Part shown: positions 1-64,000 of the stretch, piece after piece
How positions within the stretch are numbered: the stretch's first letter is position 1
Layout of the letters: the number at the start of each line of letters is the position of its first letter
The notes under the pieces: generated by a model
The model's database searches: none
What the model was told of the DNA's origin: nothing
What the model saw: the letters and a program-made list of their open reading frames with translations, nothing else
Position numbers and translations under genes: made by a program
IMG/VR virus record: IMGVR_UViG_3300021256_000055
Location: 135,124-199,123 of that record
Reading direction: 5' to 3' (one strand)
DNA length: 64,000 bases
From: a virus
Taxonomy: Duplodnaviria; Heunggongvirae; Uroviricota; Caudoviricetes

Positions 1-144
1 GCGCCCTGAACTTTGTCTTTGCCCTCAAGGGCCCATACCTTGTCAATTGTAGCAATAGATGCTAAATCTCTCATTTTAAAACCTCTTAAAATTTAAAATT
101 CTCGCACCACCACCTGCATTTGTCATAGATTTTGCAGGAAAAAT

Positions 145-516
145 CTATCTGGTTTCTACCAGCAAATTGAAATACCTGTGGTCACCTTCATACATTTCTT
201 GTATACCTATAACTGGTATTCTATTATCAATAAAGATTGGATCATTGGTAATACATTCTTCACTAATAAAGTTTTTCAACTCAGAAGTACCAATATATGG
301 TATTGTTTTTTCAGCATCAAGAAATCTGCAAGCAGTTTTCTTTTTACCATAGAAAGTACAAAAGTCACGCACTGGACTTTCAATAATATTATTAGCCTCT
401 GAAAACTTTTCAAAAGCCGTTTTTTGTACATCTCCTAATGTCTCAAATTTCGAATCCTCTTTTTTTAGGAAATTAAAAACTGCTTTTACTTCATCATCAG
501 ATAAGTTAACAATCAT
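145..516 (-). CDS. hypothetical protein (123 aa)
   Basis: Intact ORF. The conserved TATAATAT-type motif lies directly upstream of its ATG on the minus strand. No recognisable domain. Confidence 0.5.
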   Translation of the reverse strand: MIVNLSDDEVKAVFNFLKKEDSKFETLGDVQKTAFEKFSEANNIIESPVRDFCTFYGKKKTACRFLDAEKTIPYIGTSELKNFISEECITNDPIFIDNRIPVIGIQEMYEGDHRYFNLLVETR

Positions 517-602
517 ATTTATAATATATAAACTATTTTTTAAAAGTACAAATATAACTTAAAAGCTATAAAGTCAAGCATAACCTACTTGACTTTATTA
601 AA

Positions 603-1016
603 CTAACGTACATTATAATGATTTACTGAATATTGTGGCAAATCGTTATAGTCAACAAAGTGCCTAAAATTTTCGCCACAAGTAGTACTAGGCTTGTACT
701 TAGTAGGGTCGCTACCAGTTGTTGAAATTGTCCAATCTGGAGTTGGATTTATCTTTGGTACACTATCATAATAAATACCCGCAAATCCTGGCTTTTTAAG
801 CGCCTGAATAATTTTAATTTTAGTTACATCATCCATATTAGACGCCATTACAGCTTTTTCCAATGAATAATCATTAAAATCATAAGTTACATATCCGGAT
901 GTATTATTTGTAGTAATAGTACCACCGGATGAAGTGGTAATTGTAGACTGGATAAAATCGTCTGAATTAGCGTTTAGAGTTCCTTTTATGGTCTTATCAT
1001 TTGATTTTGATGCCAT
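603..1016 (-). CDS. hypothetical protein (137 aa), Thr/Ser-rich
   Basis: Intact ORF packed tightly in the minus-strand block. No recognisable motif. Confidence 0.5.
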   Translation of the reverse strand: MASKSNDKTIKGTLNANSDDFIQSTITTSSGGTITTNNTSGYVTYDFNDYSLEKAVMASNMDDVTKIKIIQALKKPGFAGIYYDSVPKINPTPDWTISTTGSDPTKYKPSTTCGENFRHFVDYNDLPQYSVNHYNVR

Positions 1017-1028
1017 TATAACATTCTC

Positions 1029-1373
1029 CTAATAAATATATTCTGCGAAAGCTGGAAGCTTATGATAGTCTCTTCCAGTTTCCTCTACATAGTATTTATA
1101 GTAGCGGCTCAAGTCGGATTTCTTCCATTTTAATACTACTTCAACAAACTGATTAAAACCTTGTAAGTCTTCATTATCAATAATAAAATATTCTTCAAGA
1201 GCTTCTAAAAGATAAGCCTTTTCTACTTCCAAAGTAGGCACCTTAAAAGAAAACTCTGGAGTCAAATTGGACTTGATATAAATAGTTGGCTTTCTATAAA
1301 CCTCTATTACGTCTGTAACTACCACAAAATAACAAGATAATGAATAAACCAATTTTAATTTCCCCCAACCCAT
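1029..1373 (-). CDS. hypothetical protein (114 aa)
   Basis: Intact ORF in the co-directional array. Confidence 0.5.
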   Translation of the reverse strand: MGWGKLKLVYSLSCYFVVVTDVIEVYRKPTIYIKSNLTPEFSFKVPTLEVEKAYLLEALEEYFIIDNEDLQGFNQFVEVVLKWKKSDLSRYYKYYVEETGRDYHKLPAFAEYIY

Positions 1374-1379
1374 TTTGTA

Positions 1380-1616
1380 TTAAAAATATCCGCCCTCAAT
1401 TGTAAATGCGGTACCTTTCTCATAAATTTCTACTTCTACTACTTTAGGATTTTTCCAGCCTCTATTATTAAACTCATATTGGAGCGCTATTATAGAATTT
1501 TTAGCTGCGCCAGTACCTGCATATATTCGTGCTTTCCATAAGTCATCCACTAGGTCTAAATGGCTGGTGTCATTACCTTTTAAGTATTGATCACCAATTT
1601 TTACAACGCATTTCAT
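1380..1616 (-). CDS. hypothetical protein (78 aa)
   Basis: Intact small ORF abutting its neighbours. Confidence 0.4.
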   Translation of the reverse strand: MKCVVKIGDQYLKGNDTSHLDLVDDLWKARIYAGTGAAKNSIIALQYEFNNRGWKNPKVVEVEIYEKGTAFTIEGGYF

Positions 1617-1619
1617 AAG

Positions 1620-2087
1620 TTATCGTCCATCATCATCTAGATATTGAAGTTTTCTCTTTAAGAGGTCATTTTCTTGCCTAAGCAGCGCATTTTCCCGCTT
1701 TAATTTTGTAAACATATCAAGTAAATTATCGCTGTCCTCTAAAGGTGTATTAGAGCTAGCACTAGATATATTACCTTCATCTGGGCTAAATATAATTTCT
1801 TGTGTTTCATTTAATGTATTTATATACTTTGTTAAAGCGTCTTTATTTAAATAGAAACTTACAGATTTCTTATGCTCATCATCGACAATAAAGCCTTCTA
1901 GATAAAAAGAAAAATAAGGTAAACTATCAACTTCGCTACGTATAATTCCAATATTATCGTAGCTATCTGATAAATCAATATAGGCATCTCTAAAAAGCTG
2001 CTTAAAATATGTTGTTGATTCTTTCCATTTGTTAAAATCTGATAATAAATTTGGATTATTAAGACTTGCTATAAAAACATTTAACAT
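1620..2087 (-). CDS. hypothetical protein (155 aa) with C-terminal coiled-coil-like segment
   Basis: Intact ORF. The C-terminus has a leucine/charged heptad-like stretch (LLRQENDLLKRKLQYL). Confidence 0.5.
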   Translation of the reverse strand: MLNVFIASLNNPNLLSDFNKWKESTTYFKQLFRDAYIDLSDSYDNIGIIRSEVDSLPYFSFYLEGFIVDDEHKKSVSFYLNKDALTKYINTLNETQEIIFSPDEGNISSASSNTPLEDSDNLLDMFTKLKRENALLRQENDLLKRKLQYLDDDGR

Positions 2088-2119
2088 TTTATTACCTTAT
2101 TAAATATAATAACAATTTA

Positions 2120-2140
2120 GGAGGGCCAATTAAACCCTCC
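2120..2140. terminator. GC-rich hairpin (ggagggccaattaaaccctcc) between genes
   Basis: Perfect 6-bp GC stem seen in the sequence. Flanking T/A runs are only moderate, so terminator function is uncertain. Confidence 0.35.
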
Positions 2141-2146
2141 TAAAAA

Positions 2147-2392
2147 TTATTTTTCTTTAAGTTTTTTCTCCACTAGCTTTGCCATAGCATGAATATTTTC
2201 AAAGTCTTCTTTAACAAGGCCACCTTCATAAATAGAAATACTAAAAGCATGTTCCAAATCATTTATAAGATGCATAATATCCAAAGAATCAATGATACCA
2301 TTATTAAGAGTAGTATCCTTATCGATCTCAAAAAATCCATCTTTATTGATTCCAGTATTTATAATTTCTAAAATTTTATTCTCTATGTCCAT
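2147..2392 (-). CDS. acyl carrier protein-like (81 aa)
   Basis: Small acidic 4-helix-sized protein. The motif GIIDSLDIMHLI matches the ACP phosphopantetheine-attachment DSL(D) serine motif. It lies immediately downstream of, and slightly overlapping, a KAS gene. Confidence 0.6.
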   Translation of the reverse strand: MDIENKILEIINTGINKDGFFEIDKDTTLNNGIIDSLDIMHLINDLEHAFSISIYEGGLVKEDFENIHAMAKLVEKKLKEK

Positions 2393-4355
2393 CTGTAGTC
2401 CTTTTTATTATTTTACGCATTAGCTGCTGAGAGGATAAATACCAACTTGAATTTCTATCCCACTGGTACTTTACCTCTTTACCTTCCTGTGCACGCCCTA
2501 AAACAATTGAACAACACATAATTTTATCATCCTTAATATCACAATAGGATAATAATAAAATATTAACTTTATGCATGTCAAATAGAGTACTTACCATATT
2601 GTAGCACATTGGAAAACCATTTAGGCCTTCTATAACAGATAAGCAAGCTCCCTTAATGCCTGTATTTATTGAAAGCCACCCATCACCAGCATTATATACT
2701 GAATTTGGAAAAATACCAGCGTCTCCCCAATTATTTCCTTTTTCATAAATAATTTTTCCATAAGTTGAGTCAATAGCAGTAGGTGTACCTATTTCTGAGC
2801 TTCCTAAAATACCTATTTCATAACAATTTGATTCAGTTACTTCTATCCCTGCTTTTTTAAGGGCTCTAATACCAGAAACACTCTTTACTCTAGAGTATAA
2901 ATCCATTTTTCTTAAATTATTTACGTCGATACCACAATTTAAAAAATCTTTTGCACTTGGTACAACTAAGTTTTTCTCGGGTAAACAGTTAATATCTATA
3001 AAATCTTCTGGATTTTTATATAAATTTGTGTATAAATCCCAGCTTAGAACTTCTATTGGGTCTTCTATAATATTATCTATCCAACCCTCAGGATATTTTT
3101 GTTTTCTAGATAATACAATACTCGCGTCATTTCCGCCAAAGGCAAAAGAATTACATAAAATAACATTTGGCATCTTAAATGTCTCATATTGTCTTATATA
3201 ATTAACATTTTTATTTATACCTTCACCGCTAAAGCCAACTGTAGGTAGTAGTGTACCTTCATAAAACATTCTTGTGGCTAATACTGCATTTATTATACCG
3301 GATACACCTAAAGTATGTCCCAATGCTGATTTTGAACTACTAACATAGGGACCTTCAAACTTATCAATATCCTTTGTAAGTTTTTCAATAGCTAATGATT
3401 CTGCTGTATCATTTGCTATTGTACCCGTTCCATGTGTATAAATATAATCTACTGCTTTTACAGTAAACTTTGCATCTTCTAATGCCTTTTGCATTGTGTA
3501 TAATTGACTTTCACCTGTACTATCTGGAGCAGTAATATGATGTGCCTCTGAACTAATAGCGCCACCATCAAGATAACAATACCAATCTGCTTTTCGTTCT
3601 TTTGCTGCTTTTTCTGATTCCAATATTATTGCAGCGGCTCCTTCACCAAGAGTAAGCCCATTAGGATTACTAAGAGGAGCGCAAGGTTTAGTATCAAGTG
3701 CTTTTAATGATAGAAACCCTGAAAAATGTACATCAGATAATACATCAGCGCCAATTACAACAACTCTGTCTTCTTTACCACTTGCAATAAGATTATACGC
3801 ATAATATAAAGCTACAGTGCCTGAAGAACAAGCAGTTGAAATAGTTATTACGTTATCTGGTGGAACTAAACAAAGAGATGACTTCTTAATTACTTCATCA
3901 AAAGTTCTATCTGTAATAGATTCTTCATTAAAATCTTTATTATTATAAATGCTATCCTTATTATAAATTTGAGTTGCCCTATCTGAATCGCCAGAGCAAG
4001 TTGCATTTAGTATTACAATTCTGGAATTATCAAGTAATTTCGCATCTTTAACTGCATCATCAAGAGCTTTTCTTAAGATATAAAAATATTTTTTATTTTT
4101 TGATTTTGTATTACCCTGTAAATCTACTGTAAAACCTTTATTAGTCTTAGATAAAATTGAAAGACCCTCTTCTGGTTCACCATCCATAGTTATCTGTGTA
4201 ATTTCAGCACCAAGGTTAGTATAACAATTTTCAGTTGAGATACCTTTTATTTCTTTAATACCAGTTTGGTTTGCACAGATTTTACTATAATTTTCTTGAA
4301 CTGTGTCACCAAGAGAAGTAACTAATCCTATTCCTGTTATTACGCATTCATTCAT
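2376..4355 (-). CDS. beta-ketoacyl-ACP synthase (KAS I/II-like) with about 250-aa C-terminal extension
   Basis: The N-terminus VITGIGLVTSLGD is typical of KAS. Active-site Cys lies in ISTACSSGT. His motifs are YIYTHGTGT and GHTLGVSGI. The family end motif CNSFAFGGNDASIVL is present. A C-terminal region of about 250 aa is unassigned. Confidence 0.8.
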   Translation of the reverse strand: MNECVITGIGLVTSLGDTVQENYSKICANQTGIKEIKGISTENCYTNLGAEITQITMDGEPEEGLSILSKTNKGFTVDLQGNTKSKNKKYFYILRKALDDAVKDAKLLDNSRIVILNATCSGDSDRATQIYNKDSIYNNKDFNEESITDRTFDEVIKKSSLCLVPPDNVITISTACSSGTVALYYAYNLIASGKEDRVVVIGADVLSDVHFSGFLSLKALDTKPCAPLSNPNGLTLGEGAAAIILESEKAAKERKADWYCYLDGGAISSEAHHITAPDSTGESQLYTMQKALEDAKFTVKAVDYIYTHGTGTIANDTAESLAIEKLTKDIDKFEGPYVSSSKSALGHTLGVSGIINAVLATRMFYEGTLLPTVGFSGEGINKNVNYIRQYETFKMPNVILCNSFAFGGNDASIVLSRKQKYPEGWIDNIIEDPIEVLSWDLYTNLYKNPEDFIDINCLPEKNLVVPSAKDFLNCGIDVNNLRKMDLYSRVKSVSGIRALKKAGIEVTESNCYEIGILGSSEIGTPTAIDSTYGKIIYEKGNNWGDAGIFPNSVYNAGDGWLSINTGIKGACLSVIEGLNGFPMCYNMVSTLFDMHKVNILLLSYCDIKDDKIMCCSIVLGRAQEGKEVKYQWDRNSSWYLSSQQLMRKIIKRTTDGHRE

Positions 4356-4483
4356 CTAATATTCTCTTTTCCGTATTTTTTTGTAAGCTCTAAGATCTCC
4401 TTAAAAGTTTTTCCATTTAAAGGATTATTAGGCTTTCCAAGCCAATAAGAAATTGAGTCTTCGATAATGTCTAAATCTGTCAT

Positions 4484-4702
4484 TTAATCCTCTTCATTAA
4501 GGTCATAGCCAGCAGGATGATTTTCAATAGTATAGTCTTCAAATAGCTTATCAGCAGATATCATTCTACCATTTACACAAACAAAGAGTTGACCATATTT
4601 GCTAAATCGCCAACCTGTAATCATTGCGCAGCTATCTACACTATTTACAATCTCTCCTACAGCTGGAGGATGCATTACATCAAATGGTTGAAAATTTTCC
4701 AT
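4484..4702 (-). CDS. hypothetical protein (72 aa)
   Basis: Intact ORF. Confidence 0.4.
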   Translation of the reverse strand: MENFQPFDVMHPPAVGEIVNSVDSCAMITGWRFSKYGQLFVCVNGRMISADKLFEDYTIENHPAGYDLNEED

Positions 4703-4717
4703 ACTTATATAGTACCT

Positions 4718-4924
4718 CTAAAGTCCTAAGATCTGAAAAATAATAGCCATAATCAGCATTACACCCGCTGTAAATAATTGTCCCCTATAAGTTTTTCTAC
4801 ATATTTCTTTATTCTGATAAGACCAGTTAGCTGAAGTTTTTGCTTTCTTTTTAGAAAAGAAATAATTATATGCTGCCTGTGCTAAAGAATAAATAAATAA
4901 AATAAATGAAAAACCAGCAAACAC
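4718..4924 (-). CDS. small membrane protein (68 aa, two hydrophobic segments)
   Basis: Hydrophobic N- and C-terminal stretches. Confidence 0.4.
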   Translation of the reverse strand: MFAGFSFILFIYSLAQAAYNYFFSKKKAKTSANWSYQNKEICRKTYRGQLFTAGVMLIMAIIFQILGL

Positions 4925-4954
4925 TTTTATCTCCTTTTATATTAGCCTTATATT

Positions 4955-5410
4955 TTACATTGCGTTTAATAAATCCTCAATATCTTTATCGTATCCACCA
5001 ATAGATGTAAAATCAGATGAGTTATCTTCTTCAGGTTCTTCCTCAATAGTATTAAAATAATCCGTAGCCATTTTATCCGCTATATGTCTAGCCATAGCCA
5101 TATTTGCTTTATTTTGCAATATACGACTTGGCTTATTTGACCTTAGGCTATTCACAAGGTCTTCCAGCGTAGCACAGCCACCAAAATAATCTTGACCAAA
5201 TCTAGTTTTATCGCCTAGAACATCCCAGTGTTTTTCATCATCATTCCATCCAAAAACTGTACAAAAATCTGATCTATATAAAATATCATTAAATCCAGAA
5301 GGCCTCCATTGTGAACTTCCCGTTGGATTATATTTTTCAAAATTATAAGGATATCCCATCGCAATGCCAGTAAACCTTAGTTTACTATAATGCTTAGCTG
5401 TATTATTCAT
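4955..5410 (-). CDS. hypothetical protein (151 aa)
   Basis: Intact ORF overlapping its upstream neighbour by 8 nt. Confidence 0.5.
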   Translation of the reverse strand: MNNTAKHYSKLRFTGIAMGYPYNFEKYNPTGSSQWRPSGFNDILYRSDFCTVFGWNDDEKHWDVLGDKTRFGQDYFGGCATLEDLVNSLRSNKPSRILQNKANMAMARHIADKMATDYFNTIEEEPEEDNSSDFTSIGGYDKDIEDLLNAM

Positions 5411-5918
5411 TTGTATCTTCTTCTCTTATCAGGGCTTTCTTAAGTTCTTCCATAAGAGTTTCTACAATTTTTTCTATTGGAAGTGGATCTGCATCTCTTG
5501 TTTTAGAATAAATCCAATTTAAGACATTAGATAAGCCTCTGGTTTTAGGCATACCAATTGCATCACAAGTATAGTAACCAGCGCCTAATCGTTTAATAAT
5601 TCCTGCATTAATACAAGAATTAATAAAACAGTCTGATATCATTCTTTGCGCAATTCGATGATTTGTATCATGTGATAACCAAGACCAATTTTCAATTTCA
5701 ACATACGATAATTTATCACTAAAACTTACAGTATATTCATCTTTAGATTCACTCTTTCTATGACGCAGTTCTACAATATATTTATCATTAACATGACTTA
5801 TAGATTTTACATCTGAATAGACCTGTATAAGTGTTGTACCATCATTACTATAAACGAAAACTGTGCGACAATATTTATTTGATTCTTCAAATTCTGCTTC
5901 TTTTTCTTCCTCTGACAT
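5403..5918 (-). CDS. hypothetical protein (171 aa)
   Basis: Intact ORF. A TGGAGGAC ribosome-binding site and the TATAATATGT motif lie upstream. Confidence 0.5.
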   Translation of the reverse strand: MSEEEKEAEFEESNKYCRTVFVYSNDGTTLIQVYSDVKSISHVNDKYIVELRHRKSESKDEYTVSFSDKLSYVEIENWSWLSHDTNHRIAQRMISDCFINSCINAGIIKRLGAGYYTCDAIGMPKTRGLSNVLNWIYSKTRDADPLPIEKIVETLMEELKKALIREEDTNE

Positions 5919-5946
5919 TTACAAAAAGTCCTCCAATTATAATATA

Positions 5947-5960
5947 TTTATAATATGTGC
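5947..5960 (-). promoter_or_regulatory. conserved TTTACATATTATAA-type motif instance
   Basis: Plus-strand tttataatatgtgc, about 30 nt upstream of the minus-strand start at 5918. One of at least 11 copies in the window. Confidence 0.4.
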
Positions 5961-5994
5961 TTAAAAATAAAAAAGACTAGATAAAAATCTAGTC

Positions 5995-6261
5995 TTATAT
6001 CTCATATACAATTCTATCTTTTGAAATCCAATTTATGCGCCCGATAAACTTACCTGTCTGTCGGTCCACGCTTCCTAAAAAGTAGTTATAGCCTACTTGA
6101 CTATTCCCCGCTTCATATAGAACATCATTTTCTCCAAAATCAACTCCACTATCATAGGAGTCCATATTAGAATAAAGTCTATAATAATAAACACCTGGTA
6201 TATTTCCATAGTTAAGTAGGTCCGCATCTACTATATTATTAAAAATATTTACCTGAATCAT
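5995..6261 (-). CDS. hypothetical protein (88 aa)
   Basis: Intact ORF. Confidence 0.45.
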   Translation of the reverse strand: MIQVNIFNNIVDADLLNYGNIPGVYYYRLYSNMDSYDSGVDFGENDVLYEAGNSQVGYNYFLGSVDRQTGKFIGRINWISKDRIVYEI

Positions 6262-6270
6262 ATTTATTAC

Positions 6271-7251
6271 CTACTCAATACTCAAGTATTCTCTTAAATC
6301 TATAGACTTAATAAAACGATTATCTCCCTTTACTAATGGTTTCCAATTACCCCTAATACTACTAAAATATAATTTAGCCGCAGGCTTAGTTTCTTTTCCT
6401 TTAGGACAATAACTTAATTCAAATATTGTATCTTCTTCAAATTTTTCAGCTTCTAATAATGCATCTACTCCAACAGTAGCATAATAACCCGGACGTTTGC
6501 TATATAATTTAACAATTCTTGGGGCATTTACCACTCTAGGCTCTTTGACAGGTTGAACAGTTTCTTTAGCAGTAATAGTATTTATAGCATTATTCTCTTG
6601 CTGTTCTTTCTGAATCATAGCTACAGAACGTGGCTTAATATGATGATATTTTTGCCTAAGGGATTCTATTAGGTCACATTTATCCTGCCAAGGTAAGTCC
6701 ATAAAAATAACATTTAAAACATCATCAAGTGGAATTAAAAGCCTTGCTACATATCCTTTTGACCACCAGCTATCGCTTGTATGCAAACTATTGCCATCTC
6801 TAGGAATACCAACTAGGTCTTGACCCCAAATAGCATATAAGTTATCATTTGCTTTTGTTACATAAAATGTTTCAGTATAGCTATTAAAAGCATCTGTTGG
6901 CGTGCCATGGTAACCAATACTTGAATTTAATGTGTCATTCGACCATTTTGTATCTAACCTACCACGTAATTCACGATAATTTTTCTTATATTCATAAGAA
7001 ATAAGAATATCACCCATAAGTGCATCAGTAATATTGGTACAAGTCATTCCCATAACATTCTTTACAAATGACTCACAATCCCAAACCTTAAAATGTTTAT
7101 CTATACCATTCTTCTTAATATATTTTTTAACATAATTGGCAACTTCAACTTCACCTACTTTGCCGTGCTCTAATCGTTTTTGAAAAGCACTGTTCTTCTT
7201 TAAGCTATCAAAGAAGACAACACCAGTGTTTGTCTTTCTTGTATAAGACAT
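6271..7251 (-). CDS. hypothetical protein (326 aa)
   Basis: Long intact ORF with no recognisable motif. Confidence 0.55.
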   Translation of the reverse strand: MSYTRKTNTGVVFFDSLKKNSAFQKRLEHGKVGEVEVANYVKKYIKKNGIDKHFKVWDCESFVKNVMGMTCTNITDALMGDILISYEYKKNYRELRGRLDTKWSNDTLNSSIGYHGTPTDAFNSYTETFYVTKANDNLYAIWGQDLVGIPRDGNSLHTSDSWWSKGYVARLLIPLDDVLNVIFMDLPWQDKCDLIESLRQKYHHIKPRSVAMIQKEQQENNAINTITAKETVQPVKEPRVVNAPRIVKLYSKRPGYYATVGVDALLEAEKFEEDTIFELSYCPKGKETKPAAKLYFSSIRGNWKPLVKGDNRFIKSIDLREYLSIE

Positions 7252-7284
7252 TTCAAAACCTCCAATAAAATTAATATTAACTTA

Positions 7285-7740
7285 TTAAGAATCTAGCCAA
7301 GCTTCAGGGTCAAATCTTTTTTTAGGTAAGGATGAGTCTAAATAAGACGTTGAACTATTAGTTTGGCTTATACTAGTACTGTAAGAAGTATTACCATTTT
7401 TTATTCTATCCCACCATGCCGTATGCTCTTCTGTACTAATAGGTTTTCCCGTCACGGGACTTTGAAAAGTATCTAGTCGTGTATGACAGCTTCGACAAAG
7501 TAAAACTACATTATCAAGATCATATGTTTTTTCAACATGTGCTCCTACAGCCTCTATATGAGCTACATCTGATGGAACTAAAAAATTACTAGGTATAAAT
7601 GTTTTTTGTCTAATTCCCATTTCTTCTGGTGTTAAAATAGCACAACATCTACATATACCTCTATCACGTTCCCAACATTTTTTCTTTGTTTCTTGCCAAA
7701 GAATATCCTCTTTACTTCTATGACTTACTTTCTCTTCCAT
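7285..7740 (-). CDS. HNH endonuclease (151 aa)
   Basis: Cys-rich: GICRCCAIL ... DVAHIEAVGAH ... NVVLLCRSCHTRLD matches the HNH His-Asn-His/zinc-finger pattern. Free-standing. Confidence 0.7.
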   Translation of the reverse strand: MEEKVSHRSKEDILWQETKKKCWERDRGICRCCAILTPEEMGIRQKTFIPSNFLVPSDVAHIEAVGAHVEKTYDLDNVVLLCRSCHTRLDTFQSPVTGKPISTEEHTAWWDRIKNGNTSYSTSISQTNSSTSYLDSSLPKKRFDPEAWLDS

Positions 7741-8207
7741 TATTCGCCTGTATAGTCTTCCCTGCGATGTTTAACCTCAACTGTTATTGCTGCGAAATCC
7801 CCTATACCAAAAGCTTTAACTAAATTTGAATCTGCTGCAACAATAATAGTTAATGTATTTTTATCTGTACCAGCAACATTTTTAAGAGATGCTTGGGTAA
7901 ACTTAAATGCTACATAATGATTGCCATCATTGCCTTGAACGTTTGCGCCATCTATAGACTCTAGCATAAAATTATTTTTAAAACTGGATGGAGTTATTGT
8001 AATTGTATATGCACTACCAAACATGGCTTTTATACGATTTTCTTCATTATTGGTAACAAAAATAAAATTATTATATTCATTTTCAGTAGTTACTTCAACA
8101 CTATTACCCATAAGCTTGTATGGTATATTACAATCTATGAAACTTACACGGCCTTTAAAAGTAATTACCTTTGAGTTTTCATCTATAACAGTTTTTCTTA
8201 CTCCCAT
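7740..8207 (-). CDS. hypothetical protein (155 aa)
   Basis: Intact ORF with beta-rich composition. Confidence 0.5.
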   Translation of the reverse strand: MGVRKTVIDENSKVITFKGRVSFIDCNIPYKLMGNSVEVTTENEYNNFIFVTNNEENRIKAMFGSAYTITITPSSFKNNFMLESIDGANVQGNDGNHYVAFKFTQASLKNVAGTDKNTLTIIVAADSNLVKAFGIGDFAAITVEVKHRREDYTGE

Positions 8208-8315
8208 GGCATTCTCCTAGGCTTTCTTGAGCCACGTGTATCCGCTACAATAATAATTACAATTTTTACAATCCATACTATAGCAACTGTCAAAAAAATT
8301 GCACTTACCAAATAA

Positions 8316-8540
8316 TCAACCATAAATCTTATACCTCTTATTTTCTTGAATTATAAAACTAGAGTATTGATATAATGATTGTCTAGTTTCTCTAATAAAA
8401 AACCTTATGCCATCTTTTGGATTTGTAATTTTTATAGTATGGTCCCTATAAAAAGCCTTTCCCCAATTTAAGATTGCATTTATATCTGGACTATCATAAA
8501 GTAATTTTAATCCGCCCATTTTATTTTCATTTTCAAACAA
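8316..8540 (-). CDS. small hypothetical protein (74 aa)
   Basis: ORF in an otherwise AT-rich gap. Weak support. Confidence 0.3.
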   Translation of the reverse strand: MFENENKMGGLKLLYDSPDINAILNWGKAFYRDHTIKITNPKDGIRFFIRETRQSLYQYSSFIIQENKRYKIYG

Positions 8541-8604
8541 AATTTAAACCGCCATTAGTATTAATATTAGAATTAGTTTTAAATATTTGCGGCTAAATTA
8601 AAAA

Positions 8605-8628
8605 AGGCCTTATAATAAGGCCTTTTTA
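8605..8628 (-). terminator. rho-independent terminator (aggccttataataaggcct + T-run)
   Basis: Perfect 7-bp stem with T-runs on both strands, placed at the 3' end of the 8629..9282 gene. Confidence 0.6.
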
Positions 8629-9282
8629 TTATTTTTTAGCTTTTGGTGATTTTAATTTTTCAGGTTTTAATAGAGCTTTTCTTAATGTATGTATCTCATC
8701 ATAATTATCATACGATACTTTTTTGTCATCCTCACCTCTAGAGTAAGAATATACGTCAGGATTAAAATAGGCTAAAGCTCGTTTAGTAAAATATTCTACT
8801 TGCGACTTAGCCTTTTCCTTAATATTTAAAAGATTATAAGGTTCAATACCATGATCTCTAGCAAATATTGCATTTTTTAATGCCGTCGCCAAACCTATAA
8901 TTGGGTAGGAATGTTCAAATCCCTCATCTTCTGTATAACTAACACCAATAGAAACAGTTCCTTTACCATTAGAAATGGCTACAACCGACCCAAATGGTTT
9001 TCCTCTCTCAGACTGAATATAACTTAAACCACTATCTGTTACTACTTTATCTCCAATAAAGCCAGGACGTAAACGATTGCATAAATACTTATTTCCGCCT
9101 TTAGTAAAATCTTTAACAAAATCCTCTGCAGCAATTACTTCTTGCGCAAAATTTAATTCATCATTTGAACATCCAAGCTCCTTAGCTGATAGCGATGAAT
9201 TCTCTCTTAATTTTTTTACAACTAGCTTAATTGACTTAGATTGTATTTTATTTTTAAATCTATTTTTTTGTGAAAAGCTCAC
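8629..9282 (-). CDS. hypothetical protein (217 aa), Lys-rich termini
   Basis: Intact ORF. Confidence 0.5.
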   Translation of the reverse strand: MSFSQKNRFKNKIQSKSIKLVVKKLRENSSLSAKELGCSNDELNFAQEVIAAEDFVKDFTKGGNKYLCNRLRPGFIGDKVVTDSGLSYIQSERGKPFGSVVAISNGKGTVSIGVSYTEDEGFEHSYPIIGLATALKNAIFARDHGIEPYNLLNIKEKAKSQVEYFTKRALAYFNPDVYSYSRGEDDKKVSYDNYDEIHTLRKALLKPEKLKSPKAKK

Positions 9283-9836
9283 TTATCATTACCTACACTA
9301 CTAAGTATTTTTGTTGCTATTCCAAATCCTAAACCGCAGACTGCGCCTAAAACATGATTCTGATGCGCAATATGATCAGTCTTTGTGAACATAGCTAAAA
9401 ACTCTGGTAAAACAAATACCAATAAAAGTATAATACTAGTTATAGGTAATCCTTCAGACTCATCAGTCTGGAATGTGTTCAAAATAACCCACATATATGC
9501 AATAGATGATAATCCATAACATGGTATGCCAGATACCACAGATACTATACCTATAACTAGAGCGCCAAGTAGTGTAATTATCGCCAACGGAATTGTACCA
9601 AATTTATCTTCAATGGAAGGACCGAGCATAGCAATATAAACAATATTACCCAAAAAATGGCTCCATCCACTATGACCAAAAATATGTAAAACAATACCTG
9701 CATTCCATTTATTATTTGTTGCAAAATGACTAGCAAAATTTGGAATAAAACATTCCTGAATAAGAACAATAATAAATGAAATAAAAATCAATAAAACTGT
9801 AAAAGTTGACTCAAATGACACTAACTTCTTCTTCAT
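9279..9836 (-). CDS. rhomboid-family intramembrane serine protease (185 aa)
   Basis: Several TM segments. A TM2-like HIFGHSGWSHFLGN...LGPSIEDKFG matches the H..H...N / G..E...G motif. A catalytic Ser candidate lies in YGLSSIAY. A TM6 His lies in HIAHQNHVLGAVCGLGFG. Confidence 0.65.
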   Translation of the reverse strand: MKKKLVSFESTFTVLLIFISFIIVLIQECFIPNFASHFATNNKWNAGIVLHIFGHSGWSHFLGNIVYIAMLGPSIEDKFGTIPLAIITLLGALVIGIVSVVSGIPCYGLSSIAYMWVILNTFQTDESEGLPITSIILLLVFVLPEFLAMFTKTDHIAHQNHVLGAVCGLGFGIATKILSSVGNDK

Positions 9837-9839
9837 AAA

Positions 9840-10415
9840 CTATGCGCTATACTTATTAAGAATATCCTGAAGCTCATCCTTAGAGCCTTCGCCTTTTGCT
9901 GCAAACTTCCATTCGCCATTGTGACGATAAAGCTCTGCAACAATCATTGAAGCAGCTGTTGAATAGTCTTCTGAAAGATCAAAACGGAATTCTTCCTTAC
10001 CATTTGTATCATCCATAGATGAAAGGCTAAGAAGACGGATATAAGCATTATTTACCATACCAAAATTCTGCTTACGTTCAGCAGCCTTATGAATTGTTAC
10101 TGCAAATACAATGTGTTCAATATTTGCTGGAATCTTTTCAAAGTCAATAAGAATTGACTCATCATCACCAGCAGCATCACCTGTACGATTGTCACCAGAA
10201 TGGATAACAGCTCCAGAACTATGCTTTGTATGATTGTAGAATACAAAGTCATCATCTGATGTCATCTTTGAATTTGCACCAAGCAAAAATACTTCAGTGT
10301 CCAAATCAAAATCGGCTCCATTATCATAGCCATTTACATCCCAACCAAGGCCGGCCTTAGCAAAGCGCATTCCCTTGTCCAAAGAAACTTTCTGTCCTTT
10401 CTCAAGATTAATCAT
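9840..10415 (-). CDS. terD: TerD-domain protein (paralogue 1, 191 aa)
   Basis: MINLEKGQKVSL...GLGWDV...DFDLD...GDNRTG...GDDE...EIYRHNGEWKFAAKG are canonical TerD/TerE/TerZ (tellurium-resistance, Ca-binding) motifs. Confidence 0.85.
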   Translation of the reverse strand: MINLEKGQKVSLDKGMRFAKAGLGWDVNGYDNGADFDLDTEVFLLGANSKMTSDDDFVFYNHTKHSSGAVIHSGDNRTGDAAGDDESILIDFEKIPANIEHIVFAVTIHKAAERKQNFGMVNNAYIRLLSLSSMDDTNGKEEFRFDLSEDYSTAASMIVAELYRHNGEWKFAAKGEGSKDELQDILNKYSA

Positions 10416-10819
10416 TTAAGATCCTCCAATATTTTGTTAACTTCTTTTTCAGCTAACATATAATAATATGTTTTCGGGTCATACAAAAGTCTAACTCCAA
10501 TAATATCGGAATAAGAGCCCTCATAAGCGTATACTTCCAATTTTATTGGAAGATAACTACCCTTTTTAGATATTTTAGCCCAATTAAGCTTAATATCTCT
10601 TGCGATATCTTGCCTAATATCTTCTACTGTTAGAACAACATATGGACTCAAAAAAGGACCTTTATCATACGAAAACTCATATTCTAAGCCATCTTTGATT
10701 TCTATATAATTTAGAAAATCTAAATGATGACAAAGACTATTATTGTTTATCATATTTTCAAAAGTCTTTTGAGCCCTCTTTAAGTAAAAAAGGGGAGACC
10801 TACTAAGATATTGCTCCAT
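10412..10819 (-). CDS. hypothetical protein (135 aa) embedded in TerD array
   Basis: Intact ORF overlapping TerD1 by 4 nt. No motif. Confidence 0.5.
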   Translation of the reverse strand: MEQYLSRSPLFYLKRAQKTFENMINNNSLCHHLDFLNYIEIKDGLEYEFSYDKGPFLSPYVVLTVEDIRQDIARDIKLNWAKISKKGSYLPIKLEVYAYEGSYSDIIGVRLLYDPKTYYYMLAEKEVNKILEDLK

Positions 10820-10833
10820 AATCTCCCTATTTA

Positions 10834-11415
10834 TTAGCAGCTTCCACCATACTTACGTACAAATGCTTCAAGGCCACCAGCAAAGCCATCACCCTTTGCA
10901 GCAAATTTCCATTCACCATTATGGCGATAGATTTCAGCTACAAGAATAGCTGTTTCTGTTGAATAGTCTTCAGACAAATCAAAACGGAGTTCTTCCTTAC
11001 CTGACTCAGCACCTGCCTTTTCAAGAGAAAGCAAACGAATAAATGCATTGTTTACCATACCAAAATTCTGATGGCGTGTTTCCGCATCATGAATTGTTAC
11101 AACAAACGCAAGCTTTTCAATATTTGCTGGCACTTTAGTGAAATCAATATAAATTGATTCATCATCACCTTCTCCAGCGCCTGTACGATTATCTCCTGAA
11201 TGTATAACTGCGCCAGATGCATGTTTCTGGTTATTATAGAAGATAAAATCCTCATCTTTTTGAAGTTTATCTCCAGATCCAAGCATAAATACTGATGCGT
11301 CAAGATCAAAATCCTGACCGTTATCAAAACCATTTACATCCCAGCCAAGACCTGCTTTAGCAAACTTGATTCCAGAATCAAGTGAAACTTTCTGTCCTTT
11401 AGATAAGTTAATCAT
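10834..11415 (-). CDS. terD: TerD-domain protein (paralogue 2, 193 aa)
   Basis: Same motif set as paralogue 1: MINLSKGQKVSLD, GDNRTGAGEGDDE, EIYRHNGEWKFAAKGDG. Confidence 0.85.
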   Translation of the reverse strand: MINLSKGQKVSLDSGIKFAKAGLGWDVNGFDNGQDFDLDASVFMLGSGDKLQKDEDFIFYNNQKHASGAVIHSGDNRTGAGEGDDESIYIDFTKVPANIEKLAFVVTIHDAETRHQNFGMVNNAFIRLLSLEKAGAESGKEELRFDLSEDYSTETAILVAEIYRHNGEWKFAAKGDGFAGGLEAFVRKYGGSC

Positions 11416-11441
11416 TAACTACTCCTTAAATTTTTATTACT

Positions 11442-11455
11442 TATATAATATGTGA
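11442..11455 (-). promoter_or_regulatory. conserved TATAATATGT-type motif instance
   Basis: Plus-strand tatataatatgtga, upstream of TerD2. An AAGGAG ribosome-binding site lies between it and the ATG. Confidence 0.4.
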
Positions 11456-11471
11456 ATATTTTACGCTAAGT

Positions 11472-11825
11472 CTAGCTTTCAAGTAATTTAGAAACTTCAT
11501 AATTTGCTACATCTACATAATATTTATGCTCATCATAACTAATTTTGGCCATTATACTAAAACCTTCAACATAGAAGCTAATGCTAATTGGAATACATAT
11601 ATCCTTAATAGTATTTTTCCAAATTATTCTTAAATAATCTAATTGATAATCTAAATAACTTGGATCAGGACCAATTCTCATTCCGCTTATTTCTACAATA
11701 TAAAAATCTTCACCTTGCTTAGCCAACCTAACATAATTATATCCATTAGCAAATACAGCCCTTCTCAAAATAAGAAGGGCTTTCTTTAAGTAATTCTCAG
11801 GTGTATCAGTTATTTCTAAAAACAT
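11472..11825 (-). CDS. hypothetical protein (117 aa) embedded in TerD array
   Basis: Intact ORF. Confidence 0.5.
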   Translation of the reverse strand: MFLEITDTPENYLKKALLILRRAVFANGYNYVRLAKQGEDFYIVEISGMRIGPDPSYLDYQLDYLRIIWKNTIKDICIPISISFYVEGFSIMAKISYDEHKYYVDVANYEVSKLLES

Positions 11826-11827
11826 AT

Positions 11828-12355
11828 TTATTTATAACAAACTGAACTTACTGAAACTATTGAAGTATACGGATTAGTATCTACTTTATTTGGATAATCA
11901 GGATAGTTTGGGGTTCTTACATAAACTCTCTTTTGAAAATCCTGATAAGCGGTAGTATAAGACATATTATAAGTAGAATGACTTACACTATGCCTACGCC
12001 CATTATATACAAAATAGTACTCAGCACTATGATGTCTAGACTTTCTGGTTCTATGTCCCTCACTGTCAGTAACATAATAGTATTCTGTCCATGCGGGCTT
12101 ATATTCTCGCATTATATTCCATGACTCAGTATAAACTGGTCCACGCTCACTTTCAATCTCTGAAGTTGTATAGCTATATGTCTTATGAAGATGAACTATA
12201 CCTTTTCCAGCATAGAAAATCAAAACACAAGCTAATACAATTCCTACCAGAATCATAAAAGTCTTACCAACGCTGTCCCAAGGAATCTCATCCTTAAGTA
12301 CAGTAAGCGCAGAAGGCCTAGAACTGTACTTATTCTTTTCTGATGCCATTAGCAC
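11828..12355 (-). CDS. membrane-anchored hypothetical protein (175 aa), Tyr/Thr/His-rich ectodomain
   Basis: One N-terminal TM helix (FMILVGIVLACVLIFYAG). The rest is Y/T/S/H/R-rich. Confidence 0.5.
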   Translation of the reverse strand: MLMASEKNKYSSRPSALTVLKDEIPWDSVGKTFMILVGIVLACVLIFYAGKGIVHLHKTYSYTTSEIESERGPVYTESWNIMREYKPAWTEYYYVTDSEGHRTRKSRHHSAEYYFVYNGRRHSVSHSTYNMSYTTAYQDFQKRVYVRTPNYPDYPNKVDTNPYTSIVSVSSVCYK

Positions 12356-12930
12356 TGTCCACCGTACATACGAACGAATCCAGCTAATCCATTCTTGAAT
12401 CCGTCACCTTTTGCGCCAAACTTCCATTCACCATTATGACGATAAATTTCAGCAATCAAAAGGGCTGTCTCAGTAGAATAATCCTCGGTTAAATCAAAAC
12501 GAAGTAATTCTTCTCCAGCTGTATCTTCTTTATTTTTTACTGCAGTAAGATGAATAAATGCATTATCAACCATACCAAAGTTCTGTCTACGCTGATCAGC
12601 TTCATGAATTGTTACAACAATTGCAAGCTTGCTAATACTTGCTGGGATCTTTGTAAAATCAATATAAATCTGTTCATCATCACCGTCTCCGGCGCCGGTA
12701 CGGTTATCTCCCATATGTTTTACTGACTTTGAAGGATGCTCCAAATTATTATAGAAAACAAAATCTTCATCTTTCTGAAGTTTACCATTTGCGCCAAGCA
12801 TAAATACAGATGCATCCAAATCGAAATCAAAACCGCCACTATATTTATTTGTATCCCAACCAAGACCTACATAGGCATACTGTGTGGATTTTCCAAGTTC
12901 AATTTTCTGTCCTTTTACGAGATTAATCAT
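12349..12930 (-). CDS. terD: TerD-domain protein (paralogue 3, 193 aa)
   Basis: MINLVKGQKIEL...GLGWD...DFDLD...GDNRTGAGDGDDE...EIYRHNGEWKFGAKGDG. Confidence 0.85.
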   Translation of the reverse strand: MINLVKGQKIELGKSTQYAYVGLGWDTNKYSGGFDFDLDASVFMLGANGKLQKDEDFVFYNNLEHPSKSVKHMGDNRTGAGDGDDEQIYIDFTKIPASISKLAIVVTIHEADQRRQNFGMVDNAFIHLTAVKNKEDTAGEELLRFDLTEDYSTETALLIAEIYRHNGEWKFGAKGDGFKNGLAGFVRMYGGQC

Positions 12931-12943
12931 TTATATTCCTCCA

Positions 12944-12962
12944 GGGCGTTTTATAACGCCCC
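12944..12962 (-). other. GC-rich hairpin (gggcgttttataacgcccc) between TerD4 and TerD3
   Basis: Stem seen in the sequence. On the minus strand it is followed by a GGAGG ribosome-binding site, not a U-run, so it is more likely an intercistronic RNA structure than a strong terminator. Confidence 0.35.
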
Positions 12963-12975
12963 GATTTTTAATTTT

Positions 12976-13551
12976 TTAGTTATAGCGGTTAACAACAGCG
13001 CTGACATAATCAGCGTCTTTTACACCTTCACCAATAGCTGCGAACTTCCATTCACCGTTATGACGATAAATTTCACCAGCAATCAAACCTGTTGATGTAC
13101 CTTTAGATTCATCAAGATTGAAACGTGCAAGCTCTTCATTGCCATTCTTTGGATTGTAAAGACGAATATATGCATTACGCAAAGCAGACATATCCTGTCC
13201 ACGTTTTGATGCTTCATAAATATTCATGAAAACTACAATCTTATCTACATTTGAACGAACTTCATTCAATGAAATCTCAATTGTTTCATCATCACCGTCG
13301 CCACCACCAGTACGGTTATCTCCAGAGTGATGAATACCAGGAAGGTCCTTATTGCTGAAATAAACAGTTGATTCATTAAACTGTCGAGAAACTACTCTAC
13401 CATCTGAGCCCAAACAAACGCAAGAAGCATCACAGTCAAAATCTGCTGCCCAAGAACTCTGCACTGGGTCCCAACCAAGACCAACATTAATTTTTGTAAG
13501 GCTTGTACCTTTTGTAAGATCAATTTTCTGACCCTTTGTTAAATTAATCAT
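12976..13551 (-). CDS. terD: TerD-domain protein (divergent paralogue 4, 191 aa)
   Basis: MINLTKGQKIDL...GLGWDP...DFDCD...SGDNRTGGGDGDDE...EIYRHNGEWKFAAIGEG. Confidence 0.8.
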   Translation of the reverse strand: MINLTKGQKIDLTKGTSLTKINVGLGWDPVQSSWAADFDCDASCVCLGSDGRVVSRQFNESTVYFSNKDLPGIHHSGDNRTGGGDGDDETIEISLNEVRSNVDKIVVFMNIYEASKRGQDMSALRNAYIRLYNPKNGNEELARFNLDESKGTSTGLIAGEIYRHNGEWKFAAIGEGVKDADYVSAVVNRYN

Positions 13552-13574
13552 TTAACATCCTCCAAATATTTTAA

Positions 13575-14162
13575 TTACCAGCGATTAATAATTTCTGAAA
13601 TACGACTAGCATTTTTAATTGATTCACCAACCGCAGTGAAATTCCAACCATCTTCCGACTTAGACAATTCTCCTGCTATAAATCCTTCAACTGGTCCCAG
13701 GTCTTTATCCAAATCATAACGACAAAGTTCTTCATTAGTGTCTGCGTTATATACACGAATATAAGCATTTCTCAAACTTGTCATATTCTGATGACGATCT
13801 CGCGCATCATAAATATTCATAAAGATTGGAATACGTTCAACATTATTTGGAAGTTTGTCAAAGGTGATAGAAATCGTTTCATTATCTTTATTTCCGCCAC
13901 CAACACGATCATCACCAGAATGATGAACACCAGCCATATCTTTATGACCATAATAAACTACATAATCAGTTCCAAGAAGTTTACCCTTCTTGGAAAGACA
14001 TGCCAAAGAAGCATCACAATCAATATCTTCATCATTACTAAAAATTGATAAAAGACCCTTTTTGCGTTCTACTTCATCCCAGCCTAAAGCAACATTGATA
14101 TGCTTAAGCGTACCATCTTTTTTTACAAGGTTAATTCCCTGTCCTTTTGTTAAATTAATCAT
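13575..14162 (-). CDS. terD: TerD-domain protein (divergent paralogue 5, 195 aa)
   Basis: MINLTKGQGINL...ALGWDE...DIDCD...SGDDRVGGGNKDNE. More degenerate, but the same architecture. Confidence 0.7.
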   Translation of the reverse strand: MINLTKGQGINLVKKDGTLKHINVALGWDEVERKKGLLSIFSNDEDIDCDASLACLSKKGKLLGTDYVVYYGHKDMAGVHHSGDDRVGGGNKDNETISITFDKLPNNVERIPIFMNIYDARDRHQNMTSLRNAYIRVYNADTNEELCRYDLDKDLGPVEGFIAGELSKSEDGWNFTAVGESIKNASRISEIINRW

Positions 14163-14171
14163 ATTTTTTAC

Positions 14172-14573
14172 CTACTTAGCCCAAAGGCCTTTAATAACAA
14201 TATCACTAGAATATTCTGGACATAATTTATATTTTCCTGATTTTGTTTTTCTTGCTAAAGACTGCGCAGTAACAAAATCTAATTGTGAATAAACAGGCGG
14301 CCCATATCGATAAAGCCGACGGTCGTCATAATCACCATAAGCATTTGGGTCTTCTAAAATAAGATGATATTGTACTGCGTCTATATATGACTTATAGTAT
14401 GTATCATTGCCCAAGTCCTTAAGAACTGCTAATCTAGTCAATTCTTTTGTATTAAGGCTAATAGGCCTAACATCGATTACCTTGTATTTAACTTCAATTG
14501 TTTCATAGCATTTATTACAACTTATAAGAAATAATGATGAAATAACTAATAAAGCAAATAATAACTTTTTCAT
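14172..14573 (-). CDS. lipoprotein (133 aa)
   Basis: Signal peptide with lipobox: MKKLLFALLVISSLFLISC. Confidence 0.55.
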   Translation of the reverse strand: MKKLLFALLVISSLFLISCNKCYETIEVKYKVIDVRPISLNTKELTRLAVLKDLGNDTYYKSYIDAVQYHLILEDPNAYGDYDDRRLYRYGPPVYSQLDFVTAQSLARKTKSGKYKLCPEYSSDIVIKGLWAK

Positions 14574-14599
14574 AAAACCTAAAATAAAACCACCATTAA

Positions 14600-14618
14600 A
14601 AATGGTGGCTATAGTTCT
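14600..14618 (-). terminator. rho-independent terminator (ccaccattaaaaatggtgg)
   Basis: 7-bp stem followed on the minus strand by ttttattttaggtttt. Sits 3' of the 14621..15232 gene. Confidence 0.55.
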
Positions 14619-14620
14619 TA

Positions 14621-15232
14621 TTAGAGAACCAAATCTCCATCAGCTGATGTTACAACACGAATACCATAAGTTTTTGTATCTACTTCGGCTGTTGGATCAA
14701 TAGCTACAGTTGCGTCCTTAACAATTGTTAGTGTCTGAGGAAGCTGAGCTACTTCATTTGCAAGTGCTGATTCTTTTGCACAATTGAATACACAATAGTC
14801 ATAACAAAGACCAGTAAAATACAAATTTACTTTTTCACCATTCTTAATAGCGTCATCAATTGGCTTCATATCTTTTTCTGACAGTCGTCCAAGAACATCA
14901 ACACCATACTCTTCTTCAGCTGCATTCTGGCCTTTATAAATAAAGGCAACTGGCTTGTCCTTTGCAAATGCAGAAATCATATCAGATACACGCCAATCCA
15001 AATCAGAACCAGCTGTGCCATCTACACAGTGTGCAGGCCAAGGACCATTCTGCTCCTTAAATGAACAGTGATTAGTAGGATGCATATCCTTTGTGGCGAT
15101 AATCATATCAGGATTAATTCTTTCCTGAGCAATCTTAAGCTTATTAAAAGCTTCATCCCACTTGTCATAACCGACTCCAAGTGAGCCGTTAATAAAATCG
15201 TTCTGAACATCTACCAAAACTAAAATATTCAT
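14621..15232 (-). CDS. pncA: nicotinamidase/pyrazinamidase-like isochorismatase-family hydrolase
   Basis: VLVDVQNDF N-terminal Asp motif. Catalytic Cys lies in YFTGLCYDYCV. Fold-typical length of 203 aa. Confidence 0.7.
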   Translation of the reverse strand: MNILVLVDVQNDFINGSLGVGYDKWDEAFNKLKIAQERINPDMIIATKDMHPTNHCSFKEQNGPWPAHCVDGTAGSDLDWRVSDMISAFAKDKPVAFIYKGQNAAEEEYGVDVLGRLSEKDMKPIDDAIKNGEKVNLYFTGLCYDYCVFNCAKESALANEVAQLPQTLTIVKDATVAIDPTAEVDTKTYGIRVVTSADGDLVL

Positions 15233-15250
15233 GTTTTAACTCCTTACGAA

Positions 15251-15261
15251 TATAATATGTA
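15251..15261 (-). promoter_or_regulatory. conserved TATAATATGT motif instance
   Basis: Plus-strand tataatatgta, upstream of the pncA-like gene. An AAGGAG ribosome-binding site follows. Confidence 0.4.
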
Positions 15262-15283
15262 TTTTAATATTAAAAATGCTAAA

Positions 15284-15550
15284 TTATTTTAATCTCTCAT
15301 GATTAAATTTTTTTGTATATTTGTTAACTTCTGCTTCTGTGAGCTTACCATAAATTCTTTCCATAAGAAAGAGTATTGCGTCTAATCCTGCATAAAATCC
15401 ATCAAAATTAAAAAATAAAATTTTATTAAAAAAATCTTTTTTAGACAAATTATCGGCGGGCATAACGCAAGCACTTCTTATACCCTGCTGTTCTTTTGGA
15501 GATACCTCAACTTGTTCACGATTTGCATTATACCTAAAAACCAAATCCAT
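15284..15550 (-). CDS. hypothetical protein (88 aa)
   Basis: Intact ORF. Confidence 0.45.
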   Translation of the reverse strand: MDLVFRYNANREQVEVSPKEQQGIRSACVMPADNLSKKDFFNKILFFNFDGFYAGLDAILFLMERIYGKLTEAEVNKYTKKFNHERLK

Positions 15551-15594
15551 AATAAGCTCCTTCCCTTCCTAGGTATAATATGTCTATGAAGATA

Positions 15595-16152
15595 CTATAA
15601 GTCTAAATTTTTAGATAAAATTTCTTTTCTAATACGAGTTGAAGATTCTGGATTATTCATTGGAATATATTCATATGGAATATCTGTTGGCAAGTCTGTA
15701 TCATATCCGGGGCGATTAAAAACTATAAGCTTTGTCAAAGCCAAAATTTCTTCCCACTTATACCATGTTTTAATTTTCTGAAGTGAATCTGAGCCAATAG
15801 CTACATAAAATTCTATACCAGCAGCATTTGCTTGTTTTTTAGCTAGCTCAATATTATCAATATCAGCTTGGCAAAAAGATTCTATAAAAAATTTAATTGT
15901 ATCTATAAAACGCCAATTTTCTGGAATATTAGCTTCAATTTTAGAAACTATAATATTTGGTAAATAGCTAACTTTATCCTCTACCATTTTACAGCGATCC
16001 TCAAATGAGTACATTGTTTGATTTGGCTTATAGTATGTAATATTTGTTGGTACAAGAATTACCTTATCAAACTTATCTGACAAATATTCAACTATTTCTT
16101 TATGTGCACTGTGAAATGGATCAAATGTACCACCATAAATTACATATCTCAT
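15595..16152 (-). CDS. nadD: nicotinate/nicotinamide mononucleotide adenylyltransferase (NadD/NMNAT family)
   Basis: GGTFDPFHSAH is the (H/T)xGH nucleotidyltransferase motif. The C-terminal SSTRIR is the ISSTxxR motif of NadD. Confidence 0.75.
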   Translation of the reverse strand: MRYVIYGGTFDPFHSAHKEIVEYLSDKFDKVILVPTNITYYKPNQTMYSFEDRCKMVEDKVSYLPNIIVSKIEANIPENWRFIDTIKFFIESFCQADIDNIELAKKQANAAGIEFYVAIGSDSLQKIKTWYKWEEILALTKLIVFNRPGYDTDLPTDIPYEYIPMNNPESSTRIRKEILSKNLDL

Positions 16153-16322
16153 TAAAAAACCTCTGCAAGAAATTTACCAATAAAAATTGAGGCTGTCCCA
16201 CCTAGAAGGATAAAAACTAATCTACGAAAGAAATGTGTCCACTTAAAAGACTCATCTGGAGTAAGCTTTACTTCATATAGAGTCTTATCTTCCTCATCCT
16301 TAATTTTAATAGTCTTTTCCAT
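16152..16322 (-). CDS. small membrane protein (about 56 aa), not in the supplied ORF track
   Basis: My own translation: MEKTIKIKDEEDKTLYEVKLTPDESFKWTHFFRRLVFILLGGTASIFIGKFLAEVF. Its stop overlaps the nadD start (TAATG). The conserved motif abuts its ATG. Confidence 0.4.
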   Translation of the reverse strand: MEKTIKIKDEEDKTLYEVKLTPDESFKWTHFFRRLVFILLGGTASIFIGKFLAEVF

Positions 16323-16323
16323 A

Positions 16324-16337
16324 TTTATAATATGTAA
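16324..16337 (-). promoter_or_regulatory. conserved TTTACATATTATAAA motif instance abutting a start codon
   Basis: Minus-strand reading is ACATATTATAAAT then ATG. No ribosome-binding site in between. Confidence 0.45.
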
Positions 16338-16360
16338 TTTATATTAAGAAATTATGAATT

Positions 16361-16921
16361 TTAATTTTTAAAAGTAAGTTCTACCTGATAAACTTCTGAG
16401 AAAGGATATACTTTAATATTTTCTTGTATAGTAATACCACTTGGGCTTGGGATTACATTACTAGCATAATCTGAAATTTCATTACTTATTTTATATTTTT
16501 CTAAAGTACTATCCAACTTATGCTGTAATAAAGCTGCATTATAATTATTCATTTGCTTACCAATCATAGTCTGAGATACAGCCTGAATATCCTGCTTTAT
16601 CTTACTATAAAGCATACGGTCCCTAAGTGATATTTCATCGGGCATATCACCACTATATAAACGGTCTAACTCATCCGCCTCTTCAAAGTCATCCCCACCA
16701 AAATAATCTACTGCATCATGAAATGATGCTTGATTAGTTGCGTCCCCAATCTTAAGCTTATCTTTTCTTACCTTACTTGTCTTTGGTACATCTACTTTCT
16801 CTAGACTAATGGGAGAAATGCCTTTGGAATCTAAAGTCAACTCATTAGGGCTTATAGTAACTTTATCATCTGCAAATGTAAATTTATTAAATATTGATAA
16901 AAGGTTCTTTTGAAGAGACAT
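16361..16921 (-). CDS. hypothetical protein (186 aa)
   Basis: Intact ORF. Confidence 0.5.
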   Translation of the reverse strand: MSLQKNLLSIFNKFTFADDKVTISPNELTLDSKGISPISLEKVDVPKTSKVRKDKLKIGDATNQASFHDAVDYFGGDDFEEADELDRLYSGDMPDEISLRDRMLYSKIKQDIQAVSQTMIGKQMNNYNAALLQHKLDSTLEKYKISNEISDYASNVIPSPSGITIQENIKVYPFSEVYQVELTFKN

Positions 16922-17114
16922 AAATTTCTATTACCCTAGCGCCTTCCGGCCATAATGGATGATTTTCATTTGGCTGTTCATCAGCTTCTCTATAATATGC
17001 TAAAATTTGGTCCATTGATTCAAATTCGCGAATTACTCTTAATCTGTTATCTGTGCCCTCACTAGTATAAATTGGAGCATTAGTAACTACACAAAATTTT
17101 TTTACGAAATTCAT
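16887..17114 (-). CDS. hypothetical protein (75 aa)
   Basis: Intact ORF overlapping its downstream gene. Confidence 0.4.
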   Translation of the reverse strand: MNFVKKFCVVTNAPIYTSEGTDNRLRVIREFESMDQILAYYREADEQPNENHPLWPEGARVIEIYVSSKEPFINI

Positions 17115-17144
17115 AATAATAGATTAGCGTAGGATAATAAAAAA

Positions 17145-17164
17145 GGACTGCATAGATGCAGTCC
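17145..17164 (-). terminator. rho-independent terminator (ggactgcatagatgcagtcc)
   Basis: 8-bp stem followed by tttttt on the minus strand. Sits 3' of the Nudix gene. Confidence 0.6.
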
Positions 17165-17187
17165 CTTAAATTTATTTTTAAATTATA

Positions 17188-17820
17188 TTACTTTTTATAT
17201 TTTGCTTCAAATTTTGCTTTTGCAAAAGCGGCTTTTTTAGCTTTACTATAATAATCAGCAATCTTTATTTGTTCCTTAAGCGCAGTAAGCTGTTCGTAAC
17301 TTTGCCAAAGAAAAGCGCCCATAACTGAATCATCATCACTTCCAAGATAATCATTTGGGTTATCTACTTCTACAACATTGATAAACTCATTCTCGTCAAG
17401 ATGCTGTTTATCACGCTCACCTGAAACTTCCACCAAAAATCCATTCATATGATTATTCATAAACGCCGGATTTGGACATTTTCTATAAAGCTGTGTAATA
17501 ATTTTTACATCTTTATAACCAGTTTCTTCCTTAACTTCTCTTACACAAGCTTCAGCTGGCGTTTCACCTTCCTCAACTGTTCCCGAAGGAAATTCATAAA
17601 CTTCCTTATTTACGCCATGACGAAACTCTTTTACCATAATAAACTTTTTTGTGTCTTTATTATAAATAAGAGCTGAACACCAATCTGGACATTTTAAAGA
17701 AACAAACTTACCCTGCTTACCCGCTGGATTAGTTTTAACAGTTTCCATAACTGTCCAAATAAATGTTTTTAAAAGTTCTTTTGTTTCACCAATTTTCCAT
17801 TCTGCCATTTTAAGCTCCAT
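17188..17820 (-). CDS. Nudix hydrolase (ADP-ribose/NAD-derivative pyrophosphatase-like)
   Basis: Perfect Nudix box: GTVEEGETPAEACVREVKEETGY (G-x5-E-x7-REVxEExGY). Confidence 0.8.
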   Translation of the reverse strand: MELKMAEWKIGETKELLKTFIWTVMETVKTNPAGKQGKFVSLKCPDWCSALIYNKDTKKFIMVKEFRHGVNKEVYEFPSGTVEEGETPAEACVREVKEETGYKDVKIITQLYRKCPNPAFMNNHMNGFLVEVSGERDKQHLDENEFINVVEVDNPNDYLGSDDDSVMGAFLWQSYEQLTALKEQIKIADYYSKAKKAAFAKAKFEAKYKK

Positions 17821-17821
17821 A

Positions 17822-17834
17822 TTTATAATATGTT
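17822..17834 (-). promoter_or_regulatory. conserved motif instance abutting the Nudix start codon
   Basis: Minus-strand reading is ACATATTATAAAT then ATG. Confidence 0.45.
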
Positions 17835-19362
17835 ATCTAATGTTATAAATGTCTGAATATTTATCTTTCAAATAGTCGATAAAATAATGTGGATTAAAAT
17901 CCTCATCTGTTATATATTTAATCCAGTCAAGGGTATCTCTTAAATCTGGCTCAGCATCAGTAAATACCCAATCTTTCATCCATTTATTTATTTTACTAAA
18001 GTCACATTTTGCTAAATCGCCTTTAATGTCGAGCTCTTCAGTATCTTCCAACATATAATTGTAATACATTGCATTCAACATATTTCCAATTGCATAAGTT
18101 GGAAAATATCCAAAACCACTTGACCAATGCATATCTTGAAGAATTCCTTCTTTATCATTTGGTGGTGTTATACCAAGATAGTCCTTATATTTATCATTCC
18201 AAATTTTTGGCAAATCTTCAATCTTAGCCTGCTTATTAAGAATAAGCTGTTCAATTTCATAGCGGATTATAATATGGAACGTATATGTTAATTCATCTGC
18301 TTCTGTACGAATAAGTGTTGGCTTAACTTCATTAAGCGCTTCATAAAGTTCTTGTGGAGTTACATCATTAAGTACATTAGGAATAATTTCTTTTAATTCA
18401 TCAAAAATACCAAAAATAAACTCTTTTGATGAGCACAAAACATTTTCATAAAATCTTGATACTGATTCATGTTTTGAAAGAGATTTATTATCACAGAACT
18501 TATCATATGCTTCAGGATTTCCATTCTGCATAAAAAGTGCATGGCCACCTTCATGAATACAGGAGTACATACTATACTGAAAAGCAGTTGGATAATAATG
18601 TGTTGTAACACGTGCATCATTCTTTGTCATCTGCTCTGTAAATGGATGCTCAGACTCTGCTAAAAGGCCCTTATTAAAATTAAATCCAATTTTAGAAAGA
18701 ACTAAATTGCTAATCTTTTTTTGTTGTTCAATAGAAACTTCTCTACTAAGGAAATCAGTCCTAATCTTCTTTTTAGAGTTTACAATCTTTTTAAGAAATG
18801 GTACCATTTCTGTTTTGAACTCACCAAACCAGTAATCCAAGTCCTTAGTTGTAATATCCTTTTCGTATTCATAGAATACAGCATCATAAACATTATCAAA
18901 CTTTGGTTTATCTGCCCACTTATCTAACTGTTCAAAAGTTACATCCCTAACCGCGCTTAGAGAATCCTTAAATAAATTAAAATCACTTGCTTGCTTAGCC
19001 TGTTGCCAATCAGAGAAAGCTTTTAAGAAAACCCTACAATGTTTATCAGCCATTTCCGGAGTAATATTTTTGCTTCTACAATAATCTTCATATAGAAGCT
19101 CAATAGTTTTACGAGCATATTTGTCTTTTATAATATGACGATGCTTATAAAAGTAGAGCATAGTTTTAATATATTTTTTATCTTTGAATCTTTTAAAATT
19201 CTGATTACTGATAAAAGCTTCTAATTCGCTATGCTCATCCATAGCGTCTTTTGGACAAATAGTTTCTCTATCAAAAGCCAATAAATTATTTATACTGTTG
19301 TATTTATTTGATTCTTCTAAAAACTTAATCAAATAATCTCTTTTCTTCTGTACGCTACTCAC
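17833..19362 (-). CDS. M32-family carboxypeptidase (carboxypeptidase Taq-like metallopeptidase)
   Basis: HEGGHALF is the HExxH motif. IRTEADELTY and GILQDMHWSSGFGYFPTYAIGNM match M32 signature blocks (IRxEADE; QDxHW...GYFPTY). Confidence 0.75.
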   Translation of the reverse strand: MSSVQKKRDYLIKFLEESNKYNSINNLLAFDRETICPKDAMDEHSELEAFISNQNFKRFKDKKYIKTMLYFYKHRHIIKDKYARKTIELLYEDYCRSKNITPEMADKHCRVFLKAFSDWQQAKQASDFNLFKDSLSAVRDVTFEQLDKWADKPKFDNVYDAVFYEYEKDITTKDLDYWFGEFKTEMVPFLKKIVNSKKKIRTDFLSREVSIEQQKKISNLVLSKIGFNFNKGLLAESEHPFTEQMTKNDARVTTHYYPTAFQYSMYSCIHEGGHALFMQNGNPEAYDKFCDNKSLSKHESVSRFYENVLCSSKEFIFGIFDELKEIIPNVLNDVTPQELYEALNEVKPTLIRTEADELTYTFHIIIRYEIEQLILNKQAKIEDLPKIWNDKYKDYLGITPPNDKEGILQDMHWSSGFGYFPTYAIGNMLNAMYYNYMLEDTEELDIKGDLAKCDFSKINKWMKDWVFTDAEPDLRDTLDWIKYITDEDFNPHYFIDYLKDKYSDIYNIR

Positions 19363-20206
19363 CTAAAATTACCTTCTTAAATACACGATAGTTTGTATCA
19401 TCATCTGGTCTACAATATACCGCAAACTCAATATTTCTAAAACAATGCTTAAACTCTGGCAAAACTGCCTTGTACGCTTTTGCTACAATTACTGGATCAT
19501 TTCTAAATGCACCACATCCAAAAGCGCCAACAATAAGTGTATCACAACCATTATTTGCAGCAACATTAAAAATACGTCGCGCACGTTTAACATGAAGATT
19601 ATACAAATCTTCATCTGAAATTTCAACCTTCTCTACAGCAAGCTCTTCATTATAAGCATTTTTTGGATTTGGCCGCAAATTCGGTGCAGCACAAGTAAGT
19701 ACATCTACTTTCATCCAGTCGTCATTCTGAAGAATATGATAATTATCTTCCTTAAAAATTACAACTCCAGGAGTATAAATAATATCATCATTATGGAGAG
19801 GCCCTAAACTTTCCCTATGCGGAGTATAAAACTTATCAAAACATTCTTTAATATTAAGGCTGTTATAAAGTGTTGAGCATCTACATAAACATTCTTCCTG
19901 TGCTGAAGAACCTTTTGTTACTCCACCACCTGGTGTAGTTGCTGAAGCAAAATTCAATACACATACTTTATTTGAAATATACTCCCTAGCTGCATCAAAA
20001 GAACTTGACTTTGTAACATATATCTTTGATGGTCCCTGGTATTTATCTTCAGCTTTAGGAATTTCTGTATTTTCCAAAATAATCTGTTGATTTTCAGTTG
20101 CTTTTTCTACAGCTTCCTTTAAGTAAGCCGTAGTTTTAATTCTGTCAACAGTATCATTAAAAACTGAAATATTACTTTCTCTTATTGAAAAAGATTTTCC
20201 TGACAT
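19355..20206 (-). CDS. bacterial-type poly(ADP-ribose) glycohydrolase / macro-domain protein (DUF2263/TIGR02452-like)
   Basis: ATTPGGGVTKGSSAQEECLCRCS matches the GGG-x6-8-QEE PARG signature. The downstream Gly-rich segment GAFGCGAF fits a macro fold. Confidence 0.6.
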   Translation of the reverse strand: MSGKSFSIRESNISVFNDTVDRIKTTAYLKEAVEKATENQQIILENTEIPKAEDKYQGPSKIYVTKSSSFDAAREYISNKVCVLNFASATTPGGGVTKGSSAQEECLCRCSTLYNSLNIKECFDKFYTPHRESLGPLHNDDIIYTPGVVIFKEDNYHILQNDDWMKVDVLTCAAPNLRPNPKNAYNEELAVEKVEISDEDLYNLHVKRARRIFNVAANNGCDTLIVGAFGCGAFRNDPVIVAKAYKAVLPEFKHCFRNIEFAVYCRPDDDTNYRVFKKVILGE

Positions 20207-20759
20207 TTTTAGTTTCCTCCAAACTGTACCTTTCTCTTGAAATTAATTTGTTACATTTATAACATTTACTAATTGTGCCATCTCTAGCAATAATAGTTTT
20301 ATGTCTACAACTATTTTTTTTAGAAAAATTAAAAGTTAGATATGGTATCTTACAATCATACATGCTTATACATGCATCTTTGAAATTATTAAACATAACC
20401 CAATATTTTGTTGACATCCAACAATTTGTAAAACCATAACAAGTTGGCGCAGTAAATGCATATAATTTTGCTATTTTCATACCTTTCTTAAGGCTAAATC
20501 TATCTTTATGACATCTACTTATACCAAATCTAATATCCGGCTCCGTAGTCGCGGTGCCTTCTTTAATGATAAAAGCCGCAAATAACATTATTGGCTTGCC
20601 CTTATCATTTGTAATTACACTATAGAGTTCCTTCTTACAAAGGGTATAAAGGCTCTCTCCCATCAGTATAGCTGTATCTGGTAAGCGTCTAATTTCACTT
20701 ACTAGTTCACCTTTCGCAAGTTTTTGATATGTTTCATTAAAATCTATATACTTACCCAT
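20172..20759 (-). CDS. hypothetical protein (195 aa) with C-terminal CxxC pair
   Basis: Intact ORF. C-terminal CYKC and a scattered Cys/His zinc-ribbon-like arrangement. Confidence 0.45.
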   Translation of the reverse strand: MGKYIDFNETYQKLAKGELVSEIRRLPDTAILMGESLYTLCKKELYSVITNDKGKPIMLFAAFIIKEGTATTEPDIRFGISRCHKDRFSLKKGMKIAKLYAFTAPTCYGFTNCWMSTKYWVMFNNFKDACISMYDCKIPYLTFNFSKKNSCRHKTIIARDGTISKCYKCNKLISRERYSLEETKNVRKIFFNKRK

Positions 20760-21336
20760 ATCTATAGATATCCTTTACCTTCAATGCATTACCTTCTGTA
20801 TAGCATTCCATCATATCAAGGTTTCTAAACTGAAATGTTTTACTATTTATTAAATCATACAGCTCTGAATCACCCTTGCCTGTTAGCTTATTATAAAGAT
20901 ACCTTACGAAAAGGCCATGTGTTACACAAATAATTGCTTCATCTTCTTTTAATTCCATCCCTAAAATTTTTAATATTAAAGCTGATACTTGTTTATCAAA
21001 TGTATCTAGGTCTGGATGACAAATTTCATCAAATTCCTCTTTTGAAATTTCCCAGAATTTTTTATTTCCAAGAGAAGAGCAATCAAGTTCTTTTAATAGG
21101 TCTGTTTCAGTAACAAATTGTGGATCAACTAAAAATAAATTTTTGGCGGTTGAATGACACCTTACAGTTGGCGATACCCAAATTTTAAGAGTACTACATT
21201 CAATATTATTACCTACTTTTTTCCACCAGTCCATAGCATCAAAGGGTTCAATGTCATACTGGTCATAATTTTCTTTCATTTCACCTGAAAGATTTGCTGC
21301 TGTAGGCGCATGCCTAATAAAATATACTTTAGCCAT
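20752..21336 (-). CDS. histidine phosphatase superfamily (phosphoglycerate-mutase-like) protein
   Basis: N-terminal FIRHAPTAAN is an RHG-type motif. A second His lies in CVTHGLFVRYL. Confidence 0.5.
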   Translation of the reverse strand: MAKVYFIRHAPTAANLSGEMKENYDQYDIEPFDAMDWWKKVGNNIECSTLKIWVSPTVRCHSTAKNLFLVDPQFVTETDLLKELDCSSLGNKKFWEISKEEFDEICHPDLDTFDKQVSALILKILGMELKEDEAIICVTHGLFVRYLYNKLTGKGDSELYDLINSKTFQFRNLDMMECYTEGNALKVKDIYRYG

Positions 21337-21361
21337 AATAATTTTCCTATAATAATAAAAT

Positions 21362-21387
21362 AGCCTCAGATTTGATAATCCGAGGCT
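21362..21387 (-). terminator. rho-independent terminator (agcctcagatttgataatccgaggct)
   Basis: 8-bp stem plus T-rich tail on the minus strand. Confidence 0.5.
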
Positions 21388-21393
21388 TTCTTA

Positions 21394-21843
21394 TTAAACC
21401 TTCTTTTTTATTTGAGGTGTATCCTCATAAAGGTAAAGTGTTCCTTCATCCTTATAAGAAATAATCTTAGTATCTGAAGTTTCATAACCAAAAATCAATG
21501 GTAATAAATCCTCACATGCATAAAACTCGGTATAGGCCTGAACATTATCCAAAGGATAAAGCCATAAGGCATACTTGAAATTTTTTCCTTTTGCCTTATT
21601 TAAGTTACTAATAAGGCCTTTAACATAGTCTTTCTGCTTTTCATTCTCCGCAGAAAAGGCTAGTTTTTTATAAAGTCTAAACTGACTTAGCTTTTCTTCT
21701 TTTGTATGGTATACACTAAGAAGATTTTTTACAAGCCTATCATTTTCACGATCAAAAATTTCATACATCAAGACTCTATCAATATCCGATGTGTGGTCCT
21801 TTGAAAGTTCATTTGTTCGATACAATACCATCTTATTCTCCAT
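21394..21843 (-). CDS. hypothetical protein (149 aa)
   Basis: Intact ORF. Conserved motif upstream. Confidence 0.5.
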   Translation of the reverse strand: MENKMVLYRTNELSKDHTSDIDRVLMYEIFDRENDRLVKNLLSVYHTKEEKLSQFRLYKKLAFSAENEKQKDYVKGLISNLNKAKGKNFKYALWLYPLDNVQAYTEFYACEDLLPLIFGYETSDTKIISYKDEGTLYLYEDTPQIKKKV

Positions 21844-21847
21844 GCAA

Positions 21848-21862
21848 TTATAATATGTAAAT
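21848..21862 (-). promoter_or_regulatory. conserved motif instance (ttataatatgtaaat)
   Basis: 4 nt upstream of the minus-strand ATG at 21843. Confidence 0.45.
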
Positions 21863-21876
21863 AATTGACATAAAGA

Positions 21877-22185
21877 CTAGTTATTCATCGGAATATTTTC
21901 AGGTTTATTATTAATTTCCCAAGCATAAGTAGCGATAGCTTTTAATACCTCACTATCACCCGCGTCATATCTGAAAAGACCTTTTCTGGTAGCTACAAAA
22001 TAATCTACACCAAATTGCTTTGCTGCTTGTTCAACTGCATTTACAAAAGCTTCTTCTTTAGAAATAACTTCTGTTCCTGATTCTTCAGGCTTAACATAAT
22101 TTTCAAAGCTGTTATCAACTTCGATTTTAGCGTCCATATTTCCCATTGATGATTCTCCTAATTCTCGTATACTATAATTACGCAT
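21877..22185 (-). CDS. hypothetical protein (102 aa)
   Basis: Intact ORF. Confidence 0.45.
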   Translation of the reverse strand: MRNYSIRELGESSMGNMDAKIEVDNSFENYVKPEESGTEVISKEEAFVNAVEQAAKQFGVDYFVATRKGLFRYDAGDSEVLKAIATYAWEINNKPENIPMNN

Positions 22186-22553
22186 TCCTGCTTAGAATCA
22201 TATGTAAAACAAGAAACTTTTTTATTACCTATATTTTCTTTTATAAGCTTAATTACCGATTCGCCACTACCACCTTTAGTGAAGGACCAATCATGAAATC
22301 TAACTGATATAACTTTTTGACTAGTAGGCTTAGAAGTATCATACATAACAAGTAAGCATTCTTGTTCAGAGTCATATGAAATAACTTCAATATAACCCTT
22401 ACTTAAAAAGTTACGAATTTCTTTTGCAACGGTTTCACCACTACCCGCTTTAGTAAAAGACCAATCACGAATACGTACTGATGCATACCTCTGTTCTGCA
22501 AATACAAAACTACTAACAAATAAAATAATAAGAATACTTAGAAATTTTTTCAT
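22158..22553 (-). CDS. secreted protein with internal tandem duplication (131 aa)
   Basis: Signal peptide. Two about 50-aa repeats: VRIRDWSFTKAGSGETVAKEI...YDSEQECLLVMYD and VRFHDWSFTKGGSGESVIKLI...YDSKQECVIIVYE. Confidence 0.5.
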   Translation of the reverse strand: MKKFLSILIILFVSSFVFAEQRYASVRIRDWSFTKAGSGETVAKEIRNFLSKGYIEVISYDSEQECLLVMYDTSKPTSQKVISVRFHDWSFTKGGSGESVIKLIKENIGNKKVSCFTYDSKQECVIIVYEN

Positions 22554-22555
22554 TT

Positions 22556-23374
22556 TTATCCTCTTAATCCTGCAATATTTATTTGATAAATATGCCCTTC
22601 ACATATTAAATATGCCTGATGATATTTTGTTTCTACCTCAGGAGCTTTAGAATAAATTGTACGTGGTCCACTTTTATAGATAGGCTCTCTACCGTCACTT
22701 ATCATATCATCTCGACCGAAATCTAATGCTACCTGAGCTTCTTCCTGATATTTTTGCTCTTGAAGTTTAATATCTTCTTCAGTTAATTTATCTCGTTTCT
22801 CTTCAGGAATTTCAATATAAGTGTTTTCAAACCTATCAGAATCTACCCTATGTATAACAATTCTTGAATGTGTTAATGGAGGTTCCACAGTACCTACCTC
22901 ATAAGGTGGCTCATATTGTTTTTTAGAAATCCTAAAATTTGGATATAGTTTTATATAGGCAGTAATTGAGGGATCACAATACATTTCAGCTGTTTTATTA
23001 AGACCAATCATAGAAAAAAGACTATCAAGTACTCTTATAGACTGCGCAAAATAAGACTGTACACCTGATCCTTTAACAAGTTCTTTTTCTATAAAAATCT
23101 GTTCACCCTTTTGAGCTTCAAAAACCTTTTTAAGAGTCATAAAGCCTATTTCATATTCTGCCTTTTGTTTATAACTCGCAATGGTATTTTTTATCATGTC
23201 TTCGGGAAGCTTAGTATCTTTAAGTTCTGCTTCCAATTTTTCGTCCCACTGCTTGTTAGACTTAATAATGTGCTTTTTTGTAGTTTCTGAAATAAGATGC
23301 TTATAAAAAGCCTCATACTCAATTTTAGCGGTAGATAAAGTATCATCTACCGTTGTATGTTTTAATATTTCCAC
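22556..23374 (-). CDS. hypothetical protein (272 aa)
   Basis: Intact ORF. Confidence 0.5.
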   Translation of the reverse strand: MEILKHTTVDDTLSTAKIEYEAFYKHLISETTKKHIIKSNKQWDEKLEAELKDTKLPEDMIKNTIASYKQKAEYEIGFMTLKKVFEAQKGEQIFIEKELVKGSGVQSYFAQSIRVLDSLFSMIGLNKTAEMYCDPSITAYIKLYPNFRISKKQYEPPYEVGTVEPPLTHSRIVIHRVDSDRFENTYIEIPEEKRDKLTEEDIKLQEQKYQEEAQVALDFGRDDMISDGREPIYKSGPRTIYSKAPEVETKYHQAYLICEGHIYQINIAGLRG

Positions 23375-23437
23375 TATATCTCCTACGAAATGCCTCTTTA
23401 GTAAAAATACTTAAGGTCTTTTTCTCTTAAAAAATTT

Positions 23438-24226
23438 TTACCAAAGATTTTCAATATAGAAAGGCAAATCTGGATGATAATAGTCAATATTGATATATCT
23501 GCGCTTCCACTTATTACGCTTTATGATACCAACAATATTTTCATTATGATTTCCAACTTTACCAATGCGAATAAATGCATCAAGTTCCTCATAAGAGAAT
23601 CCAAGCTTATCCTCATCTGACTTATATGACCCATCCTCATTTACGGACATACCATCAATTGGAGTTTTATTATAAAGTTTTTCTGGAAGTCCAAGATACT
23701 TTGCAATAGCGCGAACTTCTGTTTTTGTAAATCTTGCAATTGGAGCAAATGCGCCAGTAGAGTCTCCCCAAACTGTATCATATCCACAAGCAGTTTCAGA
23801 AGCGTTACATGTATTTGCAGGATAAGCATTTCCCATCAAAGCAGCAATACCATAAATTGTAGTCATACGAATACGTGCAGGCGTATTTGTACTATACTGG
23901 TCTGATACTTTGCCTTTTGTTTCTTCAAGAATTGTATCAGTTAACTTTTTATAGGCTTCACCAATATTTACTTCAAGGCTCTTAATACCAAGAGCGTCAC
24001 AAGCTGCCTTAGCGTCATCAATATCTTTCTGTTCACCACATGGGAGACGAACCCCAATAACTTTATCAGCGCCAAGTGCTTCTACACAAAGCTTTCCAGT
24101 AGTAGTTGAATCAACACCTCCTGAAATACCAAGTACAACTTTTGCATCTGGGCCCTTATCAGCAAACCAGCTACGAATCCAAGCAATACAGCTTTCCGTC
24201 TCTTTCTTTACATCAAACTTATACAT
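23438..24226 (-). CDS. nadE: NH3-dependent NAD+ synthetase
   Basis: PP-loop GISGGVDSTT. Length of 262 aa and overall layout are typical of NadE. Confidence 0.8.
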   Translation of the reverse strand: MYKFDVKKETESCIAWIRSWFADKGPDAKVVLGISGGVDSTTTGKLCVEALGADKVIGVRLPCGEQKDIDDAKAACDALGIKSLEVNIGEAYKKLTDTILEETKGKVSDQYSTNTPARIRMTTIYGIAALMGNAYPANTCNASETACGYDTVWGDSTGAFAPIARFTKTEVRAIAKYLGLPEKLYNKTPIDGMSVNEDGSYKSDEDKLGFSYEELDAFIRIGKVGNHNENIVGIIKRNKWKRRYINIDYYHPDLPFYIENLW

Positions 24227-24243
24227 TATATACTCCTACATAT

Positions 24244-24258
24244 TATTATATGTAAACT
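24244..24258 (-). promoter_or_regulatory. conserved motif instance (tattatatgtaaact)
   Basis: The 15-mer is identical to the copy at 42686..42700. 18 nt upstream of the nadE start. Confidence 0.45.
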
Positions 24259-24268
24259 GTTTTACAAA

Positions 24269-26146
24269 TTACCAAAGTTCCTTTGTTTCAGGCTTTATAT
24301 TTTCATCCCAATATGCACCTGTAAAGGTTTCTTCATAATCTACGCCTTTTCTATTTTTCGCAAAATATATATCCATTTCTTCGTAGCCGTGCTCGCCTTT
24401 ATCATCTTTCTGATTAGCTGCCTTTACTACATGATAACCAAATTTATACATAATTTTAAGAAATGCAATATAATATTTATACTTAAAGCTTCTTTTAGGA
24501 GAATAACCATCAAATCTCCAAGAACCATTATAATTCTCTATCTTAACATGAATTTTAATACATTTATGATTTTCATAAACTTCATTACTGATATCCAAAT
24601 GGCCCCGTAATATTGATTCTTTACTTACGCCTTCAATATTGGCAAATGTATTTTCTATCTTAGACAAATCAGAAATTCTAATACCATCTACTAATTCTTT
24701 CCAAATAAAATAATCTCTAGCATAATGTTCTTTCTTTTTTTGGTCATCTTCCAGATATCTCAAATAGTAATCATGGTCATGATCACTAGGCACTATTACA
24801 TAATTATCTACTGGGAATACTATAGTATTCATACAGCTATGTATACTTGTACTATGCCAATAACCATCCTTAATTGCATATCTTAGCCAGCTATCTCTTA
24901 ATGCAGTTGTTTCTAATTCGGATATATCTGTATCTTTCTTAACAATATAATTCTTACTAGAATCTAAGTCAATATCAAGATAATCCTCACGATCACCAAT
25001 TTGTGGATGATAACTTTTTGCAAAGATTTTTCCTTTATTTACATCTTGACCATTTACCATAAGTACTTCTGGACGAATAAAATAACTATCTTTACTTCTA
25101 AGATTACCTGTTAAAATTTTAGTAGCTGATTCAATCAAATCCTTCGGAAGTTTACTAAAAGACTTAATAGAATCAATAATGGCTGACATTGTATTATCAA
25201 AATCTTTATATAAATCTTTTACCTCTGTATTATATATTGGAGAATACTCTAACCCAGCGTTTTTAAAAGCTTTAGTTACTCTTGCTTTTAACGATTCTTT
25301 TCCTACAAGGCCATTCTCAATAATATATTGCTTTTCTATAGCATAAGATGAGTCGTCAAGGCACAAGAACCTATCAAAATATCCCTTACTGACTACATCT
25401 GCGAAACTTACATTTACAAGTGTTCCATCAAGATTATAATTCTTTTTAGTATCATATAATGGTATTAAATCAATAATTCCCTTTGCTGTTAAGCTTTTCT
25501 TAAACTCACCAAAATATCTTTTTTCATGAAAGTCCTTACTCTCTACCCAACCACGGCCCATATAATTACAGCCCGACTTGTGATATCCACCAATTTGGTT
25601 AAACCAAACTTCTGCCGTAATTTTTGCTAAGAGCTCATTTGGTGCCTCAACTAATAAAACTACTTTGCCTGTCTTTCCATGGTCCTTTCCATAAGAATCA
25701 CCAAAATCAACATCCGCGTTATAAACTTCACCATCCATCCAATCAGTCATTCTGCTAATAGCGCTGAATAAATATTGCTTCTGTGCTCTATGACGACTCT
25801 GCATTAAATCAGTATACTCTTCATAAGAAAGCTCTTTTTTATATTTAGGAAATTTATAACTTTCAAGATAATTAATATAATTTTCCCCAAAAAACTCTTT
25901 TTGAGTAAGTGGGTAAAATAAGCTATAAGTGCTATGATGTGATCTAGTTTTTGTAACATTTTCAAAAGGATTATGCTTATAATTTTTATTTGTTTTCAAT
26001 TCCCCAAATGCTTTTTCTTCTCTTTTCTCTACATAGCCCTTGAGTGTTACAATATCATCTGCAAAAATACCTGTCTTTAAGCCTTTTGCATCTTTTATAT
26101 GAAGAGCATTAATTACTTTTGATTCATCAAATTTTAATTTTTCCAT
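24269..26146 (-). CDS. large hypothetical protein (625 aa)
   Basis: Intact ORF. No motif I can assign. A His/Asp-rich patch VPSDHDHDYY is present. Confidence 0.55.
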   Translation of the reverse strand: MEKLKFDESKVINALHIKDAKGLKTGIFADDIVTLKGYVEKREEKAFGELKTNKNYKHNPFENVTKTRSHHSTYSLFYPLTQKEFFGENYINYLESYKFPKYKKELSYEEYTDLMQSRHRAQKQYLFSAISRMTDWMDGEVYNADVDFGDSYGKDHGKTGKVVLLVEAPNELLAKITAEVWFNQIGGYHKSGCNYMGRGWVESKDFHEKRYFGEFKKSLTAKGIIDLIPLYDTKKNYNLDGTLVNVSFADVVSKGYFDRFLCLDDSSYAIEKQYIIENGLVGKESLKARVTKAFKNAGLEYSPIYNTEVKDLYKDFDNTMSAIIDSIKSFSKLPKDLIESATKILTGNLRSKDSYFIRPEVLMVNGQDVNKGKIFAKSYHPQIGDREDYLDIDLDSSKNYIVKKDTDISELETTALRDSWLRYAIKDGYWHSTSIHSCMNTIVFPVDNYVIVPSDHDHDYYLRYLEDDQKKKEHYARDYFIWKELVDGIRISDLSKIENTFANIEGVSKESILRGHLDISNEVYENHKCIKIHVKIENYNGSWRFDGYSPKRSFKYKYYIAFLKIMYKFGYHVVKAANQKDDKGEHGYEEMDIYFAKNRKGVDYEETFTGAYWDENIKPETKELW

Positions 26147-26172
26147 TATTATCTACCATCATAATTTAATTT

Positions 26173-26859
26173 TTAGTATAAACGGCATTTTGCATTTTCA
26201 CCAAATTTATCTTTAACAAACTTAAGAAACTTATTATGCTGAGTCCAATAATCTTTTATATCTTTATCCAAACAAACATAATCCTTGCAGCATCTCTCTA
26301 GGCGTGCTGATACAGGCATTCCCTTTACTGGTCTATACTTTAACATTAAAAATGGTCTAGGACTAGTATAATATTGATCTAGGAGAATATCTCTGTTTTG
26401 TCCCAAATAATGAATACCAAGATGTGCTAAATAGCTTCCTTTTTCAATTTCTGAGTCATTATATGACTTTACAGGATAGCCATCCTCATCGAAATTATCT
26501 ACAATAACATAGATTCTACCTGGTAATAAATACTGTAAAGTTGTTTCATCATGAAAATTTGGCTCAAATGAACATACGGGCTCTTTTTCCATTTTTCTAA
26601 TAGAAACTTTATGCGTATCATCGTCTATAATTGTTTCAATTTTTTTAACTTTCCAAACTTTTGCTGAGGCCCCCGCTTTTGAAACGCGCTCTGCATCTCT
26701 TTCTGCAACTTCAAGGTCATTATACAATAGCGCAAGGGTTTTATCCTTTGTATAATTATAAGTTTTATTTACATCCCACTGGCAACTAAATCTATCACCT
26801 GGTACTGGTTTATAATACATTGATTTACAATAATCGTCTGAACATTCTATTAAGTACAT
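26173..26859 (-). CDS. hypothetical protein (228 aa)
   Basis: Intact ORF. Confidence 0.5.
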   Translation of the reverse strand: MYLIECSDDYCKSMYYKPVPGDRFSCQWDVNKTYNYTKDKTLALLYNDLEVAERDAERVSKAGASAKVWKVKKIETIIDDDTHKVSIRKMEKEPVCSFEPNFHDETTLQYLLPGRIYVIVDNFDEDGYPVKSYNDSEIEKGSYLAHLGIHYLGQNRDILLDQYYTSPRPFLMLKYRPVKGMPVSARLERCCKDYVCLDKDIKDYWTQHNKFLKFVKDKFGENAKCRLY

Positions 26860-26906
26860 ATATAGCTCCTTTTAATATAATATATAAATAATTCTATAAA
26901 AGTATA

Positions 26907-26929
26907 AAGCCGAGCAAAATACTCGGCTT
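26907..26929 (-). terminator. rho-independent terminator (aagccgagcaaaatactcggctt)
   Basis: 8-bp stem, T/A-rich flanks. Sits 3' of the purA-like gene. Confidence 0.5.
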
Positions 26930-26934
26930 TTATA

Positions 26935-28038
26935 TCAAAGTTCCTTTGTATCATAAAAATTTATTGGATGCATTAAAAATGTGTTTCTAAACTCATCTGT
27001 TCTGTCCATTTCATCACAGTGTGTGACTTCCATTATATAAGGCAGTTTCTTATGAGTAATCCTTCTAATCTCCTTATCACATCTTTCTTTTAATTCTGTG
27101 ATAGAAAGAGGAGAATAATAAAAATCGCGCTGCCACTCATTATATTGATTTATTTCTACTGAATTATCTATCAACTTTGGTAGCTCTATATCATTAACCC
27201 ATTCTCTAGATCCATGACGAGTCAAATATGGTCTTGTAACAAAATGAATTATTGGTTTCTTTTCAATATTACCATATAATGTGCGAATACCTGTCTCAGA
27301 TGGTGTTTTTTCAATATTATCAGTGCCATCATCATTTAAGAGCAAACCTTGCCCATTTTCAATAATAACATGCTTTTTTTCGCTAACACTTATGCTATCG
27401 CGAACCATACATGATAAAAACATATTCTCACAATCACTTATAAAGTGATTAATTGTTCCATCACTAAACCATGCGTCATAATATTCATTTGTTACATTTA
27501 CTTTTTCAATTTTACCAAAATAAAAGTCCCTAATAATAAGAAGATATTTTATTTTTTCATCTAAGCTTCTTGTACAAAATTCTGAAAATGGTATAGAATA
27601 ACCACATTCGTAACGCTTAATAGTCTCCCATATGCCCATTCCACAAGAGCCTGTCCATCTTTCCTTTTGATGTATTTGATTCACCATCATATCCCATGGT
27701 GTAGACCACATACACGCTTCATTCCTAGAAGTTTTAGGGTAAAATCCATAAGTATGGTATATTTCATCTTTTTCTTTTACAAACTGCATAGGATTAAGAA
27801 TATATTTAGGACCAAAATAAGACTCTACCGAAAGAGGAGTTGCAGATCCGAAATGCTTAAAAATATGTTCTTTTCCATTTACGCTTACAGAGTGGCCTCT
27901 CTGAGCGCCACCATTGTTTAGTATAACAATTGTATTATCATAATCATTATAGGCTTTTGCAATGCGCGCAGTTATAATTCCTTTTCCTTCGTCGCCCGCA
28001 CCACTTCCAATAACAATATCTAAGCTTTTCTTATCCAT
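26935..28038 (-). CDS. adenylosuccinate synthetase family protein, short form (PurA/PurZ-like, 367 aa)
   Basis: The P-loop VIGSGAGDEGKGII corresponds to GDEGKGK. NGGAQRGHSV corresponds to the GGxNAGH His motif. ENGQGLLLNDDGTDN corresponds to QGxLLDxDxGTYP. It is about 60 aa shorter than canonical PurA. Confidence 0.7.
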   Translation of the reverse strand: MDKKSLDIVIGSGAGDEGKGIITARIAKAYNDYDNTIVILNNGGAQRGHSVSVNGKEHIFKHFGSATPLSVESYFGPKYILNPMQFVKEKDEIYHTYGFYPKTSRNEACMWSTPWDMMVNQIHQKERWTGSCGMGIWETIKRYECGYSIPFSEFCTRSLDEKIKYLLIIRDFYFGKIEKVNVTNEYYDAWFSDGTINHFISDCENMFLSCMVRDSISVSEKKHVIIENGQGLLLNDDGTDNIEKTPSETGIRTLYGNIEKKPIIHFVTRPYLTRHGSREWVNDIELPKLIDNSVEINQYNEWQRDFYYSPLSITELKERCDKEIRRITHKKLPYIMEVTHCDEMDRTDEFRNTFLMHPINFYDTKEL

Positions 28039-28053
28039 AATTTTATCCTTTAC

Positions 28054-28067
28054 TTTATAATATGTAT
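28054..28067 (-). promoter_or_regulatory. conserved motif instance (tttataatatgtat)
   Basis: About 20 nt upstream of the purA-like start. Confidence 0.4.
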
Positions 28068-28079
28068 ATAAAAAAATAA

Positions 28080-28104
28080 GAGCATAGCTTTTTAGCTATG
28101 CTCT
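28080..28104 (-). terminator. rho-independent terminator (gagcatagctttttagctatgctc)
   Basis: 9-bp stem followed on the minus strand by ttatttttttat. Confidence 0.6.
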
Positions 28105-28129
28105 TTAATTCAATTAAAGATAATATAAC

Positions 28130-28474
28130 CTACCAAGTAATTACGCCTGATTCAGTATTAACCTCAGTATATGTTTTATTAAAAGTATCCTTTTTAACTG
28201 GATAAACTGACCCATCAATTCCCTTTACAAAATAATCACCATCCTGAATCGGCGACAGAATAGGCTGTCTACCAGCATTATAAGTATCACATGAAAAAGT
28301 AATTCTTGGATAATCATAGGATTTATAGCCCTTATTTAACTCATCCTCAAATACGGGTATAATATCAACATCCCTACACATTTTTTCTAGGTCTGGCCAC
28401 CATTCGCTACGATTAAAAAATGTACATTGAACAGCTTCAACCTCTAAAGGACGCTTTTTATATTTCTTTACCAT
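28130..28474 (-). CDS. hypothetical protein (114 aa)
   Basis: Intact ORF. Confidence 0.45.
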   Translation of the reverse strand: MVKKYKKRPLEVEAVQCTFFNRSEWWPDLEKMCRDVDIIPVFEDELNKGYKSYDYPRITFSCDTYNAGRQPILSPIQDGDYFVKGIDGSVYPVKKDTFNKTYTEVNTESGVITW

Positions 28475-28800
28475 GTAATTCCTTCCTCATCCATTCTATA
28501 TCTTTTCTTAAAAGCCTCATCTGTCATAGAATTAATTTCACCATTTGAATGGATTAAAAGCCATTCTGTAGAATACAAACAAAACTCTGTATTTTCCAAA
28601 ACTACAATTATACGAATTTTATCTGTATACATTTTATCTGTTGGGTTATAAAAATCAATCCTATGTGGAACTCCATTAAGGAATTCTTCTAAAGAAGCTA
28701 AAATTTCTTTAGCTTCTTTTTCAGTATGAAAAACAGGTATTTGTATAGCTCTAGCACTATCTGGCCTTACTATATAAAAACCTTGTTTCATTTCTACCAT
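28468..28800 (-). CDS. hypothetical protein (110 aa)
   Basis: Intact ORF with overlapping start and stop. Confidence 0.45.
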   Translation of the reverse strand: MVEMKQGFYIVRPDSARAIQIPVFHTEKEAKEILASLEEFLNGVPHRIDFYNPTDKMYTDKIRIIVVLENTEFCLYSTEWLLIHSNGEINSMTDEAFKKRYRMDEEGITW

Positions 28801-29705
28801 ACAATCGCACCTGTTTCATCATGCTTTACGGTATTATCAGCCTTCTCAGCAAGATGCTCTTTATTCTTATAACTACGTTCAATAAGTTTTACAATATTGT
28901 TCTTCAAACTATCAACTGAAGAAACAATATAATTATCATCGCCAATTACTGACTTAAATGACTTATCAACGCGCTCTTCATATGAGTCACCATCACCCTC
29001 ATAATTTGTACGATGGTCCTGAACAGTAATATGGTAAATATCAAACTTCTTTGATGCAGCTTTATAAAGCTTATCTGTATCAAATACATATTCTGTATTT
29101 TTACCAGAATCTGTTTTTTCGCCAAGGAAATCAAATACTTCCCTTTCATGGAGTCTTGGATTCAAAGGTTCATCACCCATTGTAATAATAATGCCTTTTC
29201 TTCCCTGCTTATCATAACAATCTAGCTTAGTTCTGTAAAGACCAAACCACCATGGTGCTGTATAACTTTCATACCCATTACCACCACCACCTTTTTCAAG
29301 CCAAACCTGGTCCATTTGTTTAGCAACACGAACATCTGATTCGAACTGTGAAACCTGAAGCGGTGCATCATCACACTCAAAGTCACCGACGCCCATTACC
29401 ATGACCTCAACATCCTTAAACTTCTCATAAAGGTCTTTCATCAAAGCTGAAATTGAAGCAGCACACTCATCGCATGCTGAGCCCATAGAACCAGTAACAT
29501 CCAGGGCAAGAATTACAGGAACTGTATTTGGATGCTCTTTTGAATTACAGCACTCCCTAATTTTTCCTTTTGCATTCAATTCTCTTGAAATTGACCTAGC
29601 ATTAAAAGTATGCCCTGAAACACGATGTGTTGATGTATCATAAACTGTACCAACTGATTTTGAATAACTCGCAAATGAGCTTACACTATAGCTTCCGCCA
29701 CCCAT
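28794..29705 (-). CDS. von Willebrand factor A (vWA) domain protein, TerY-like
   Basis: VILALDVTGSMG is the MIDAS D-x-[ST]-x-S motif. Downstream ITMGDEP is vWA-like. Confidence 0.6.
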   Translation of the reverse strand: MGGGSYSVSSFASYSKSVGTVYDTSTHRVSGHTFNARSISRELNAKGKIRECCNSKEHPNTVPVILALDVTGSMGSACDECAASISALMKDLYEKFKDVEVMVMGVGDFECDDAPLQVSQFESDVRVAKQMDQVWLEKGGGGNGYESYTAPWWFGLYRTKLDCYDKQGRKGIIITMGDEPLNPRLHEREVFDFLGEKTDSGKNTEYVFDTDKLYKAASKKFDIYHITVQDHRTNYEGDGDSYEERVDKSFKSVIGDDNYIVSSVDSLKNNIVKLIERSYKNKEHLAEKADNTVKHDETGAIVW

Positions 29706-29766
29706 ATATTTCTCCTTTATTTTAACTTACTAATAATTTGCCCCCTTTATAGGAGGCAAACTTTAT

Positions 29767-30672
29767 TTAGGCTTTCTTTTCTGCGGCTTCAAGAGCTGCA
29801 AGTTCTGCCTTAAGACGTGCTTTCTTTTCTTCTGGAGTTTCATCCTCAACAGCTGTTGTTGGGTCGAAATCTGCTTCTTCAAAGTCGAAATCGAACATTT
29901 CAGAAAGGTCCATATCTCCGTCTTTGCCACCAAGCATATTGCTCATCATCATCATTCCGAGCATACTATTTGCATCACCGTTACCAGCACTAAAGCCGTC
30001 ACCGCCCATAAATGATTTGAGCATATTCATTTTAAACATCATACCCATCATTCCACTGATGCCCTTTCCCTTCTTAAGGAAGTTGTTACTACCAAACATA
30101 GAAACAATCTTGCGGTAGAAGAACATCTGTCCCATGAAGAAATGACGCTCTGGTACAATTTCCTGGATTGCACTATTTTCGTAATCCATTACCTTAATTG
30201 TCTTATTTGCATTATTTTCAATAACACACTTTGGTTTACCATCAATCAAAAGGATATCACCTGTCTTTGCCTTTGTAGTTGGAACTACAAAGAAAAATTC
30301 CTGGCCAATGTCAAAACAGAACTGTGTTACATTTGTAAGACGACCAGTCTTTACATCATATGTTTTGTATCCATTTGAAGTTTTAACAGCCATCTGACCA
30401 TTAAGGCCAAGACGACACATACCCTTACCAAGGCGGCTAAACATGTCACCAAACATTCCATTCATTGCACTATCTAAACTCATCTCTTCTTCCTCCTGAG
30501 ATTCTAAATAACTATCTAAAACTGATTTTGAATGGTCGCTTATATTTATACCACAAGCTTCTAAACTGGAAAGTGCAGCACTTATACCAGGTGAGTGAAA
30601 CATATCACTCCATGCATTTAAGCTTGATCTTAAGCCATCCAATTTATATAAGTCATAATTTGCAATACTCAT
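29767..30672 (-). CDS. Met/Gly-rich hypothetical protein (301 aa) with acidic C-terminal tail
   Basis: The C-terminal third contains GMMGMMFKMNM...MLGMMMMSNMLGG low-complexity Met-rich tracts followed by a Glu/Ala-rich helix. Confidence 0.5.
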   Translation of the reverse strand: MSIANYDLYKLDGLRSSLNAWSDMFHSPGISAALSSLEACGINISDHSKSVLDSYLESQEEEEMSLDSAMNGMFGDMFSRLGKGMCRLGLNGQMAVKTSNGYKTYDVKTGRLTNVTQFCFDIGQEFFFVVPTTKAKTGDILLIDGKPKCVIENNANKTIKVMDYENSAIQEIVPERHFFMGQMFFYRKIVSMFGSNNFLKKGKGISGMMGMMFKMNMLKSFMGGDGFSAGNGDANSMLGMMMMSNMLGGKDGDMDLSEMFDFDFEEADFDPTTAVEDETPEEKKARLKAELAALEAAEKKA

Positions 30673-30728
30673 TAACTTAATTCCTATTTAAATAATAACA
30701 ATTTATTTTGACGTAGGAGTAGAAAATG

Positions 30729-31067
30729 TCATTTTTTTATATAATCTGGATAAGTCCAGCCCTTAAAGCTGTAGTTATCTAAATCATAAATATCTTCCAA
30801 TTCCTCTATATCATTATAATTCACTTCTTCATATTGATTATACCAAATACCCCAACAGTCTTCAGTCTCATCATCTGCCCATAAATCATAAATACAGCAC
30901 TCAAATTCTTCCGCAAATTTACAAGCGAGTTCCAATGTCTTTGTAGTTACCTTACAATAATTTATATACCCATTCCTAGCTACATAAAATACTCTATCAG
31001 GGAGATCTTTTGACTTTTCATATAATTTAGAAATTTCTAAAGTAAGATCATAATTTTCTTGTTTCAT
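30729..31067 (-). CDS. hypothetical acidic protein (112 aa)
   Basis: Intact ORF. Confidence 0.45.
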   Translation of the reverse strand: MKQENYDLTLEISKLYEKSKDLPDRVFYVARNGYINYCKVTTKTLELACKFAEEFECCIYDLWADDETEDCWGIWYNQYEEVNYNDIEELEDIYDLDNYSFKGWTYPDYIKK

Positions 31068-31097
31068 AATTATATATTTGCGTAAAACTAATTCAAT

Positions 31098-31514
31098 ATG
31101 ATTAAAAATATTTTATTATACCTTTGGCAGTTGCCTCAAAATATTGGTGGTCTTATAGTTTTATTATTTAACTTAAAAAATAAAGAAAAATGTTCACTAA
31201 GTGGAATAACCTATTGGAAAGTAAAACATATAAATGACTGTGGCATTTCACTTGGAAATTATATTATATTAGATAAAGATACTTATATTTCAGAAACTAG
31301 TATTAAGCATGAGCATGGACACCAAATCCAAAGTTTATATTTTGGGCCAGTATATCTTATATTTATTGGACTTCCTAGCGCAGTTGGTAATCTTATTGAT
31401 CGTTATATGCATAAAAAATGGAGTCGTAGAAAGAGACAGTTATGGTATTATTCTCAGCCATGGGAAGCTGGCGCGGACAAATTAGGAAAGGTAGAAAGAT
31501 TATATTCAGTTTAA
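31098..31514 (+). CDS. small membrane protein with HExxH motif (138 aa), possible metallopeptidase-like
   Basis: Hydrophobic N-terminus. SIKHEHGHQIQSLYFG carries HEHGH. Confidence 0.4.
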   Translation: MIKNILLYLWQLPQNIGGLIVLLFNLKNKEKCSLSGITYWKVKHINDCGISLGNYIILDKDTYISETSIKHEHGHQIQSLYFGPVYLIFIGLPSAVGNLIDRYMHKKWSRRKRQLWYYSQPWEAGADKLGKVERLYSV

Positions 31515-31517
31515 AAT

Positions 31518-31548
31518 AAAAAAACCCTAGGATATCCTAGGGTTTTTT
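31518..31548. terminator. bidirectional rho-independent terminator (aaaaaaccctaggatatcctagggtttttt)
   Basis: Perfect 10-bp palindromic stem flanked by an A-run and a T-run, between convergent genes. Confidence 0.75.
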
Positions 31549-31565
31549 ATAAAACAAATTTGGTA

Positions 31566-32393
31566 TTAGTTGCTAGAACGCATATCAATGATTGTAGAGG
31601 TTCCATCTCCACCAGCTACCGTTGGCAAATGTCCATCCCACTTTTTAATCTTTTCAAATTCAACAAGTTCCTTTGTTAAAGATGCTGATACAATTTTATT
31701 ATATTCCGCAATACCACGAGCTGCCTCAATTTGCTTATCCGCTTCAGCTTTTGCTTCAAGAACTTCATTTTCACGCTGTTGGGCTTTCTGCTTAGCAGCA
31801 ACTTTAGCATTAAGTGCTTCCAAAACCTGCTCAGGTGGACGTGGAGCACCAATCCAATAAACACCATTAATAATAATTTCTGGAGCAAAGTAATTTTTTA
31901 CTTCTTTGTAAACTGTCTCCATAAGTTCAGTCTTACCATCAGAAATAATCTGGTCAGCGGAATATGTAGAGCCATAACGTGTCAATGCATCTCGCACTTT
32001 CTGACGAATAGCAATATCCGCAATATCTTGTGGAGTTTTACGATATTTACTATAAATTTTAGCTACTGATCCTGGCTCACCACTAAAACTATAATCCATA
32101 CCAATATCAGCTACAATTTCAAGACCTTCATTTGACTGAAACCTTAAGGCCTCATCAGTCTTTGAATTCTCTCGCGAATCCTCCGTCCAAACTGCATACT
32201 GTACAAAGTTTGGATATGCCAGATGCTGTTTATTGATAGTATCTAAATAGTATCCAGGAGGAACTTCTTCAATAGATCCCTTCTCATCACCAAGCAGTGA
32301 AACCTTAAGGCCAGTATAGCCATTTTCAATTTTAGTACAGCTTGTAAAAATAACTGTTACTAAAAACAAAGCAAATAACAAAAATTTTTTCAT
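31566..32393 (-). CDS. SPFH/band-7 (prohibitin/HflC-like) domain lipoprotein
   Basis: Lipobox LFLVTVIFTSC. The SPFH-like core and a C-terminal Ala/Glu/Lys helix (EALNAKVAAKQKAQQRENEVLEAKAEADKQIEAARGIAEYNKI) are typical of band-7 proteins. Confidence 0.6.
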   Translation of the reverse strand: MKKFLLFALFLVTVIFTSCTKIENGYTGLKVSLLGDEKGSIEEVPPGYYLDTINKQHLAYPNFVQYAVWTEDSRENSKTDEALRFQSNEGLEIVADIGMDYSFSGEPGSVAKIYSKYRKTPQDIADIAIRQKVRDALTRYGSTYSADQIISDGKTELMETVYKEVKNYFAPEIIINGVYWIGAPRPPEQVLEALNAKVAAKQKAQQRENEVLEAKAEADKQIEAARGIAEYNKIVSASLTKELVEFEKIKKWDGHLPTVAGGDGTSTIIDMRSSN

Positions 32394-32394
32394 G

Positions 32395-32622
32395 TTACCA
32401 CCTATTCTTTCTTTTATAATGTTTATACTTTTTTATGATGTCCTTTGTAAATCTTACTATTGCCATTATAGCAAGGCAAAGACTTAACAAACCAATTGCA
32501 ATACCAAAAAATAAATTGATGGTACTGGCACTATTAAACATTGGAATTATCGCAAAAATAAATTCTGCTGATACCCCAAAAACAATAGCTAAAATTAGAA
32601 AAATATCTAAAATTATAGCCAC
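32395..32622 (-). CDS. small two-TM membrane protein (75 aa), possible NfeD-like partner of the SPFH protein
   Basis: Two hydrophobic helices. Translationally coupled upstream of the SPFH gene. Confidence 0.4.
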   Translation of the reverse strand: MAIILDIFLILAIVFGVSAEFIFAIIPMFNSASTINLFFGIAIGLLSLCLAIMAIVRFTKDIIKKYKHYKRKNRW

Positions 32623-33086
32623 TTTGACACCTCCGGCGGTTCTAATGTAAATATATTAAATTTACATAAATAATCATATATTTCTGATGCTTCACTATAT
32701 AATCTATGCCCATCCATAGTGATAACAACATCATATCTTTTACTTAAATTATTTTTTATTATTATATTAAGAAAATTAATAATATCATTTTTAGTAGACT
32801 CTTTAATATCATTTGGATCATTTGAAAAATATTCTACTGATGTATTATTAAGCGCTTGATTGACAATTTCATCAAAATCATCTATAAGTATATGACAATT
32901 TTTGTTTTTTGATATATCCTTGAAAAAATTATAATCTACACCACTATAATAGGTATGGTATTGTTTAGCAGAATTATTCTTAAAAGCATCATAAACCATG
33001 ATATCTTCTAATTTATATTGTGAATATGCTTTCCAAGCTGCACTAGTTTTCCCAGTGCCTCTTTTACCATCTATTACAAGTATCAT
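32613..33086 (-). CDS. P-loop NTPase / small nucleotide kinase-like protein (157 aa)
   Basis: Walker A GKRGTGKTS at the N-terminus. hhhhDDFDE is Walker B-like. Confidence 0.5.
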   Translation of the reverse strand: MILVIDGKRGTGKTSAAWKAYSQYKLEDIMVYDAFKNNSAKQYHTYYSGVDYNFFKDISKNKNCHILIDDFDEIVNQALNNTSVEYFSNDPNDIKESTKNDIINFLNIIIKNNLSKRYDVVITMDGHRLYSEASEIYDYLCKFNIFTLEPPEVSKWL

Positions 33087-33090
33087 ATAA

Positions 33091-33105
33091 ATAATATGTA
33101 AAATA
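33091..33105 (-). promoter_or_regulatory. conserved motif instance (aataatatgtaaaat)
   Basis: 5 nt upstream of the minus-strand ATG at 33086. Confidence 0.4.
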
Positions 33106-33140
33106 ATTTTGTAAAGTATAATAAAAATTAATAAATTAAT

Positions 33141-33240
33141 GTGAATTTTCCGAAATTGAAGTTATATTAATTAATGAGCATTAAGAAGATATATTTTAGC
33201 CTTGCGATAGCGGCTATTAATATAGGATTTTTAAAATTTA
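33141..33240 (+). repeat. about 100-bp conserved intergenic element, copy A (direct repeat of 60805..60900)
   Basis: About 85% identical by eye to copy B: gtgaatttt..gaaattgaagttatattaattaatga...ttgcgatagcggctattaatatagg.tttttaaaat. It sits in a divergent promoter region upstream of the plus-strand gene at 33260. Confidence 0.7.
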
Positions 33241-33259
33241 TTTACATATTTTATATAAT

Positions 33260-33919
33260 ATGAAAGATGTAGATTTTGAAAATTTAGATTGTGATGATGT
33301 CACAATGTATTTTGATATGAATAAAAAAGAATTTAAGGATTTCACTAAATCTGAAGAACAAAATTTAACATATCTTGGTTCTGCAAATACTTTTTATCCT
33401 GTTTTAAGGCGTATTAAGCCTAAATCATATGCTAGAGGAGCTGTATCTGGTTTTTATAATAGATATTCCAATAAGGATGGCTATTATGTAAATAAATATG
33501 GTGTTTGCTTGAAAAATGCTACTGAAGAAAAATTTTTAGGACTTTATAAAAAAACTCCTATAAAAATATATGTTCCAAAGTGTTCTTTATCAATTAAATA
33601 TTATGAAGATAAAGATGATTCTAATAAAACTAAGATTATTTTAGAACTATTACCCGATACTATTAGAGATAATTATAGAAATAGTCTTACAGGTCCTCAT
33701 CAAACATTTAAGGATAGACAATTATTTTGTTCTGATAATGGTAATCCTGATAAAGTAAATAAAATGTTCGATTATGCTATAGAGAATTATCCTAAAGAAG
33801 CAGAGGCTATTGAGGGTTTAAGATGTCTTTATAGTTTATCAGGTTTTGGCAGATTTACATCGGCAGATGTAAAAAATAGTATAGAGGGTAAAGAATTATC
33901 CGTAGCTTATTTTAATTAA
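33260..33919 (+). CDS. hypothetical protein (219 aa)
   Basis: Intact ORF, first gene of a plus-strand island. Confidence 0.5.
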   Translation: MKDVDFENLDCDDVTMYFDMNKKEFKDFTKSEEQNLTYLGSANTFYPVLRRIKPKSYARGAVSGFYNRYSNKDGYYVNKYGVCLKNATEEKFLGLYKKTPIKIYVPKCSLSIKYYEDKDDSNKTKIILELLPDTIRDNYRNSLTGPHQTFKDRQLFCSDNGNPDKVNKMFDYAIENYPKEAEAIEGLRCLYSLSGFGRFTSADVKNSIEGKELSVAYFN

Positions 33920-33930
33920 GGTTAAATAAT

Positions 33931-34323
33931 ATGTCTAAAAATTTAAGTAAAAGTTCACTTAGTCATTATTTTGATTATGAAGTAATCTATCTAAAAGATA
34001 GAAAAGAATTATATAACTGTAGTATTGGATCAAAGCTTCCTTGGTTTCCATATTCATCAATGAATGAAGTAGTGATGGCTACAGGCTGTTTAACTCCAGA
34101 AAGATATGCCGCATATAGAACAATTCTTTGTTTATATATTTCAAATCCTTCATTGTATAAGTGGTATTGGTATAGACGTGAGCTTATTGGTGATAAATGG
34201 AATTTTCGAGATAGCTATATGCAATATATTCCTTCTAAAGAAATTAAGCTTTTTAAGAAAGAATGCCAACGACTTATAAATACTCTTGATAAAAATTTTA
34301 AGGAAAAATATAATATAAATTAA
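33931..34323 (+). CDS. hypothetical protein (130 aa)
   Basis: Intact ORF. Confidence 0.5.
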   Translation: MSKNLSKSSLSHYFDYEVIYLKDRKELYNCSIGSKLPWFPYSSMNEVVMATGCLTPERYAAYRTILCLYISNPSLYKWYWYRRELIGDKWNFRDSYMQYIPSKEIKLFKKECQRLINTLDKNFKEKYNIN

Positions 34324-34330
34324 AATAAAA

Positions 34331-34351
34331 AGCACCAGATTTTCTGGTGCT
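34331..34351. terminator. bidirectional rho-independent terminator (agcaccagattttctggtgct)
   Basis: 8-bp stem with T-runs on both strands, between convergent genes. Confidence 0.65.
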
Positions 34352-34359
34352 TTAATTTA

Positions 34360-35817
34360 TTATAAAATATATTTTTCGTTAGATTTTACAATTTCTACAT
34401 TTTTATATCCCGCTTCTGCTAATTCTTTTTTTAGATAAGCCTGACTATCTGGTTCACCATGAACTAAAAATATTTTCTTTAAGCGGCTAGTATCAATTGA
34501 ATTAAGCCAATCAATTTCTTCTTTATAATCCGCATGTGCAGAGAATGCATTTATTTTTTCGATATTAGCTTTAACACTAAAAAGGCTGTTTAAGATTGTG
34601 ACTTCTTTTTCTCCATCAAGAAGTTTTCTTCCTAATGTATTCTCTGCCATAAATCCAACGATTAAAACAGTATTTTTTGGGTCTTCAATATTTGCTGCTA
34701 AGTGGTGAGTAATTCTTCCAGCTTCACACATACCATCTGCAGCAATAATAATACATGGGTCTTTCTTTTTGTCAAGTTTCATTGAATCTTGATTAGATGC
34801 TACAAAAGTTAACTTATCAAATTGGAAAGGACTTTTATGTTTATCTAAGAAATCATCATAAATACCATGATCATAGCATTCTGGATGAACTCTAAATATA
34901 CCCGTCGCATTTGTCGCCATTGGTGAATCTACATAAACTGGAAGTTTAGGAATTTTTTTATCTCTTAAAAGGAGATTAAGATAGTAAATTATTTCCTGAG
35001 TTCTTTCAATAGCAAAAGATGGAATTAAAACTTTTCCACCTTTATCTGCTGTTTCTTTAATTATTTTAGCAAAATGTTCTAATGCTACATCTCTTCCTTC
35101 ATGTCGTCTATTACCATATGTAGATTCCATATAAATATAATCTGGCGCGTCAACATTAGTATCTGGCTTTTTAATAATTGGTTTCTCAGGACGGCCTAAG
35201 TCGCCAGTATATAGTACTCTAATTTCTTTAGAAGATTCACCCTTATTAAATAACTTATCTAATATTCCAGGTTCTTCTTTAACATATAGTTCTACCATAG
35301 ATGAGCCAAGAATATGACCCGCATCAAAAAGTTGAACATCACAATTCTTAAAAAGATTAGTTTTAGTATGATATGGAATAGTTACCATTTTACAAGCTGT
35401 ATTTACACAATCATCTTCATTGTATAATGGCTGTAAAACTGTCTTTCCTATCTTATCACCTTTACGTCTTGCAGCTGCAAGATAAGTTTGATAGTCTTGA
35501 TATTGGATTTTTGCTGAGTCCATCATTACAAGATTTGCTAAATCTCTTGTAGCTGATGTTGAATAGATTGATTTTTTATAACCGTTTTTAATTAAAAGTG
35601 GTAATAATGCACAATGGTCGGCGTGTGCATGCGTTAAGATAACTGATTCCAAGTTTGAAGTATCAACATTAAAGTCTCTATTTTTTTCATCAGATTCTTT
35701 TCGTTTTCCTTGAAATAGTCCACAATCAATTTGGACAAGTTTACCGTTAATGTCCAAAAAGTGTCTAGAACCTGTAACTTCTTCACAAGCTCCTTGACTG
35801 AATGCTACAATTTTCAA
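34360..35817 (-). CDS. metallo-beta-lactamase fold beta-CASP nuclease (RNase J/CPSF-like)
   Basis: VILTHAHADHCALLP is the HxHxDH motif. Length and C-terminal layout are consistent with beta-CASP/RMMBL. Confidence 0.7.
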   Translation of the reverse strand: MKIVAFSQGACEEVTGSRHFLDINGKLVQIDCGLFQGKRKESDEKNRDFNVDTSNLESVILTHAHADHCALLPLLIKNGYKKSIYSTSATRDLANLVMMDSAKIQYQDYQTYLAAARRKGDKIGKTVLQPLYNEDDCVNTACKMVTIPYHTKTNLFKNCDVQLFDAGHILGSSMVELYVKEEPGILDKLFNKGESSKEIRVLYTGDLGRPEKPIIKKPDTNVDAPDYIYMESTYGNRRHEGRDVALEHFAKIIKETADKGGKVLIPSFAIERTQEIIYYLNLLLRDKKIPKLPVYVDSPMATNATGIFRVHPECYDHGIYDDFLDKHKSPFQFDKLTFVASNQDSMKLDKKKDPCIIIAADGMCEAGRITHHLAANIEDPKNTVLIVGFMAENTLGRKLLDGEKEVTILNSLFSVKANIEKINAFSAHADYKEEIDWLNSIDTSRLKKIFLVHGEPDSQAYLKKELAEAGYKNVEIVKSNEKYIL

Positions 35818-35842
35818 TAATATTCTCCTATATAAATATAAA

Positions 35843-35868
35843 TTAACCCAAGATAAAACTTGGGTTAA
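35843..35868 (-). terminator. hairpin (ttaacccaagataaaacttgggttaa)
   Basis: 8-bp stem. The AT-rich tail is only moderately T-rich. Confidence 0.4.
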
Positions 35869-35883
35869 TTCATTTATTAGTTT

Positions 35884-37794
35884 TTATTTTTGAGCTGCTT
35901 CACGTAAAAGATTTGCTGCATTAAATAGCTTCTTAAAAGACTCTTCAAAAGCATTTTCATCAGGATGCTCAAAACCGAGGTCTTGAGTATCATCCTTAGC
36001 GTAAGGCTTAAAGATATTTGAATAAGATGCTACTTTTGAAGTATCCCTAGCTGGAGCTGTATATTTGCCTTCTAAAGCTGTAGGCACAAATCCTTTTTCA
36101 TCTTGATTATATAATGTGTTATAAATATTTAATGCATCTTCATAAGTTTTAACTTGAGAAGGCCTCAAATTGCGTTTTACAATTTTTGATATTTCACCTT
36201 TTTTATTATGAAGTGGTATTTCTACTTCTGTATCACTATCCTCAATAGGTGTTTCTGCAGCAGCAGCTTCAGGGCTAGCAATATCATCTGGGCTAACAGT
36301 CGTACTTAAAGGCTCAAGTACTTTAACAAAAGCATCTACTAAGATTGCATCACCAGCTGTTTTATGAAGTGATTGATATAGAGTTGAAAGGTCTGCATTG
36401 CTACCAGCGTACCTTAAAGAAATATCTCTTGCTGCCTTAAATGCGTCATCCGTATAAGTTTGTAATAACCAAGCTTCCTTAGCCAAAATTCTACGCATAC
36501 AATTATGCTTTGGGTCCAAAATAAAGATATGGTCAGTATTACAAAGTAATGTAGGGAATTTATCCTTATAAACTTTACAATGAGCAGGGTCTACAGCGCC
36601 TTTTTTAGATTGGAATGAAATATCAATAACAGCGTATTCTTTAATAGGCTCTTCTGTTAAGCCTTCTTTAACTAAGAAAGGATAGTCTGCTAAAGATGTA
36701 GTTTCTTCAGAATATTCTTTGGTATGTGTTTTAGCCTTAATCATGTCCATTTGGCTGACATAATCAAGAATTTCATCTTTTAATTCTTTAATTTTATCTT
36801 CATCTTCTTGCTTAAACTCATCAAAAAGATAACCATAATTTTTCAATTCATCTGCAATTTTGTTAACATCTGTTTCATTAGCTTTTATCTTTTTTGCTAA
36901 TTCACGAAGGTCATCAATAGTATGGCCTTTAATAAGATCGTTATCATTTTCTGGGCCATATTTAGACGTAACACGTATACCTTTATGTGTGTTACCATCA
37001 TATATTATAACTTTATGCGCTTTAGTGTAAACTGAGTCTTCTTCTTTAATATCTTCCATAGAAGTACTATTAAAGAGGCTTACAAGTTTTGATAAACGCG
37101 CGGTATTACTTGTATCATCATCAAAAGCTTTTCCCTTGAAAGGAATGTATTTCTTTAGACCTACTCCTTTAAGAGCTGCTACAACAAATGTTCTCGCACG
37201 CATTTGTGGTTGACCAACATCAGTACCGTTAACGTCCATAACGTATGTATTATAACCAAAAGCTTCAATTTGTCTAAGAACAGTATTAAACCAACCGTTA
37301 TTCGCTTTATTATGAATTGGTGTTACATTTTCAATAATAAAATAATGTGGCTGTCTAGTATGTTTTACTGGGTCAAGCTCATAACACTCTCTTAAAATAC
37401 GAATACCTTCCCACAAGAATGAAGATTTTTCATTAACAAGTGGTGCCATACCATCCTGAATACCTGCATTTGATAATGACTGACAAGGTGATGAACAAGT
37501 CATAACCCAGATGTCTTTACCATTATGAATAATTCTATTATCAACAGGCTCTTTATCAATAGATGGATCTTGACGAGTGTTAGAACCAATATCTGATCCC
37601 CGTACGTTATTTACATCGCCCCTACCAGGTCCGCCTAAGAAAGTTGTACCATGTACTCTGTTATAAATATCAACAGATTTTTGATCCCATTCTACAAGGT
37701 CAACACAGTCTATTTTACCAAACTTACTTTGTAACCTTTCAAAAGCCATTGTTTGGGTACCAATACCACCAAATAACTCTATAAGTTTAATCAT
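35884..37794 (-). CDS. DNA cytosine-5 methyltransferase with about 180-aa C-terminal extension
   Basis: Motif I ELFGGIGT. Motif IV SSPCQSLS. Motif VI IIENV. Motif VIII QPQMRARTFVV. Motif X-like RRILAKEAWLLQTYTDDAF. Confidence 0.85.
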   Translation of the reverse strand: MIKLIELFGGIGTQTMAFERLQSKFGKIDCVDLVEWDQKSVDIYNRVHGTTFLGGPGRGDVNNVRGSDIGSNTRQDPSIDKEPVDNRIIHNGKDIWVMTCSSPCQSLSNAGIQDGMAPLVNEKSSFLWEGIRILRECYELDPVKHTRQPHYFIIENVTPIHNKANNGWFNTVLRQIEAFGYNTYVMDVNGTDVGQPQMRARTFVVAALKGVGLKKYIPFKGKAFDDDTSNTARLSKLVSLFNSTSMEDIKEEDSVYTKAHKVIIYDGNTHKGIRVTSKYGPENDNDLIKGHTIDDLRELAKKIKANETDVNKIADELKNYGYLFDEFKQEDEDKIKELKDEILDYVSQMDMIKAKTHTKEYSEETTSLADYPFLVKEGLTEEPIKEYAVIDISFQSKKGAVDPAHCKVYKDKFPTLLCNTDHIFILDPKHNCMRRILAKEAWLLQTYTDDAFKAARDISLRYAGSNADLSTLYQSLHKTAGDAILVDAFVKVLEPLSTTVSPDDIASPEAAAAETPIEDSDTEVEIPLHNKKGEISKIVKRNLRPSQVKTYEDALNIYNTLYNQDEKGFVPTALEGKYTAPARDTSKVASYSNIFKPYAKDDTQDLGFEHPDENAFEESFKKLFNAANLLREAAQK

Positions 37795-37796
37795 TA

Positions 37797-38255
37797 TTAT
37801 AGTCCTCTATATAAGTTTATATATTCCATATAATCAAATTTACTATCTGTATTTCTTTTTACAAAACCATTTGATTTATATAGGTTTATTGCATTATAAT
37901 TAGCTTTTACTACTGCTAATATTAGTCTGAAGTTTGAATAGTTATCTTTCCAATATTTTATAGCATATTGTAATAAAGCACTAGCATAGCCTTTTCCTCT
38001 TGCAGAAGGGTCCGTATAACAGCATTCAATAACTACAAATCTTTTATCAGGTAAAATATCTAAAGTAAGAATAGCTTTATTATCTATTGAAAATATTTGA
38101 TGTTTATCTGGCTCATTATAAATGCTATCTACGTAAGATATTACTTTATTTATTTCGCTATTAGATGTTTCTTTATTTAATAGATTATTACTATAATCCA
38201 TTTCATCAAGAGCATACTGTATAGCTATATCTTTATCCGGTTTTATTATATCCAT
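37797..38255 (-). CDS. GNAT-family N-acetyltransferase
   Basis: ARGKGYASALLQYAI...AINLYKSNGF fits the acetyl-CoA-binding motif A/B pattern. Confidence 0.6.
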   Translation of the reverse strand: MDIIKPDKDIAIQYALDEMDYSNNLLNKETSNSEINKVISYVDSIYNEPDKHQIFSIDNKAILTLDILPDKRFVVIECCYTDPSARGKGYASALLQYAIKYWKDNYSNFRLILAVVKANYNAINLYKSNGFVKRNTDSKFDYMEYINLYRGL

Positions 38256-38259
38256 ATTA

Positions 38260-38892
38260 TTAAAAACCTATATGCAGTCTACGCTTAGCCATTTCTGAAA
38301 TAACAGCTAATGCTTCAGGTCGTAGTTGTTCTGTAAATAATGTGCATTTAGCTTTGGTTTCAAGAACCATATTTTCACCTATTGTTCCAGTAAGCTCAGT
38401 AACAATTAAAGTTAAAACAGTTGGTGCGATATTTGCAGGGTCCAGATATACTCTGATAATAAGGTCATCAACATCAATATCTGACTCATATGGAATAGTA
38501 ATATTCCATTGTTCTTCAGTGCCATCTTCAGCAATACTAACTGGAGAAATTTTATAACCAGCCATACCGTCTTTATATATTCTTCGTAAAGGTACTTCAG
38601 GCATCTTAGGAAAAATAATAGAGTCTACTGTAGCGCTTTTTACATCTGCGTACATTAAGTCACCATCTTTATTGCGCTTAAAGGTTACGCGAATACAATC
38701 AGTAGCAGAGCCAGCAAAAGAGATTAAGTTATCTAATAATTTTCTCTTTACAGGTTCTAATTTCATTGAAAGTCTATTTTGAAAACTACGTGCCATGTAA
38801 AAATTAGTAATAAAAACCACTTTATTAGAATAAATTAATACCTTGTAGTTAATATTAATAATATTGTAAAAATTTATTTGATGAGGTTTCAT
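38260..38892 (-). CDS. hypothetical protein (210 aa)
   Basis: Intact ORF. Confidence 0.5.
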   Translation of the reverse strand: MKPHQINFYNIININYKVLIYSNKVVFITNFYMARSFQNRLSMKLEPVKRKLLDNLISFAGSATDCIRVTFKRNKDGDLMYADVKSATVDSIIFPKMPEVPLRRIYKDGMAGYKISPVSIAEDGTEEQWNITIPYESDIDVDDLIIRVYLDPANIAPTVLTLIVTELTGTIGENMVLETKAKCTLFTEQLRPEALAVISEMAKRRLHIGF

Positions 38893-39300
38893 GTGGTTGT
38901 GTTAAAAACAGAAGTGCCACAAAATTGTAATTATAAATCCGCGGATTATGTAAAGTGTTGCTGGAATTGTGATTTCTCTGAAGAGAATCCTTCTTATTCA
39001 GGTGGAAACTTAGATTGTAATAAGAATAAGGGCATTTGTTCTATTATGGGAATATGTGATGACTTTTATGATTCAAGTCAGCTAAATAGTAGAAGGAGAA
39101 AAGAAAACATGACCAGAGAAGAAGTTTTGAATCGTTCAAAATTCGAATTAAAAGCAATGCAGCTAGAAGCTCTTATTAAAGTAACTAAAGAGTTTTTAGA
39201 GACTTGTGACGATGAGTTGGAACGAGAAGTCTTAAATCAGTTAGACTCATTTCAGGATGAGTTAAAAGAAATAAAGGAAACTTATAATTTGGATTTCTAA
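38878..39300 (+). CDS. hypothetical Cys-containing protein (140 aa; true start possibly 38890)
   Basis: Intact ORF. A GAGG ribosome-binding site precedes the second ATG. Several Cys residues, then a coiled-coil-like C-terminus. Confidence 0.45.
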   Translation: MMRFHVVVLKTEVPQNCNYKSADYVKCCWNCDFSEENPSYSGGNLDCNKNKGICSIMGICDDFYDSSQLNSRRRKENMTREEVLNRSKFELKAMQLEALIKVTKEFLETCDDELEREVLNQLDSFQDELKEIKETYNLDF

Positions 39301-39320
39301 AATATGTTTGGAGGTTAAAA

Positions 39321-40424
39321 GTGGCTTATTTAATAGCGGGTAATACTGTCCGTATCATGAATGATAATGATATTGACCTTGTAGAAAATATTCCCGCGGG
39401 CACTTATAAATATTGTTTTAACCCAAAAATGGGCTCTTGGTTAGAAGAATATAAATACAATACTAACCATACAAAAATTTATGGTGATTCAGCAAAAATT
39501 GCCAATCATATTGTAAAGCGATATGAGCTTAATGAGAGCAGAGACAATTTGGGTGTTTTGCTTTCTGGTGGTAAAGGCCTTGGAAAGTCTTTAACTGTAC
39601 GCCTTGTAGTAGAAAAACTTAAGGCTGAAAAACCAATCATTATTGTAGACCAGTACACGCCTGATTTACCAAATTTTTTATGTCAAATAAATGATGCAGT
39701 TATTCTTATGGATGAGTTTGATAAGTTTATGAAAGGCTCATCATCAGAGAATGATGAAAAAGATGAAGAAGATATGACTAAGCAAGAGTCATTGCTTTCT
39801 ACTCTTGATGGTGTAGGTAATAAACTTAATAATTTGTATTTACTTACATGTAATGAGGTATCTAAGGTTGATACAAATTTTATATCTAGACCAGGAAGAA
39901 TAAAGTATCATTATAAATTTACCAAAATTTCAGATGCCTCTATTAGAGCTTATTGTAAAGATAACTTAGATGACCAAAGTTTAACAGAAGATATTGTACG
40001 TTCTTTGAATAAAGTTATGTATGTATCATTTGATATTGTTAAGGCAGTTGTTGAAGAGCTTAATTTATTTGAAGTAAGCGTTCAAGACGCATTAGAATAT
40101 TTAAATATTTCTAAACCAGAAAAAGATATAGTATTGTGGTTTAAGTGTGAATATCTTGATGAAGATAAATGGGAAAGTTATGAGGGTCGAGAATATTATT
40201 ATGATATTGACTTAAATAGCGCAGTTTCATTTAATTTCCGCGGAAATCAATATTATATTGATTTAGAAAAATTAGATTTTTCTAAAAAATATGTTGTTAT
40301 TCAAGAAAAAGATATTGTTGGAGATCCTTCTAATACAAATCGAGATATTAGAGGAATGACCGCAAAAATAACTTTTGCGGGTGGAGAGCATGTTTTAGGA
40401 AAAACAAGTACGTCTGCTTGGTAA
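39321..40424 (+). CDS. AAA+/P-loop ATPase
   Basis: GTG start with a GGAGG ribosome-binding site. Walker A is GGKGLGKSLT. Walker B is VILMDEFD. Confidence 0.6.
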   Translation: MAYLIAGNTVRIMNDNDIDLVENIPAGTYKYCFNPKMGSWLEEYKYNTNHTKIYGDSAKIANHIVKRYELNESRDNLGVLLSGGKGLGKSLTVRLVVEKLKAEKPIIIVDQYTPDLPNFLCQINDAVILMDEFDKFMKGSSSENDEKDEEDMTKQESLLSTLDGVGNKLNNLYLLTCNEVSKVDTNFISRPGRIKYHYKFTKISDASIRAYCKDNLDDQSLTEDIVRSLNKVMYVSFDIVKAVVEELNLFEVSVQDALEYLNISKPEKDIVLWFKCEYLDEDKWESYEGREYYYDIDLNSAVSFNFRGNQYYIDLEKLDFSKKYVVIQEKDIVGDPSNTNRDIRGMTAKITFAGGEHVLGKTSTSAW

Positions 40425-40431
40425 TAAAAAA

Positions 40432-40451
40432 AGACCAGCTTTTGCTGGTCT
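40432..40451 (+). terminator. rho-independent terminator (agaccagcttttgctggtct + ttatttttt)
   Basis: 8-bp stem plus T-run directly after the ATPase stop. Confidence 0.7.
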
Positions 40452-40491
40452 TTATTTTTTAGGGAAATCTTAATTTTTACTAATTGGTATT

Positions 40492-40830
40492 ATGAAGAAA
40501 TTGAATAAGCAAGTCCTAATAGATTTAGAAAAAAAGTCTAAGCAACTACGTTTATTAGATAAAACTAATATACATGAATTTACGAAGGCATTAGTTGACT
40601 TTCAAAAATGCTTAGAAGACTTATCAATTTCTGTAGATAAAGAATTAGAAAAATATAGTTTTTGTGAAAAATGTGGTTCATACCATAATATAGATTCACA
40701 AAAATATACTTGTGAAATTCATGAAGATGAAACTAGCTTTGGATATTATTACGATATGTGTCCTATCTGTGGACATAAAGTTTTTGTAATGAAAAAGCTG
40801 TTAGAACATAGAAAAGCTAATCAGCAATAA
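40492..40830 (+). CDS. zinc-ribbon protein (112 aa)
   Basis: CEKCGSYHN ... CPICGH form two CxxC pairs. Confidence 0.5.
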   Translation: MKKLNKQVLIDLEKKSKQLRLLDKTNIHEFTKALVDFQKCLEDLSISVDKELEKYSFCEKCGSYHNIDSQKYTCEIHEDETSFGYYYDMCPICGHKVFVMKKLLEHRKANQQ

Positions 40831-41521
40831 AGGCTTTATCCCATTCAGGAAATTCTTTCTTAACTTCCTTTATTATTCTTTTCATTTCTTCGCCATAAAT
40901 AAATGTGACTTGTGGACATTGTTCCATTTTTAGTACATCATTTGCGCGGAAAATACCTTTAACTTCATGAGGACAACCATTTACTACAAAATCATAGTAG
41001 AATTTTCTACGTTTACCCGCTGCATCAATATAATAGAAATAATCATCCGTATTTCTTTCTATAGAGCCACCCTGGATATTTTTAACGTAAACATAATATG
41101 CATATTCCCATTTAGAGTCAAAATGTACCCCTTCAGCAGAACCAGACACGGATTGGAAACTATGGTTTTTCTTATCTTTTTTGTCTAATTTTTCAATATC
41201 GTCTTTATCAGATTCCTTTCCATTAAAGCTATCAATATAATCTTCTAAGTCTTTTAGAGAAGCAACATCTGCAGGAAGTTGGATATGCTCACACCTATCT
41301 AGCTCACACATATCTAAATCATCTATATCTAGATCATCCATATCTAGGTCATCTATATCTAGGTCATCTATATCTAACTCGCCCGTAGTATCTTTTCCAA
41401 AAACTTTTATTTTTTTAGGTTTAGTATATAATTTAATTTTATCAAGGCTAGTAGTATTGCTTATTACTGGGAATTTTTTTTGTTCTTTAATATATTGTTT
41501 GATATTTATTTTCTTAGGCAT
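40817..41521 (-). CDS. hypothetical protein with DIDDLD tandem acidic repeats (234 aa)
   Basis: GELDIDDLDIDDLDMDDLDIDDLDMCELD is encoded by 15-nt DNA tandem repeats at about 41311..41390. Confidence 0.5.
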   Translation of the reverse strand: MPKKINIKQYIKEQKKFPVISNTTSLDKIKLYTKPKKIKVFGKDTTGELDIDDLDIDDLDMDDLDIDDLDMCELDRCEHIQLPADVASLKDLEDYIDSFNGKESDKDDIEKLDKKDKKNHSFQSVSGSAEGVHFDSKWEYAYYVYVKNIQGGSIERNTDDYFYYIDAAGKRRKFYYDFVVNGCPHEVKGIFRANDVLKMEQCPQVTFIYGEEMKRIIKEVKKEFPEWDKAFIAD

Positions 41522-41530
41522 AAATAAATT

Positions 41531-41554
41531 AGGTCCGGCAAATTAACCGGACCT
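41531..41554 (-). terminator. hairpin (aggtccggcaaattaaccggacct)
   Basis: 8-bp GC-rich stem with an AT-rich tail, 3' of the 41561..42670 gene. Confidence 0.5.
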
Positions 41555-41560
41555 TATATT

Positions 41561-42670
41561 TTAGTTGTCTGCTCTATCACCTAAGAAGTTTTCGTAGTAT
41601 CTAACTGCGTCTTCTTCAGTAATTGTTGTATCTGGATGTATTTTTTTAAATTCTTCTAGGAATCGTTTACCATCTTCAGCGGTTGCTACTTCGTCCCAAT
41701 ATGGATCACCATCTGGATGGTCAACTAAGTCATCATAAAACATATTATAAAACTCATTTACTTCGTCTTCATTATTATCATCAGGACTATGAGTTTCAAT
41801 ACTTTCATTAAGTGGAGCTGGCTCTTTTAGCTTTCCAATTTTTCTAAGTAAAGCATCAGCAGCATCATGCTTTGCTGATCTATTTTCAGAAGAATAAACT
41901 AAACCATTAGCACCAGCGATTACAGCTTCATTTAATTTTTCCTTCTTTGAAATTTCTTTAATGTTCTCTTCTAAACCTTGTGGGTCTCTAACTGTATCAT
42001 ATACTAAAGCAAGCTTATCAAAATATTCTTCACCTTTAGTATCATAGATTCTGAAATCTTCAACATCTAGTTCATTTTCCATAACAAAATTACGGAATTC
42101 ACCAATAGTTGCCATAGAGGAGTTATCTACATAACCACCATCAAATTTTTCATCAATTTTTTTCTGTATATCAGAGTTTGGGTCATTAAATACAAATTGA
42201 ATAACTTCATCGCTAGGATCATAAACATCTTCCTCAATTTCAGTAGGAATTGATGGCTCTTTATCCAAAAATTCTGCTAAGTCTTCATCTGTATAACCAG
42301 CAGGTAAATCTCCAACATTTTCTTTCATTTTTGATTCAGAAATTCTTACATGAGTAACAGAAGCCCCTCTTTCATTTACAGCATCAAGGTATTTTTTAAA
42401 ATCTTCAAGTTTCCAGTATGAATGTTGTGTAGATTCTGTACCATCTTCTTCAGTAATTGTTAATGCAGCTGGAATAGGGTCATCTATGCCATGGTCCGCT
42501 CTATCAAAGAGCCAATAATAAAATTGACCAACACCATCAAAACCAACACCATCAAAATCTATAGGATGCGTTGATCCATTTTCGTCTTTACAAACTCCTG
42601 CATTTGGGAGAATTTCTATATTAGACTCTTTTAACTTTTCTGACTTAAAAAATGTATCTAAAATATCCAT
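41561..42670 (-). CDS. highly acidic hypothetical protein (369 aa)
   Basis: Intact ORF with strongly Asp/Glu-rich composition. Confidence 0.5.
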   Translation of the reverse strand: MDILDTFFKSEKLKESNIEILPNAGVCKDENGSTHPIDFDGVGFDGVGQFYYWLFDRADHGIDDPIPAALTITEEDGTESTQHSYWKLEDFKKYLDAVNERGASVTHVRISESKMKENVGDLPAGYTDEDLAEFLDKEPSIPTEIEEDVYDPSDEVIQFVFNDPNSDIQKKIDEKFDGGYVDNSSMATIGEFRNFVMENELDVEDFRIYDTKGEEYFDKLALVYDTVRDPQGLEENIKEISKKEKLNEAVIAGANGLVYSSENRSAKHDAADALLRKIGKLKEPAPLNESIETHSPDDNNEDEVNEFYNMFYDDLVDHPDGDPYWDEVATAEDGKRFLEEFKKIHPDTTITEEDAVRYYENFLGDRADN

Positions 42671-42685
42671 AGTTATTTCCTCATT

Positions 42686-42700
42686 TATTATATGTAAACT
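42686..42700 (-). promoter_or_regulatory. conserved motif instance (tattatatgtaaact)
   Basis: 16 nt upstream of the minus-strand ATG at 42670. Identical to the copy at 24244..24258. Confidence 0.45.
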
Positions 42701-42814
42701 ATTATAAATTAGTTTATTTTTTATAAAATAGCCGTAAAGTACTAATTAAAAATCAGTCAGAGTTTTTAAAACTCGCTATTATAATTTTAGAATTTTATTA
42801 TAAAGAGGCTAATA

Positions 42815-43018
42815 ATGGTTACAGTTATCGTTCAGGATGACAATTTAGAAAGAGCAATTCGCAAATTCCGCAAAGAAGTAGATAAAGAAGATATCTTACA
42901 GGAATATCGTGATCGTCAATATTTTGAAAAACCTTCTGCAAAGAAACATCATAAAGAAGTTTCCTTAAAAAGAAAGCAGGAAAAAGAAAACGAAGCGGCT
43001 GCAAAAGAAAGAAAATAA
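42815..43018 (+). CDS. rpsU: ribosomal protein bS21 homologue
   Basis: 67 aa, basic. MVTVIVQDDNLERAIRKFRKEVDKEDILQEYRDRQYFEKPSAKKHHK parallels the S21 pattern (V..EN..FD.ALRRFKR.CEK.G...E.R.R..YEKP...RKR). An AAAGAGG ribosome-binding site is present. Confidence 0.75.
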   Translation: MVTVIVQDDNLERAIRKFRKEVDKEDILQEYRDRQYFEKPSAKKHHKEVSLKRKQEKENEAAAKERK

Positions 43019-43025
43019 AATAAAA

Positions 43026-43044
43026 GGTACCATAATGTGGTACC
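43026..43044. terminator. bidirectional terminator (ggtaccataatgtggtacc + T-run)
   Basis: 7-bp stem followed by tttctttttt, between convergent genes. Confidence 0.65.
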
Positions 43045-43052
43045 TTTCTTTT

Positions 43053-43661
43053 TTATTTATCTATTAAGACCATATTTTTTGGTTTATATTTATAACCTGC
43101 ATGCCTAAGATGATTTTTTTGCCATTTTTTTAATTTTATATATTTTTCATCTTGTTCGTATTCTTTAGCATCATATAGCTGCAAAATAGCTTTAGCTTTT
43201 TCGGTTTCATTTGGTACTGGGCCAGTATATATTCCCGCTACATCCTTAAAAGCGCCATTTTCAGAAATCTCATAGTTAGAATTATTTTTACTATTTGGAT
43301 TTATTCCATCATCATATGGTATAGGGCCGGAATATGTGCCCGCATCTTTATAAGTACCATTTGTATCTACTAGATAACCTGTATTTTTTTGATTAGTTTC
43401 CTCAGCTGGCGAAGGTACTGGTGCACTATAAAAATCTCCCTCATCTTTTAATTGAGTTTTCTCATTTATTTCATATGGAAAATTCTTTTTAGAAACTTCT
43501 GAGAGCGTTTTAGTTCTTGGGTATGGACCTGTATATACTCCATTAATTTTGAAAAATCCACGTTCATCCGTTTGATAACTCTGTTTAATAACCGCTTCTT
43601 GCTCTAATGATTCAAAGTCCAAGCTAAAAGACTCTGATTCAGCATCTATACTGTCTGACAT
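43053..43661 (-). CDS. repeat protein with G-x-Y-[TS]-G-P-x-P motifs (202 aa)
   Basis: Three to four repeats: NGVYTGPYPR, AGTYSGPIPY, AGIYTGPVPN. Confidence 0.5.
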   Translation of the reverse strand: MSDSIDAESESFSLDFESLEQEAVIKQSYQTDERGFFKINGVYTGPYPRTKTLSEVSKKNFPYEINEKTQLKDEGDFYSAPVPSPAEETNQKNTGYLVDTNGTYKDAGTYSGPIPYDDGINPNSKNNSNYEISENGAFKDVAGIYTGPVPNETEKAKAILQLYDAKEYEQDEKYIKLKKWQKNHLRHAGYKYKPKNMVLIDK

Positions 43662-43683
43662 AATTCCACTCCTATTAAAAATT

Positions 43684-43709
43684 AGTGGGTAACTATTAAG
43701 CTACCCACT
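43684..43709 (-). terminator. hairpin (agtgggtaactattaagctacccact)
   Basis: 8-bp stem immediately 3' of the giant ORF. Confidence 0.45.
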
Positions 43710-43717
43710 ATTAGTTA

Positions 43718-46700
43718 TTATTCTATACTACATGACCCATATTTTACAAAGCTTGTAAAGCTAACATGCTGCGTATCTGAGCGGTATTCTATTGGTGGGA
43801 ATACTGCATATGCTATGAGTATGTGGTATCTATTAAATATACCAAGTTCAGTTACTTCTACAATTGCAGAATCTGCCTCATTTGGGTTTGCAAAGTTCTT
43901 TTTACTATTTACAGTATATGAGCTTTGTAGGTATCCAGGTATTTTAATTTCCTCACCATCATTTGGATGGAAGGTATCTTTTACAGTATTATTTGCACAA
44001 ATACCATATTTTATAATTTCTGCTGCTCCACCTTCTGAGTATAGAGTATTATCTGGCTCAGAAGCAATAAATCTTATTTTACCCTCAAATAAGTCTAAAT
44101 AGTTACAATTATAATCTTGACGAATTTCATCATCAATTATTTCTGCAGTTGAAGCTCTACTTAACTTTAAGTAGGCCTCATCATTACTAACAGGAGTTTG
44201 TTTTATTGTTCTATTCATTTTTTCAAATTTATTAAGAGTAAGCTCTTGGTTCCATGACTGAGTTACAGTATTAAATTTAGAAGTTAAGTTAATAACTTGC
44301 CAGAATGGGTTAGATTCTTGCCCTTTAATATAGAATTCGTTTTCAAACCATTCTTTACAAGAATTATAGTTTGGATATCTTGGAATAAAGGTATCATCAA
44401 TACTATCTTTACTGCTATCAATTGGTCTATCGATGATATCACCATTAGAAACAATATATCTAATAAGCTTACCTGATTTATTACATTCTCTTATATAATT
44501 ATCATTAGCATTAGTAAATAAAGCAGAGCTATAATAAATATTATTTTCGCCTCTAAATAGGGTATTATTTATTATAATTGGAGACTTTGGATATCCCTTT
44601 GGATTAAAGTAAACTCTATCTGGAGGGAAAATGGAAATATCTTTGAGAGGTATTTCTTCATAATCATCATTAAATGCGTTATTTTTTGTTAGCGGTACAG
44701 TCTTTCTAGTAAGAACTTCTATACGCACAAAATGAGTCTTACCATCATTAAGGCTATCAATAGGTAGTTTCTTTGAGAGTGTAACGCCATTTGTTTCAAT
44801 TAGATTGAATGCATCAGATATTGGCTCTTCATTTCCGCCCTTTACAGTTGAAGCATTAAAGTAGTCATCATATTCCTTGATAACCGGACCTTCTTCTCTC
44901 AAAAGGCTTTCAAAGCTTTGATAACGTGGGTATCTCATATAAATAGGGCCTAAAGCACCTTTTATATATAACTCATTTTCATTAGCTGGATCAGCAATTA
45001 CCTTAAACTTAATCTCATTCTCATTACTTACTATAAATGTTTCTGAGTCTAGCGCTAATCCTGAGCTAGATTCAGTATGTTTTTCAATAGTAAATTCACC
45101 AAATTCAAAAGTATAGGTGTTATCACTATAAGATGCAGAAATAGATATAGATTCCTCACTTTTGCTATCGTCAGGCTCTTCAGAAATATAGGTATCCTCA
45201 ATTTTTCTGCTACCAATATAATAATTACTTCGTACATGATAGAGAGGATTTGTGGAATCTACCCCTGTTCTCTCGTATGACATATCATATAAGTAATATG
45301 CATTAAGTTTTCCTAGCTCGAATAGTGGTAAGTTTACCTCTCTTGCGGAATCTGTATCGGTTAAAGATATCTTTTCAGAATTATTAAGAGTAACTGTATT
45401 ACTACCTAAAGTATAAGATGCCATATTGTTATTTGTGTTTTTAACAAAAACATATTCATCATTATAATAATAATAGTAAGCTGGTGTTACAGTTCCATAG
45501 ACATTATTTGGATTCTTATCATATGAAATAGAGATTATCTTTGTAATACCCTTACTTGTAATTTTAATCCATTTAGGGTAACGTTCAAGTGAACCAGGCA
45601 TTGTAAATTTAAGAACGCCACCCTCAATTTTGAAATTTTTGGCAAAATTTTTGGCAAAAACTTCGTCAGAATTTTCGTCAGAATTTTCGTCAGCGTCAAA
45701 TTTATTAACTCTATTAAATGCAGCTTCATATGTTTCACCATCTTTTCTATCACTATCTGTTATTTCTACTATATCCTCTATGGTAGAGACCATAATACTT
45801 GTATCAGCAGATAGCTCAGATTTCATAAACTTATCTGGACAAATGTAGTAAATATTAGTAAGTTCCTGAGTAGTACCAGTTCTTTGTGTAATATCAATAG
45901 ATACGTTATTTTGAGATGTCCAAATAAGGTTTTTTGATAAAGCTGGTTTACTAACCTTAACTGTAGCGAGAGTTCTAATTGTATTATTCTCAAATGATAA
46001 TAAGCTTAATGTTTTAGAAGTATTTTCTGCTAAATCATTAACAGAAACTTTCACAATATCATTATTATGAACTATAAATTCTCCATGGTTAGAAATTATT
46101 TCTTTACCAATACTATCACATAATAATATAGGTTCATTATTAGAATTTTTAAGATGCTTATCCATGAAAGCAACCTTGTCTATTTCCCAAGGTAACTCTT
46201 CCTTCCAACTATTATCTTTCTCAGTTCTTAGTCTTGTACCACCATAACCACGCTGCTGAAGATAGATATGCGTAATAGGCGCTGGAATTCCACTATCTAG
46301 AGTATCGATATCATGTAAATTTTGATTAAAGAAGTTCTTTACAGCTTGGTTAATTGAGTAACCAAATTTTGCATTAAACTCAATATATCTTACAGCCTTA
46401 AGAGGGAAGTATCCTAATATTCTATCATAGTAGAATCTATTAGAACTATTACCAATTTTTTTCAAGACAAATCTATCATCAAATGAAAGACTTATTTGCT
46501 CTACAGCTGAGCTAACAGAATCTAAATATTCAGTTTCTATATTAAGACGTTCTTGGTCCTCATCCTCTAAATAGAAGTATTCACTTAACTTATCATCTGA
46601 AATTGAAAGGCTTTCAGAGAGTGTAATTCCTATATCTGCTAAACAGATATCTGGCCCCATATACTTGAAGTATTTATCATTTACAAATTCGCTCAATACT

Positions 46701-49700
46701 TTGATATCGAAATCAGCTATTACGTCAAGTCGTGCATTATCACTGATTAGCCAATCTCCATGGTTATTTAAGATATAACTATTAGTCTTAAATACATATT
46801 CTTCACCAGTATATTGTCTATATGTACCTTCTTCAATTGAATCAAGGTCTCTTAAATCAAAAGTTGCAAAATTATCTAGTTTTTTAAATTCTTTATTTAA
46901 TATTGCAAACTTTCCATCTAATCGTACAATATATGAATTTTTGTTAATACTTACAGTTTGGCCAGTATACTGTACTTCAGTATTATCGTCTAATGTTGTA
47001 AGTTTTTCTAAGGTATTAAGAATATCACCACTAATAGGAGTTTGTCTAGTAATCACTTTATCTGCAGTAGAAATAGTATTATTAGACTTTATAATATATG
47101 TATTTTCTTTTAGAGTATAGTTTTCACCAGTATACTTATAGATTATATTACTCTGCATCTTATACAATTGATCAAAATCAATTTTGTCAATACTTGTTTC
47201 TGTATATCCATATAATTGTGGTGCATTAGAGGTTACCTTTAAGTAGCCGTTAGACTTAGTTACAAATTCATCTTTATTTATAAGTATGTTATTTGCAGTT
47301 AAGTCTAACTTAATATATTTCGTTTCTGGGTTAGAAACTAATGAAGAAATTGATCGTAATTTATCATCATTTGCAGACTCCTCATCCATAGATGATGGCT
47401 GAGAAATACTAATATGGAATGATCCCTCAAGATAATAAATATAATATATTCCAGCTGGTAAAGATACGTTATTATCAATACATTTTGTACAGGTATTTTC
47501 TGGTATTTTTACCAAGTTATTAAGTATAGTTTCTACCTTATTTTCTGTAAGGTCACCTTCAATATGAAGCTCTTCATTACTAGGAGTATAGCTAACATTA
47601 GATTCTACCTTATATTCTCCATTCTCTTTGTAGATATATGAGTTTTTACTAATACCACCATCTTTACCAACATACTTAATATGGTAATCATTATATGATA
47701 CCGCAATAAAGCTGCTAATAAAGCTTGTGGTATCTTCCGCTACTATATCGTTAAGTCTAAGCATATTAGATGGTAAATTTTCAGATATACTTAAGTGGTT
47801 ATCATTATATACAAAATATGAATTACTCTTAATAATTATACCTTTATTATTATCAGGCATAAACTTATAAGTAACTGTTGGGTTACTAAGAATAGCTTCA
47901 AGTATACCTATAATATCTCCGCTAGTAGATATATTAGCCTCATCAACCTCAGAAGGGCTTCTACTAATGATATCACTAGCGTTTATATACAAGTCAGGAC
48001 CTATATATTGTCTATACCAAGATGTAGGTGTATTAAGGAACTTATTTAAGTCAAATGTATCTACGTCCATGTAATGGTAAGTACTAGATGAAGATTCAGC
48101 ACTAGAAATTTTGCCATCTACATTTCTATAGAATGTATCATTTTTAATTTCGATATTTTCAGTAGCCTTAACTTGATAATTACTCATATTAGCAAGAATA
48201 TTAAGGTCCAAACTGTTAATACTTCCCTTATTTTCTACTGGGAAGTTTGCTTCAATTTTTGATTGAGCCTTATCCTCTGTTCTAATAAAGTAGCTGTTCT
48301 TTAAGATAGTATAGTTAACACCCGTATATTTTGCATAGGTATCTTCAGCCATGCTATAAAGGTTCGCTAATGTAAACTCTTTAATATCGTCAGACGATTT
48401 AAGTTGATTCTGATGAGAATAGGATATTACATTATTGGATTTTATATAATAGCCATTATGTGGAATACTCATAGCAACTTTTATATTAATATAAGAGTTG
48501 TTATCTAATGGCTTATTGAAATCCAAAGAATTAGTTTTATTACTTTCAGGAAGCTTAACATCATCTTCGGTTCCATAGAAAATTGTTCCTCTATGATTAC
48601 AGAACTCAATAGATGAGCTAAGAGTAACTTTTTCGCCTGTATAAGTAAAGTACTTATTTTCAGTCGTATTATTGGCAATACTATTTATTGTTGCAAAATC
48701 TAATGATGTTAGCTCACCAACAGATTTCATATTATAAATAGGATTATCTACAATATATTTTTTATTATTTGTATTTATTAAATATCCATTTTTAGCTATT
48801 GTAAATGTCTCACCTGTATACTCCATACAGGTATTAGCTGTACTTAAGCTACCAATGATATTATCCTTAGTTGTTACTTTTTCTACATCCTTATAGAGGA
48901 TATTATTATATCTGAGTATATAACTATTTTTATTAAATGTAAGGCTAGTACCAGTATATTTATACCATGTATTATTTGCTAGTCCAATTAATCCTGTAGG
49001 AGTATTAATTTCTGGTCCTTTATTATATTTTACATATATAGAATCGTTAGCTACAGTATACTTTTTATTTTGATAAATAATACAAGTATCTTTTGTAAGT
49101 GAGAATCCAGCTTCACAGTAATAGAACTGGTTATTCGACATCGCCATAATTGTATCTAGACTAGGGCTACTTAAATTACGGTCATTTTTTACATTATATG
49201 TTTTTGATGAAGTTAGCTCTACTCTCTGGCCAGGCTTAATACTAAGAGTACTACCAGTATAAAGATAACTTCCCGCTTTCAAGCCTTTAATAGTATCTTG
49301 TTTAAGAGTACTTATAGGACTACCAAGTGGAGAATCATCAGTAACAGCTGGAGCAGTTGTAGAAACTGATATATTACCTTTACCATCAGATGTGATATAG
49401 TTATTTTTAGCTATAACTGTGATAGTATTATTAGAAATATTTATAAAGTATCCATTAGCTGCTAAACCTATTAAATCCTTTAGTGTTATTGAGCTTTTAT
49501 TTATAGTTGACTGGAATGAGCTCGTTAAGGTAGCATAGCTTGTATAACCTGTACCAGCTACATATACTAGCCATTTCTTAGCATCCTGTAACACAGCCGA
49601 CTCAGTAACTTTAATACATTCATTATCCACTAATGTCTTAATTTGGTTAAATGTTGGCGTACACTCAAGTTTTAAGCTAGTACTACTAATATTGATTGTA

Positions 49701-52700
49701 TCATTTACTTTATATATATAACTACCACCTTTTAATAAGGTCGTGCTATTTGCGCCAGTATAGATTACCATACTGCCTTCATTCATAGTTGCAATTTTAT
49801 CTAAAGTAATAGTAGATACATTTTCAGAAGGAATAGAACTTCTACTTAAAATTACTAAATTATCATCTTTATTATAAATAAAGTCATTTTTAGATAATGT
49901 TCTATCTTCTTGAATTTCATATGGTATATATGAATTATTAACTAAAGCAGAGTCCGTAAGTGCAATATCAGAAATAGTGTCCTTAGCTTTAGTTTTATCA
50001 GTGATAGGATTTTTCCTTACTTCATAATTACCAGAAATAGTATGGATAATATAATCATTCTTATCAATTAATTCAGTATTGTCACCTTGTATACTTAAGT
50101 ACTCACGGTCCTTTAATGTATTAACTTTTTCGATAATTGTTGAAATATTATCTGTACTTGATAATGTACTATTTTGTATTAAACTATTAGGGTTAACGGT
50201 ACTTAAATAGTGTGTTCCATTAACATTTGTTAAATAATAGCTACTATCAATTACCTTTGTTGCGCCTATATACTGTATATAGGTCTCATCTGGTAAATCA
50301 TAAATTCTTTGGATATTTTCATCATCTAAAGAGCTCAAACTAGACTGTTCAGCTAAAGGTGCTTTTTCAGAGAGAGTAAATGTTTTACCAGAATGAAGAA
50401 TATAGCTATTAGTTTTTACAGGATAATTTTCTCCTGTATACTTACTGTAACTATTTTCTGGTATATTGATAATATCATTAATATTAGACCTATCACCTAT
50501 ATTATCATATATGAAGTCTGCGTATGATTTTAATTTTCCATTAATTCTTGCGATATAGCTATTTTTAGCAATTTTTTTATCAGCACCTGTATATTTACGC
50601 TGATAGTACAACTTCACGTAATTTATAATATTTCTTAAGTCTATAGCGTCATTAGGCTGTGTAACATCATCCGTTAGATTTAAGCCACTCTTAGGCTCTG
50701 TAGTTACTACTTCATATTTGCCATTACCATTATTTGTAATATAAGCATTTTCAGGAATAATATCTATCTTTTCACCAACATAAATAAAATATGAATTACA
50801 TGGCATAGATATTAAATTTGTAATACCTACTGAATTTAAGTAGCCTAAAAGCTTAGCTTCTGTACCAGGAGAATCAGGCATAGACTGTATAAGGCCAGTA
50901 TTAGTTTTATAAATATAATTATCTGTTTGTACGGTAGCGCCAGTTGGCTTATATTGCATATAAGCGGGTCCAGCACATGTAATTTCGTTAAGATCAAAGC
51001 TACTTATGTCTGCGCCTATCTGAATATCTGCAGGGCTTTCAGAAGATACGCTAATAGAATTACCCTTCTTAATAATAAAGTTTCCCTTTCTTAAAACGCC
51101 CAACTCTTCTGGGTCCTCTACCATATAACTATATGGAACAGTTTCATAATCCTGATTGATTGCTTTAATATATTTAACATTAAATAGGCTTTTCCAAGAT
51201 TCATCTTCTTCTCTTAAGCTAGAATCTTGTTTAGCTTTATCAACAGATTCATAAATAGGCTTTGGAGCTGCATACATAATATCAGTACCAAGATCTGAAT
51301 ATATAATCTCATAGAAAGAAAGTGGCTGAATAACTTTATTTGATTTATTTATATACTCTCCATCTACATTACAAAGGTATATTGCTTGACCATCAGCATT
51401 TGTAATATTTTTAGGAATATACTTAGTTTCAGTTTCTCCATTGTCGTTTTTAACTGTAGTAGGGTCATTATATTCATAGAACTTATGATTAGTGTCTTCA
51501 ACTACTGCAGGATATCCTTCATCATTATTTTTTAAGTTTTCTAATGTTTCTCTGTAGTTGAATACACCATCAGCACTTGCTGCATTTTCTGTTATCTTAA
51601 TATGCTTTACATAGCAATTGTGATATTCATCAAAATAATTTGATAAGAATTCCTGATTAATACAGCTCTTTTGATCTGATATACTAAGTGATGACATTGT
51701 TTCAAAAGCGATAACTACTTCTGTACGAGCGCCATCAGTGCCTGAAGCTATGAGGTCTGTATCCATTGTAATACCATCAGGAGATACTGCATCAACCTTA
51801 GCGAGTGTATTAACAGTACCTCTAGATATTATACCAATAGAGCTCATAGATGGATTTACATATAAGACAAAATTATTATAGTTAACACTATAAGCTGTAG
51901 ATAATTTTTTAACGTCGTTTTCGAAATCTTTATAATTCAAATTTTCAAAATCTGTGTCATTATATTTATCAAGCTTAGTTTCAAGAATATAATCGTAGTC
52001 AGCAGAGTCTTTAGATTTTTGTAGGTAGAACTTATATGTATCAGGTGAGACATATGTTACACCCATAACTTTAAGACCGCCGTCTTGATTATCATCCAAA
52101 ATGCCATTTACATCAATTGCATCGTATACAGTTAAATCAAGCTTCTTTTCATCAGTGGAGCTCTTAATATAGGTACTCATGGATGCTTTTTCGGTGCCAT
52201 TCTGTGTAACTATAACTTTACTAGTTGCATCATCTAATAATATTGCATCTCCTACTATCCTTGTTGCAGTTTTAAGTGTGACCGGACTTGTCGCATTAAT
52301 GCTATAGTATGGTAGACTATTTGGAATGTTTGATATACTGAATGTCTTACCACCATTAGTAGAATATAATATAAGTGGTGTTGTACTATAATAGAATCTA
52401 GCTAGAGGTACACATTTAGAGAGTAAGTATAATCCATATTCTCTATCGCTCTCTTTATCAAGAGAGTATCGTGTATTCCAATCAGACTCAATTGATTCAC
52501 GTGATTGAATTGCGCCACATAGTATAATTATATCTTCATTAACATATGTAGAGCTAATAGTGTATATCGGCTGAAATCTATTTAAGTATTGGACAGGTAA
52601 CTTAAATACTGAATCTGCTTTATATTTTATAGTTTTATGTAAAACATTAGTTCTATCTATATAATCATATGATAAACCCTTAGGTATATCAGAAGTATGC

Positions 52701-55700
52701 CAATTATTTATATTCTCTAAATCTGATACCTTATATGTATGCTTTTTATCAATATAAATAATAGAGCCACCTGATGAGGTAAATATAATATTATTCTTTG
52801 TAAAAATAACGTTAGTAATATCACCATCAAAAACCTGAGATATATCATCTTCTAGCATACCATAAGTTGCAAAATTATTTGCATAGTCAACATACCAGCT
52901 ACTATCATAGTTATTGTCACTTCTATATTGTTTCTGACAGCTTCCATCAAATGTAAGGTTTGCTCCGTAGATTCTATCAATAGGTGTTTCACTTTGAGCT
53001 TTATTTACAGTCATTCTTTCATAAGGACCAACACCATAATAGATTATTTCTGCATAACCACCTTCCTTATTATAGGAACCTTCAAGATATTCTTTATAGG
53101 TTGATGGATCATCCGTACTAATTGTTGGCTTTACACTAGTTATTGTGAAATTATTAGTATTCCAATAATAATAGAATTTATTGCCTTCTTCTTTTGAAAT
53201 TTTAGCTATAAAGCTTTCAATACCCGTAATACCATCTTCATCTCTCCAAGGCATAGGATGGAGATTAGTCAAGATCTGATAGTATGGATAATATTTTTCC
53301 ATAATATCCGCTAAAGTAGGATTTAATGAGGAATCACCATTGCTACCAAATGCTTTTCCAAGAGCGGATAGCATAACTATTACATCTTTATTTTTAGACT
53401 GTCCCTCACCAGGTAATGTATCACCTTCTATTATAGTACTTGAGTTTTCACCATCATAGAATGTCCATTTATTATTGCTGTCTCTTTTAATGTATTTTGG
53501 CAAATTAGCCATTTCTTTATATATATCTAAAATACTGTCTCTAAGAGTCCTTATAGACATATATACACCATGCTCACCTGTAGTTTGTTTAATTCTCTCA
53601 TATTTTGCGTAGCTAGTATCATTTAATAATGGTAGACATGCATATTTCCAATAAGTGTCCTGGGATACCTGTTCAGTGTATTCACCATCCTTTGTTGATA
53701 AATATACTGGAGATTTAATAAATGCGTCTCTACCACATCCAAAAACAGCATATTTAGAATTAGGATCTGAGAAGAAGAACTTTTTATCAGATCTACCCTC
53801 AAGGCCGTCATCTTTATAATTAATAGCGAATGGTTTAATTTCATATTCGCCACCTTCAGAAGCACTACTTACGCTAACATCTTCCCACTTAGCATACGCA
53901 TTAGAGTATGTTAGAACACCATCTTTAGTTGTTTTTATCTGCTCAGTATTTGGTAATAATATTGTATCTACTATAGAATCAACTTTACTAAAAGCGCTAT
54001 AAGCAGTTCTTACCTCAATTTTACCTGTTGAAGCTTCATAGTCATGTGGGAAAGAATAAACATTTGTCGTGCCCTTTTCTTCTATAGTTAAAATCCAATC
54101 ATCATCATCACTTGTAACATTCTTAATTTTATAATCATCACTTAAGCTTTCAAAACCATTGCTAGTAATCTGGTATACTTCACTAAAATAATTTAGACTA
54201 ACCTTTTTTTCTGTTGGTAAGTCGACAGGTTGTGCATAACCAACCTTCTTACCAGACACACAAATAAATGATTTAGATGCAGCATCATAATATGCTTTAT
54301 CTAAATTATCAATAACAACTTCTTGTGCGCCAGCTTCAGAATCTGTAAAAGCAATTGCTAATGGCATATTTATTGCGTCAGCTGAGCTGCTTAATACAAA
54401 TGACTCTATAGGCGTATCACCCTTTCTCAAGAACCGAGTTGCATTATTAAATTGATTTGTATCATTTTTAGTAGGTACCAATGTATCTGGCTTATTATTA
54501 GCAATAGCACCATGTAGTATAAGTAAGTTTTTGAAATACTTAAATTCATAAGCATTATTACCTACAATTCTATTATCACTAATAATAGATTTTGTAAACT
54601 TAACACTTGATGTATTTATTACTGGTGCAGGGTACGCATTATCACCTGTAAACTCAAAATAGCTTTCCTCTGGGAATACGGTATTAAAGGATTGTGTTTC
54701 ATCATCGAATACTTTAGTTACAGGAATAATTGATCTAAGCTTGCTACCATATAAAAGCTTTTCTGTATTATTTGCAATTCCGGATACTGTATTATCATAG
54801 CTTATTACTAAGTTTCCATCTTTATCAATACCCCTTACCATACCATCTACGCTATAATAATTTGAGTAAAGAACAGGTTCTAGATATTGATTATAGATTG
54901 ATCTTAAATCCATAGGAGTAATTCTAATAATGCTGTCATTAGAGGATATAAGATTTGTATTAAATTCGCCAACATCATTTATCTGTCGCAAAGTTGGTGT
55001 TTCAATTATTTCATTTGAGCCGGATGCCTGTGAAATAACATTCTTATACATACCAGTGAGATATGTTGTATTCTTAAAATACTTTTGTTCCTCAAATTTA
55101 ATAGCTACTTTTTTTAGCTTATCAAATGAATTATGAGAGATACCACTAGCATCTTTATATTCATTTGTGTATGTATAAAATTCATTATTTATATCATCTT
55201 TATATATAGCCGCTCTTGTAGCATTAAAGGTAACCTCATCATTTGTTATAATGTCAAAGTTATCATTTTCGATAGTATCATATTCATTTACATCACCCTC
55301 AGCTTTATCATATACTACTTCATTTGGAGTAGACGTACCATATAAATAACCTGTACATGTAATTCCGGCATCTATAATATAATCAAAATTATATGATCCC
55401 TCCGTAATACACCTTCTAGGAAGTGTAATTTCCGTAACGCCTCTTATAATATTATATACGGGACTTGAACTATATGAAATAACAGGTTTAGCTGTAGGAG
55501 AGTCTATATAAATAGAATCTCCTGGAGCAATCTTTTTAGTAGCACCAACATATTTTGTATATCCCTCTGAAAGGGCAGCTATACCCGCTTGTGTTAGCGC
55601 CTCTATATACTTATCTGTTGAAATGCCATCCGGTAAGCTATCAACTACTGTAAATGTAGATTGGTTTCTAAGAATATATTGATTTGTTTCGATAAGGTTA

Positions 55701-58700
55701 ATAGTATTTCCGCTATTATTTAAATATTCTGTTTTAGTATCTAGATTACAGAATTCTTGTATAGTAAGACTGCTAATATTATTCTTAATATTTCCAATTG
55801 ACTTATTATAGTTGGTATCTGGTATATCTATAGGCCTTACAATAGGTAGGGTAGATGTATAATAGCCACGATTAAAGATAGCATATCCAAAGTCGCTGAT
55901 ATTACTAGTTGTTTTATTTGGAGTTATTAAACCTACAATACTATTTTTCTTAATATTTTTTTCAGTAAATGTATAATTTTCTTCTTCTGATGTAGCATCA
56001 CGCTCATTAATATCACCAATAATATACCAGAAGATTTTATTTCTATTTGAGATATCAGTAAGCTTACTTATATGATTTGTGAAGTCACTATCAATTTTAA
56101 ATTGATATTTTAGAGTAGCATAAACAAGCTCAGTAATAATATTCTTATTATCACTGGATGTTCTATATAGCGTTGTTTTATCAATATAGCCACCAAATAT
56201 AGGCTCATATAAGTATGATATATTATTATTTCTAATATAGATACTATGATTTTTATAAGTAATATCCTTAAAGCTTATTGTAGCACCATTCCTATCTGTC
56301 TCATCAATATAAGCTTTATCTATAAATTCACCATTATTATTTACTGCTACATTTGATAGAGTTACGTCTTCTGGAATAATACAGTACTCACTATTACTAA
56401 TAGATGGTAAATTAATTATATTAATTCCCTTATATTTTGTTGTAGTAGGTATCCAATCCTTCTTTTGTTCAAGCGGCTGAATACCATTAAAATAAGCTAT
56501 AGGTTCTTTTTCTAAAAAGTTTTTATTATTAAGAACTATAGGCATATTCTCTACATCACCACTGCCTGAGCTAGTGTCACTACCCATATATTTTGTGAGC
56601 TTATTAAAGGTTTGAGCGTAAAAAGATGACTGAATTGTAGTACAAGCCCTATTAAGATCTTCAGAACTACTTGGTAGATATCTAGTTTGAACGTCATATT
56701 CGCCAAGTGGTATTTCAAATAAGGGCTTTTCAACAGAACGGAAGCGAGAGTTTCCCTCAATAGACTCTTGCTCTATTACATCATTATTTCCCCAAGTAGA
56801 TCTTTTACGAATTTTACCATTGTTCTCATTAAGAACTTCCAAATCATCTTTAGAAATAGCTTCAGAGTCATAAATATTATTACCCCAAATATTAGGATAG
56901 CTAACATCCGCTGGAGATGTAAACCAGTTAAAACGTCCCGAACCACCAGTTCCTATCTGCGCATATGCTGGAACTGTCCAATCACCATTCTGACCATGCG
57001 AACTAATAGGGTAGTTATGCCACATTGGTTGTATACCCTTAAAGTTTAAGGTAATGAACTTTAACTGAACATTTGGATCTGTATATGTAAGATTAGGAGA
57101 CAATGTATAATACCCTGTAGAATCTGTCTCCATCATTAAGTTTACACCTACATTAGCTTTATCAGTAGCTCTAGATATGTCCTTAAGAGAGTTTGTAATA
57201 TAGTCTAGCCAGTCTACACTCATAAGAATATTAGACTTTCCAGTTCTTGTAGTCGCAGGGATAGTCTTAGTAATATTAAGTTCTACAAAGAGGTCATTCA
57301 TAAATTTAATTGTAGAAGGCATTCTTACAAAATTATCACCTGTATAGCGTTTAGGGTGTATTTCATTCATAACCTCATTAAATGAGCTAATAGTAGTGTT
57401 ATCAACATCTACCTTATAATTATAAGGCTTATAGAATGAAATATCTGGTAATGATTCCAATATAGCATTTGAAGCATATGGGAAGTCACGTGAACCCCAA
57501 AGACCATGGTCGAAAGGATTAACGATTGAGTATGTGTCATACTTATCTAGATTCGCTCTATAAGCAGACATATCTTCTTCTTCGTCAGTACCATTAATAT
57601 CCATTTTACAATTGTATGTAAAAATAAATGTGCCGGACTGTGTGAAGTCCCTATTTACTGTTACAGAGTTATATCCAATAGAAGTAATATAGACCGTTGC
57701 GTTATCCGAGTCAATTGTTGGACCAAATACCGTATCACCTACACTTAAAGTTTTATAATACTTTTTAGCAATGTCTGACTTAAATGTAATTGTTCGTGTT
57801 AAATTTTCATTACTTATATCAATTACACTTTCAATCTTTACTGGATTTGTTGAAATTGGCTTAATAGTAATATTCTTTATTATACCATCTGGATTAGATT
57901 CAGCATTAGCAAACCAGCTAGCAGCTGAATCAGTTCGAGAGTCTCTATTTATATCGATTTCTGAATATGATGATGCATTATAATTTGTTCTTACCTCATC
58001 ACCGGATGATGTGCTTACTATAAGCGTTGGGTGAGGACATTTTTCCGGTGAAAAATAAGCCATATGTGGCCAGTGAATAGTTATATTCTTATAATCATAA
58101 GATGAGCATTTGTTTTCATCATAAGTCATTATGTCAGTATCAGCATTAACAGAGCCTATACTAAAAGCGTCATAGCCGTCATTAACTACTGGGAGTACAC
58201 TTAAGTATCCTAGAGAGTATTCATCTATAATTCCACTATTATATGCTGTTGTTCCAAATACAGGTTTTAAAGGAGAGCCAGATATTTGTAAAATTTTATT
58301 AACTACACAGCCTGGCCTAATAGTGGATCTTTCAAAAGTTGTCCATTCATCTTCATCAAGCGTTGTATCTGCGGTAAAAGTTGAGTTTTCATATAATAAT
58401 GATCTATTTAATGAATAGCTATTAATTGCATCTAAATATGTCTGCTTTTCAAGATAAAGCTCTATATATTTACTATAGTCATGCCCAGATGCAGATTTAT
58501 AATATGCTAATACTGCCTCAGGGCTAGTATTGATATTTTCACCAAATTTAATAACATTACCATTAGTAGTCTTAAAATAATATTGGTCAGTGTTATCCTG
58601 TAAAATTTTACCAAAGGTAGACTCTTCTATACCATCTATAGAAGTGACTACTGGTACATCTAATGGCTGCACATTCATAATTTTAATAATATCTTGACAG

Positions 58701-60733
58701 CCCTCTTCTGTCATACCAACATAATTATATGACGCGCATTCATCATTTATAATATCTATTGCGTTTTTCAAATTATTATAGTCAGAGTAGACTACTTTCA
58801 TTAACGCATCTGATTTTGTTTCTGGTATATTTGTAATATTAAATAAAATTGTATCTGGTTTATATAAAGCACCATCTGTGATATAGTTTACTTTAATATT
58901 ACCAACTAATACTACTTTATCATTATTTGCTGTAGTAACTACAATACAGTATCTATTATCTTTTGGTAAAACAGGTATTTCTTCTACAGTAGCTACACTT
59001 GTAGAATCTAGAGTATAACTAATTGAGCCTTTTGTAAAATTATTTATAATGTATAAGTAGCTAGTTCTAGCTCTGCTATCAGCAACTAAGTTCTTGTTAC
59101 CAATATATTTATTAAATAAATGTAAAGAATCTATAAGCTTATCTTCCTCAACCTCTATATCCCCAGTTGGATTACCTAATGCATCCTTGCTTAAGCTAAA
59201 ATTAGGAATATCATTTGGGTAATATGATATTGATTTTGAAGGCTCTAATAATAAGGTTCCCCCTATATATGGGTTTAACATTACCTTACATGATGTAGGC
59301 TTAATTATATTTAAAATAGACTCTACTTCATCAGTGTATAATGAAATTTTACTATTAAGGCGGGAAAAGAGAAAATCAAAAAAGCTCATACTAGAACCTT
59401 TAGGATTTTTATAATGGTTATTATAATCACCGCTAACTTGTGCAAAATAGTCATTTATTAAATTATTGTTATTGCAATTCTTAACTGCATTTAAAATAGT
59501 CTCTACACCGTTATATAAATATCCAGTTTGATATTTAATAGCATTATTATGTGATGTGCTTATATAATGAATCTCATTAGTTGCGGACTCTTTTGAGCTA
59601 CAGTTCATTACGTTATTTTCATCTAGAGAGCCACTTAAAATAGTTTCAAATATACCATTACTTACTTCATTTATATAAGTAATACCTTTAACATCCTCTG
59701 AATTTTCTACTACAGAACCAGCATTTATATTGTCTAATAAAGCATTATTATCATCAGTATTAGGGAACTCATAAATACGGTTTTCGTTACAAGGAATTGA
59801 GTATCCAAAAATATAAGTATTTTTATCTTCTTTTTGGAGGTATGAAGAGTTTTTACCGTCCCAGTCTACAAGCCTAAATTTTCTATAATAAAGCTTTGAG
59901 TAGGTATCAATATCACGATGGTATTGGCGAGTATAATTTTGATACTCTTTTTTAGTCATATTAAATGCATCAAGTGCGCTTTGATTATTAAGAGTATTAT
60001 TCTCACGCTGAATTAAATTGGGGTCTACTGGTTTAATAGGTAAATAAGTAGCAACTGGGAATATTGTACAAATTTGGAAAATATCATTTGCAAACATACG
60101 ATATCCCGCTTTTGATCCGTAAAGCTTACGCCTAAAAGAGTTATTCAATAAGTTCCTAATCTTAATTTTTGAGGCCTCATCTAGAATATCATTATTAGAT
60201 AAGCCTCTTGATAAGTTTTCGGCGACTTTATTAAAAAATTTAATATCTGGTGTATAATCTATCATATCACCAGCTGCTAAAATGGTATCATTAAACTCAT
60301 TTTCTGTTAAAAGCTTATTTTCATCAGGATGGTCTGGATAGAGAGTAGCTAGATACCTATATACCTCATGTAACATGAGGTCGAACTCTGGCAAAATAAC
60401 GCCATCTATTTCAATACGATTATATGTAGGATTATAATTATTTTTTGATGGATCATTAGATACAGTTGGACCATAATTTTTTGATATTTGTCCATTTGTC
60501 ATTTTAAGATAGACTTCATCACTATTCTCATCATGAACATAACTATTTTTCTGTTCACTATAGATACGATAAGGGAGATTGTATTCTACTTTTGAAGTTC
60601 CTAATAACCATTTCCAAAATGGCTCCTGCATAGCTGAATTGAGAGCTTTGTACATATCATAAGGTGGAATCTCATTTGTCATCCACACACGTCTCTCTAA
60701 ATCAAATTCGTCTGAACTAGTATAAGCGGCCAT
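43718..60733 (-). CDS. giant repeat-rich protein (5671 aa), putative virion fibre/adhesin
   Basis: Uninterrupted 17,016-nt ORF. Asn/Tyr/Thr/Ser-rich with more than 20 degenerate about 55-60-aa repeats containing [FY]xxYTGxxxT[IL]xKNSYI (residues about 3380-4660). Small DNA tandem repeats lie inside it. Confidence 0.85.
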   Translation of the reverse strand: MAAYTSSDEFDLERRVWMTNEIPPYDMYKALNSAMQEPFWKWLLGTSKVEYNLPYRIYSEQKNSYVHDENSDEVYLKMTNGQISKNYGPTVSNDPSKNNYNPTYNRIEIDGVILPEFDLMLHEVYRYLATLYPDHPDENKLLTENEFNDTILAAGDMIDYTPDIKFFNKVAENLSRGLSNNDILDEASKIKIRNLLNNSFRRKLYGSKAGYRMFANDIFQICTIFPVATYLPIKPVDPNLIQRENNTLNNQSALDAFNMTKKEYQNYTRQYHRDIDTYSKLYYRKFRLVDWDGKNSSYLQKEDKNTYIFGYSIPCNENRIYEFPNTDDNNALLDNINAGSVVENSEDVKGITYINEVSNGIFETILSGSLDENNVMNCSSKESATNEIHYISTSHNNAIKYQTGYLYNGVETILNAVKNCNNNNLINDYFAQVSGDYNNHYKNPKGSSMSFFDFLFSRLNSKISLYTDEVESILNIIKPTSCKVMLNPYIGGTLLLEPSKSISYYPNDIPNFSLSKDALGNPTGDIEVEEDKLIDSLHLFNKYIGNKNLVADSRARTSYLYIINNFTKGSISYTLDSTSVATVEEIPVLPKDNRYCIVVTTANNDKVVLVGNIKVNYITDGALYKPDTILFNITNIPETKSDALMKVVYSDYNNLKNAIDIINDECASYNYVGMTEEGCQDIIKIMNVQPLDVPVVTSIDGIEESTFGKILQDNTDQYYFKTTNGNVIKFGENINTSPEAVLAYYKSASGHDYSKYIELYLEKQTYLDAINSYSLNRSLLYENSTFTADTTLDEDEWTTFERSTIRPGCVVNKILQISGSPLKPVFGTTAYNSGIIDEYSLGYLSVLPVVNDGYDAFSIGSVNADTDIMTYDENKCSSYDYKNITIHWPHMAYFSPEKCPHPTLIVSTSSGDEVRTNYNASSYSEIDINRDSRTDSAASWFANAESNPDGIIKNITIKPISTNPVKIESVIDISNENLTRTITFKSDIAKKYYKTLSVGDTVFGPTIDSDNATVYITSIGYNSVTVNRDFTQSGTFIFTYNCKMDINGTDEEEDMSAYRANLDKYDTYSIVNPFDHGLWGSRDFPYASNAILESLPDISFYKPYNYKVDVDNTTISSFNEVMNEIHPKRYTGDNFVRMPSTIKFMNDLFVELNITKTIPATTRTGKSNILMSVDWLDYITNSLKDISRATDKANVGVNLMMETDSTGYYTLSPNLTYTDPNVQLKFITLNFKGIQPMWHNYPISSHGQNGDWTVPAYAQIGTGGSGRFNWFTSPADVSYPNIWGNNIYDSEAISKDDLEVLNENNGKIRKRSTWGNNDVIEQESIEGNSRFRSVEKPLFEIPLGEYDVQTRYLPSSSEDLNRACTTIQSSFYAQTFNKLTKYMGSDTSSGSGDVENMPIVLNNKNFLEKEPIAYFNGIQPLEQKKDWIPTTTKYKGINIINLPSISNSEYCIIPEDVTLSNVAVNNNGEFIDKAYIDETDRNGATISFKDITYKNHSIYIRNNNISYLYEPIFGGYIDKTTLYRTSSDNKNIITELVYATLKYQFKIDSDFTNHISKLTDISNRNKIFWYIIGDINERDATSEEENYTFTEKNIKKNSIVGLITPNKTTSNISDFGYAIFNRGYYTSTLPIVRPIDIPDTNYNKSIGNIKNNISSLTIQEFCNLDTKTEYLNNSGNTINLIETNQYILRNQSTFTVVDSLPDGISTDKYIEALTQAGIAALSEGYTKYVGATKKIAPGDSIYIDSPTAKPVISYSSSPVYNIIRGVTEITLPRRCITEGSYNFDYIIDAGITCTGYLYGTSTPNEVVYDKAEGDVNEYDTIENDNFDIITNDEVTFNATRAAIYKDDINNEFYTYTNEYKDASGISHNSFDKLKKVAIKFEEQKYFKNTTYLTGMYKNVISQASGSNEIIETPTLRQINDVGEFNTNLISSNDSIIRITPMDLRSIYNQYLEPVLYSNYYSVDGMVRGIDKDGNLVISYDNTVSGIANNTEKLLYGSKLRSIIPVTKVFDDETQSFNTVFPEESYFEFTGDNAYPAPVINTSSVKFTKSIISDNRIVGNNAYEFKYFKNLLILHGAIANNKPDTLVPTKNDTNQFNNATRFLRKGDTPIESFVLSSSADAINMPLAIAFTDSEAGAQEVVIDNLDKAYYDAASKSFICVSGKKVGYAQPVDLPTEKKVSLNYFSEVYQITSNGFESLSDDYKIKNVTSDDDDWILTIEEKGTTNVYSFPHDYEASTGKIEVRTAYSAFSKVDSIVDTILLPNTEQIKTTKDGVLTYSNAYAKWEDVSVSSASEGGEYEIKPFAINYKDDGLEGRSDKKFFFSDPNSKYAVFGCGRDAFIKSPVYLSTKDGEYTEQVSQDTYWKYACLPLLNDTSYAKYERIKQTTGEHGVYMSIRTLRDSILDIYKEMANLPKYIKRDSNNKWTFYDGENSSTIIEGDTLPGEGQSKNKDVIVMLSALGKAFGSNGDSSLNPTLADIMEKYYPYYQILTNLHPMPWRDEDGITGIESFIAKISKEEGNKFYYYWNTNNFTITSVKPTISTDDPSTYKEYLEGSYNKEGGYAEIIYYGVGPYERMTVNKAQSETPIDRIYGANLTFDGSCQKQYRSDNNYDSSWYVDYANNFATYGMLEDDISQVFDGDITNVIFTKNNIIFTSSGGSIIYIDKKHTYKVSDLENINNWHTSDIPKGLSYDYIDRTNVLHKTIKYKADSVFKLPVQYLNRFQPIYTISSTYVNEDIIILCGAIQSRESIESDWNTRYSLDKESDREYGLYLLSKCVPLARFYYSTTPLILYSTNGGKTFSISNIPNSLPYYSINATSPVTLKTATRIVGDAILLDDATSKVIVTQNGTEKASMSTYIKSSTDEKKLDLTVYDAIDVNGILDDNQDGGLKVMGVTYVSPDTYKFYLQKSKDSADYDYILETKLDKYNDTDFENLNYKDFENDVKKLSTAYSVNYNNFVLYVNPSMSSIGIISRGTVNTLAKVDAVSPDGITMDTDLIASGTDGARTEVVIAFETMSSLSISDQKSCINQEFLSNYFDEYHNCYVKHIKITENAASADGVFNYRETLENLKNNDEGYPAVVEDTNHKFYEYNDPTTVKNDNGETETKYIPKNITNADGQAIYLCNVDGEYINKSNKVIQPLSFYEIIYSDLGTDIMYAAPKPIYESVDKAKQDSSLREEDESWKSLFNVKYIKAINQDYETVPYSYMVEDPEELGVLRKGNFIIKKGNSISVSSESPADIQIGADISSFDLNEITCAGPAYMQYKPTGATVQTDNYIYKTNTGLIQSMPDSPGTEAKLLGYLNSVGITNLISMPCNSYFIYVGEKIDIIPENAYITNNGNGKYEVVTTEPKSGLNLTDDVTQPNDAIDLRNIINYVKLYYQRKYTGADKKIAKNSYIARINGKLKSYADFIYDNIGDRSNINDIINIPENSYSKYTGENYPVKTNSYILHSGKTFTLSEKAPLAEQSSLSSLDDENIQRIYDLPDETYIQYIGATKVIDSSYYLTNVNGTHYLSTVNPNSLIQNSTLSSTDNISTIIEKVNTLKDREYLSIQGDNTELIDKNDYIIHTISGNYEVRKNPITDKTKAKDTISDIALTDSALVNNSYIPYEIQEDRTLSKNDFIYNKDDNLVILSRSSIPSENVSTITLDKIATMNEGSMVIYTGANSTTLLKGGSYIYKVNDTINISSTSLKLECTPTFNQIKTLVDNECIKVTESAVLQDAKKWLVYVAGTGYTSYATLTSSFQSTINKSSITLKDLIGLAANGYFINISNNTITVIAKNNYITSDGKGNISVSTTAPAVTDDSPLGSPISTLKQDTIKGLKAGSYLYTGSTLSIKPGQRVELTSSKTYNVKNDRNLSSPSLDTIMAMSNNQFYYCEAGFSLTKDTCIIYQNKKYTVANDSIYVKYNKGPEINTPTGLIGLANNTWYKYTGTSLTFNKNSYILRYNNILYKDVEKVTTKDNIIGSLSTANTCMEYTGETFTIAKNGYLINTNNKKYIVDNPIYNMKSVGELTSLDFATINSIANNTTENKYFTYTGEKVTLSSSIEFCNHRGTIFYGTEDDVKLPESNKTNSLDFNKPLDNNSYINIKVAMSIPHNGYYIKSNNVISYSHQNQLKSSDDIKEFTLANLYSMAEDTYAKYTGVNYTILKNSYFIRTEDKAQSKIEANFPVENKGSINSLDLNILANMSNYQVKATENIEIKNDTFYRNVDGKISSAESSSSTYHYMDVDTFDLNKFLNTPTSWYRQYIGPDLYINASDIISRSPSEVDEANISTSGDIIGILEAILSNPTVTYKFMPDNNKGIIIKSNSYFVYNDNHLSISENLPSNMLRLNDIVAEDTTSFISSFIAVSYNDYHIKYVGKDGGISKNSYIYKENGEYKVESNVSYTPSNEELHIEGDLTENKVETILNNLVKIPENTCTKCIDNNVSLPAGIYYIYYLEGSFHISISQPSSMDEESANDDKLRSISSLVSNPETKYIKLDLTANNILINKDEFVTKSNGYLKVTSNAPQLYGYTETSIDKIDFDQLYKMQSNIIYKYTGENYTLKENTYIIKSNNTISTADKVITRQTPISGDILNTLEKLTTLDDNTEVQYTGQTVSINKNSYIVRLDGKFAILNKEFKKLDNFATFDLRDLDSIEEGTYRQYTGEEYVFKTNSYILNNHGDWLISDNARLDVIADFDIKVLSEFVNDKYFKYMGPDICLADIGITLSESLSISDDKLSEYFYLEDEDQERLNIETEYLDSVSSAVEQISLSFDDRFVLKKIGNSSNRFYYDRILGYFPLKAVRYIEFNAKFGYSINQAVKNFFNQNLHDIDTLDSGIPAPITHIYLQQRGYGGTRLRTEKDNSWKEELPWEIDKVAFMDKHLKNSNNEPILLCDSIGKEIISNHGEFIVHNNDIVKVSVNDLAENTSKTLSLLSFENNTIRTLATVKVSKPALSKNLIWTSQNNVSIDITQRTGTTQELTNIYYICPDKFMKSELSADTSIMVSTIEDIVEITDSDRKDGETYEAAFNRVNKFDADENSDENSDEVFAKNFAKNFKIEGGVLKFTMPGSLERYPKWIKITSKGITKIISISYDKNPNNVYGTVTPAYYYYYNDEYVFVKNTNNNMASYTLGSNTVTLNNSEKISLTDTDSAREVNLPLFELGKLNAYYLYDMSYERTGVDSTNPLYHVRSNYYIGSRKIEDTYISEEPDDSKSEESISISASYSDNTYTFEFGEFTIEKHTESSSGLALDSETFIVSNENEIKFKVIADPANENELYIKGALGPIYMRYPRYQSFESLLREEGPVIKEYDDYFNASTVKGGNEEPISDAFNLIETNGVTLSKKLPIDSLNDGKTHFVRIEVLTRKTVPLTKNNAFNDDYEEIPLKDISIFPPDRVYFNPKGYPKSPIIINNTLFRGENNIYYSSALFTNANDNYIRECNKSGKLIRYIVSNGDIIDRPIDSSKDSIDDTFIPRYPNYNSCKEWFENEFYIKGQESNPFWQVINLTSKFNTVTQSWNQELTLNKFEKMNRTIKQTPVSNDEAYLKLSRASTAEIIDDEIRQDYNCNYLDLFEGKIRFIASEPDNTLYSEGGAAEIIKYGICANNTVKDTFHPNDGEEIKIPGYLQSSYTVNSKKNFANPNEADSAIVEVTELGIFNRYHILIAYAVFPPIEYRSDTQHVSFTSFVKYGSCSIE
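45633..45700 (-). repeat. short tandem DNA repeats inside giant ORF (aaatttttggc x2; agaattttcgtc x3)
   Basis: Seen directly in the sequence. Encodes SDENSDENSDEVFAKNFAKNF. Confidence 0.8.
46750..50600 (-). repeat. protein-level tandem repeat region of giant ORF (YTG...KNSYI units)
   Basis: Landmarks mapped back to DNA: YTGEEYVF at about 46790-46820, YKYTGENYTLKEN at about 47100-47140, KYTGADKKIAKNSYI at about 50560-50600. Confidence 0.6.
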
Positions 60734-60804
60734 TATTTATTCCTATTATTTAATCAAAAATTGTATTATAAAAATTAGTGATTTTACAGAATGCCACAAA
60801 AAAT

Positions 60805-60900
60805 GTGAATTTTTGCAAATTGAAGTTATATTAATTAATGATACTAAGAAAGAGTATATTTGAGCTTTGCGATAGCAGCTAATTATATAGAGGTTTTAAA
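60805..60900 (+). repeat. about 100-bp conserved intergenic element, copy B
   Basis: Direct repeat of 33141..33240. It ends exactly at the ATG of the plus-strand gene at 60901 and lies in the divergent region that also contains the giant ORF's upstream sequence. Confidence 0.7.
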
Positions 60901-61167
60901 ATGGAACTTATGATTATTGAGTGCAAAGAATGTGGTAATGCTTATAAAGGCGATATAACTAAACCGTTTCTTTGCCCAAAATGTATTGCTAATGGGGTAA
61001 AATTACCTAGTATGTTGCAATCAGAAAATTTAGCAAAAAATAAAAAGCCAGTATTAGATACATCTAGTTCTGATACATCTAATAATCCTGATGTAGTAAA
61101 AAGATTAGATAATTTAGAGTCACGTATTAAAGCAATAGAAGATTTAATTAAGAAAATGACGGAGTAG
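60901..61167 (+). CDS. zinc-ribbon/coiled-coil small protein (88 aa)
   Basis: CKECGNAY...CPKC, then a helical C-terminus. Confidence 0.5.
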   Translation: MELMIIECKECGNAYKGDITKPFLCPKCIANGVKLPSMLQSENLAKNKKPVLDTSSSDTSNNPDVVKRLDNLESRIKAIEDLIKKMTE

Positions 61168-61171
61168 TATT

Positions 61172-61384
61172 ATGGGAAGAGATTTTTTTAGAGCTGGTCC
61201 TGGACATTTTGGATATACCTGGGTCCATGCAAGGGATGTTCCAGAAGGAAAAAATATGGATGAGCTTTTTAAGGAAGTTTATGAACAAGCAACTAGAGAA
61301 CGCTTAGAAAGAGGATATATTGTAGATAGCTTAGAAAAATATGATAGTCCTGAATATGGTGTTACTCATCCAACAGAGAGTTAG
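61172..61384 (+). CDS. hypothetical protein (70 aa)
   Basis: Intact ORF. Confidence 0.4.
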   Translation: MGRDFFRAGPGHFGYTWVHARDVPEGKNMDELFKEVYEQATRERLERGYIVDSLEKYDSPEYGVTHPTES

Positions 61385-61748
61385 AACTATTAAAATAATC
61401 TGTAGCAAATGTATTAGAAAAAGTAGGCATATAATTTTTCTTAAAAGAGGGGTGTAAAACTATAGTTTTGGTATAAGAATCTATCATATCTTCTAATGGT
61501 TGAAATTTAAGATTATAAATTTCTAATACTACTACTTCAGGTCCTAAAATATCTGAAATAGACCTTATGTAATTTTTTATTTCATTTGGTTTTGTTAAAT
61601 CCAAATTTGCATTTGGTATATTTAATTTTTTATTATTTGCCTTAAATGAAATTTTATTATCTATTACTTTTATTTTTAAAAAATTGCTTTTTGATTCAAA
61701 TGTAAACTTATCCATGCTATTATAATAGCATTTTATTCTACATAGCAA
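61362..61748 (-). CDS. hypothetical protein (128 aa)
   Basis: Intact ORF. Confidence 0.45.
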   Translation of the reverse strand: MLCRIKCYYNSMDKFTFESKSNFLKIKVIDNKISFKANNKKLNIPNANLDLTKPNEIKNYIRSISDILGPEVVVLEIYNLKFQPLEDMIDSYTKTIVLHPSFKKNYMPTFSNTFATDYFNSSNSLLDE

Positions 61749-62182
61749 ACAATTGCGCTACCTTGGCCGGATACCATAGAATTATCAATTAAGCCAGATC
61801 TTTTATCCTGAGGTGCCACAGAAATTTCCCACCTACGTTTATTCATATTTGCTATTATTTTACATTCAACAAGATTTATAGTTGGAAAGTTAGCTTCAGT
61901 TTCAAGTCTAAGATTGGATTCTATAACTTTAGCATTAGCATCTGATAATGGAGTTTTAACTACATATTTTGCTAAAAAGCCACCATAATTAGGATTTCTA
62001 TGATAATCATAATTATCTGACATAAGCCATAATTTATATTTTTGTAAAACACAATTTACACCATAAATACCAATAGAGCCTTTTTCATCAATACCTTTAT
62101 AGTTTACATCAAAATAATTTATTGATTCTTTTAATGAGTTTTTTAATTCATTTATTTGTCTTAGTAATCCTGAATTTAACAT
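61733..62182 (-). CDS. hypothetical protein (149 aa), possible baseplate-wedge (gp25/W-like) protein
   Basis: Size and position are gp25-like. Motif similarity is weak. Confidence 0.3.
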   Translation of the reverse strand: MLNSGLLRQINELKNSLKESINYFDVNYKGIDEKGSIGIYGVNCVLQKYKLWLMSDNYDYHRNPNYGGFLAKYVVKTPLSDANAKVIESNLRLETEANFPTINLVECKIIANMNKRRWEISVAPQDKRSGLIDNSMVSGQGSAIVCYVE

Positions 62183-62209
62183 TGTTTAAGCTCCTATCCT
62201 TATTCATTG

Positions 62210-63169
62210 TTATTTTGCATTTTCAGCAGCTTTCGCATTTTCAGCAGCCTTTTTTTTATCATCTTCTCTTTTCTTTACTGCAGCTTCAGCTTCATCTTTA
62301 GCAGTAGTAAACCTACCTTTTAGCCTTTTTAAGAATGCGGATTGTTCATTATTAGTATTTGGTGTTGAATCACTTGAAGCTTCTTTACTATCAGCGTCCT
62401 CATTTTTAGTAGTACTTTCAATTTGTTCTTTATATAACATATAGGTATGCGGAATACCCGTATTATTTTCACCGGACCAAGCTTGTTCTGGCTTAGTACC
62501 AGTTTCCTTAGAAGTTATTTCTGGACCAATTCTATTTGAATTATTACCAAAATTAGGACCATAACCGTAACTATAAATAGAGTTTCCTTGACCGTTCTTA
62601 ATAGGTGTAGGGTCACTCGTATAATTATTATGATATAGTACCTCTCCAACTTTTGCAAATTTATAGGTAGTTGTAAACTCTCTAATACCTCCCTGGCTCC
62701 AATCAAATTCATACCCGCTACCTAAGTCAGTAGGTACACAATTTATTAAGTTTAATGTTAGTACGGGGTCTGCATCCATTAAAGGCGCAGATAATGAATT
62801 ATTCTTATTTATATAATGGTATGCATATATTATTATATTCTTAAATTTATTACCTAATCCAATAGGGATAAAATCTCCTGTAAAATTATACCAAGAGCGC
62901 ATCCAGCTAAGATGCATTTGCTCTACAGTTCTATACTCATCCTCAATCCAAGTAATTGTTACTTCTTCAGGTACTTCTCCAGACTTAAACTCTAAAAATC
63001 TGTTATTATTTTTTTCAAAAGACAATTTTGGTGAGCCAATACTTATTTTTGAAATGCGGTATATTGAATCTGATATACCACTTATTTTTGCGAAAAATAA
63101 GTTATTTTGGCTATGTGCTAAGCTATAAAGATAATCGACACCTTCTGCTTCTGAAGCTAAATAATCCAT
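62210..63169 (-). CDS. hypothetical protein (319 aa) with Lys/Ala/Glu-rich C-terminal tail
   Basis: Intact ORF. The C-terminus is AKDEAEAAVKKREDDKKKAAENAKAAENAK. Confidence 0.5.
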   Translation of the reverse strand: MDYLASEAEGVDYLYSLAHSQNNLFFAKISGISDSIYRISKISIGSPKLSFEKNNNRFLEFKSGEVPEEVTITWIEDEYRTVEQMHLSWMRSWYNFTGDFIPIGLGNKFKNIIIYAYHYINKNNSLSAPLMDADPVLTLNLINCVPTDLGSGYEFDWSQGGIREFTTTYKFAKVGEVLYHNNYTSDPTPIKNGQGNSIYSYGYGPNFGNNSNRIGPEITSKETGTKPEQAWSGENNTGIPHTYMLYKEQIESTTKNEDADSKEASSDSTPNTNNEQSAFLKRLKGRFTTAKDEAEAAVKKREDDKKKAAENAKAAENAK

Positions 63170-63234
63170 ACCTGATAATATTATTCCCTATAATTTATTA
63201 TAATAAAAATTAGTAATTTATTTATATAACCCGA

Positions 63235-63999
63235 TTATGTAGCTGAATAAGCTAAACCAGATTCCTCTTCATCAATTCGCTTAAAAGTAAAATCAAAGTT
63301 TAGTTCAACTTTACTACCATCTTTTGAAAATTCAATTTCCGGAACTCCTAAGAATCGTATATTCTTAAAAATATAGTATCTGGCATATAAATTATTGGTG
63401 TTATCATGTTGATAATTTATAACTTTTTTACTATATGGTGTAGACGGGTCAGTATAGCTAGCAATAGGTATAAAATTTGTTACTAGGTTATATCCAACAT
63501 ATAAATCTACTTCAAGTTCATTATTAGCGCTATTACTACGTCTTAAAACAGTAACAGGAGATAAAGACTGAGTACTCTCTATATAGCCTTCTGGGTTTTT
63601 TGATACTTGAACTAATCTTTGATTATTAAGTATAATTCCAGACGCCTCTAGCATCTTTCGCCATATTTTTAAGTTTTCATCAATACGTACTTTTATAGAG
63701 CCCTGATGATTCATATTTATTGCGTTAGATATAACGGGAATAGTCCTATTAACAAAATCAATGCTTTCAGTTTTTAAAGATGGCATTTTAACTGATATGT
63801 CTACTATTCTAGCTGGCTCAATATCCACCATATCTGTACTAATTGGCACTCCACCTACTTTAGGAGTAGTAAAAAATACATAAGACATATTTCCCATAAA
63901 ATCGGGATATCTATGCATTAAGGCTTGAATAGGCGTAGCTGCAGATTGACCTCGTGTACTATCTTGCCATACCCACCTAGCATGTTTATTGTCCGACAT
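63235..63999 (-). CDS. hypothetical protein (254 aa), possible virion structural protein
   Basis: Intact ORF, beta-rich. No motif. Confidence 0.45.
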   Translation of the reverse strand: MSDNKHARWVWQDSTRGQSAATPIQALMHRYPDFMGNMSYVFFTTPKVGGVPISTDMVDIEPARIVDISVKMPSLKTESIDFVNRTIPVISNAINMNHQGSIKVRIDENLKIWRKMLEASGIILNNQRLVQVSKNPEGYIESTQSLSPVTVLRRSNSANNELEVDLYVGYNLVTNFIPIASYTDPSTPYSKKVINYQHDNTNNLYARYYIFKNIRFLGVPEIEFSKDGSKVELNFDFTFKRIDEEESGLAYSAT

Positions 64000-64000
64000 A

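Follow-up and report, generated by a model that had tools for sequence, protein, structure and literature searches.

A minimal type II polyketide synthase (PKS) has three parts: an active ketosynthase (KS-alpha), a chain-length factor (CLF, or KS-beta), and an acyl carrier protein (ACP). Malonyl transfer is borrowed from FabD of fatty acid synthesis (FAS). In the CLFs of aromatic type II PKSs, a glutamine occupies the position of the catalytic cysteine, with decarboxylative priming. The KS and the CLF of a minimal type II PKS are encoded by separate genes, and FabF, which is used together with the carrier AcpP in FAS II, is a homodimer and has no CLF. Two other arrangements are known. In PfaC (PDB 6riw), an active KS and an inactive, full-length CLF-like fold are joined covalently in one chain, which gives a pseudo-dimer within a multidomain PUFA megasynthase that also has DH domains. 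In ApeO-ApeC (6qsp, 7f27/7f28), from an aryl-polyene type II PKS, the CLF is half-size: ApeC keeps the first thiolase fold alone (PMC8358021), and it is made as a polypeptide of its own, from a complete biosynthetic gene cluster (BGC) with a KR, a DH, and two ACPs.

In phages, predicted prophages of Rhodobacteraceae carry fabG-acpP-fabF (PMC8224337), and ACP modules have been reported from jumbophages (PMC13573597). In one survey of the biosynthetic clusters that phages carry, most were for bacteriocins, and just one was for a type 3 PKS (10.1101/2020.10.01.322628). The reports of phage ACP or fabF that we found in the literature come from computational surveys only, without a functional test.

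The locus that we describe here lies in a 64-kb stretch of DNA, which was analysed as a whole and which we will call the window. A 659-amino-acid protein, predicted to be a KS fused to a half-size CLF-like domain, is encoded between a short ORF and the gene for a putative ACP:

4352..4483, minus strand: 43-aa ORF, directly upstream of the KS gene (from translation)
2376..4355, minus strand: KS-halfCLF gene, 659 aa (from the ORF)
3102..4355, minus strand: KS domain, residues 1–418 (PF00109 and PF02801, alignment to FabF)
2379..3098, minus strand: CLF-like half domain, residues 420–659 (profile against PDB sequences, predicted structure)
2147..2392, minus strand: ACP-like gene, 81 aa (matches to carrier families, D35-S36-L37-D38)
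2116..2144, minus strand: terminator-like hairpin (12-bp stem, T-rich tail)

The stop codon of the 43-aa ORF overlaps the start codon of the KS gene (ATGA, 4 nt), the end of the KS gene and the start of the downstream ACP gene share 17 nt, and the hairpin begins 3 nt past the ACP stop codon. The three genes would be one translationally coupled unit, and the hairpin is probably its end. A hairpin of another sequence is found at the equivalent place after the ACP gene in one relative (L090) but not in two others (L002 and L003), so the case for a terminator is moderate. In codon usage, the KS gene agrees closely with the remainder of the window (r = 0.94); we therefore rejected the idea that the module was inserted recently, and it does not seem to be a chimera.

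The module, including the 43-aa ORF, is found in at least five related genomes, with 41–56% identity between the KS proteins. The related contigs span 204–940 kb, with two reaching 578 and 940 kb. The order of the 43-aa ORF, the KS, and the ACP is kept across the relatives, along with the overlapping frames, and the loci share surroundings (a TerD array, a rhomboid protein, an RNA ligase, and SIR2). A gene is called in every related locus where the window has the 43-aa ORF; in four of these loci its product is 51–65% identical to the window's, with an invariant core of YW.GK..NPL..KTF.EI..L....G.ENI. The membrane-related neighbours of the module are the rhomboid, a Band_7 protein, a peptide with two transmembrane segments, and the TerD array. 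A CoaE-like gene lies near the KS in only one relative.

Residues 1–418 are confidently predicted from sequence to be an elongating beta-ketoacyl-ACP synthase of the KAS I/II type, in the thiolase superfamily, with an intact catalytic triad. Both Pfam domains score well above their gathering cutoffs of 20.8 bits: PF00109 at residues 2–250 (71.2 bits, E = 1.3e-19) and PF02801 at residues 259–375 (85.7 bits, E = 3e-24). In a residue alignment, Cys176, His308, and His347 match the Cys/His/His of FabF, while Lys342 and Phe406 correspond to its lysine and its gating phenylalanine. None of these five residues varies among 96 homologues. The original prediction, of a ketoacyl-ACP synthase with canonical Cys/His/His motifs, is thus borne out. 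The domain is predicted not to be a FabF orthologue, as its score against the fabF model (TIGR03150; 252.1 bits, E = 7.8e-75) is below the equivalog cutoff of 493.75 bits, and the remaining KAS equivalog models in NCBIfam are all under their cutoffs too. The AmcF model matches the KS nearly as well as FabF does (E = 5e-52).

The C-terminal region had been suggested to be a truncated KS-like or CLF-like domain, with structure prediction as a check. Because Pfam gave just a sub-threshold match for the isolated C-terminal 237 amino acids (to PF00109, E = 0.26), we needed a profile comparison to PDB sequences to place this domain. The profile of residues 420–659 matches residues 3–267 of FabF (E = 6e-42), as well as 9s5h_C (5e-35), the AntE-like 6smo_C (5e-17), and Iga12 (6kxd_B; 5e-11). 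(In a representative search, the domain also matched giant repeat proteins in multiple stretches; we rejected these as spurious repeat matches.) At the position of the catalytic cysteine, the window protein has leucine, and its bacterial relatives have alanine. Alignment to bacterial homologues of about 790 amino acids shows that the first half of the thiolase fold is retained and that the half which bears the histidines is absent; the second domains of the bacterial proteins run about 150 residues past the end of the window protein. Given the leucine and the missing half, this region would be a fused, half-size CLF-like domain.

Structure prediction agrees. The AF2 model of the 659-aa protein has a pLDDT of 86 and a pTM of 0.92, with a pLDDT above 90 for most residues of the KS domain. 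The full model superposes best on the KS-CLF didomain of PfaC (6riw), with both domains covered at E = 1e-35 and a TMq of 0.73, versus a TMq of about 0.53 for single KS chains; Iga11 and AntD are also among its structural matches. A model of the C-terminal domain by itself matches ApeC (6qsp_B, 238 aa; Foldseek TMt = 0.49, E = 2e-6), and no other match covers its target better. In the full model, the second unit is predicted to pack on the KS where the dimer partner would sit. We propose that the protein is a single-chain pseudo-heterodimer, with a KS that is competent for decarboxylating condensation and an inactive half-size CLF-like domain. This is one part of our best explanation for the module, and we give that explanation, taken whole, about an even chance. 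If the CLF-like domain replaces the second KS subunit, then each protein would have a single active site and a single acyl pocket.

This arrangement resembles PfaC, whose pseudo-dimer is what we predict for the window protein. However, the window protein stands alone and keeps the first thiolase half instead of a full-length CLF; the two proteins are only about 14% identical; and the window is from a phage-like genome, with no partner enzyme in the window or its flanks. With ApeC, the window protein shares the half-size format, but its CLF-like domain is fused to the KS and does not match ApeC's family (for PF13723, Pfam finds no match in the isolated 237 amino acids even at E ≤ 10). The alignments suggest that the domain is a shortened descendant of the complete second domain found in a Clostridial didomain family, in which case the similarity of format to ApeC is probably convergent. 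Like a minimal type II PKS, the module combines one active KS, an inactive KS-like partner, and an ACP, and it would use the cell's malonyl transferase and PPTase; but KS and CLF are fused, there is no cyclase/aromatase context, and the CLF-like domain has leucine instead of glutamine. With FabF and AcpP the module has the catalytic core and the carrier chemistry in common, although its KS is fused to a half-CLF. The window protein would unite in one natural chain two features, the fusion of PfaC and the half-CLF of ApeC, that were known separately, and such a compact, single-site scaffold might be of use in engineering.

Our proposal has a second component, the carrier. The 81-aa protein downstream of the KS gene had been called ACP-like because of its DSLD motif, and this assignment also stands. 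The motif (Asp35-Ser36-Leu37-Asp38) is invariant across four ACPs of the phage clade, and Asp35, Ser36, and Asp38 are also conserved in the ACP of the Clostridial operon and in AcpP from E. coli. Matches to families are weak: PF00550 is just below its cutoff (19.5 versus 20.8 bits), and the NCBIfam models for DltC, AmcB, and ACP match at about 1e-6, all under their cutoffs. PHROG 5934 ("acyl carrier protein") matches at 2e-6, and the significant PDB matches, which are weak too, are all carrier proteins. ACP orthologues with 63–69% identity lie directly behind the KS gene in every related locus; identity to the Clostridial operon ACP is only 26%. We predict that the 81-aa protein is a dedicated carrier for the KS-halfCLF, which is an even call that stands or falls with the whole explanation.

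We also considered that the ACP and the KS might not be partners. The 81-aa protein could be a DltC-like or aminoacyl carrier for a modification of the glycan or teichoic-acid type, loaded by an adenylating enzyme that is encoded elsewhere, while the KS-halfCLF uses the host's ACP. DltC is the best NCBIfam match (1.3e-6), and D-alanyl and peptidyl carrier proteins are among the PDB matches. Furthermore, the closest non-phage relative of the ACP (46% identity, E = 8e-6) adjoins an AMP-binding ligase in a glycan (polysaccharide) cluster, not a KS, so the partner of the phage ACP is not certain. However, the AmcB and ACP models score as well as DltC does, and there is no adenylating enzyme in the roughly 84 kb made up by the window and its flanks. 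Also, in each of the five related loci the genes for the KS and the ACP overlap or adjoin, despite about 50% divergence, and the bacterial KS-CLF operons have an adjacent ACP as well. Separate roles for the two proteins therefore seem very unlikely.

The nearest cellular relatives of the window protein are KS-CLF proteins of about 790 amino acids from gut Clostridia (31–35% identity, up to 346 bits, with both domains covered). The family is also found in other Firmicutes and Actinobacteria, where its members are annotated merely as "beta-ketoacyl-ACP synthase family protein". Second domains of the window protein and of these relatives share the motifs RK(M/L)D, FPN(S/T)VxNA, and G(I)KG, and none has the catalytic cysteine. 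The Clostridial operon has the order ACP-KS/CLF-KR-DH-AT-AccD-AccA-FMN reductase(-PlsX). Among the closest gut-metagenome loci, the ACP, the KS-CLF, a KR, a DH, and an FMN-reductase-like gene are present on every contig that is long enough; an AT and AccD/AccA are present in most, with the exception of one subgroup, whose flanks are 10 kb long. On a Priestia plasmid, a relative is found in a cluster that resembles those for secondary metabolites and that also encodes a PPTase, an MFS exporter, and a thioesterase, so a lipid role is not the only precedent. A search of the open-access literature found no paper on stand-alone fused KS-CLF enzymes or on phage KS-CLF/ACP modules, and this didomain family at the core of FAS-like operons from gut Clostridia is apparently undescribed.

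The bacterial and phage proteins both have an adjacent ACP gene, but it is upstream of the KS in the Clostridial operon and downstream in the phage clade. The bacterial proteins have a complete second KS fold, whereas the phage clade lacks its C-terminal half. And the bacterial genes are in full operons (KR, DH, AT, ACC, and FMN reductase; sometimes PlsX, or PPTase, thioesterase, and exporter), whereas the phage clade has no partner genes. We suggest, with the same even confidence as for the explanation that it belongs to, that a FAS-like operon of the gut-Clostridia type was the source of the module, which would be its KS-CLF/ACP core after the loss of every partner enzyme.

The lack of AT, KR, DH, or ER genes nearby had been part of the original prediction, and it extends further than that: Pfam finds none of these, and no ACC or PPTase, across the 64 kb of the window and flanks of about 10 kb each. 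When we took the enzymes from two of the bacterial KS-CLF operons as tblastn queries, we found no partner enzyme in the window, in its flanks, or in the phage loci. These searches cover about 84 kb of a genome of at least 204 kb (and possibly 580–940 kb), so a PPTase, an AT, or reductases could be encoded elsewhere. A CTP_transf_like gene in this region was considered as a PPAT for maturation of the ACP, but we rejected it because it is NadD-like and lies in an island for NAD salvage.

As the other enzymes for completing a fatty acid are missing, the module most likely works with the lipid machinery of the host. We propose from these comparisons that the KS-halfCLF and the ACP form a condensing module that would rely on host enzymes, and we think that this is about equally likely to be right or wrong. 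The original prediction had named two possible roles, the hijacking of host FAS II and the building of an acyl or polyketide-like moiety, and both would fit the evidence. The host's PPTase would convert the phage carrier to holo-ACP, and FabD from the host would load malonyl onto it. The phage KS-CLF would then join an acyl thioester with malonyl-ACP, and the host's KR, DH, and ER would complete each cycle. The phage would thus contribute the committed condensing step and the carrier, and acyl-chain (membrane lipid) synthesis might be sustained or re-directed through a long infection. A link to host fatty acid synthesis is favoured by the nearest homologues from cells, which are the condensing enzymes in complete FAS-like operons, and the membrane-related neighbours of the module would fit such a role. 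Cross-talk with host FAS is less certain unless the host is a bacterium whose FAS is compatible. If the module is active, then huge phages would seize the committed step of host acyl-chain synthesis that forms the C-C bond, and this kind of metabolic takeover would be new.

Alternatively, the module might be a minimal type II PKS that takes malonyl loading from the host and uses its own carrier to assemble a short product of the poly-beta-keto or beta-keto-acyl type. Host reductases would not process this product, which could be a signal, a toxin, an anti-defence molecule, or an acyl group that lipidates a phage or host molecule. The gene set is exactly a KS, a CLF-like domain, and an ACP, with nothing more, and having a dedicated and divergent ACP suggests orthogonality to the host's AcpP. 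The KS matches KS subunits of the type II PKS kind (AmcF by sequence; Iga11 and AntD by structure) nearly as well as FabF, and some bacterial relatives, as on the Priestia plasmid, are in BGC-like clusters. However, the leucine in the CLF-like domain is not the glutamine that primes aromatic type II PKSs, and the nearest relatives are from reducing systems that require KR and DH in every cycle. Those closest homologues are in FAS-like operons, mostly with ACC and some with PlsX. Furthermore, Pfam finds no cyclase, thioesterase, transferase, or exporter near the module. We consider an unreduced product unlikely.

A related idea is that this clade, with genomes of megaphage size, encodes a self-sufficient, single-chain minimal synthase that needs only malonyl-CoA from the host and makes a dedicated acyl or polyketide product. 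If so, the product might be a lipid for a membrane structure made by the phage, a small molecule against host defences, or a signal between infected cells, and the module would go beyond supplementing the fatty acid synthesis of its host. This is speculative and we think it rather improbable.

KS and KS-CLF enzymes, both of type II PKSs and of the FabF type, are established to decarboxylate malonyl-ACP without condensation. So the module might manipulate the host without synthesizing anything, either as a malonyl-ACP decarboxylase (a sink) or as a decoy that titrates the partners of host FAS; host lipid synthesis and regulation that depends on malonyl-CoA would be shut down or re-tuned. The lack of any downstream enzyme fits with this, and the truncated partner domain may have changed its function. 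But the conservation of the active site speaks against this: the acyl-accepting Cys176, both histidines, the lysine, and the gating phenylalanine are strictly kept in relatives with just 41–56% identity. The cysteine would be dispensable in a protein that acts purely as a decoy or a decarboxylase, and known decarboxylating variants have glutamine or serine there. We give manipulation without synthesis a slim chance and prefer the proposal of a condensing module that depends on host enzymes.

The module also differs from earlier viral cases. The Rhodobacteraceae prophage genes are host-like, are in the host's gene order, and might be artefacts of prophage boundaries, whereas the window's module has a fused KS, has diverged strongly, and is kept throughout a clade. 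What sets it apart is that a diverged KS and its own carrier are conserved jointly across a clade with huge genomes, without partners.

The original prediction took the module to be phage-borne. From the gene context, we infer that it is, and that the element is a very large phage-like genome; virion genes do not add to this, as no capsid, terminase, portal, or tail families are found in the roughly 84 kb. PHROG scans of a further 38 ORFs from the window, of six from the flanks, and of a 5671-aa ORF (in three pieces) found no structural gene, and the sole structural hint is a weak match to a "portal" PHROG (8e-7). The element might instead be another giant extrachromosomal element, or a mis-binned or chimeric bacterial contig. 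Besides the lack of virion genes, the absence of the element from INPHARED and IMG/VR is consistent with this. In INPHARED, megablast with the locus or with 25 kb of the window gave no match, and tblastn with the KS gave just matches of about 25–35% identity, mostly to host-like FabF in low-quality "phage" records. In IMG/VR, a scan with the single sequence found no relatives, and a profile scan had one match (30%), which is unrelated. A scan of JGI metagenomes found the bacterial family of about 790 amino acids alone, and no additional members of the phage clade. Also, a 940-kb contig exceeds the largest phage genome that we found in the literature, which is 735 kb (PMC7162821).

However, the window and its flanks have the gene content that is typically seen in huge phages, with ORFans in long co-directional arrays, paralogues of TerD, ribosomal protein S21, a set of NAD-salvage genes, an HNH endonuclease, a PurZ-like enzyme, and an RNA ligase of the PHA02142 type. 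TerD genes are a noted feature of huge phages from the gut (PMC12880540). There are few Pfam matches, which speaks against a cellular chromosome. The module has no relative among 185,579 species genomes from GTDB, so it is not from a catalogued bacterial species. And among the matches listed for the RNA ligase in the phage collection, the first is a 735-kb record of an uncultured phage. It is highly doubtful, then, that the element is something other than a phage. We also considered that it might use an alternative genetic code, which we rejected because all three stop codons are in use.

The module begins with a 43-aa ORF, followed by two longer genes:

2376..4355, minus strand: KS-halfCLF, 659 aa, a ketosynthase (KS) with a 240-aa C-terminal domain that resembles a chain-length factor (CLF)
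2147..2392, minus strand: ACP-like protein, 81 aa

The original prediction described these as a ketoacyl-ACP synthase with Cys/His/His motifs and an acyl carrier protein with a DSLD motif. Both ORFs are present in the window at the predicted positions on the minus strand, with the ACP gene starting 17 nt ahead of the KS-halfCLF stop (in overlapping frames), and both family assignments held up. According to Pfam, residues 1-418 are a complete ketosynthase (PF00109 at 2-250, E = 1.3e-19; PF02801 at 259-375, E = 3e-24). Cys176, His308, and His347 align to the catalytic triad of Vibrio FabF, Lys342 to the conserved lysine, and Phe406 to the gating phenylalanine; all five are invariant among 96 aligned homologues. 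Judged from its sequence, the KS domain is catalytically complete. The best fabF-type NCBIfam models (7.8e-75) all score well under their equivalog cutoffs, so we rejected the idea that KS-halfCLF is an orthologue of FabF. Type II PKS-like KS models score nearly as high (for instance, AmcF at 5e-52).

All matches to the 81-aa protein are carrier proteins: PF00550 (19.5 bits, just short of the cutoff of 20.8), the NCBIfam models for DltC, AmcB, and ACP (about 1e-6), PHROG 5934 "acyl carrier protein" (2e-6), and, using a profile, carrier proteins in PDB (down to 8e-6). In an alignment with AcpP of E. coli, Asp35, Ser36, and Asp38 coincide with its attachment site, and the entire motif (Asp35-Ser36-Leu37-Asp38) is invariant in four ACPs from the phage clade (the related, very large phage-like genomes that carry the module).

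In the 659-aa protein, one chain joins the KS to a CLF-like domain of half size. Searched alone, the C-terminal 240 aa has only a sub-threshold match in Pfam, to PF00109; membership in PF13723 was rejected, as the search gave no such match. Full-length searches find proteins of about 790 aa in which an intact KS precedes a second KS-like fold that is also complete; aligned to these, the window's protein covers only the N-terminal half of the second fold. A profile of the C-terminal region matches residues 3-267 of FabF (6e-42) and also the inactive partners from KS heterodimers (9s5h_C, 5e-35; AntE-like 6smo_C, 5e-17; Iga12 6kxd_B, 5e-11). The position of the catalytic cysteine is leucine in the window's protein and alanine in bacterial relatives, and the half that would bear the two histidines is missing. 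This bears out the original guess of a truncated KS-like or CLF-like region. Because the glutamine is absent, we rejected an aromatic-type CLF.

From the alignment of 96 sequences, AlphaFold2 gave a confident model of KS-halfCLF (pLDDT 86.4, pTM 0.92). The PDB entry that it matches best is 6riw (E = 1e-35), in which the KS and CLF of PfaC form a covalent didomain. Since the model aligns to 6riw with a TMq of 0.73 over 776 columns, versus only about 0.53 for single KS chains, the C-terminal domain is predicted to sit at the place of the dimer partner or CLF. The half-CLF, which is inactive, would then fill the partner position, and the protein would probably work much like a KS-CLF pair. Modeled by itself, the C-terminal domain gives a structure of moderate quality (pLDDT 70.7), which matches the N-terminal halves of FabF proteins, and the best target coverage is for ApeC (6qsp_B, 238 aa), a half-size CLF that retains only the first thiolase fold (PMC8358021). 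Thus, KS-halfCLF is closest in structure to the PfaC didomain, parallels ApeO-ApeC in format, and belongs by descent to an undescribed family of Clostridial didomain proteins. We also noticed that 9s5h_B is the best PDB sequence match of the KS domain and that the CLF-like domain matches 9s5h_C better than 9s5h_B. This recent entry may therefore hold a heterodimer of a related type, made of a KS and a KS-like chain.

The 640-670-aa format is rare: a collection of 5.8 billion proteins contains only a handful (P0002-P0005, from the phage clade, at 41-56% identity), and only 78 relatives, mostly didomain proteins of about 800 aa, turned up when the C-terminal domain was searched against 1.84 billion representatives. 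Every phage-clade locus has the same order: a 43-48-aa ORF that overlaps the KS start, KS-halfCLF, and an ACP that overlaps or abuts its stop. The carrier proteins of these loci are 63-69% identical, and the surrounding synteny includes TerD paralogues, a rhomboid protein, a PHA02142-type RNA ligase, and SIR2. The composition and codon usage of the KS gene agree with the rest of the window (r = 0.94), so we excluded a recent insertion or a chimeric assembly. In the window and one relative, a strong terminator-like hairpin comes after the stop codon of the ACP gene; none was found in two other relatives. The second gene ahead of the KS, some 360 nt upstream of the unit, is a 68-aa ORF (4718..4924, minus strand) with two hydrophobic, transmembrane-like stretches; the related loci have a called gene of 68 aa in the matching place.

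As originally predicted, no AT, KR, DH, or ER is nearby: precomputed Pfam results for the window, with a flank of about 10 kb at either end, include none of these, nor ACC, thioesterase, PPTase, or an adenylating enzyme. Of the enzymes encoded by two bacterial KS-CLF operons, used as tblastn queries, KS-CLF alone matched in the window and related loci. The cellular relatives occur in complete systems, such as this operon of gut Clostridia:

L004 9743..17888 (also L012-L039): ACP, KS-CLF, KR, DH, AT, AccD, AccA, FMN reductase-like, sometimes PlsX

In one metagenome-assembled genome, the DH is FabA/ApeI-like and PlsX is present. Among the closest human-gut loci, every long-enough contig has ACP, KS-CLF, KR, DH, and the FMN-reductase-like gene, and most have AT and AccD/AccA, which one subgroup with 10-kb flanks lacks. 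The operon resembles an unusual FAS with a stand-alone KS-CLF of about 790 aa at its center; we found no description of it in the open-access literature. Thus, the phage lineage seems to have retained the condensing core with a carrier and to have lost everything else.

We propose, at about even chances, that the module supplies the committed step and a carrier, and sustains or re-directs acyl-chain synthesis via host enzymes. The host's PPTase and FabD would prime and load the carrier, KS-halfCLF would condense acyl thioesters with malonyl-ACP, and the host's KR, DH, and ER would finish each cycle. This proposal is favored by the FAS-like operons of the closest relatives (most with ACC, some with PlsX) and by a neighborhood rich in membrane-related genes. 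It is weakened by relatives in BGC-like clusters: one copy, on a Priestia plasmid, is accompanied by SDR, thioesterase, PPTase, AT, KR, ACP, DH, and an MFS exporter. A minimal PKS that makes its own product seems unlikely, and a sink or decoy for malonyl-ACP more so. The proposal is also weakened because the ACP's nearest non-phage relative adjoins an AMP-ligase in a glycan cluster; that the carrier is unrelated to the KS is similarly improbable.

Phage ACPs were already known (PHROG 5934; PMC13573597), and fabG-acpP-fabF has been reported from predicted prophages in the host's gene order (PMC8224337). Our literature searches gave no account of a KS-halfCLF fusion that has its own ACP and is conserved across huge-phage genomes. 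In a phage-clade relative (L090), a CoaE-like dephospho-CoA kinase (7309..7809; TIGR00152, 5e-11, below cutoff) lies three genes upstream of KS-halfCLF and could be linked to CoA or phosphopantetheine supply; the window has no such gene.

The element is very probably a huge phage. ORFans form an array along the window that runs almost entirely in one direction and includes five TerD proteins, a rhomboid, Band_7, an HNH endonuclease, a DNA methylase, and a beta-CASP nuclease. Jumbo phages commonly carry TerD genes, which have also been noted as a trait of huge phages from the gut (PMC12880540). In a phage collection, the RNA ligase beside the module matches jumbo-phage ligases, and the top-listed match is from a 735-kb uncultured phage record. 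No capsid, portal, terminase, or tail families were found in the roughly 84 kb searched, and searches of IMG/VR and INPHARED did not find the element, as might be expected if it were not a phage. But given the ORFan array with TerD, the jumbo-phage-like ligase, and the lack of relatives in 185,579 GTDB species genomes, we consider a non-phage element to be improbable. Proteins identical to the window's are encoded by a 203,783-bp contig and by one of 940,564 bp from NCBI, and a relative with the module is a 578,814-bp "scaffold_1". If the 940-kb contig is a phage and neither a concatemer nor a chimera, it would exceed the 735-kb genome that a 2020 paper gives as the largest known phage genome (PMC7162821).

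Other features of the window are:

9279..14162, minus strand: five TerD-domain paralogues, then a rhomboid protease gene
14621..24226, minus strand: NAD-salvage/ADP-ribose island (nicotinamidase, NadD-like NMNAT, NUDIX, M32 peptidase, PARG-like, histidine phosphatase, NAD synthase)
26935..28038, minus strand: PurZ-like adenylosuccinate-synthetase homologue
about 42815..43018, plus strand: ribosomal protein S21 (PF01165), opposite to most genes
43718..60733, minus strand: 5671-aa ORF without a Pfam record

Every related locus has the TerD array, immediately upstream of the block with the module. The 5671-aa ORF is identical on several contigs and, in three pieces of about 1890 aa, had no PHROG match. 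The NAD island, which has SIR2 nearby, just outside the window's start (16168..16905 of locus L001), may replenish NAD+ against NAD-depleting defence systems. Because the PurZ-type family matched far better than PurA models (phrog_1211, 5e-24, versus 3.5e-10), the synthetase homologue may have to do with 2-aminoadenine (Z) DNA or with some related modification of nucleotides.

Follow-up and report, generated by a model that had tools for sequence, protein, structure and literature searches.

Tandem arrays of TerD-domain genes are best known from bacterial ter loci, and the array found within the 64,000-nucleotide stretch of DNA analysed here (the window) raises the question of whether it belongs to a phage at all and, if so, what a phage might gain from five copies of this domain. 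We approached it through the layout of the locus, its history in related contigs, the nature of its carrier and its likeness to Ter systems already described.

Layout of the module

The module is a co-directional, hairpin-bounded unit of eleven genes and ∼6 kb on the minus strand, in the order lipoprotein, T5, T4, T3, U3, U2, T2, U1, T1, rhomboid and a gene for a 217-aa protein. The five TerD ORFs proposed in the original prediction were confirmed at 9840–10415 (T1), 10834–11415 (T2), 12349–12930 (T3), 12976–13551 (T4) and 13575–14162 (T5). All of them share the MINLxKGQ N-terminus and match the Pfam TerD profile PF02342 across practically its entire 187-position model, with E values from about 1e-49 to 1e-73 (T1, 9.5e-68; T2, 1.3e-71; T3, 7.2e-73; T4, 9.9e-58; T5, 8.4e-49). 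Pairwise identities bear out the proposed division into three close and two divergent paralogues, with 69% for T1/T2, 68% for T2/T3, 57% for T1/T3 and 51% for T4/T5, against 36–47% between groups. Reciprocal best hits likewise join T1–T3 (class A, T3 being TerD/TerE-like) among themselves and T4 with T5 (class B), the best hit of T5 being T4. The signature motifs ascribed to all five are complete in T1–T3 only, and are altered in T4 (DFDCD) and T5 (ALGWD, DIDCD, GDDRVGGGNKDNE and ELSKSEDGWNFTAVG). When the Ca2+ ligands of Klebsiella TerD were mapped from the sites listed in PMC8779313, four of the five paralogues kept all of them: T2, which aligns with the Klebsiella structure 2KXT over its full length (E 1e-60), T3, T4 (10 of 10 positions) and T1, where G84A falls on a backbone ligand position. 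T5 is a variant (N79D and D88N, Klebsiella numbering) that is fixed in both lineages.

Three small genes are interleaved with the TerDs, one of them membrane-anchored, as originally described. U1 (10412–10819) and U2 (11472–11825, upstream of T2) encode small cytoplasmic paralogues, U2 being recovered from U1 by jackhmmer (E 1.6e-14), and form one family with a third member, Ux, found upstream of T3 in the related contigs L103 and L174. The U1 family is confined to the lineage of this phage (three clusters). Searches of Pfam, PHROG and PADLOC with U2 gave no match, and a fold-match search revealed no recognisable fold for U1 or U3, the AF2 model of U1 (pLDDT 76.5) having an alpha-beta-beta-alpha-beta-beta-alpha pattern in just two of five models. 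U3 (11828–12355) is a single-pass membrane protein, with one TM helix and an all-beta, Tyr-rich extracytoplasmic domain, whose homology to the membrane protein of relatives is weak. Its start, GTG at 12355 or ATG at 12349, touches or overlaps the stop of T3. The stop of U1 and the start of T1 overlap too (ATGA), and the GGAGG ribosome-binding site of T1 lies within the U1 coding sequence. Such overlapping gene pairs suggest translational coupling. The ribosome-binding sites of T1–T4 are strong, that of T2 being AAGGAG.

The flanking genes also proved to be those first proposed, with a rhomboid protease on one side and a lipoprotein and a nicotinamidase-like gene on the other. The rhomboid (9279–9836; PF01694, E 5.5e-13) is a minimal intramembrane serine protease of 185 aa, which is predicted to be active from its intact catalytic residues, given that alignment with Escherichia coli GlpG showed the S201/H254 dyad, the equivalents of H141, H145, H150 and N154, and the GxxxG motif to be kept. 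Its ortholog is 68% identical (dN/dS 0.16–0.20), and a 54% identical rhomboid lies directly 3' of the TerD array in the distant relative L146, though none occurs in L102 and L182. The predicted lipoprotein (14172–14573, 133 aa) has a signal peptide with an N-terminal hydrophobic segment and a lipobox cysteine (...LISC); it matched nothing in Pfam, PHROG or PADLOC, has an ortholog of 54–56% identity (dN/dS 0.35–0.39), and a homologue is found close to the module in L146 (jackhmmer 5e-23). The nicotinamidase-like gene (14621–15232) reached 30.5 bits with the isochorismatase Pfam profile (cutoff 27) and 51 bits with NCBIfam PncA, under the cutoff of the latter. At the other end, the unit most likely reaches one gene beyond the span first given, to 8629, because the gene for the 217-aa protein (8629–9282; dN/dS 0.26; no match in Pfam, PHROG or PADLOC) has a 4-nt overlap with the rhomboid stop at its start and remains 3' of the rhomboid in L093, L094, L095 and L099.

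A terminator-like hairpin on the minus strand between the nicotinamidase-like and lipoprotein genes (14588–14610; 10 pairs and a T-run; −12.8 kcal/mol, z −3.1), whose stem CCACCAT...ATGGTGG recurs in L093 and L095, is the probable upstream boundary of the transcription unit. The probable downstream boundary is a palindromic, bidirectional terminator-like hairpin of 12 pairs, with A and T runs on its sides and no strand assignment, directly after the last gene (8601–8627). Within the unit, the T4–T3 spacer contains a GC-rich stable hairpin lacking a U-run just upstream of the T3 Shine-Dalgarno sequence (12944–12961, minus strand; −15.4 kcal/mol, z −4.4). We note it as a possible mRNA processing or stability element; a hairpin of other sequence occupies the same place in L093 (−14.3 kcal/mol, z −2.2).

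Growth of the array and its link to a Ca2+ pump

The gene order of the module is identical in at least six independent samples, and all eleven genes are kept one-to-one in a divergent relative under purifying selection (dN/dS 0.04–0.39). Within the region the TerDs are under the strongest constraint, with orthologs of 66–94% identity against 26–57% for non-module genes nearby: 88.5% for T1 (dN/dS 0.09), 93.8% for T2 (0.04), the most conserved gene of all, 86.5% for T3 (0.06), 75% for T4 (0.13) and 66% for T5 (0.25–0.27). The U proteins have diverged further, to 39–69% between orthologs versus 88–94% for their TerD partners, with dN/dS of 0.23 for U1 and 0.31–0.34 for U2, whose ortholog is just 39% identical. 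The paralogues themselves are old (dS 0.9–1.9, nucleotide identity at most 70%) and their GC3 is close to that elsewhere in the phage. Relatives with three TerDs have orthologues of T4, T3 and T2, those of T4 being 66–67% identical. Judged from these sequence comparisons, the array expanded by old duplications, its three-gene core being made up of T4, T3, the membrane protein and T2. T5 arose from T4, and U1-T1 from a duplicated cassette of a U gene and a class A TerD.

In sister phages, this ancestral array (T4, T3, a U3-like gene and T2) lies directly downstream of a phage-encoded Ca2+-exporting P-type ATPase. The pump adjoins the array in L146 and L102 (phrog_12316, E 1e-120; LMCA1, E 9e-101), as well as in L182 and L183, while no TerD occurs within 8 kb of the more divergent pumps of L180 and L181. 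In the phage of the window, array and pump are not adjacent. A homologous pump is found on a contig of 940,564 bp, and the genes of the window are also recorded on a contig of 940,564 bp; pump and window were assigned to one genome through these matching lengths and the contig-size profile, not through viewed sequence. It is very likely that this phage keeps the pump, 61% identical, at the syntenic place, with its TerD array elsewhere. The synteny comprises TK, a 211-aa ORF, the pump and, further on, the clamp loader, different genes filling the TerD slot.

The carrier and the possible role of the module

The carrier looks like a large tailed phage of gut or rumen, in agreement with the original prediction of a phage-like element rather than an ordinary host ter locus. 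We consider it quite unlikely that the window derives from a bacterial chromosome, a megaplasmid or another large element with a host-type ter locus, even though the same proteins occur on the 940,564 bp contig (NCBI source), which exceeds any accepted phage genome, and terminase, portal and major capsid genes were not seen in the ∼82 kb of NODE_59, the source contig, that were examined. Megablast against known phages gave no match, and the tail-tube call (phrog_45, E 3.6e-16) stands at profile level only, tblastn against sequenced phages giving no match either. Nevertheless, the 204 kb contig shows a coding density of 96%, 65 of 74 genes lie on one strand, most genes lack a Pfam match, many of them being ORFans, and no housekeeping genes were seen. 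A phage-type RNA ligase, HNH, DNA methyltransferases, the ATPase phrog_2376 and further PHROG matches accompany the tail tube, and the pump locus holds dUTPase, TK, SNF2 helicase, PD-(D/E)XK nuclease and clamp loader genes among ORFans. Profile searches found none of TerB, TerC, TelA or the biosynthetic companions of bacterial arrays, and the closest bacterial TerDs are at most 62% identical, the phage paralogues being nearer to one another. As for the oversized contig, mis-binning of huge-phage contigs as bacterial MAGs is known (PMC12880540).

Among the functions suggested at the outset, a response to Ca2+ and stress is the best supported, superinfection exclusion being its main rival. We would give an even chance to the reading that the phage encodes a Ter-like module for calcium and envelope stress. 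The TerD paralogues might form an abundant cytoplasmic Ca2+-binding hetero-assembly, with the U proteins as cognate partners of the class A TerDs, which would dock at the membrane via U3, the lipoprotein and the rhomboid in place of TerC/TerB; we infer these interactions of TerD, U and membrane proteins from gene order only. Assembly and pump could then buffer or sense Ca2+ entry and membrane perturbation in an infected Bacillota-type host, so that the cell would remain productive over the long cycle of a jumbo phage and might be less harmed by insults aimed at its membrane, for example from abortive-infection effectors or incoming phages.

A primary role in superinfection exclusion or inter-phage competition, in which the module would act like plasmid ter loci in phage inhibition and an altered envelope would prevent rival phages from injecting or replicating, is compatible with the calcium and envelope-stress reading, and as the main function we regard it as possible, if on the unlikely side. 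It was proposed for jumbo-phage Ter genes by Iyer et al. 2021 (PMC7824862), the classical ter cluster inhibits phages and confers resistance to colicins (Whelan 1995, as cited in PMC9796965), some products of the module are exported or lie in the membrane (lipoprotein, U3, rhomboid), and the fast evolution of the U proteins could mirror an arms race. However, the presumed membrane actors of ter loci (TerC, TerB, TelA and the vWA proteins TerF/TerY) are all missing, a PADLOC search gave no match, and the Ca2+ exporter adjoining the array in sister phages favours ion handling over entry blocking.

The array might instead be the sensor component of an island for signalling and salvage derived from nucleotides or NAD, analogous to the nucleoside-like metabolite module associated with bacterial Ter systems; its partners would be the nicotinamidase, NaMN adenylyltransferase, NUDIX, PARG and NadE genes nearby. 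PncA-like and NadD-like genes indeed lie immediately upstream in the window and its close relatives, PncB (PDB 1yir, E 1e-61) comes after the rhomboid in L146, and PRTase, HAD and StiP biosynthetic genes occur in bacterial ter loci such as L015, a concept outlined in PMC7824862. Yet the conserved hairpin parts the nicotinamidase-like gene from the module, the TerD core of L102 and L182 has no NAD genes nearby, the Ter-specific PRTase_2/TRSP, StiP and C-C lyase families are all absent, and the NAD genes constitute an ordinary Preiss-Handler salvage set, known from large phages and not requiring TerD, all of which makes this reading unlikely. Cargo of benefit to the host, conferring tellurite, metalloid or xenobiotic resistance on a lysogen or pseudolysogen, appears very unlikely: tellurite resistance is the historical ter-locus phenotype and xenobiotic protection in pseudolysogeny was raised as a possibility by Iyer et al. 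(PMC7824862), but TerC and TerB, regarded as the central tellurite-resistance unit (PMC8779313), are both absent, the DNA examined showed neither an integrase nor lysogeny genes, and tellurite would be an implausible selective agent in gut or rumen.

Relation to known Ter systems

Phage arrays of TerD genes are already known, yet the composition found here differs. The original view of a phage-borne multi-TerD array as unusual was overstated, and a module of this kind, taken then as the core of something undescribed, has precedents in jumbo-phage Ter systems, for which Iyer et al. 2021 put forward the superinfection-exclusion hypothesis (PMC7824862), and in TerD trios. TerD has its own PHROG (phrog_5698) and occurs in at least 127 INPHARED records, with at most three per record among the matches listed, while arrays of three to four TerDs are found in other IMG/VR contigs. 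Tandem TerD arrays are also the rule in bacteria, usually with three copies: among 177 loci, 94 have three copies, 32 have four and nine have five. The novelty lies in the composition and expansion: five copies have been retained alongside a rhomboid, a lipoprotein and two partner families restricted to the lineage (U1/U2 and U3), with TerB, TerC and TelA absent. Equally new is that, in sister phages, the ancestral array is directly and physically linked to a phage Ca2+ pump.

The enterobacterial terZABCDE(F) cluster (IncHI2 R478) similarly joins multiple TerD-domain paralogues in one operon, and both Ca2+ sites of Klebsiella TerD (PDB 2KXT) are conserved in T2; its phenotypes are tellurite, colicin and phage resistance, and it differs in host phylum and in the TerB and TerC that the phage lacks. 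Bacillota ter loci (yceCDE-type trios; Clostridium L015) share tandem TerDs of two classes, of ∼190 and ∼200 aa, typically in three or more copies and 55–62% identical to T1–T3, and a rhomboid-like gene adjoins the TerD array in two Clostridium genomes. Their biosynthetic and membrane partners are missing from the phage, L015 carrying C-C lyase, PRTase_2/TRSP, StiP/PELOTA and HAD, and conversely the U1/U2/U3 and lipoprotein families were found in none of the 80 bacterial loci examined. According to PMC7824862 and PMC9796965, phage-borne TerDs are also known from the cultured Acinetobacter phage ME3, CcrColossus-type Caulobacter phages and Pseudomonas phage PhiPsa374 (terC-terD-terF-telA), where they are likewise read as serving envelope, stress or superinfection functions. 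These jumbo phages have one TerD (rarely two or three) with TerC, TerF, TelA or PRTase/HAD, whereas the window has five and none of those partners.

A further close likeness in gene content is to the Jug (jumbo gut) phages and other huge phages of the gut with such a pump. Jug phages, in the accessible text of PMC12880540 (Sci Adv 2026), are also large gut-type phages with several terD genes, presumed to be host-acquired like those described here, and a phage-encoded Ca2+-translocating P-type ATPase. Each genome has three highly transcribed terD genes, two of which flank a hypothetical gene in a manner resembling T2-U1-T1, and their pump is highly transcribed as well. The three Jug copies are spread over two loci, in contrast to five in one array here, and the pspA-like neighbour of Jug terD is replaced by the rhomboid, the lipoprotein and U1/U2/U3. 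Jug hosts are Bacteroides or Phocaeicola, whereas the nearest relatives of the TerDs and pump described here are from Bacillota; Shine-Dalgarno sites precede about half of the genes of this phage. The adjacency of pump and TerD array, which that text does not report for Jug phages, is a feature of the sister phages of the window.

The TerD array and its calcium ligands

Profile searches confirmed that each of the five minus-strand genes assigned to the TerD family by the original prediction is a full-length member of it, with matches to Pfam PF02342 at 9840-10415 (T1, E 9.5e-68), 10834-11415 (T2, E 1.3e-71), 12349-12930 (T3, E 7.2e-73), 12976-13551 (T4, E 9.9e-58) and 13575-14162 (T5, E 8.4e-49). 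Scores ranged from 166 to 244 bits against a gathering cutoff of 25.3, and profile positions 3-178 of 187 were covered. Matches to phrog_5698 had E-values of 1e-39 to 1e-40, and T2 could be aligned over its whole length with the solved TerD of Klebsiella, 2KXT (E 1e-60), followed by 3IBZ (E 2e-54); NCBIfam contained no TerD subfamily model naming these paralogues. As had been proposed, three copies are close and two are divergent, since amino-acid identity reached 69% for T1/T2, 68% for T2/T3 and 57% for T1/T3 (class A), 51% for T4/T5 (class B) and 36-47% between the groups. The TerD signature motifs attributed to all five proteins are complete in T1-T3, but one of them reads DFDCD in T4, and several are degraded in T5.

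The surroundings of the array were likewise as anticipated. Three small genes are interleaved with the TerDs, namely U1 (10412-10819), U2 (11472-11825) and U3 (11828-12355), the last of them with one transmembrane helix. A rhomboid gene (9279-9836; PF01694, E 5.5e-13, 49.8 bits against a cutoff of 22.6) lies on one flank and a lipoprotein gene (14172-14573) on the other, followed by the expected nicotinamidase-like gene, an isochorismatase/nicotinamidase-like ORF at 14621-15232. The genes are tightly packed and overlapping, and T1-T4 have strong ribosome-binding sites.

Calcium ligands were mapped from Klebsiella TerD, for which PMC8779313, citing Pan et al. 2011, lists residues 40, 41, 42, 78, 79 and 89 for the Ca1 site and 29, 82, 84 and 88 for Ca2. 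Relative to this list, every side-chain ligand is retained in T1-T4, which are thus predicted to have two Ca2+ sites as in the Klebsiella protein. T5 carries N79D and D88N at ligand positions, and since both substitutions are fixed in a divergent lineage as well, T5 appears to be a maintained variant and not a decaying copy.

The carrier and its gene complement

With a G+C content of 31.5%, a coding fraction of 96%, 65 of its 74 genes on one strand and most genes lacking a Pfam match, the window displays a gene density and an ORFan content that are phage-like, as are its PHROG matches. PHROG or Pfam matches comprised an HNH endonuclease, DNA methyltransferases, an ATPase (phrog_2376), phrog_36352, an RNA ligase (phrog_968), a 5'-3' exonuclease and SIR2. 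The carrier is therefore very probably a large phage, in line with the original prediction of a phage-borne element. This identity stops short of certainty for several reasons. No match was returned when the region was compared by megablast with 50,697 phage records, indicating that there is no close cultured relative. A gene ~5 kb past the end of the window matched a tail-tube profile (phrog_45, E 3.6e-16), but tblastn gave no support, finding no match to it in sequenced phages. Terminase, portal and capsid genes were not seen in ~82 kb of NODE_59, the 203,783 bp ENA metagenome contig (ERZ12302812) that contains the window. Finally, proteins of the window (P0002, P0015, P0016) and the Ca2+ pump protein P0033 are listed as lying on a contig 940,564 bp long, from NCBI, Logan or ENA sources, a length that to our knowledge exceeds any accepted phage genome; this record could represent a concatemer, a MAG contig that is chimeric or mis-binned, or another kind of sequence. 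Such a record is what carriage of the array by a non-phage replicon might leave behind, a reading that we regard as very unlikely beside the phage-like features of the window. The search for tRNA genes found none.

The host is indicated to be of Bacillota type, both by Shine-Dalgarno motifs, which precede 50% of the genes against a background of 8%, and by the closest bacterial homologues of the TerDs and of the Ca2+ pump, which come from Clostridia, Bacilli and Lachnospiraceae.

Several other genes of this phage deserve mention. A cluster for NAD salvage and ADP-ribose metabolism adjoins the TerD module (14621-24226; also L010:13900-14637 and L146:11417-12796), comprising PncA-like (14621-15232), NadD-like (15595-16152), NudE-like NUDIX (17188-17820), PARG (19355-20206), histidine phosphatase (20752-21336) and NadE (23438-24226, above the NCBIfam cutoff) genes, and the SIR2 gene lies just beyond the window. 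PncB, the step missing from this cluster, is encoded right behind the rhomboid gene of L146, a relative with three TerDs (PDB 1yir, E 1e-61). The cluster may serve NAD+ replenishment against NAD-depleting defences. Within its span, on the minus strand, lies a full-length M32 carboxypeptidase Taq-type metallopeptidase (17833-19362; PF02074, E 1.9e-143), 90% identical in the relative L174. On the source contig, the tail-tube-like gene and a pair of large ORFs of 806 and 612 aa lie upstream of an uninterrupted minus-strand ORF of 5,671 aa (43718-60733), neither half of which has a Pfam or PHROG match and which may encode a giant virion or tail protein. The remaining genes of interest are also on the minus strand. 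A divergent adenylosuccinate-synthetase-like gene (26935-28038; PF00709, E 6e-14), far under the PurA equivalog cutoffs, has as its best PHROG phrog_1211, '2-aminooxy adenylosuccinate synthetase' (PurZ-type, E 5e-24), and could point to a modified-base (2-aminoadenine) pathway. A beta-ketoacyl synthase of 659 aa with KAS I/II-type N- and C-terminal domains (2376-4355), an unusual auxiliary gene for a phage, stands beside an 81-aa ORF and has a conserved counterpart of 662 aa in L093, the divergent relative. An SPFH/Band 7 membrane-scaffold gene (31566-32622; PF01145, E 6e-14; phrog_200, E 8.5e-62), followed by a 75-aa ORF with two transmembrane segments, is a second membrane-organising element in this phage. 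A beta-CASP/RMMBL metallo-beta-lactamase nuclease of RNase J or CPSF-like type (34360-35817; phrog_36352, E 3.9e-97) has its closest relatives in human faecal phage contigs.

Conservation, partner genes and the calcium pump

A divergent relative, retrieved from at least six independent ENA samples (L093-L098), preserves a gene order identical to that of the window, running from the nicotinamidase-like gene through lipoprotein, T5, T4, T3, U3, U2, T2, U1, T1 and rhomboid to a 180-aa protein. Orthologue pairs between both lineages evolve under purifying selection throughout (dN/dS 0.04-0.39, at saturated dS). The TerDs are the best conserved, with amino-acid identities of 94% for T2, 88.5% for T1, 86.5% for T3, 75% for T4 and 66% for T5, and neighbours outside the module are 26-57% identical. 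Recent capture and gene conversion were considered as origins of the array and rejected, as the paralogues differ by dS of 0.9-1.9, share at most 70% nucleotide identity, give no sign of conversion and have the GC3 of the genome, which makes them long-term residents. Best matches fall within T1-T3 and between T4 and T5, ahead of any bacterial TerD (at most 62% identical). Six further loci (L100, L101, L102, L146, L182 and L183) have only the module in common with the window, and contain three TerDs, orthologues of T4, T3 and T2 with 66-77% identity, with a single-transmembrane or lipobox protein between the second and the third. It follows that two duplications, one of T4 that gave T5 and one of T2 that gave T1, turned a core of three TerDs into the array of five.

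Stable hairpins bracket the module, one at 14610-14588, whose stem is conserved in relatives, and a palindrome at 8601-8627. Another hairpin occupies the same position of the T4-T3 spacer in the window (12944-12961) and in the divergent relative (L093:1659-1679), directly 5' of the T3 ribosome-binding site, with different sequences and no U-run; it may act as an mRNA processing or stability element that separates a class-B from a class-A part of the operon.

U1, U2 and an extra gene preceding T3 in L103/L174 constitute one family of small proteins (jackhmmer E 1e-14 to 1e-68), confined to this lineage and represented by three clusters among 5.8 billion proteins. The stop codon of U1 overlaps the start of T1 (ATGA), with the GGAGG site of T1 inside U1, and the extra U gene of L103 overlaps the start of T3. 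Together with the distribution of the family, these overlaps make the duplicating unit look like a cassette of a U gene plus a class-A TerD, which suggests that every U protein has a TerD of its own as cognate partner. Divergence is far quicker in the U proteins (39-69% identity, falling to 28% in L099) than in the TerDs. A U1 model of moderate confidence (2 of 5 models) found nothing at or below 1e-3 in a Foldseek search of the PDB, with TM-scores of at most 0.44, and thus gave no fold assignment. Homology of U1 to the ORFs occupying the gap in the relatives was rejected (hhalign probability 0.1%); those ORFs resemble U3 instead, weakly. U3 itself is lineage-restricted, an exhaustive profile search returning three true family clusters plus weak matches to long repeat proteins, and its confident model combines a transmembrane helix with an all-beta ectodomain (pLDDT 83.8) of no recognisable fold. 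U3 is probably homologous to the membrane protein in the equivalent position of the three-TerD relatives, but the similarity is weak (hhalign E 7.8e-4; bridging BLASTP E 0.006).

When aligned to GlpG, the rhomboid retains the equivalents of S201, H254, H141, H145, H150 and N154, that is, the Ser-His dyad and the HxxxxHxxxN motif of TM2, and is predicted to be catalytically active; as it falls below the NCBIfam GlpG equivalog cutoffs, it belongs to the rhomboid family without being a GlpG orthologue. In the phage clade its linkage to TerD is restricted to the close relatives, where it follows T1, and to L146, where a 54% identical protein sits right behind the third TerD; it is absent in L102 and L182. 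A general rhomboid-TerD linkage was discarded, for of 80 bacterial loci just two exhibit it, both from Clostridium genomes that are close relatives of each other. In these two (L015:11278-12108 and L017:11267-12106), a rhomboid/Der1-like membrane protein is encoded next to the TerDs in opposite orientation, with a complete Ter biosynthetic module alongside, and it was not seen in the other 78 loci.

A link to calcium emerges from four of the three-TerD relatives (L102, L146, L182 and L183, from separate samples), in which a P-type ATPase of 909-911 aa (phrog_12316, E 1e-120) is encoded ~60 nt upstream of the TerD array on the same strand. Among solved structures its best match is LMCA1, a Ca2+-ATPase of Listeria aligned at full length (E 9e-101), followed by PMCA and SERCA pumps. 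A 61% identical pump, P0033, is located on a contig of exactly 940,564 bp; the contig recorded for T2, U2 and the rhomboid agrees with it in length and in contig-size profile, so that the phage of the window probably keeps a Ca2+ pump elsewhere in its genome. The neighbourhood of P0033 (L179) is phage-like, with dUTPase, SNF2 helicase, thymidine kinase, PD-(D/E)XK nuclease and clamp loader, and is syntenic with L182 and L102 for thymidine kinase, a 211-aa ORF, the pump and then a 173-aa/140-aa/clamp-loader block; the TerD slot of those two loci is filled in L179 by unrelated genes on the opposite strand, with no TerD. Within the clade, the TerD cassette would thus be either fused behind the Ca2+ pump or relocated and expanded as in the phage studied here. 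The more distant pumps of L180 and L181 have no TerD within 8 kb, making the pump-TerD linkage specific to the clade. An ORF of ~211-223 aa always lies directly upstream of the phage Ca2+-ATPase (L179:9211-9846; also L182, L102, L146 and L180), with 51-65% identity.

Possible function and relation to known Ter systems

TerD proteins occur widely, in bacteria as well as on plasmids and in phages, and their ties to tellurite, colicin and phage resistance go back ~40 years. We propose that the TerDs of this module would form an abundant Ca2+-binding hetero-assembly in which the U proteins pair with the class-A copies, while U3, the lipoprotein and the rhomboid would supply the membrane interface given by TerC/TerB in bacteria. 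Module and pump would then sense or buffer the entry of Ca2+ into the infected cell and the perturbation of its membrane, thereby sustaining a long productive cycle and blunting membrane-directed abortive infection or incoming phages. Sensing or buffering of this kind as the general function of the module seems to us about evenly balanced between right and wrong. The full construction, namely a TerC/TerB-independent, Ca2+-gated membrane-protection machine of TerDs, U proteins and U3/lipoprotein/rhomboid acting with the Ca2+ exporter of the phage, in a clade of huge phages infecting Bacillota, against Ca2+ influx or depolarising abortive-infection effectors and possibly rival phages, is rather doubtful; if true, it would offer a minimal system making TerD function directly testable.

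The main alternative is superinfection exclusion, already proposed for the Ter systems of jumbo phages (Iyer et al. 2021, PMC7824862). It is tenable as a lesser possibility, compatible with the calcium reading. Ten proteins of the module were compared with PADLOC-DB v2 and gave no match with an E-value of 0.01 or lower, which places the module outside the catalogued defence systems. A functional tie to the adjoining NAD-salvage genes appears unlikely. Tellurite or xenobiotic cargo is highly improbable. Neither the Pfam scans nor the precomputed Pfam lists that span the window gave a TerB match, and no scanned or precomputed gene matched TerC, the rhomboid being the sole multi-transmembrane protein in the 64 kb; TelA, PspA and vWA proteins are absent within the window, as are C-C lyase, PRTase_2/TRSP, StiP/PELOTA and HAD proteins around the array. 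Calcium sensing or buffering is the hypothesis that we offer, in which TerD would respond to Ca2+ as part of the homeostasis of membrane and ions in the course of infection.

The original prediction had regarded a phage-borne multi-TerD array as unusual and as the core of a possibly undescribed module, and neither view could be upheld. With T2 as query, tblastn found TerD in 127 INPHARED records at 144 places, with up to three per record among the matches listed; many of these records are jumbo phages, and the genes carry annotations such as TerD or tellurium resistance protein. A PHROG dedicated to TerD exists, and tandem arrays of three to four copies occur on IMG/VR contigs of 94-222 kb. 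The 177 TerD-bearing loci fetched include 94 with three copies, 32 with four and nine with five, five of the nine being from this phage lineage. Tandem arrays are the rule in bacteria, and five copies, the largest phage array among those compared here, are the top of the observed range and no new category. Phage TerD clusters and phage Ca2+ pumps have likewise been published: PMC12880540 describes three highly transcribed terD genes per genome in Jug phages, of which two lie on either side of a hypothetical gene, and reports Ca2+ P-type ATPases both from Jug phages and from 85 further gut phages. What is new is the combination of lineage-specific partner families and a predicted active rhomboid with the absence of the canonical Ter partners, as well as the TerD core directly adjoining a Ca2+-ATPase in sister phages, an adjacency not found in the consulted passages of that paper. 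The advance is incremental and brings no new principle; its main value lies in a small gene set for reconstitution, a compact system in which TerD function can be tested.

Compared with known systems, the classical terZABCDE locus has TerB and TerC, whereas the phage module is devoid of both; in the Bacillota yceCDEFGH-type/Ter biosynthetic module, TelA, PRTase_2/TRSP, StiP/PELOTA, C-C lyase and HAD partners stand beside the TerDs, as in the reference Clostridium locus L015, unlike in the phage array. This is a compact, strongly conserved phage version that has shed TerB, TerC, TelA and the biosynthetic genes and gained partners of its own. The conserved 211-223-aa ORF recalls the small co-transcribed gene reported upstream of the Jug-phage pumps; the Jug clade is described there with genomes of 360-402 kb and Bacteroides/Phocaeicola hosts; Shine-Dalgarno usage and Bacillota-like homologues argue for a different host group here. 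Our data would extend the finding of Ca2+ pumps and terD genes, as described there for Bacteroides-infecting Jug phages, to a lineage that probably infects Bacillota, which suggests a recurrent manipulation of host calcium by large gut phages.

Follow-up and report, generated by a model that had tools for sequence, protein, structure and literature searches.

The 64,000-nucleotide stretch of DNA analyzed here (the window) carries, from position 9,279 to 30,672, a block of 32 ORFs that all lie on the minus strand, with gaps of 23 nt at the median and a coding fraction of 95.8% (Table 1). A sequence-only reading had listed in this block TerD paralogs, a rhomboid, PncA-like, NadD, Nudix, PARG, His-phosphatase and NadE genes, a PurA-like ligase and a Met-rich protein, and Pfam and NCBIfam searches, together with the amino acid composition of the last, bore out this inventory as well as the shared strand and minimal gaps; the Peptidase_M32 gene had been overlooked. 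The IMG/VR record and relatives from viromes point to a phage, as that reading held, and no hallmark gene was found in the 64-kb window, ten other ORFs of which also lacked any PHROG match. The genome has a GC content of ~31%.

Neither strand nor packing sets the block apart as a unit, since both properties are genome-wide: coding density in the rest of the window is equal (95.2%), and the co-directional run extends from 145 to 31,067. The edge at 9,279 is arbitrary, and the sole natural edge lies at 31.1 kb, where a plus-strand ORF and a promoter-like site mark it; the latter probably starts the trio-containing transcription unit. The gaps between modules hold terminator-like hairpins, which number 16 on the coding strand compared with 8.0 ± 2.6 in shuffled sequences (6 vs 2.7 ± 1.5 in a further scan), terminator and promoter calls alike being consensus matches only.

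Table 1. Features of the block and its surroundings (positions in the window)
Feature	Position	Strand	Evidence or remark
Rhomboid-family membrane protease	9279..9836	-	Pfam Rhomboid, E 5.5e-13
TerD array module	9840..14573	-	Five TerD paralogs and interleaved small ORFs
TerD paralogs	9840-10415, 10834-11415, 12349-12930, 12976-13551, 13575-14162	-	Pfam TerD
o135	10412-10819	-	Within TerD array
o117	11472-11825	-	Within TerD array
o175	11828-12355	-	Within TerD array; single TM
o133	14172-14573	-	Within TerD array; lipoprotein-like
Terminator-like hairpin	14588..14610	-	10-bp stem, T-run; 47-nt gap between PncA and TerD array
NAD salvage sub-cluster	14621..17114	-	PncA-like, o88, NadD, o186, o75
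PncA-like nicotinamidase (isochorismatase)	14621-15232	-	Pfam Isochorismatase, 30.5 bits; NCBIfam PncA, E 1e-13
NadD NaMN adenylyltransferase	15595-16152	-	TIGR00482, E 1.7e-27
Terminator-like hairpin	17142..17167	-	After Nudix gene; 11-bp stem, 5 GC pairs, T-run
ADP-ribose processing sub-cluster	17188..21336	-	Nudix, M32, PARG, o195, His_Phos_1
Nudix	17188-17820	-	Pfam
Peptidase_M32 carboxypeptidase	17833-19362	-	Pfam, E 1e-143
Microbial-type PARG	19355-20206	-	Pfam
His_Phos_1 phosphatase	20752-21336	-	Pfam
Terminator-like hairpin	21362..21387	-	Upstream of His-phosphatase gene
o149, o102, o131 (signal peptide), o272, then NadE	21394..24226	-	First four unannotated
NadE NAD+ synthetase	23438-24226	-	Pfam, E 7e-50; TIGR00552, 157.6 bits (cut-off 63.65)
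o625 and o228	24269..26859	-	Two lineage-specific ORFs
Terminator-like hairpin	26906..26930	-	Directly 3' of PurA-like stop codon; 11-bp stem, 5 GC pairs
PurA-like NTP-dependent ligase (trio gene 3)	26935..28038	-	Pfam Adenylsucc_synt, E 6e-14
Terminator-like hairpin	28078-28105	-	Between vWA and PurA-like genes, near o114/o110
o114 and o110	28130..28800	-	Small ORFs inserted, in this lineage, between trio genes 2 and 3
Stand-alone vWA protein with MIDAS (trio gene 2)	28794..29705	-	phrog_2971, E 1e-44
Met/Gly-rich protein (trio gene 1)	29767..30672	-	Alignment and AF2
o112 and promoter-like site	30729..31096	-	Natural upstream edge of block
Promoter-like site	31069-31096	-	TTGAAT-16-TATAAT, 10/12 matches
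Plus-strand ORF	31098-31514	+	Ends minus-strand run
SPFH/Band-7 gene	31566-32393		Adjoins trio-containing unit

TerD and NAD/ADP-ribose modules

The five TerD proteins match Pfam with E-values of 1e-49 to 1e-73, share 34–69% pairwise identity and, in four of the five, retain the Ca-binding motif GDNRTGxGxGDDE. Module A (9.8–14.6 kb) is a tandem array of these Ca-binding stress proteins. Two of the interleaved ORFs, o135 and o117, are weak paralogs. Jumbo-phage TerD arrays have a proposed role in membrane stress or superinfection exclusion. The array is of a kind known in such phages, in which Ter genes occur (PMC7824862) and terD operons are carried by the Jug phages (PMC12880540); it is syntenic in a close relative (contig L220), and most relatives possess three tandem TerD genes (75 of 80 TerD-anchored loci). 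None of these 80 loci contained a homolog of the rhomboid, which is therefore not kept beside the TerD arrays of relatives.

Module B (14.6–24.2 kb) combines two predicted functions. PncA, NadD and NadE would form a Preiss–Handler-type NAD+ salvage set, in which the PncA-like protein scores weakly yet presents the catalytic D/K/C residues (D8, K100 and the Cys of DYCV), and PncB is missing from the 64-kb window. PARG, Nudix and the His-phosphatase, with a co-translated M32 peptidase, may remove and recycle ADP-ribose; the PARG and M32 genes share an 8-nt overlap in the window and in the relatives L220 and L221, and the nearest non-phage M32 homologs are gut bacterial enzymes with ~50% identity. 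The gene order of the salvage sub-cluster is identical in L220. We infer that the module would keep NAD+ available and reverse ADP-ribosylation during infection. Gut jumbo phages carry pncB-nadD-nadE clusters (PMC11662467), and the cluster described here is of the kind known in these gut "NAD-jumbo phages"; NadE itself occurs in just 45 phage records, to which the Mycobacterium, Rhizobium and Vibrio groups contribute nothing. Between NadE and the trio, o625 and o228 yielded no matches in Pfam, PHROG, NCBIfam or PADLOC and no homologs in 128 trio loci, and o625 has a 51% homolog in L221.

A conserved trio of Met-rich, vWA and PurA-like genes

The order Met-rich, vWA, PurA-like is fixed across ~130 loci. 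Around the vWA anchor, 47 of 48 viral and 79 of 80 genome loci contain the PurA-like gene; 46 and 76, respectively, contain the Met-rich gene, which lies upstream of the anchor. The vWA and PurA-like genes each occur in 220 cultured-phage records with an identical taxon breakdown. The small ORF o114, which matches function-unknown PHROGs, is present in 9 of the 48 viral loci. The trio is uncharacterized and very widespread, occurring also in bacteria under an ADP-ribose-type regulator, and module C (26.9–30.7 kb) would be an independently mobile three-gene cassette.

The alignment of the Met/Gly-rich protein (9% Met compared with 2% window-wide, with 15 Met within a 67-residue stretch) resolved a variable N-terminus, a conserved all-beta core of ~110 aa, a low-complexity region rich in Met and Gly, and the conserved acidic motif MFD-x-x-F. 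In the AF2 model the core reached a pLDDT of 70–83 and the remainder was disordered, with helices predicted in the Met-rich region, and no significant fold match was obtained. The vWA domain of the second protein was not detected by Pfam; its AF2 model (pLDDT 82.7) retrieved, among PDB structures in Foldseek, exclusively vWA/integrin beta-I domains, and the MIDAS residues D69xT71G72S73 and T175MGD178E were invariant in the homolog alignment, so the predicted structure confirms a vWA/MIDAS protein. The vWA assignment of the sequence-only reading thus stood, whereas the proposed likeness to TerY did not, membership of the TerY/TerF family being rejected at an hhalign probability of 2.8%. Clustering at 90% leaves 6083 homologs, and at 50% identity there are 1596 clusters. 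The MIDAS site probably binds a partner peptide, for which the acidic tail of the Met-rich protein would be the obvious candidate.

For the PurA-like protein, the family profile aligned with bacterial PurA at E 6e-37 and with PurZ at just 7e-8 to 8e-5, and the protein scored 39 bits against the NCBIfam PurA equivalog, whose cut-off is 402. Invariant features comprise the P-loop GDxGKG, the catalytic Asp and His, the Q224 equivalent, TPSNTG and RxYxTRHG, whereas the Asp-binding TTGRxRR loop has given way to other residues and the protein lacks the C-terminal ~100 aa. By these comparisons the ligase belongs to a clade of its own, separate from both canonical PurA and PurZ, which retains the phosphotransfer and nucleotide-binding residues of PurA without its aspartate site. 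Its probable reaction is therefore the activation of an oxo group of a nucleoside monophosphate, followed by coupling to a nucleophile other than aspartate.

Linkage of the modules and neighborhoods of the trio

TerD lay within 10 kb of the trio vWA gene in none of the 48 viral and 2 of the 80 genome loci, and the vWA gene was found in just 5 of the 80 TerD-anchored loci, which does not exceed the expectation for random placement in a 150–200 kb genome; the flanks covered ±10 kb and the TerD–trio distance in the window is 13–20 kb, so that long-range linkage is gauged indirectly by these counts. Among cultured phages, the 201–202 mycobacteriophages with the vWA/PurA-like pair gave no TerD match, and in them the pair neighbors a Pnk and a Ser/Thr kinase gene rather than NAD genes. 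In L220, SPFH (88% identity) abuts NadE (97%) without the trio between them, o625 and o228 forming the downstream part of the absent segment; the NAD and TerD backbone is otherwise conserved and syntenic, and a 40%-identical PurA-like gene is located elsewhere. In several gut-phage contigs (L134/L074, L097–L100, L120), TerD, NAD genes and the trio lie within 4–13 kb of one another in permuted orders, a proximity that may reflect some selective advantage or a shared accessory hot-spot.

After the trio itself, the commonest annotatable neighbors were NrtR, PncB (16 loci), PncA (10 loci) and NadE. NrtR was found near the trio in 41 loci by clustering and at least 47 by tblastn; of 30 loci, all 30 have it on the trio strand and 18 have it within 300 nt. 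Many trio loci are phylogenetically redundant, and after 70% clustering the linkage comprised 5 of 25 genome clusters for NrtR and 6 of 16 viral clusters for NAD enzymes. Palindromes over a TTGACA promoter occurred in 20 of 29 NrtR-positive loci, compared with 4 of 32 genome loci lacking NrtR and 2 of 41 viral loci. In Lachnospiraceae, the trio is operonic with NrtR and preceded by promoter palindromes, an arrangement suggestive of an NrtR-family (ADP-ribose-sensing) repressor acting on tandem operator-like sites. On the phage side the recurrent neighbors are PncB, PncA, NadE and NADAR; Vibrio phage pv27 has a NADAR gene next to the pair, and Rhizobium phage TM30 has a Nudix gene there. A functional tie of the vWA/PurA-like genes to NAD/ADP-ribose genes is thereby supported in part, the function being deduced from neighbors only.

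Alternative readings and the role of the cassette

The sequence-only reading had put the whole block forward as a candidate composite of Ter-like type, whose TerD sensors, TerY-like vWA protein and enzymes of nucleotide and NAD processing would jointly make or sense a nucleoside-like metabolite in anti-defense. The co-directional, tight packing of the genes favors it, as do contigs L134 and L120, where all parts fall within ~13 kb, and the synteny of the NAD and TerD parts in L220. The Rhizobium phage TM30 group also has TerD somewhere in the genome, and TM30 itself carries a HAD hydrolase, a PRTase_3 and the Nudix 3–5 kb from the pair; the Ter biosynthetic module is built from enzymes that include HAD phosphoesterases and PRTases (PMC7824862). 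The neighborhood data nevertheless largely refute this reading, which we regard as highly improbable: 126 of 128 trio loci have no TerD close by, the pair occurs without TerD in ~200 mycobacteriophages, L220 lacks the trio between SPFH and NadE, the vWA protein falls outside TerF/TerY, and packing and direction are genome-wide. In contrast to a real ter locus, the block ORFs revealed no TerB, TerC or TelA in Pfam and profile searches, nor any of the Ter biosynthetic enzymes (ATP-grasp, PRTase, HpcH aldolase, HAD). In TM30, TerD lies >20–30 kb from the pair and a BLASTP comparison of the PRTase_3 with the two candidate PRTase ORFs in the ter module of Klebsiella found no similarity to either. 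What survives of the single island is the tie of the trio to NAD/ADP-ribose genes through NrtR, PncB, PncA, NadE and NADAR, not its unity with TerD.

It is likewise unlikely that the PurA-like gene merely serves auxiliary purine metabolism beside unrelated vWA and Met-rich neighbors, either as an adenylosuccinate synthetase boosting AMP/dATP for an AT-rich genome, which the low GC content would suit, or as a PurZ making 2-aminoadenine. The Pfam, NCBIfam and PDB likeness to PurA, the intact P-loop and catalytic Asp and His, and the label "2-aminooxy adenylosuccinate synthetase" given to relatives in PHROG and GenBank speak for such a role; the distance to PurZ, the sub-threshold equivalog score, the altered Asp loop and shortened C-terminus, and the lack of HD or MazG-type partner genes among the block ORFs speak against it. 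Moreover, the near-perfect adjacency and identical phyletic pattern of the PurA-like and vWA genes across bacteria and four lineages of phages point to several proteins working as a unit, and Lachnospiraceae carry the PurA-like gene under NrtR control besides their housekeeping genes. We judge it very unlikely that the trio serves membrane stress, assembly or chaperoning independently of NAD, in a functional group with TerD, SPFH/Band-7 and LemA, with the vWA protein as a peptide-binding co-chaperone and the Met-rich protein as an amphipathic scaffold. In favor of such a role, an SPFH gene borders the unit here as well as in L038, L043 and L044, LemA lies 1–2 kb downstream in 15 loci, the Met-rich region has predicted helices, and vWA proteins have chaperone roles in the assembly of phages and are proposed to form sub-membrane structures in Ter systems (PMC7824862). 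However, SPFH and LemA are minority neighbors in some viral clades only, TerD is unlinked to the trio, and the strictly coupled PurA-like enzyme, catalytically intact by its residues, would be left unexplained along with the NrtR operon, the promoter operators and the NAD-gene neighbors.

The reading we favor as probable is that at least three modules, separable and not parts of one system, have come to lie next to each other in this lineage, in a co-directionally transcribed accessory region of the genome of a gut jumbo phage. The three modules evolve independently, side by side; the TerD and NAD modules are of known kinds and the trio is new, and this cassette most likely acts in NAD/ADP-ribose-linked nucleotide metabolism or conflict.

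Extent and gene content of the minus-strand block

Domain searches bore out most of the gene content that the sequence-only reading had listed for the block, i.e., a rhomboid, five TerD ORFs (Pfam TerD, E 1e-49 to 1e-73), NadD, Nudix, microbial PARG, His_Phos_1, NadE, and a PurA-like protein, and revealed one gene that it had overlooked, a Peptidase_M32 (E 1e-143). The PncA-like isochorismatase gave weak scores, yet the catalytic D, K, and C residues were present. NadE scored 157.6 bits against an NCBIfam cut-off of 63.65 and NadD 96.7 bits (E 1.7e-27) against a cut-off of 112, the two genes lying 7.3 kb apart on one strand. The description of minus-strand genes separated by small gaps was also accurate, as all 32 ORFs of the block lie on this strand with a median gap of 23 nt and 95.8% coding sequence. 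The block is not singled out as a discrete unit by strand or packing, however, because the minus-strand run is longer than the block and the remaining window is equally dense (95.2% coding). Its sole natural edge is found at 31.1 kb, where a plus-strand ORF and a promoter-like site are located (table below).

The window has a GC content of ~31%, and megablast returned no match between GenBank phages and the block or the window; related sequences are found among IMG/VR viral contigs, which measure up to 424 kb, and in one GenBank record, a "Bacteriophage sp." obtained from a virome. A tRNA scan of the window detected none, and a PHROG scan for phage hallmarks among ten further window ORFs matched no family; therefore, the source genome can reasonably be inferred, rather than demonstrated, to be that of a jumbo phage. 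Among the other genes of the window, a giant single ORF could encode a virion, injection, or surface protein, and a condensing enzyme of fatty-acid/polyketide type is unusual in a phage-like genome.

Coordinates of features in the window and, where stated, in homologous loci (L-numbers)
Feature	Position (nt)	Strand	Remark
Minus-strand run	145-31067	minus	extends beyond the block
Beta-ketoacyl synthase	2376-4355	minus	659 aa; N- and C-terminal domains (E 1e-19, 3e-24)
HNH endonuclease	7285-7740		accessory gene of the window
Block	9279-30672	minus	
TerD array	9840-14573	minus	five paralogues
o135	10412-10819	minus	small ORF between TerD genes
o117	11472-11825	minus	small ORF between TerD genes
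Terminator-like hairpin	14610-14588	coding	between PncA and TerD array
NAD/ADP-ribose module	14621-24226	minus	PncA-like to NadE
Terminator-like hairpin	17167-17142	coding	after Nudix gene
M32 and PARG genes	17833-20206	minus	8-nt overlap of M32 start and PARG stop
M32 and PARG genes, L220	8572-10933		same overlap
M32 and PARG genes, L221	3301-5656		same overlap
Terminator-like hairpin	21387-21362	coding	upstream of His-phosphatase gene
Segment missing from L220	24269-31514		o625, o228, trio, small ORFs
Terminator-like hairpin	26930-26906	coding	immediately after PurA-like gene
PurA-like gene	26935-28038	minus	trio member
Terminator-like hairpin	28105-28078	coding	just upstream of PurA-like gene
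vWA gene, o110, and o114	28130-29705	minus	products end in I-(T/V)-W
vWA gene	28794-29705	minus	trio member
Met-rich gene	29767-30672	minus	trio member
Promoter-like site	31096-31069		at the 31.1-kb edge
Plus-strand ORF	31098-31514	plus	at the 31.1-kb edge
SPFH/Band-7 gene	31566-32393		flanks the trio
Beta-CASP/RMMBL nuclease	34360-35817		accessory gene just outside the block
DNA methylase	35884-37794		accessory gene just outside the block
Acetyltransferase	37797-38255		accessory gene just outside the block
AAA ATPase	39321-40424		accessory gene just outside the block
Giant ORF	43718-60733	minus	5,671 aa, 17 kb
Trio region, L186 (Lachnospiraceae bacterium AC2031)	9300-17063		on a 3.2-Mb contig
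HAD hydrolase, PRTase_3, and Nudix genes upstream of the vWA/PurA-like pair, L001 (Rhizobium phage RHph_TM30)	4540-6867		
gp016, L001	8297-9163		ORF upstream of vWA gene
LemA-family gene, L042	12020-12583		downstream of trio

The TerD array and the NAD/ADP-ribose genes

The Ter system consists of TerZABCDEF and a biosynthetic module of ATP-grasp, PRTase, HpcH, and HAD enzymes, with abbreviated sets in jumbo phages, in which TerD arrays have already been described (Iyer et al. 2021, PMC7824862), and independently transcribed terD operons have been reported from gut "Jug" phages (PMC12880540). In likeness to these systems, the window conserves tandem TerD paralogues (mutual identity of 34-69%) with an intact Ca-binding motif in four of the five proteins, and the TerD genes flank small hypothetical genes as they do in Jug phages. 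The terminator-like hairpins suggest that the array is transcribed separately. Two of the small ORFs, o135 and o117, are weak paralogues of each other (31%, 62 aa, E 9e-4), which suggests that a TerD gene and a small ORF were duplicated as one unit.

The sequence-only reading had further taken the vWA protein as TerY-like and the block as a candidate composite Ter-like metabolite or anti-defense system. Ter systems have TerB, TerC, TelA, a TerF/TerY vWA protein, and biosynthetic enzymes, whereas none of these was found in the block. Pfam produced no match to TerB, TerC, or TelA/TerA among its 32 ORFs and 10 flanking ORFs, nor to ATP-grasp, PRTase, HpcH aldolase, or HAD in the block; the reference Klebsiella ter locus yielded TerZ, TerA-E (TerB, TerC, and TelA/TerA all being found), TerF, and genes for all four enzymes. 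Klebsiella TerF combines TerD and vWA-TerF-like domains (238 bits on PF10138). The identity of the window vWA protein as TerY or TerF was rejected, as no Pfam vWA-TerF-like match was obtained, and hhalign of its family profile against TerF reached a probability of 2.8% with a 17-residue MIDAS strand alone aligned; the Ter and block proteins belong to unrelated vWA families. TerD domains are thus the only Ter-system parts in the window and, with this 2.8% match, both the "TerY-like" and the Ter biosynthetic module labels fail the tests that could be run.

Gene neighborhoods did not link TerD to the other genes either. Three tandem TerD copies occurred in 75 of 80 TerD-anchored loci, which contained a vWA gene in 5, NadE in 7, and PncA in 4 cases, roughly the frequency expected for two genes placed at random in a genome of 150-200 kb. 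TerD was observed less than 10 kb away from the vWA gene at 0/48 viral and 2/80 genome loci and NadE at 8/48 and 8/80, while M32, His-phosphatase, and the unannotated ORFs o625 and o228 were found at none of the 48 or 80.

The PncA, NadD, and NadE genes constitute a Preiss-Handler-type set without PncB. No Pfam NAPRTase was detected in the block, and tblastn of PncB from the relative L048 against the 64-kb window produced nothing; PncB was found in the relatives L048 and L049. Gut NAD-jumbo phages carry pncB-nadD-nadE clusters, proposed to counter NAD+ depletion (PMC11662467), and the window likewise clusters NadD, NadE, and PncA with Nudix and PARG, as in these phages and in the viral NAD+-ADPr network (Iyer et al. 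2022, PMC9503650). It differs from the NAD-jumbo clusters, which include PncB, in the absence of this gene, in the translational coupling of PARG to the M32 carboxypeptidase, and in the added His_Phos_1 phosphatase. The coupled genes, a Taq-type carboxypeptidase and a microbial-type PARG, overlap in the window and in two homologous loci, L220 and L221, both retrieved via the protein database, as IMG/VR searches anchored on M32 and PARG returned no relatives. The closest M32 sequences outside the phage lineage are gut bacterial enzymes at ~50% identity. From known family activities, PARG, Nudix, and His-phosphatase would fit ADP-ribose removal and recycling, and we infer that the cluster serves NAD+ upkeep against depletion together with the reversal of ADP-ribosylation.

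The locus L220 is a close relative of the window (identities of 88% for M32, 97% for NadE, and 88% for SPFH), in which the order is SPFH, NadE, ..., His-phosphatase, PARG, M32, ..., NadD, PncA, and three TerD genes. As NadE here directly follows SPFH with nothing between, the window segment that carries the trio of Met-rich, vWA, and PurA-like genes along with o625, o228, and small ORFs is an indel on a conserved backbone. A 40%-identical PurA-like gene lies across SPFH from NadE in L220, near the contig end. In L221, the order is PARG, M32, an unannotated ORF, Nudix, YAcAr, and NadE. Hairpins were also in excess over shuffled sequences, with 16 versus 8.0 +/- 2.6 between 8 and 28 kb and 6 versus 2.7 +/- 1.5 between 28 and 34.5 kb. 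Together, the neighborhood, relatives, and hairpin results reveal the block as a mosaic of separately evolving modules, and a single Ter-like composite system is not supported, with TerD unlinked and the trio segment being an indel relative to L220. Two of the three modules, the TerD array and the NAD/ADP-ribose cluster, are of known kinds and ordinary for gut jumbo phages.

Sequence and structural features of the trio proteins

No sequence library detects a vWA domain in the window protein. Its AF2/AlphaFold model (pLDDT 82.7, pTM 0.86) produced 279 Foldseek matches in the PDB at E<=1e-3, the best 50 of 279 being all vWA or integrin beta-I domains, and across 34 homologues the MIDAS residues D69, T71, S73, and D178 were invariant and T149 nearly so. 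At the level of the predicted structure, the Rossmann-like vWA fold with its DxSxS...T...D metal site is confirmed, as the sequence-only reading had recognized. Members of this family, which comprises 6083 clusters at 90% and 1596 at 50% identity, are stand-alone proteins of ~300 aa, and no domain fusions were observed in the top 150 of the 1596 clusters. The exact vWA protein of the window (P0001) has been recorded from a 940,564-bp contig as well, which may be mis-assembled, a concatemer, or a far larger genome.

The Met-rich protein, correctly singled out for its composition (9% Met vs 2% window-wide), exhibits a conserved all-beta core of ~110 residues, a low-complexity region of Met and Gly, and an acidic MFD-x-x-F motif that is likewise conserved. 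Fold searches with its low-confidence model gave only insignificant SH3-like, eIF5A, and Tudor matches (E >=0.07). The acidic tail is a candidate ligand of the vWA MIDAS. The C-terminal Trp is invariant across the vWA family, and the vWA protein, o110, and o114 share their I-(T/V)-W ending, which may be a common C-terminal docking motif; two of their three stop codons overlap the next start codon (ATGGTAG, ATGGTAA) and the third does not.

A profile of 17 PurA-like members matched bacterial PurA at E 6e-37 and the PurZ structures 6FM1, 6FKO, 7ODX, and 7VF6 at 7e-8 to 8e-5. This profile search against the PDB ruled out the identity of the PurA-like gene as PurZ, and the family is not PurZ, contrary to its PHROG and GenBank labels. 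It shares with PurA and PurZ the fold family, the P-loop GDEGKG, and equivalents of the catalytic Asp (Asp13) and His (His41), and the base-contacting Gln and the TSSNT-like and TR(V/H)G motifs are likewise conserved. Residues G15, D16, G18, K19, G20, and H49 were invariant in the 17 diverse members, and relative to PurA, the GDxGKG motif, the catalytic His, the Q224 equivalent, TPSNTG, and RxYxTRHG are kept. In contrast to PurA, the aspartate-binding TTGRxRR loop is replaced by N-x-x-Q-G, the C-terminal third is gone (~100 residues missing, the alignment stopping near PurA residues 285-321), and the NCBIfam PurA equivalog score falls far under its cut-off (39 bits vs 402); with PurZ, the similarity is merely marginal. 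Of these enzymes, only the PurA-like family is obligatorily paired with a vWA gene. Judging from its residues, it is probably an active NTP-dependent ligase whose first substrate resembles a nucleoside monophosphate and whose second substrate differs from that of PurA. The partner genes of the PurZ pathway encode DatZ (an HD dATPase), MazZ, and DpoZ; Pfam detected no HD or MazG domains in the block, which is part of 64 kb from a contig of at least 204 kb.

Conservation, neighborhood, and possible role of the trio

Among 48 vWA-anchored viral and GenBank loci, with vWA identities of 41-83%, 47 contained the PurA-like gene and 46 the Met-rich gene, always in the order Met-rich, vWA, PurA-like on one strand. 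The 80 vWA-anchored GTDB genome loci conserved the two genes in 79 and 76 cases. The records of cultured phages include 220 with the vWA gene and 220 with the PurA-like gene, and the taxon breakdown is identical for both (~201-202 Mycobacterium, 10 Rhizobium, 6 Vibrio, and 1 gut phage). TerD occurs in 128 records, coinciding with this pair in the Rhizobium and Vibrio groups only, and NadE in 45, with 0 from the Mycobacterium, Rhizobium, or Vibrio groups. PADLOC returned no defense match for ten proteins of the block and its flank (the trio, o625, o228, PARG, TerD, SPFH, o272, and o195), and in the literature searched no account of these three genes was encountered.

The clustering of all ORFs from 129 trio loci revealed as the commonest neighbor, apart from the trio members themselves, an NrtR-like gene in 41, all bacterial, on the same strand in 30/30 and within 300 nt in 18/30; next to the bacterial homologues, NrtR was present at 41-47 of the 80 genome loci. 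PncB was found at 16 trio loci (8 viral, 8 bacterial) and PncA at 10 (7 viral, 3 bacterial). In non-redundant sets (70% vWA clustering), NAD enzymes neighbored the trio in 6/16 viral clusters and NrtR in 5/25 genome clusters, so the associations are weaker yet persistent once redundancy is removed. The proposed tie to NAD/ADP-ribose metabolism has thereby real, though circumstantial, support for the vWA and PurA-like genes through their NrtR, PncB, and PncA neighbors, and failed as part of a Ter composite. A LemA-family membrane protein gene lies 1-2 kb downstream of the trio in 15 loci (L042 and 14 others), 13 of them viral, and an SPFH/Band-7 gene flanks the trio in the window, L038, L043, and L044.

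Several cultured phages carry further genes beside the pair. A NADAR protein is encoded ~1.1 kb upstream of it in Vibrio phage pv27, and Pnk and a Ser/Thr kinase lie beside it in mycobacteriophage Sebata. In Rhizobium phage RHph_TM30, HAD hydrolase, PRTase_3 (ComF-like), and Nudix genes are found 3-5 kb upstream, the Nudix being labelled "cytidyltransferase" in its record. The PRTase_3 was rejected as a Ter-module PRTase, with no BLASTP similarity to either candidate Klebsiella ter PRTase ORF, and so was a TerD-pair proximity across the circular origin, where structural genes are located. The product of the TM30 ORF gp016 gave a weak Met-rich HMM match (E 8e-4); therefore, a highly diverged third trio member may exist outside gut phages.

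Genuine bacterial chromosomes are among the genome loci. In that of Lachnospiraceae bacterium AC2031, a two-component system and a STAND-like NTPase of 1,297 aa border the trio; genes for a Nudix-wHTH regulator of the NrtR family and a protein with a methyltransferase domain come next, and phage genes are absent. In Eubacterium ruminantium (L216), the trio likewise shares an operon with an NrtR-family regulator, on the chromosome and outside any prophage. Operator-like palindromes were present in the 300 nt upstream of the operon in 20 of 29 NrtR-linked loci; among genome loci lacking NrtR, the count was 4 of 32, and among viral loci 2 of 41, the window having none. They are often tandem and positioned over a CTTGACA promoter, and comprise the class ATTATC-N5-GATAAT and, in other NrtR subgroups, AGTAGC-N5-GCTACT or TAGTTA-N-TAACTA. 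L186, L218, L213, and L194, among others, have tandem 21-bp palindromes, ATATTATCA-N3-TGATAATAT, which overlap the CTTGACA promoter and precede the Met-rich gene by ~30-150 nt. That other NrtR subgroups have a different palindrome in this position is as expected if the operators co-vary with the regulator. Since an NrtR-family regulator is absent from the window and is found beside bacterial homologues, the regulator is a feature of the bacterial trio version only.

The closest described concept to the trio is a group of bacterial systems under NrtR/WYL regulation that include vWA "peptide-binding chaperones" and are predicted to act against viral ADP-ribosylation (Iyer et al. 2022, PMC9503650, section 3.8). 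The Lachnospiraceae trio resembles them in the Nudix-wHTH NrtR-family regulator that shares its operon with a vWA protein and in the operator-like palindromes on the promoter, and the trio is spread over phages and hosts in a similarly variable, conflict-system-like manner. In contrast to these systems, it has no ARG glycohydrolase/rhodanese-phosphatase core, its catalytic part is a PurA-like ligase not described in that study, and the phage copies have no regulator.

A tentative reading, which taken as a whole we consider rather unlikely, is that the trio comprises an undescribed nucleotide-modifying system of the NAD/ADP-ribose conflict network in bacteria and phages. The Lachnospiraceae trio would be held off by its NrtR-family repressor and induced as ADP-ribose-type signals accumulate, while phages of Mycobacterium, Vibrio, Rhizobium, and gut bacteria would bear unregulated copies. 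The PurA-like enzyme would catalyze a new reaction, in which a nucleotide, e.g., one derived from NAD+ breakdown or base deamination, undergoes oxo-activation and ligation at the expense of GTP or ATP; the vWA and Met-rich proteins would serve this enzyme as adaptor or substrate.

Reading the block as a Ter-like island would wrongly fuse three separate things. The trio is a widespread, uncharacterized module, with at least 6,000 clusters at 90% and ~1,600 at 50% identity and a presence in ~200 sequenced mycobacteriophages, and it is open to experiments in cluster C mycobacteriophages, in phages of Vibrio and Rhizobium, and in cultured Lachnospiraceae and Eubacterium ruminantium. It combines an enzyme with an altered substrate site and, in the bacterial copies, a predicted ADP-ribose-responsive switch. 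If the trio does serve immunity or counter-immunity linked to NAD/ADP-ribose, the arms race would gain a new enzymatic activity, and the widespread "PurZ-like" annotation of its genes would also be corrected.
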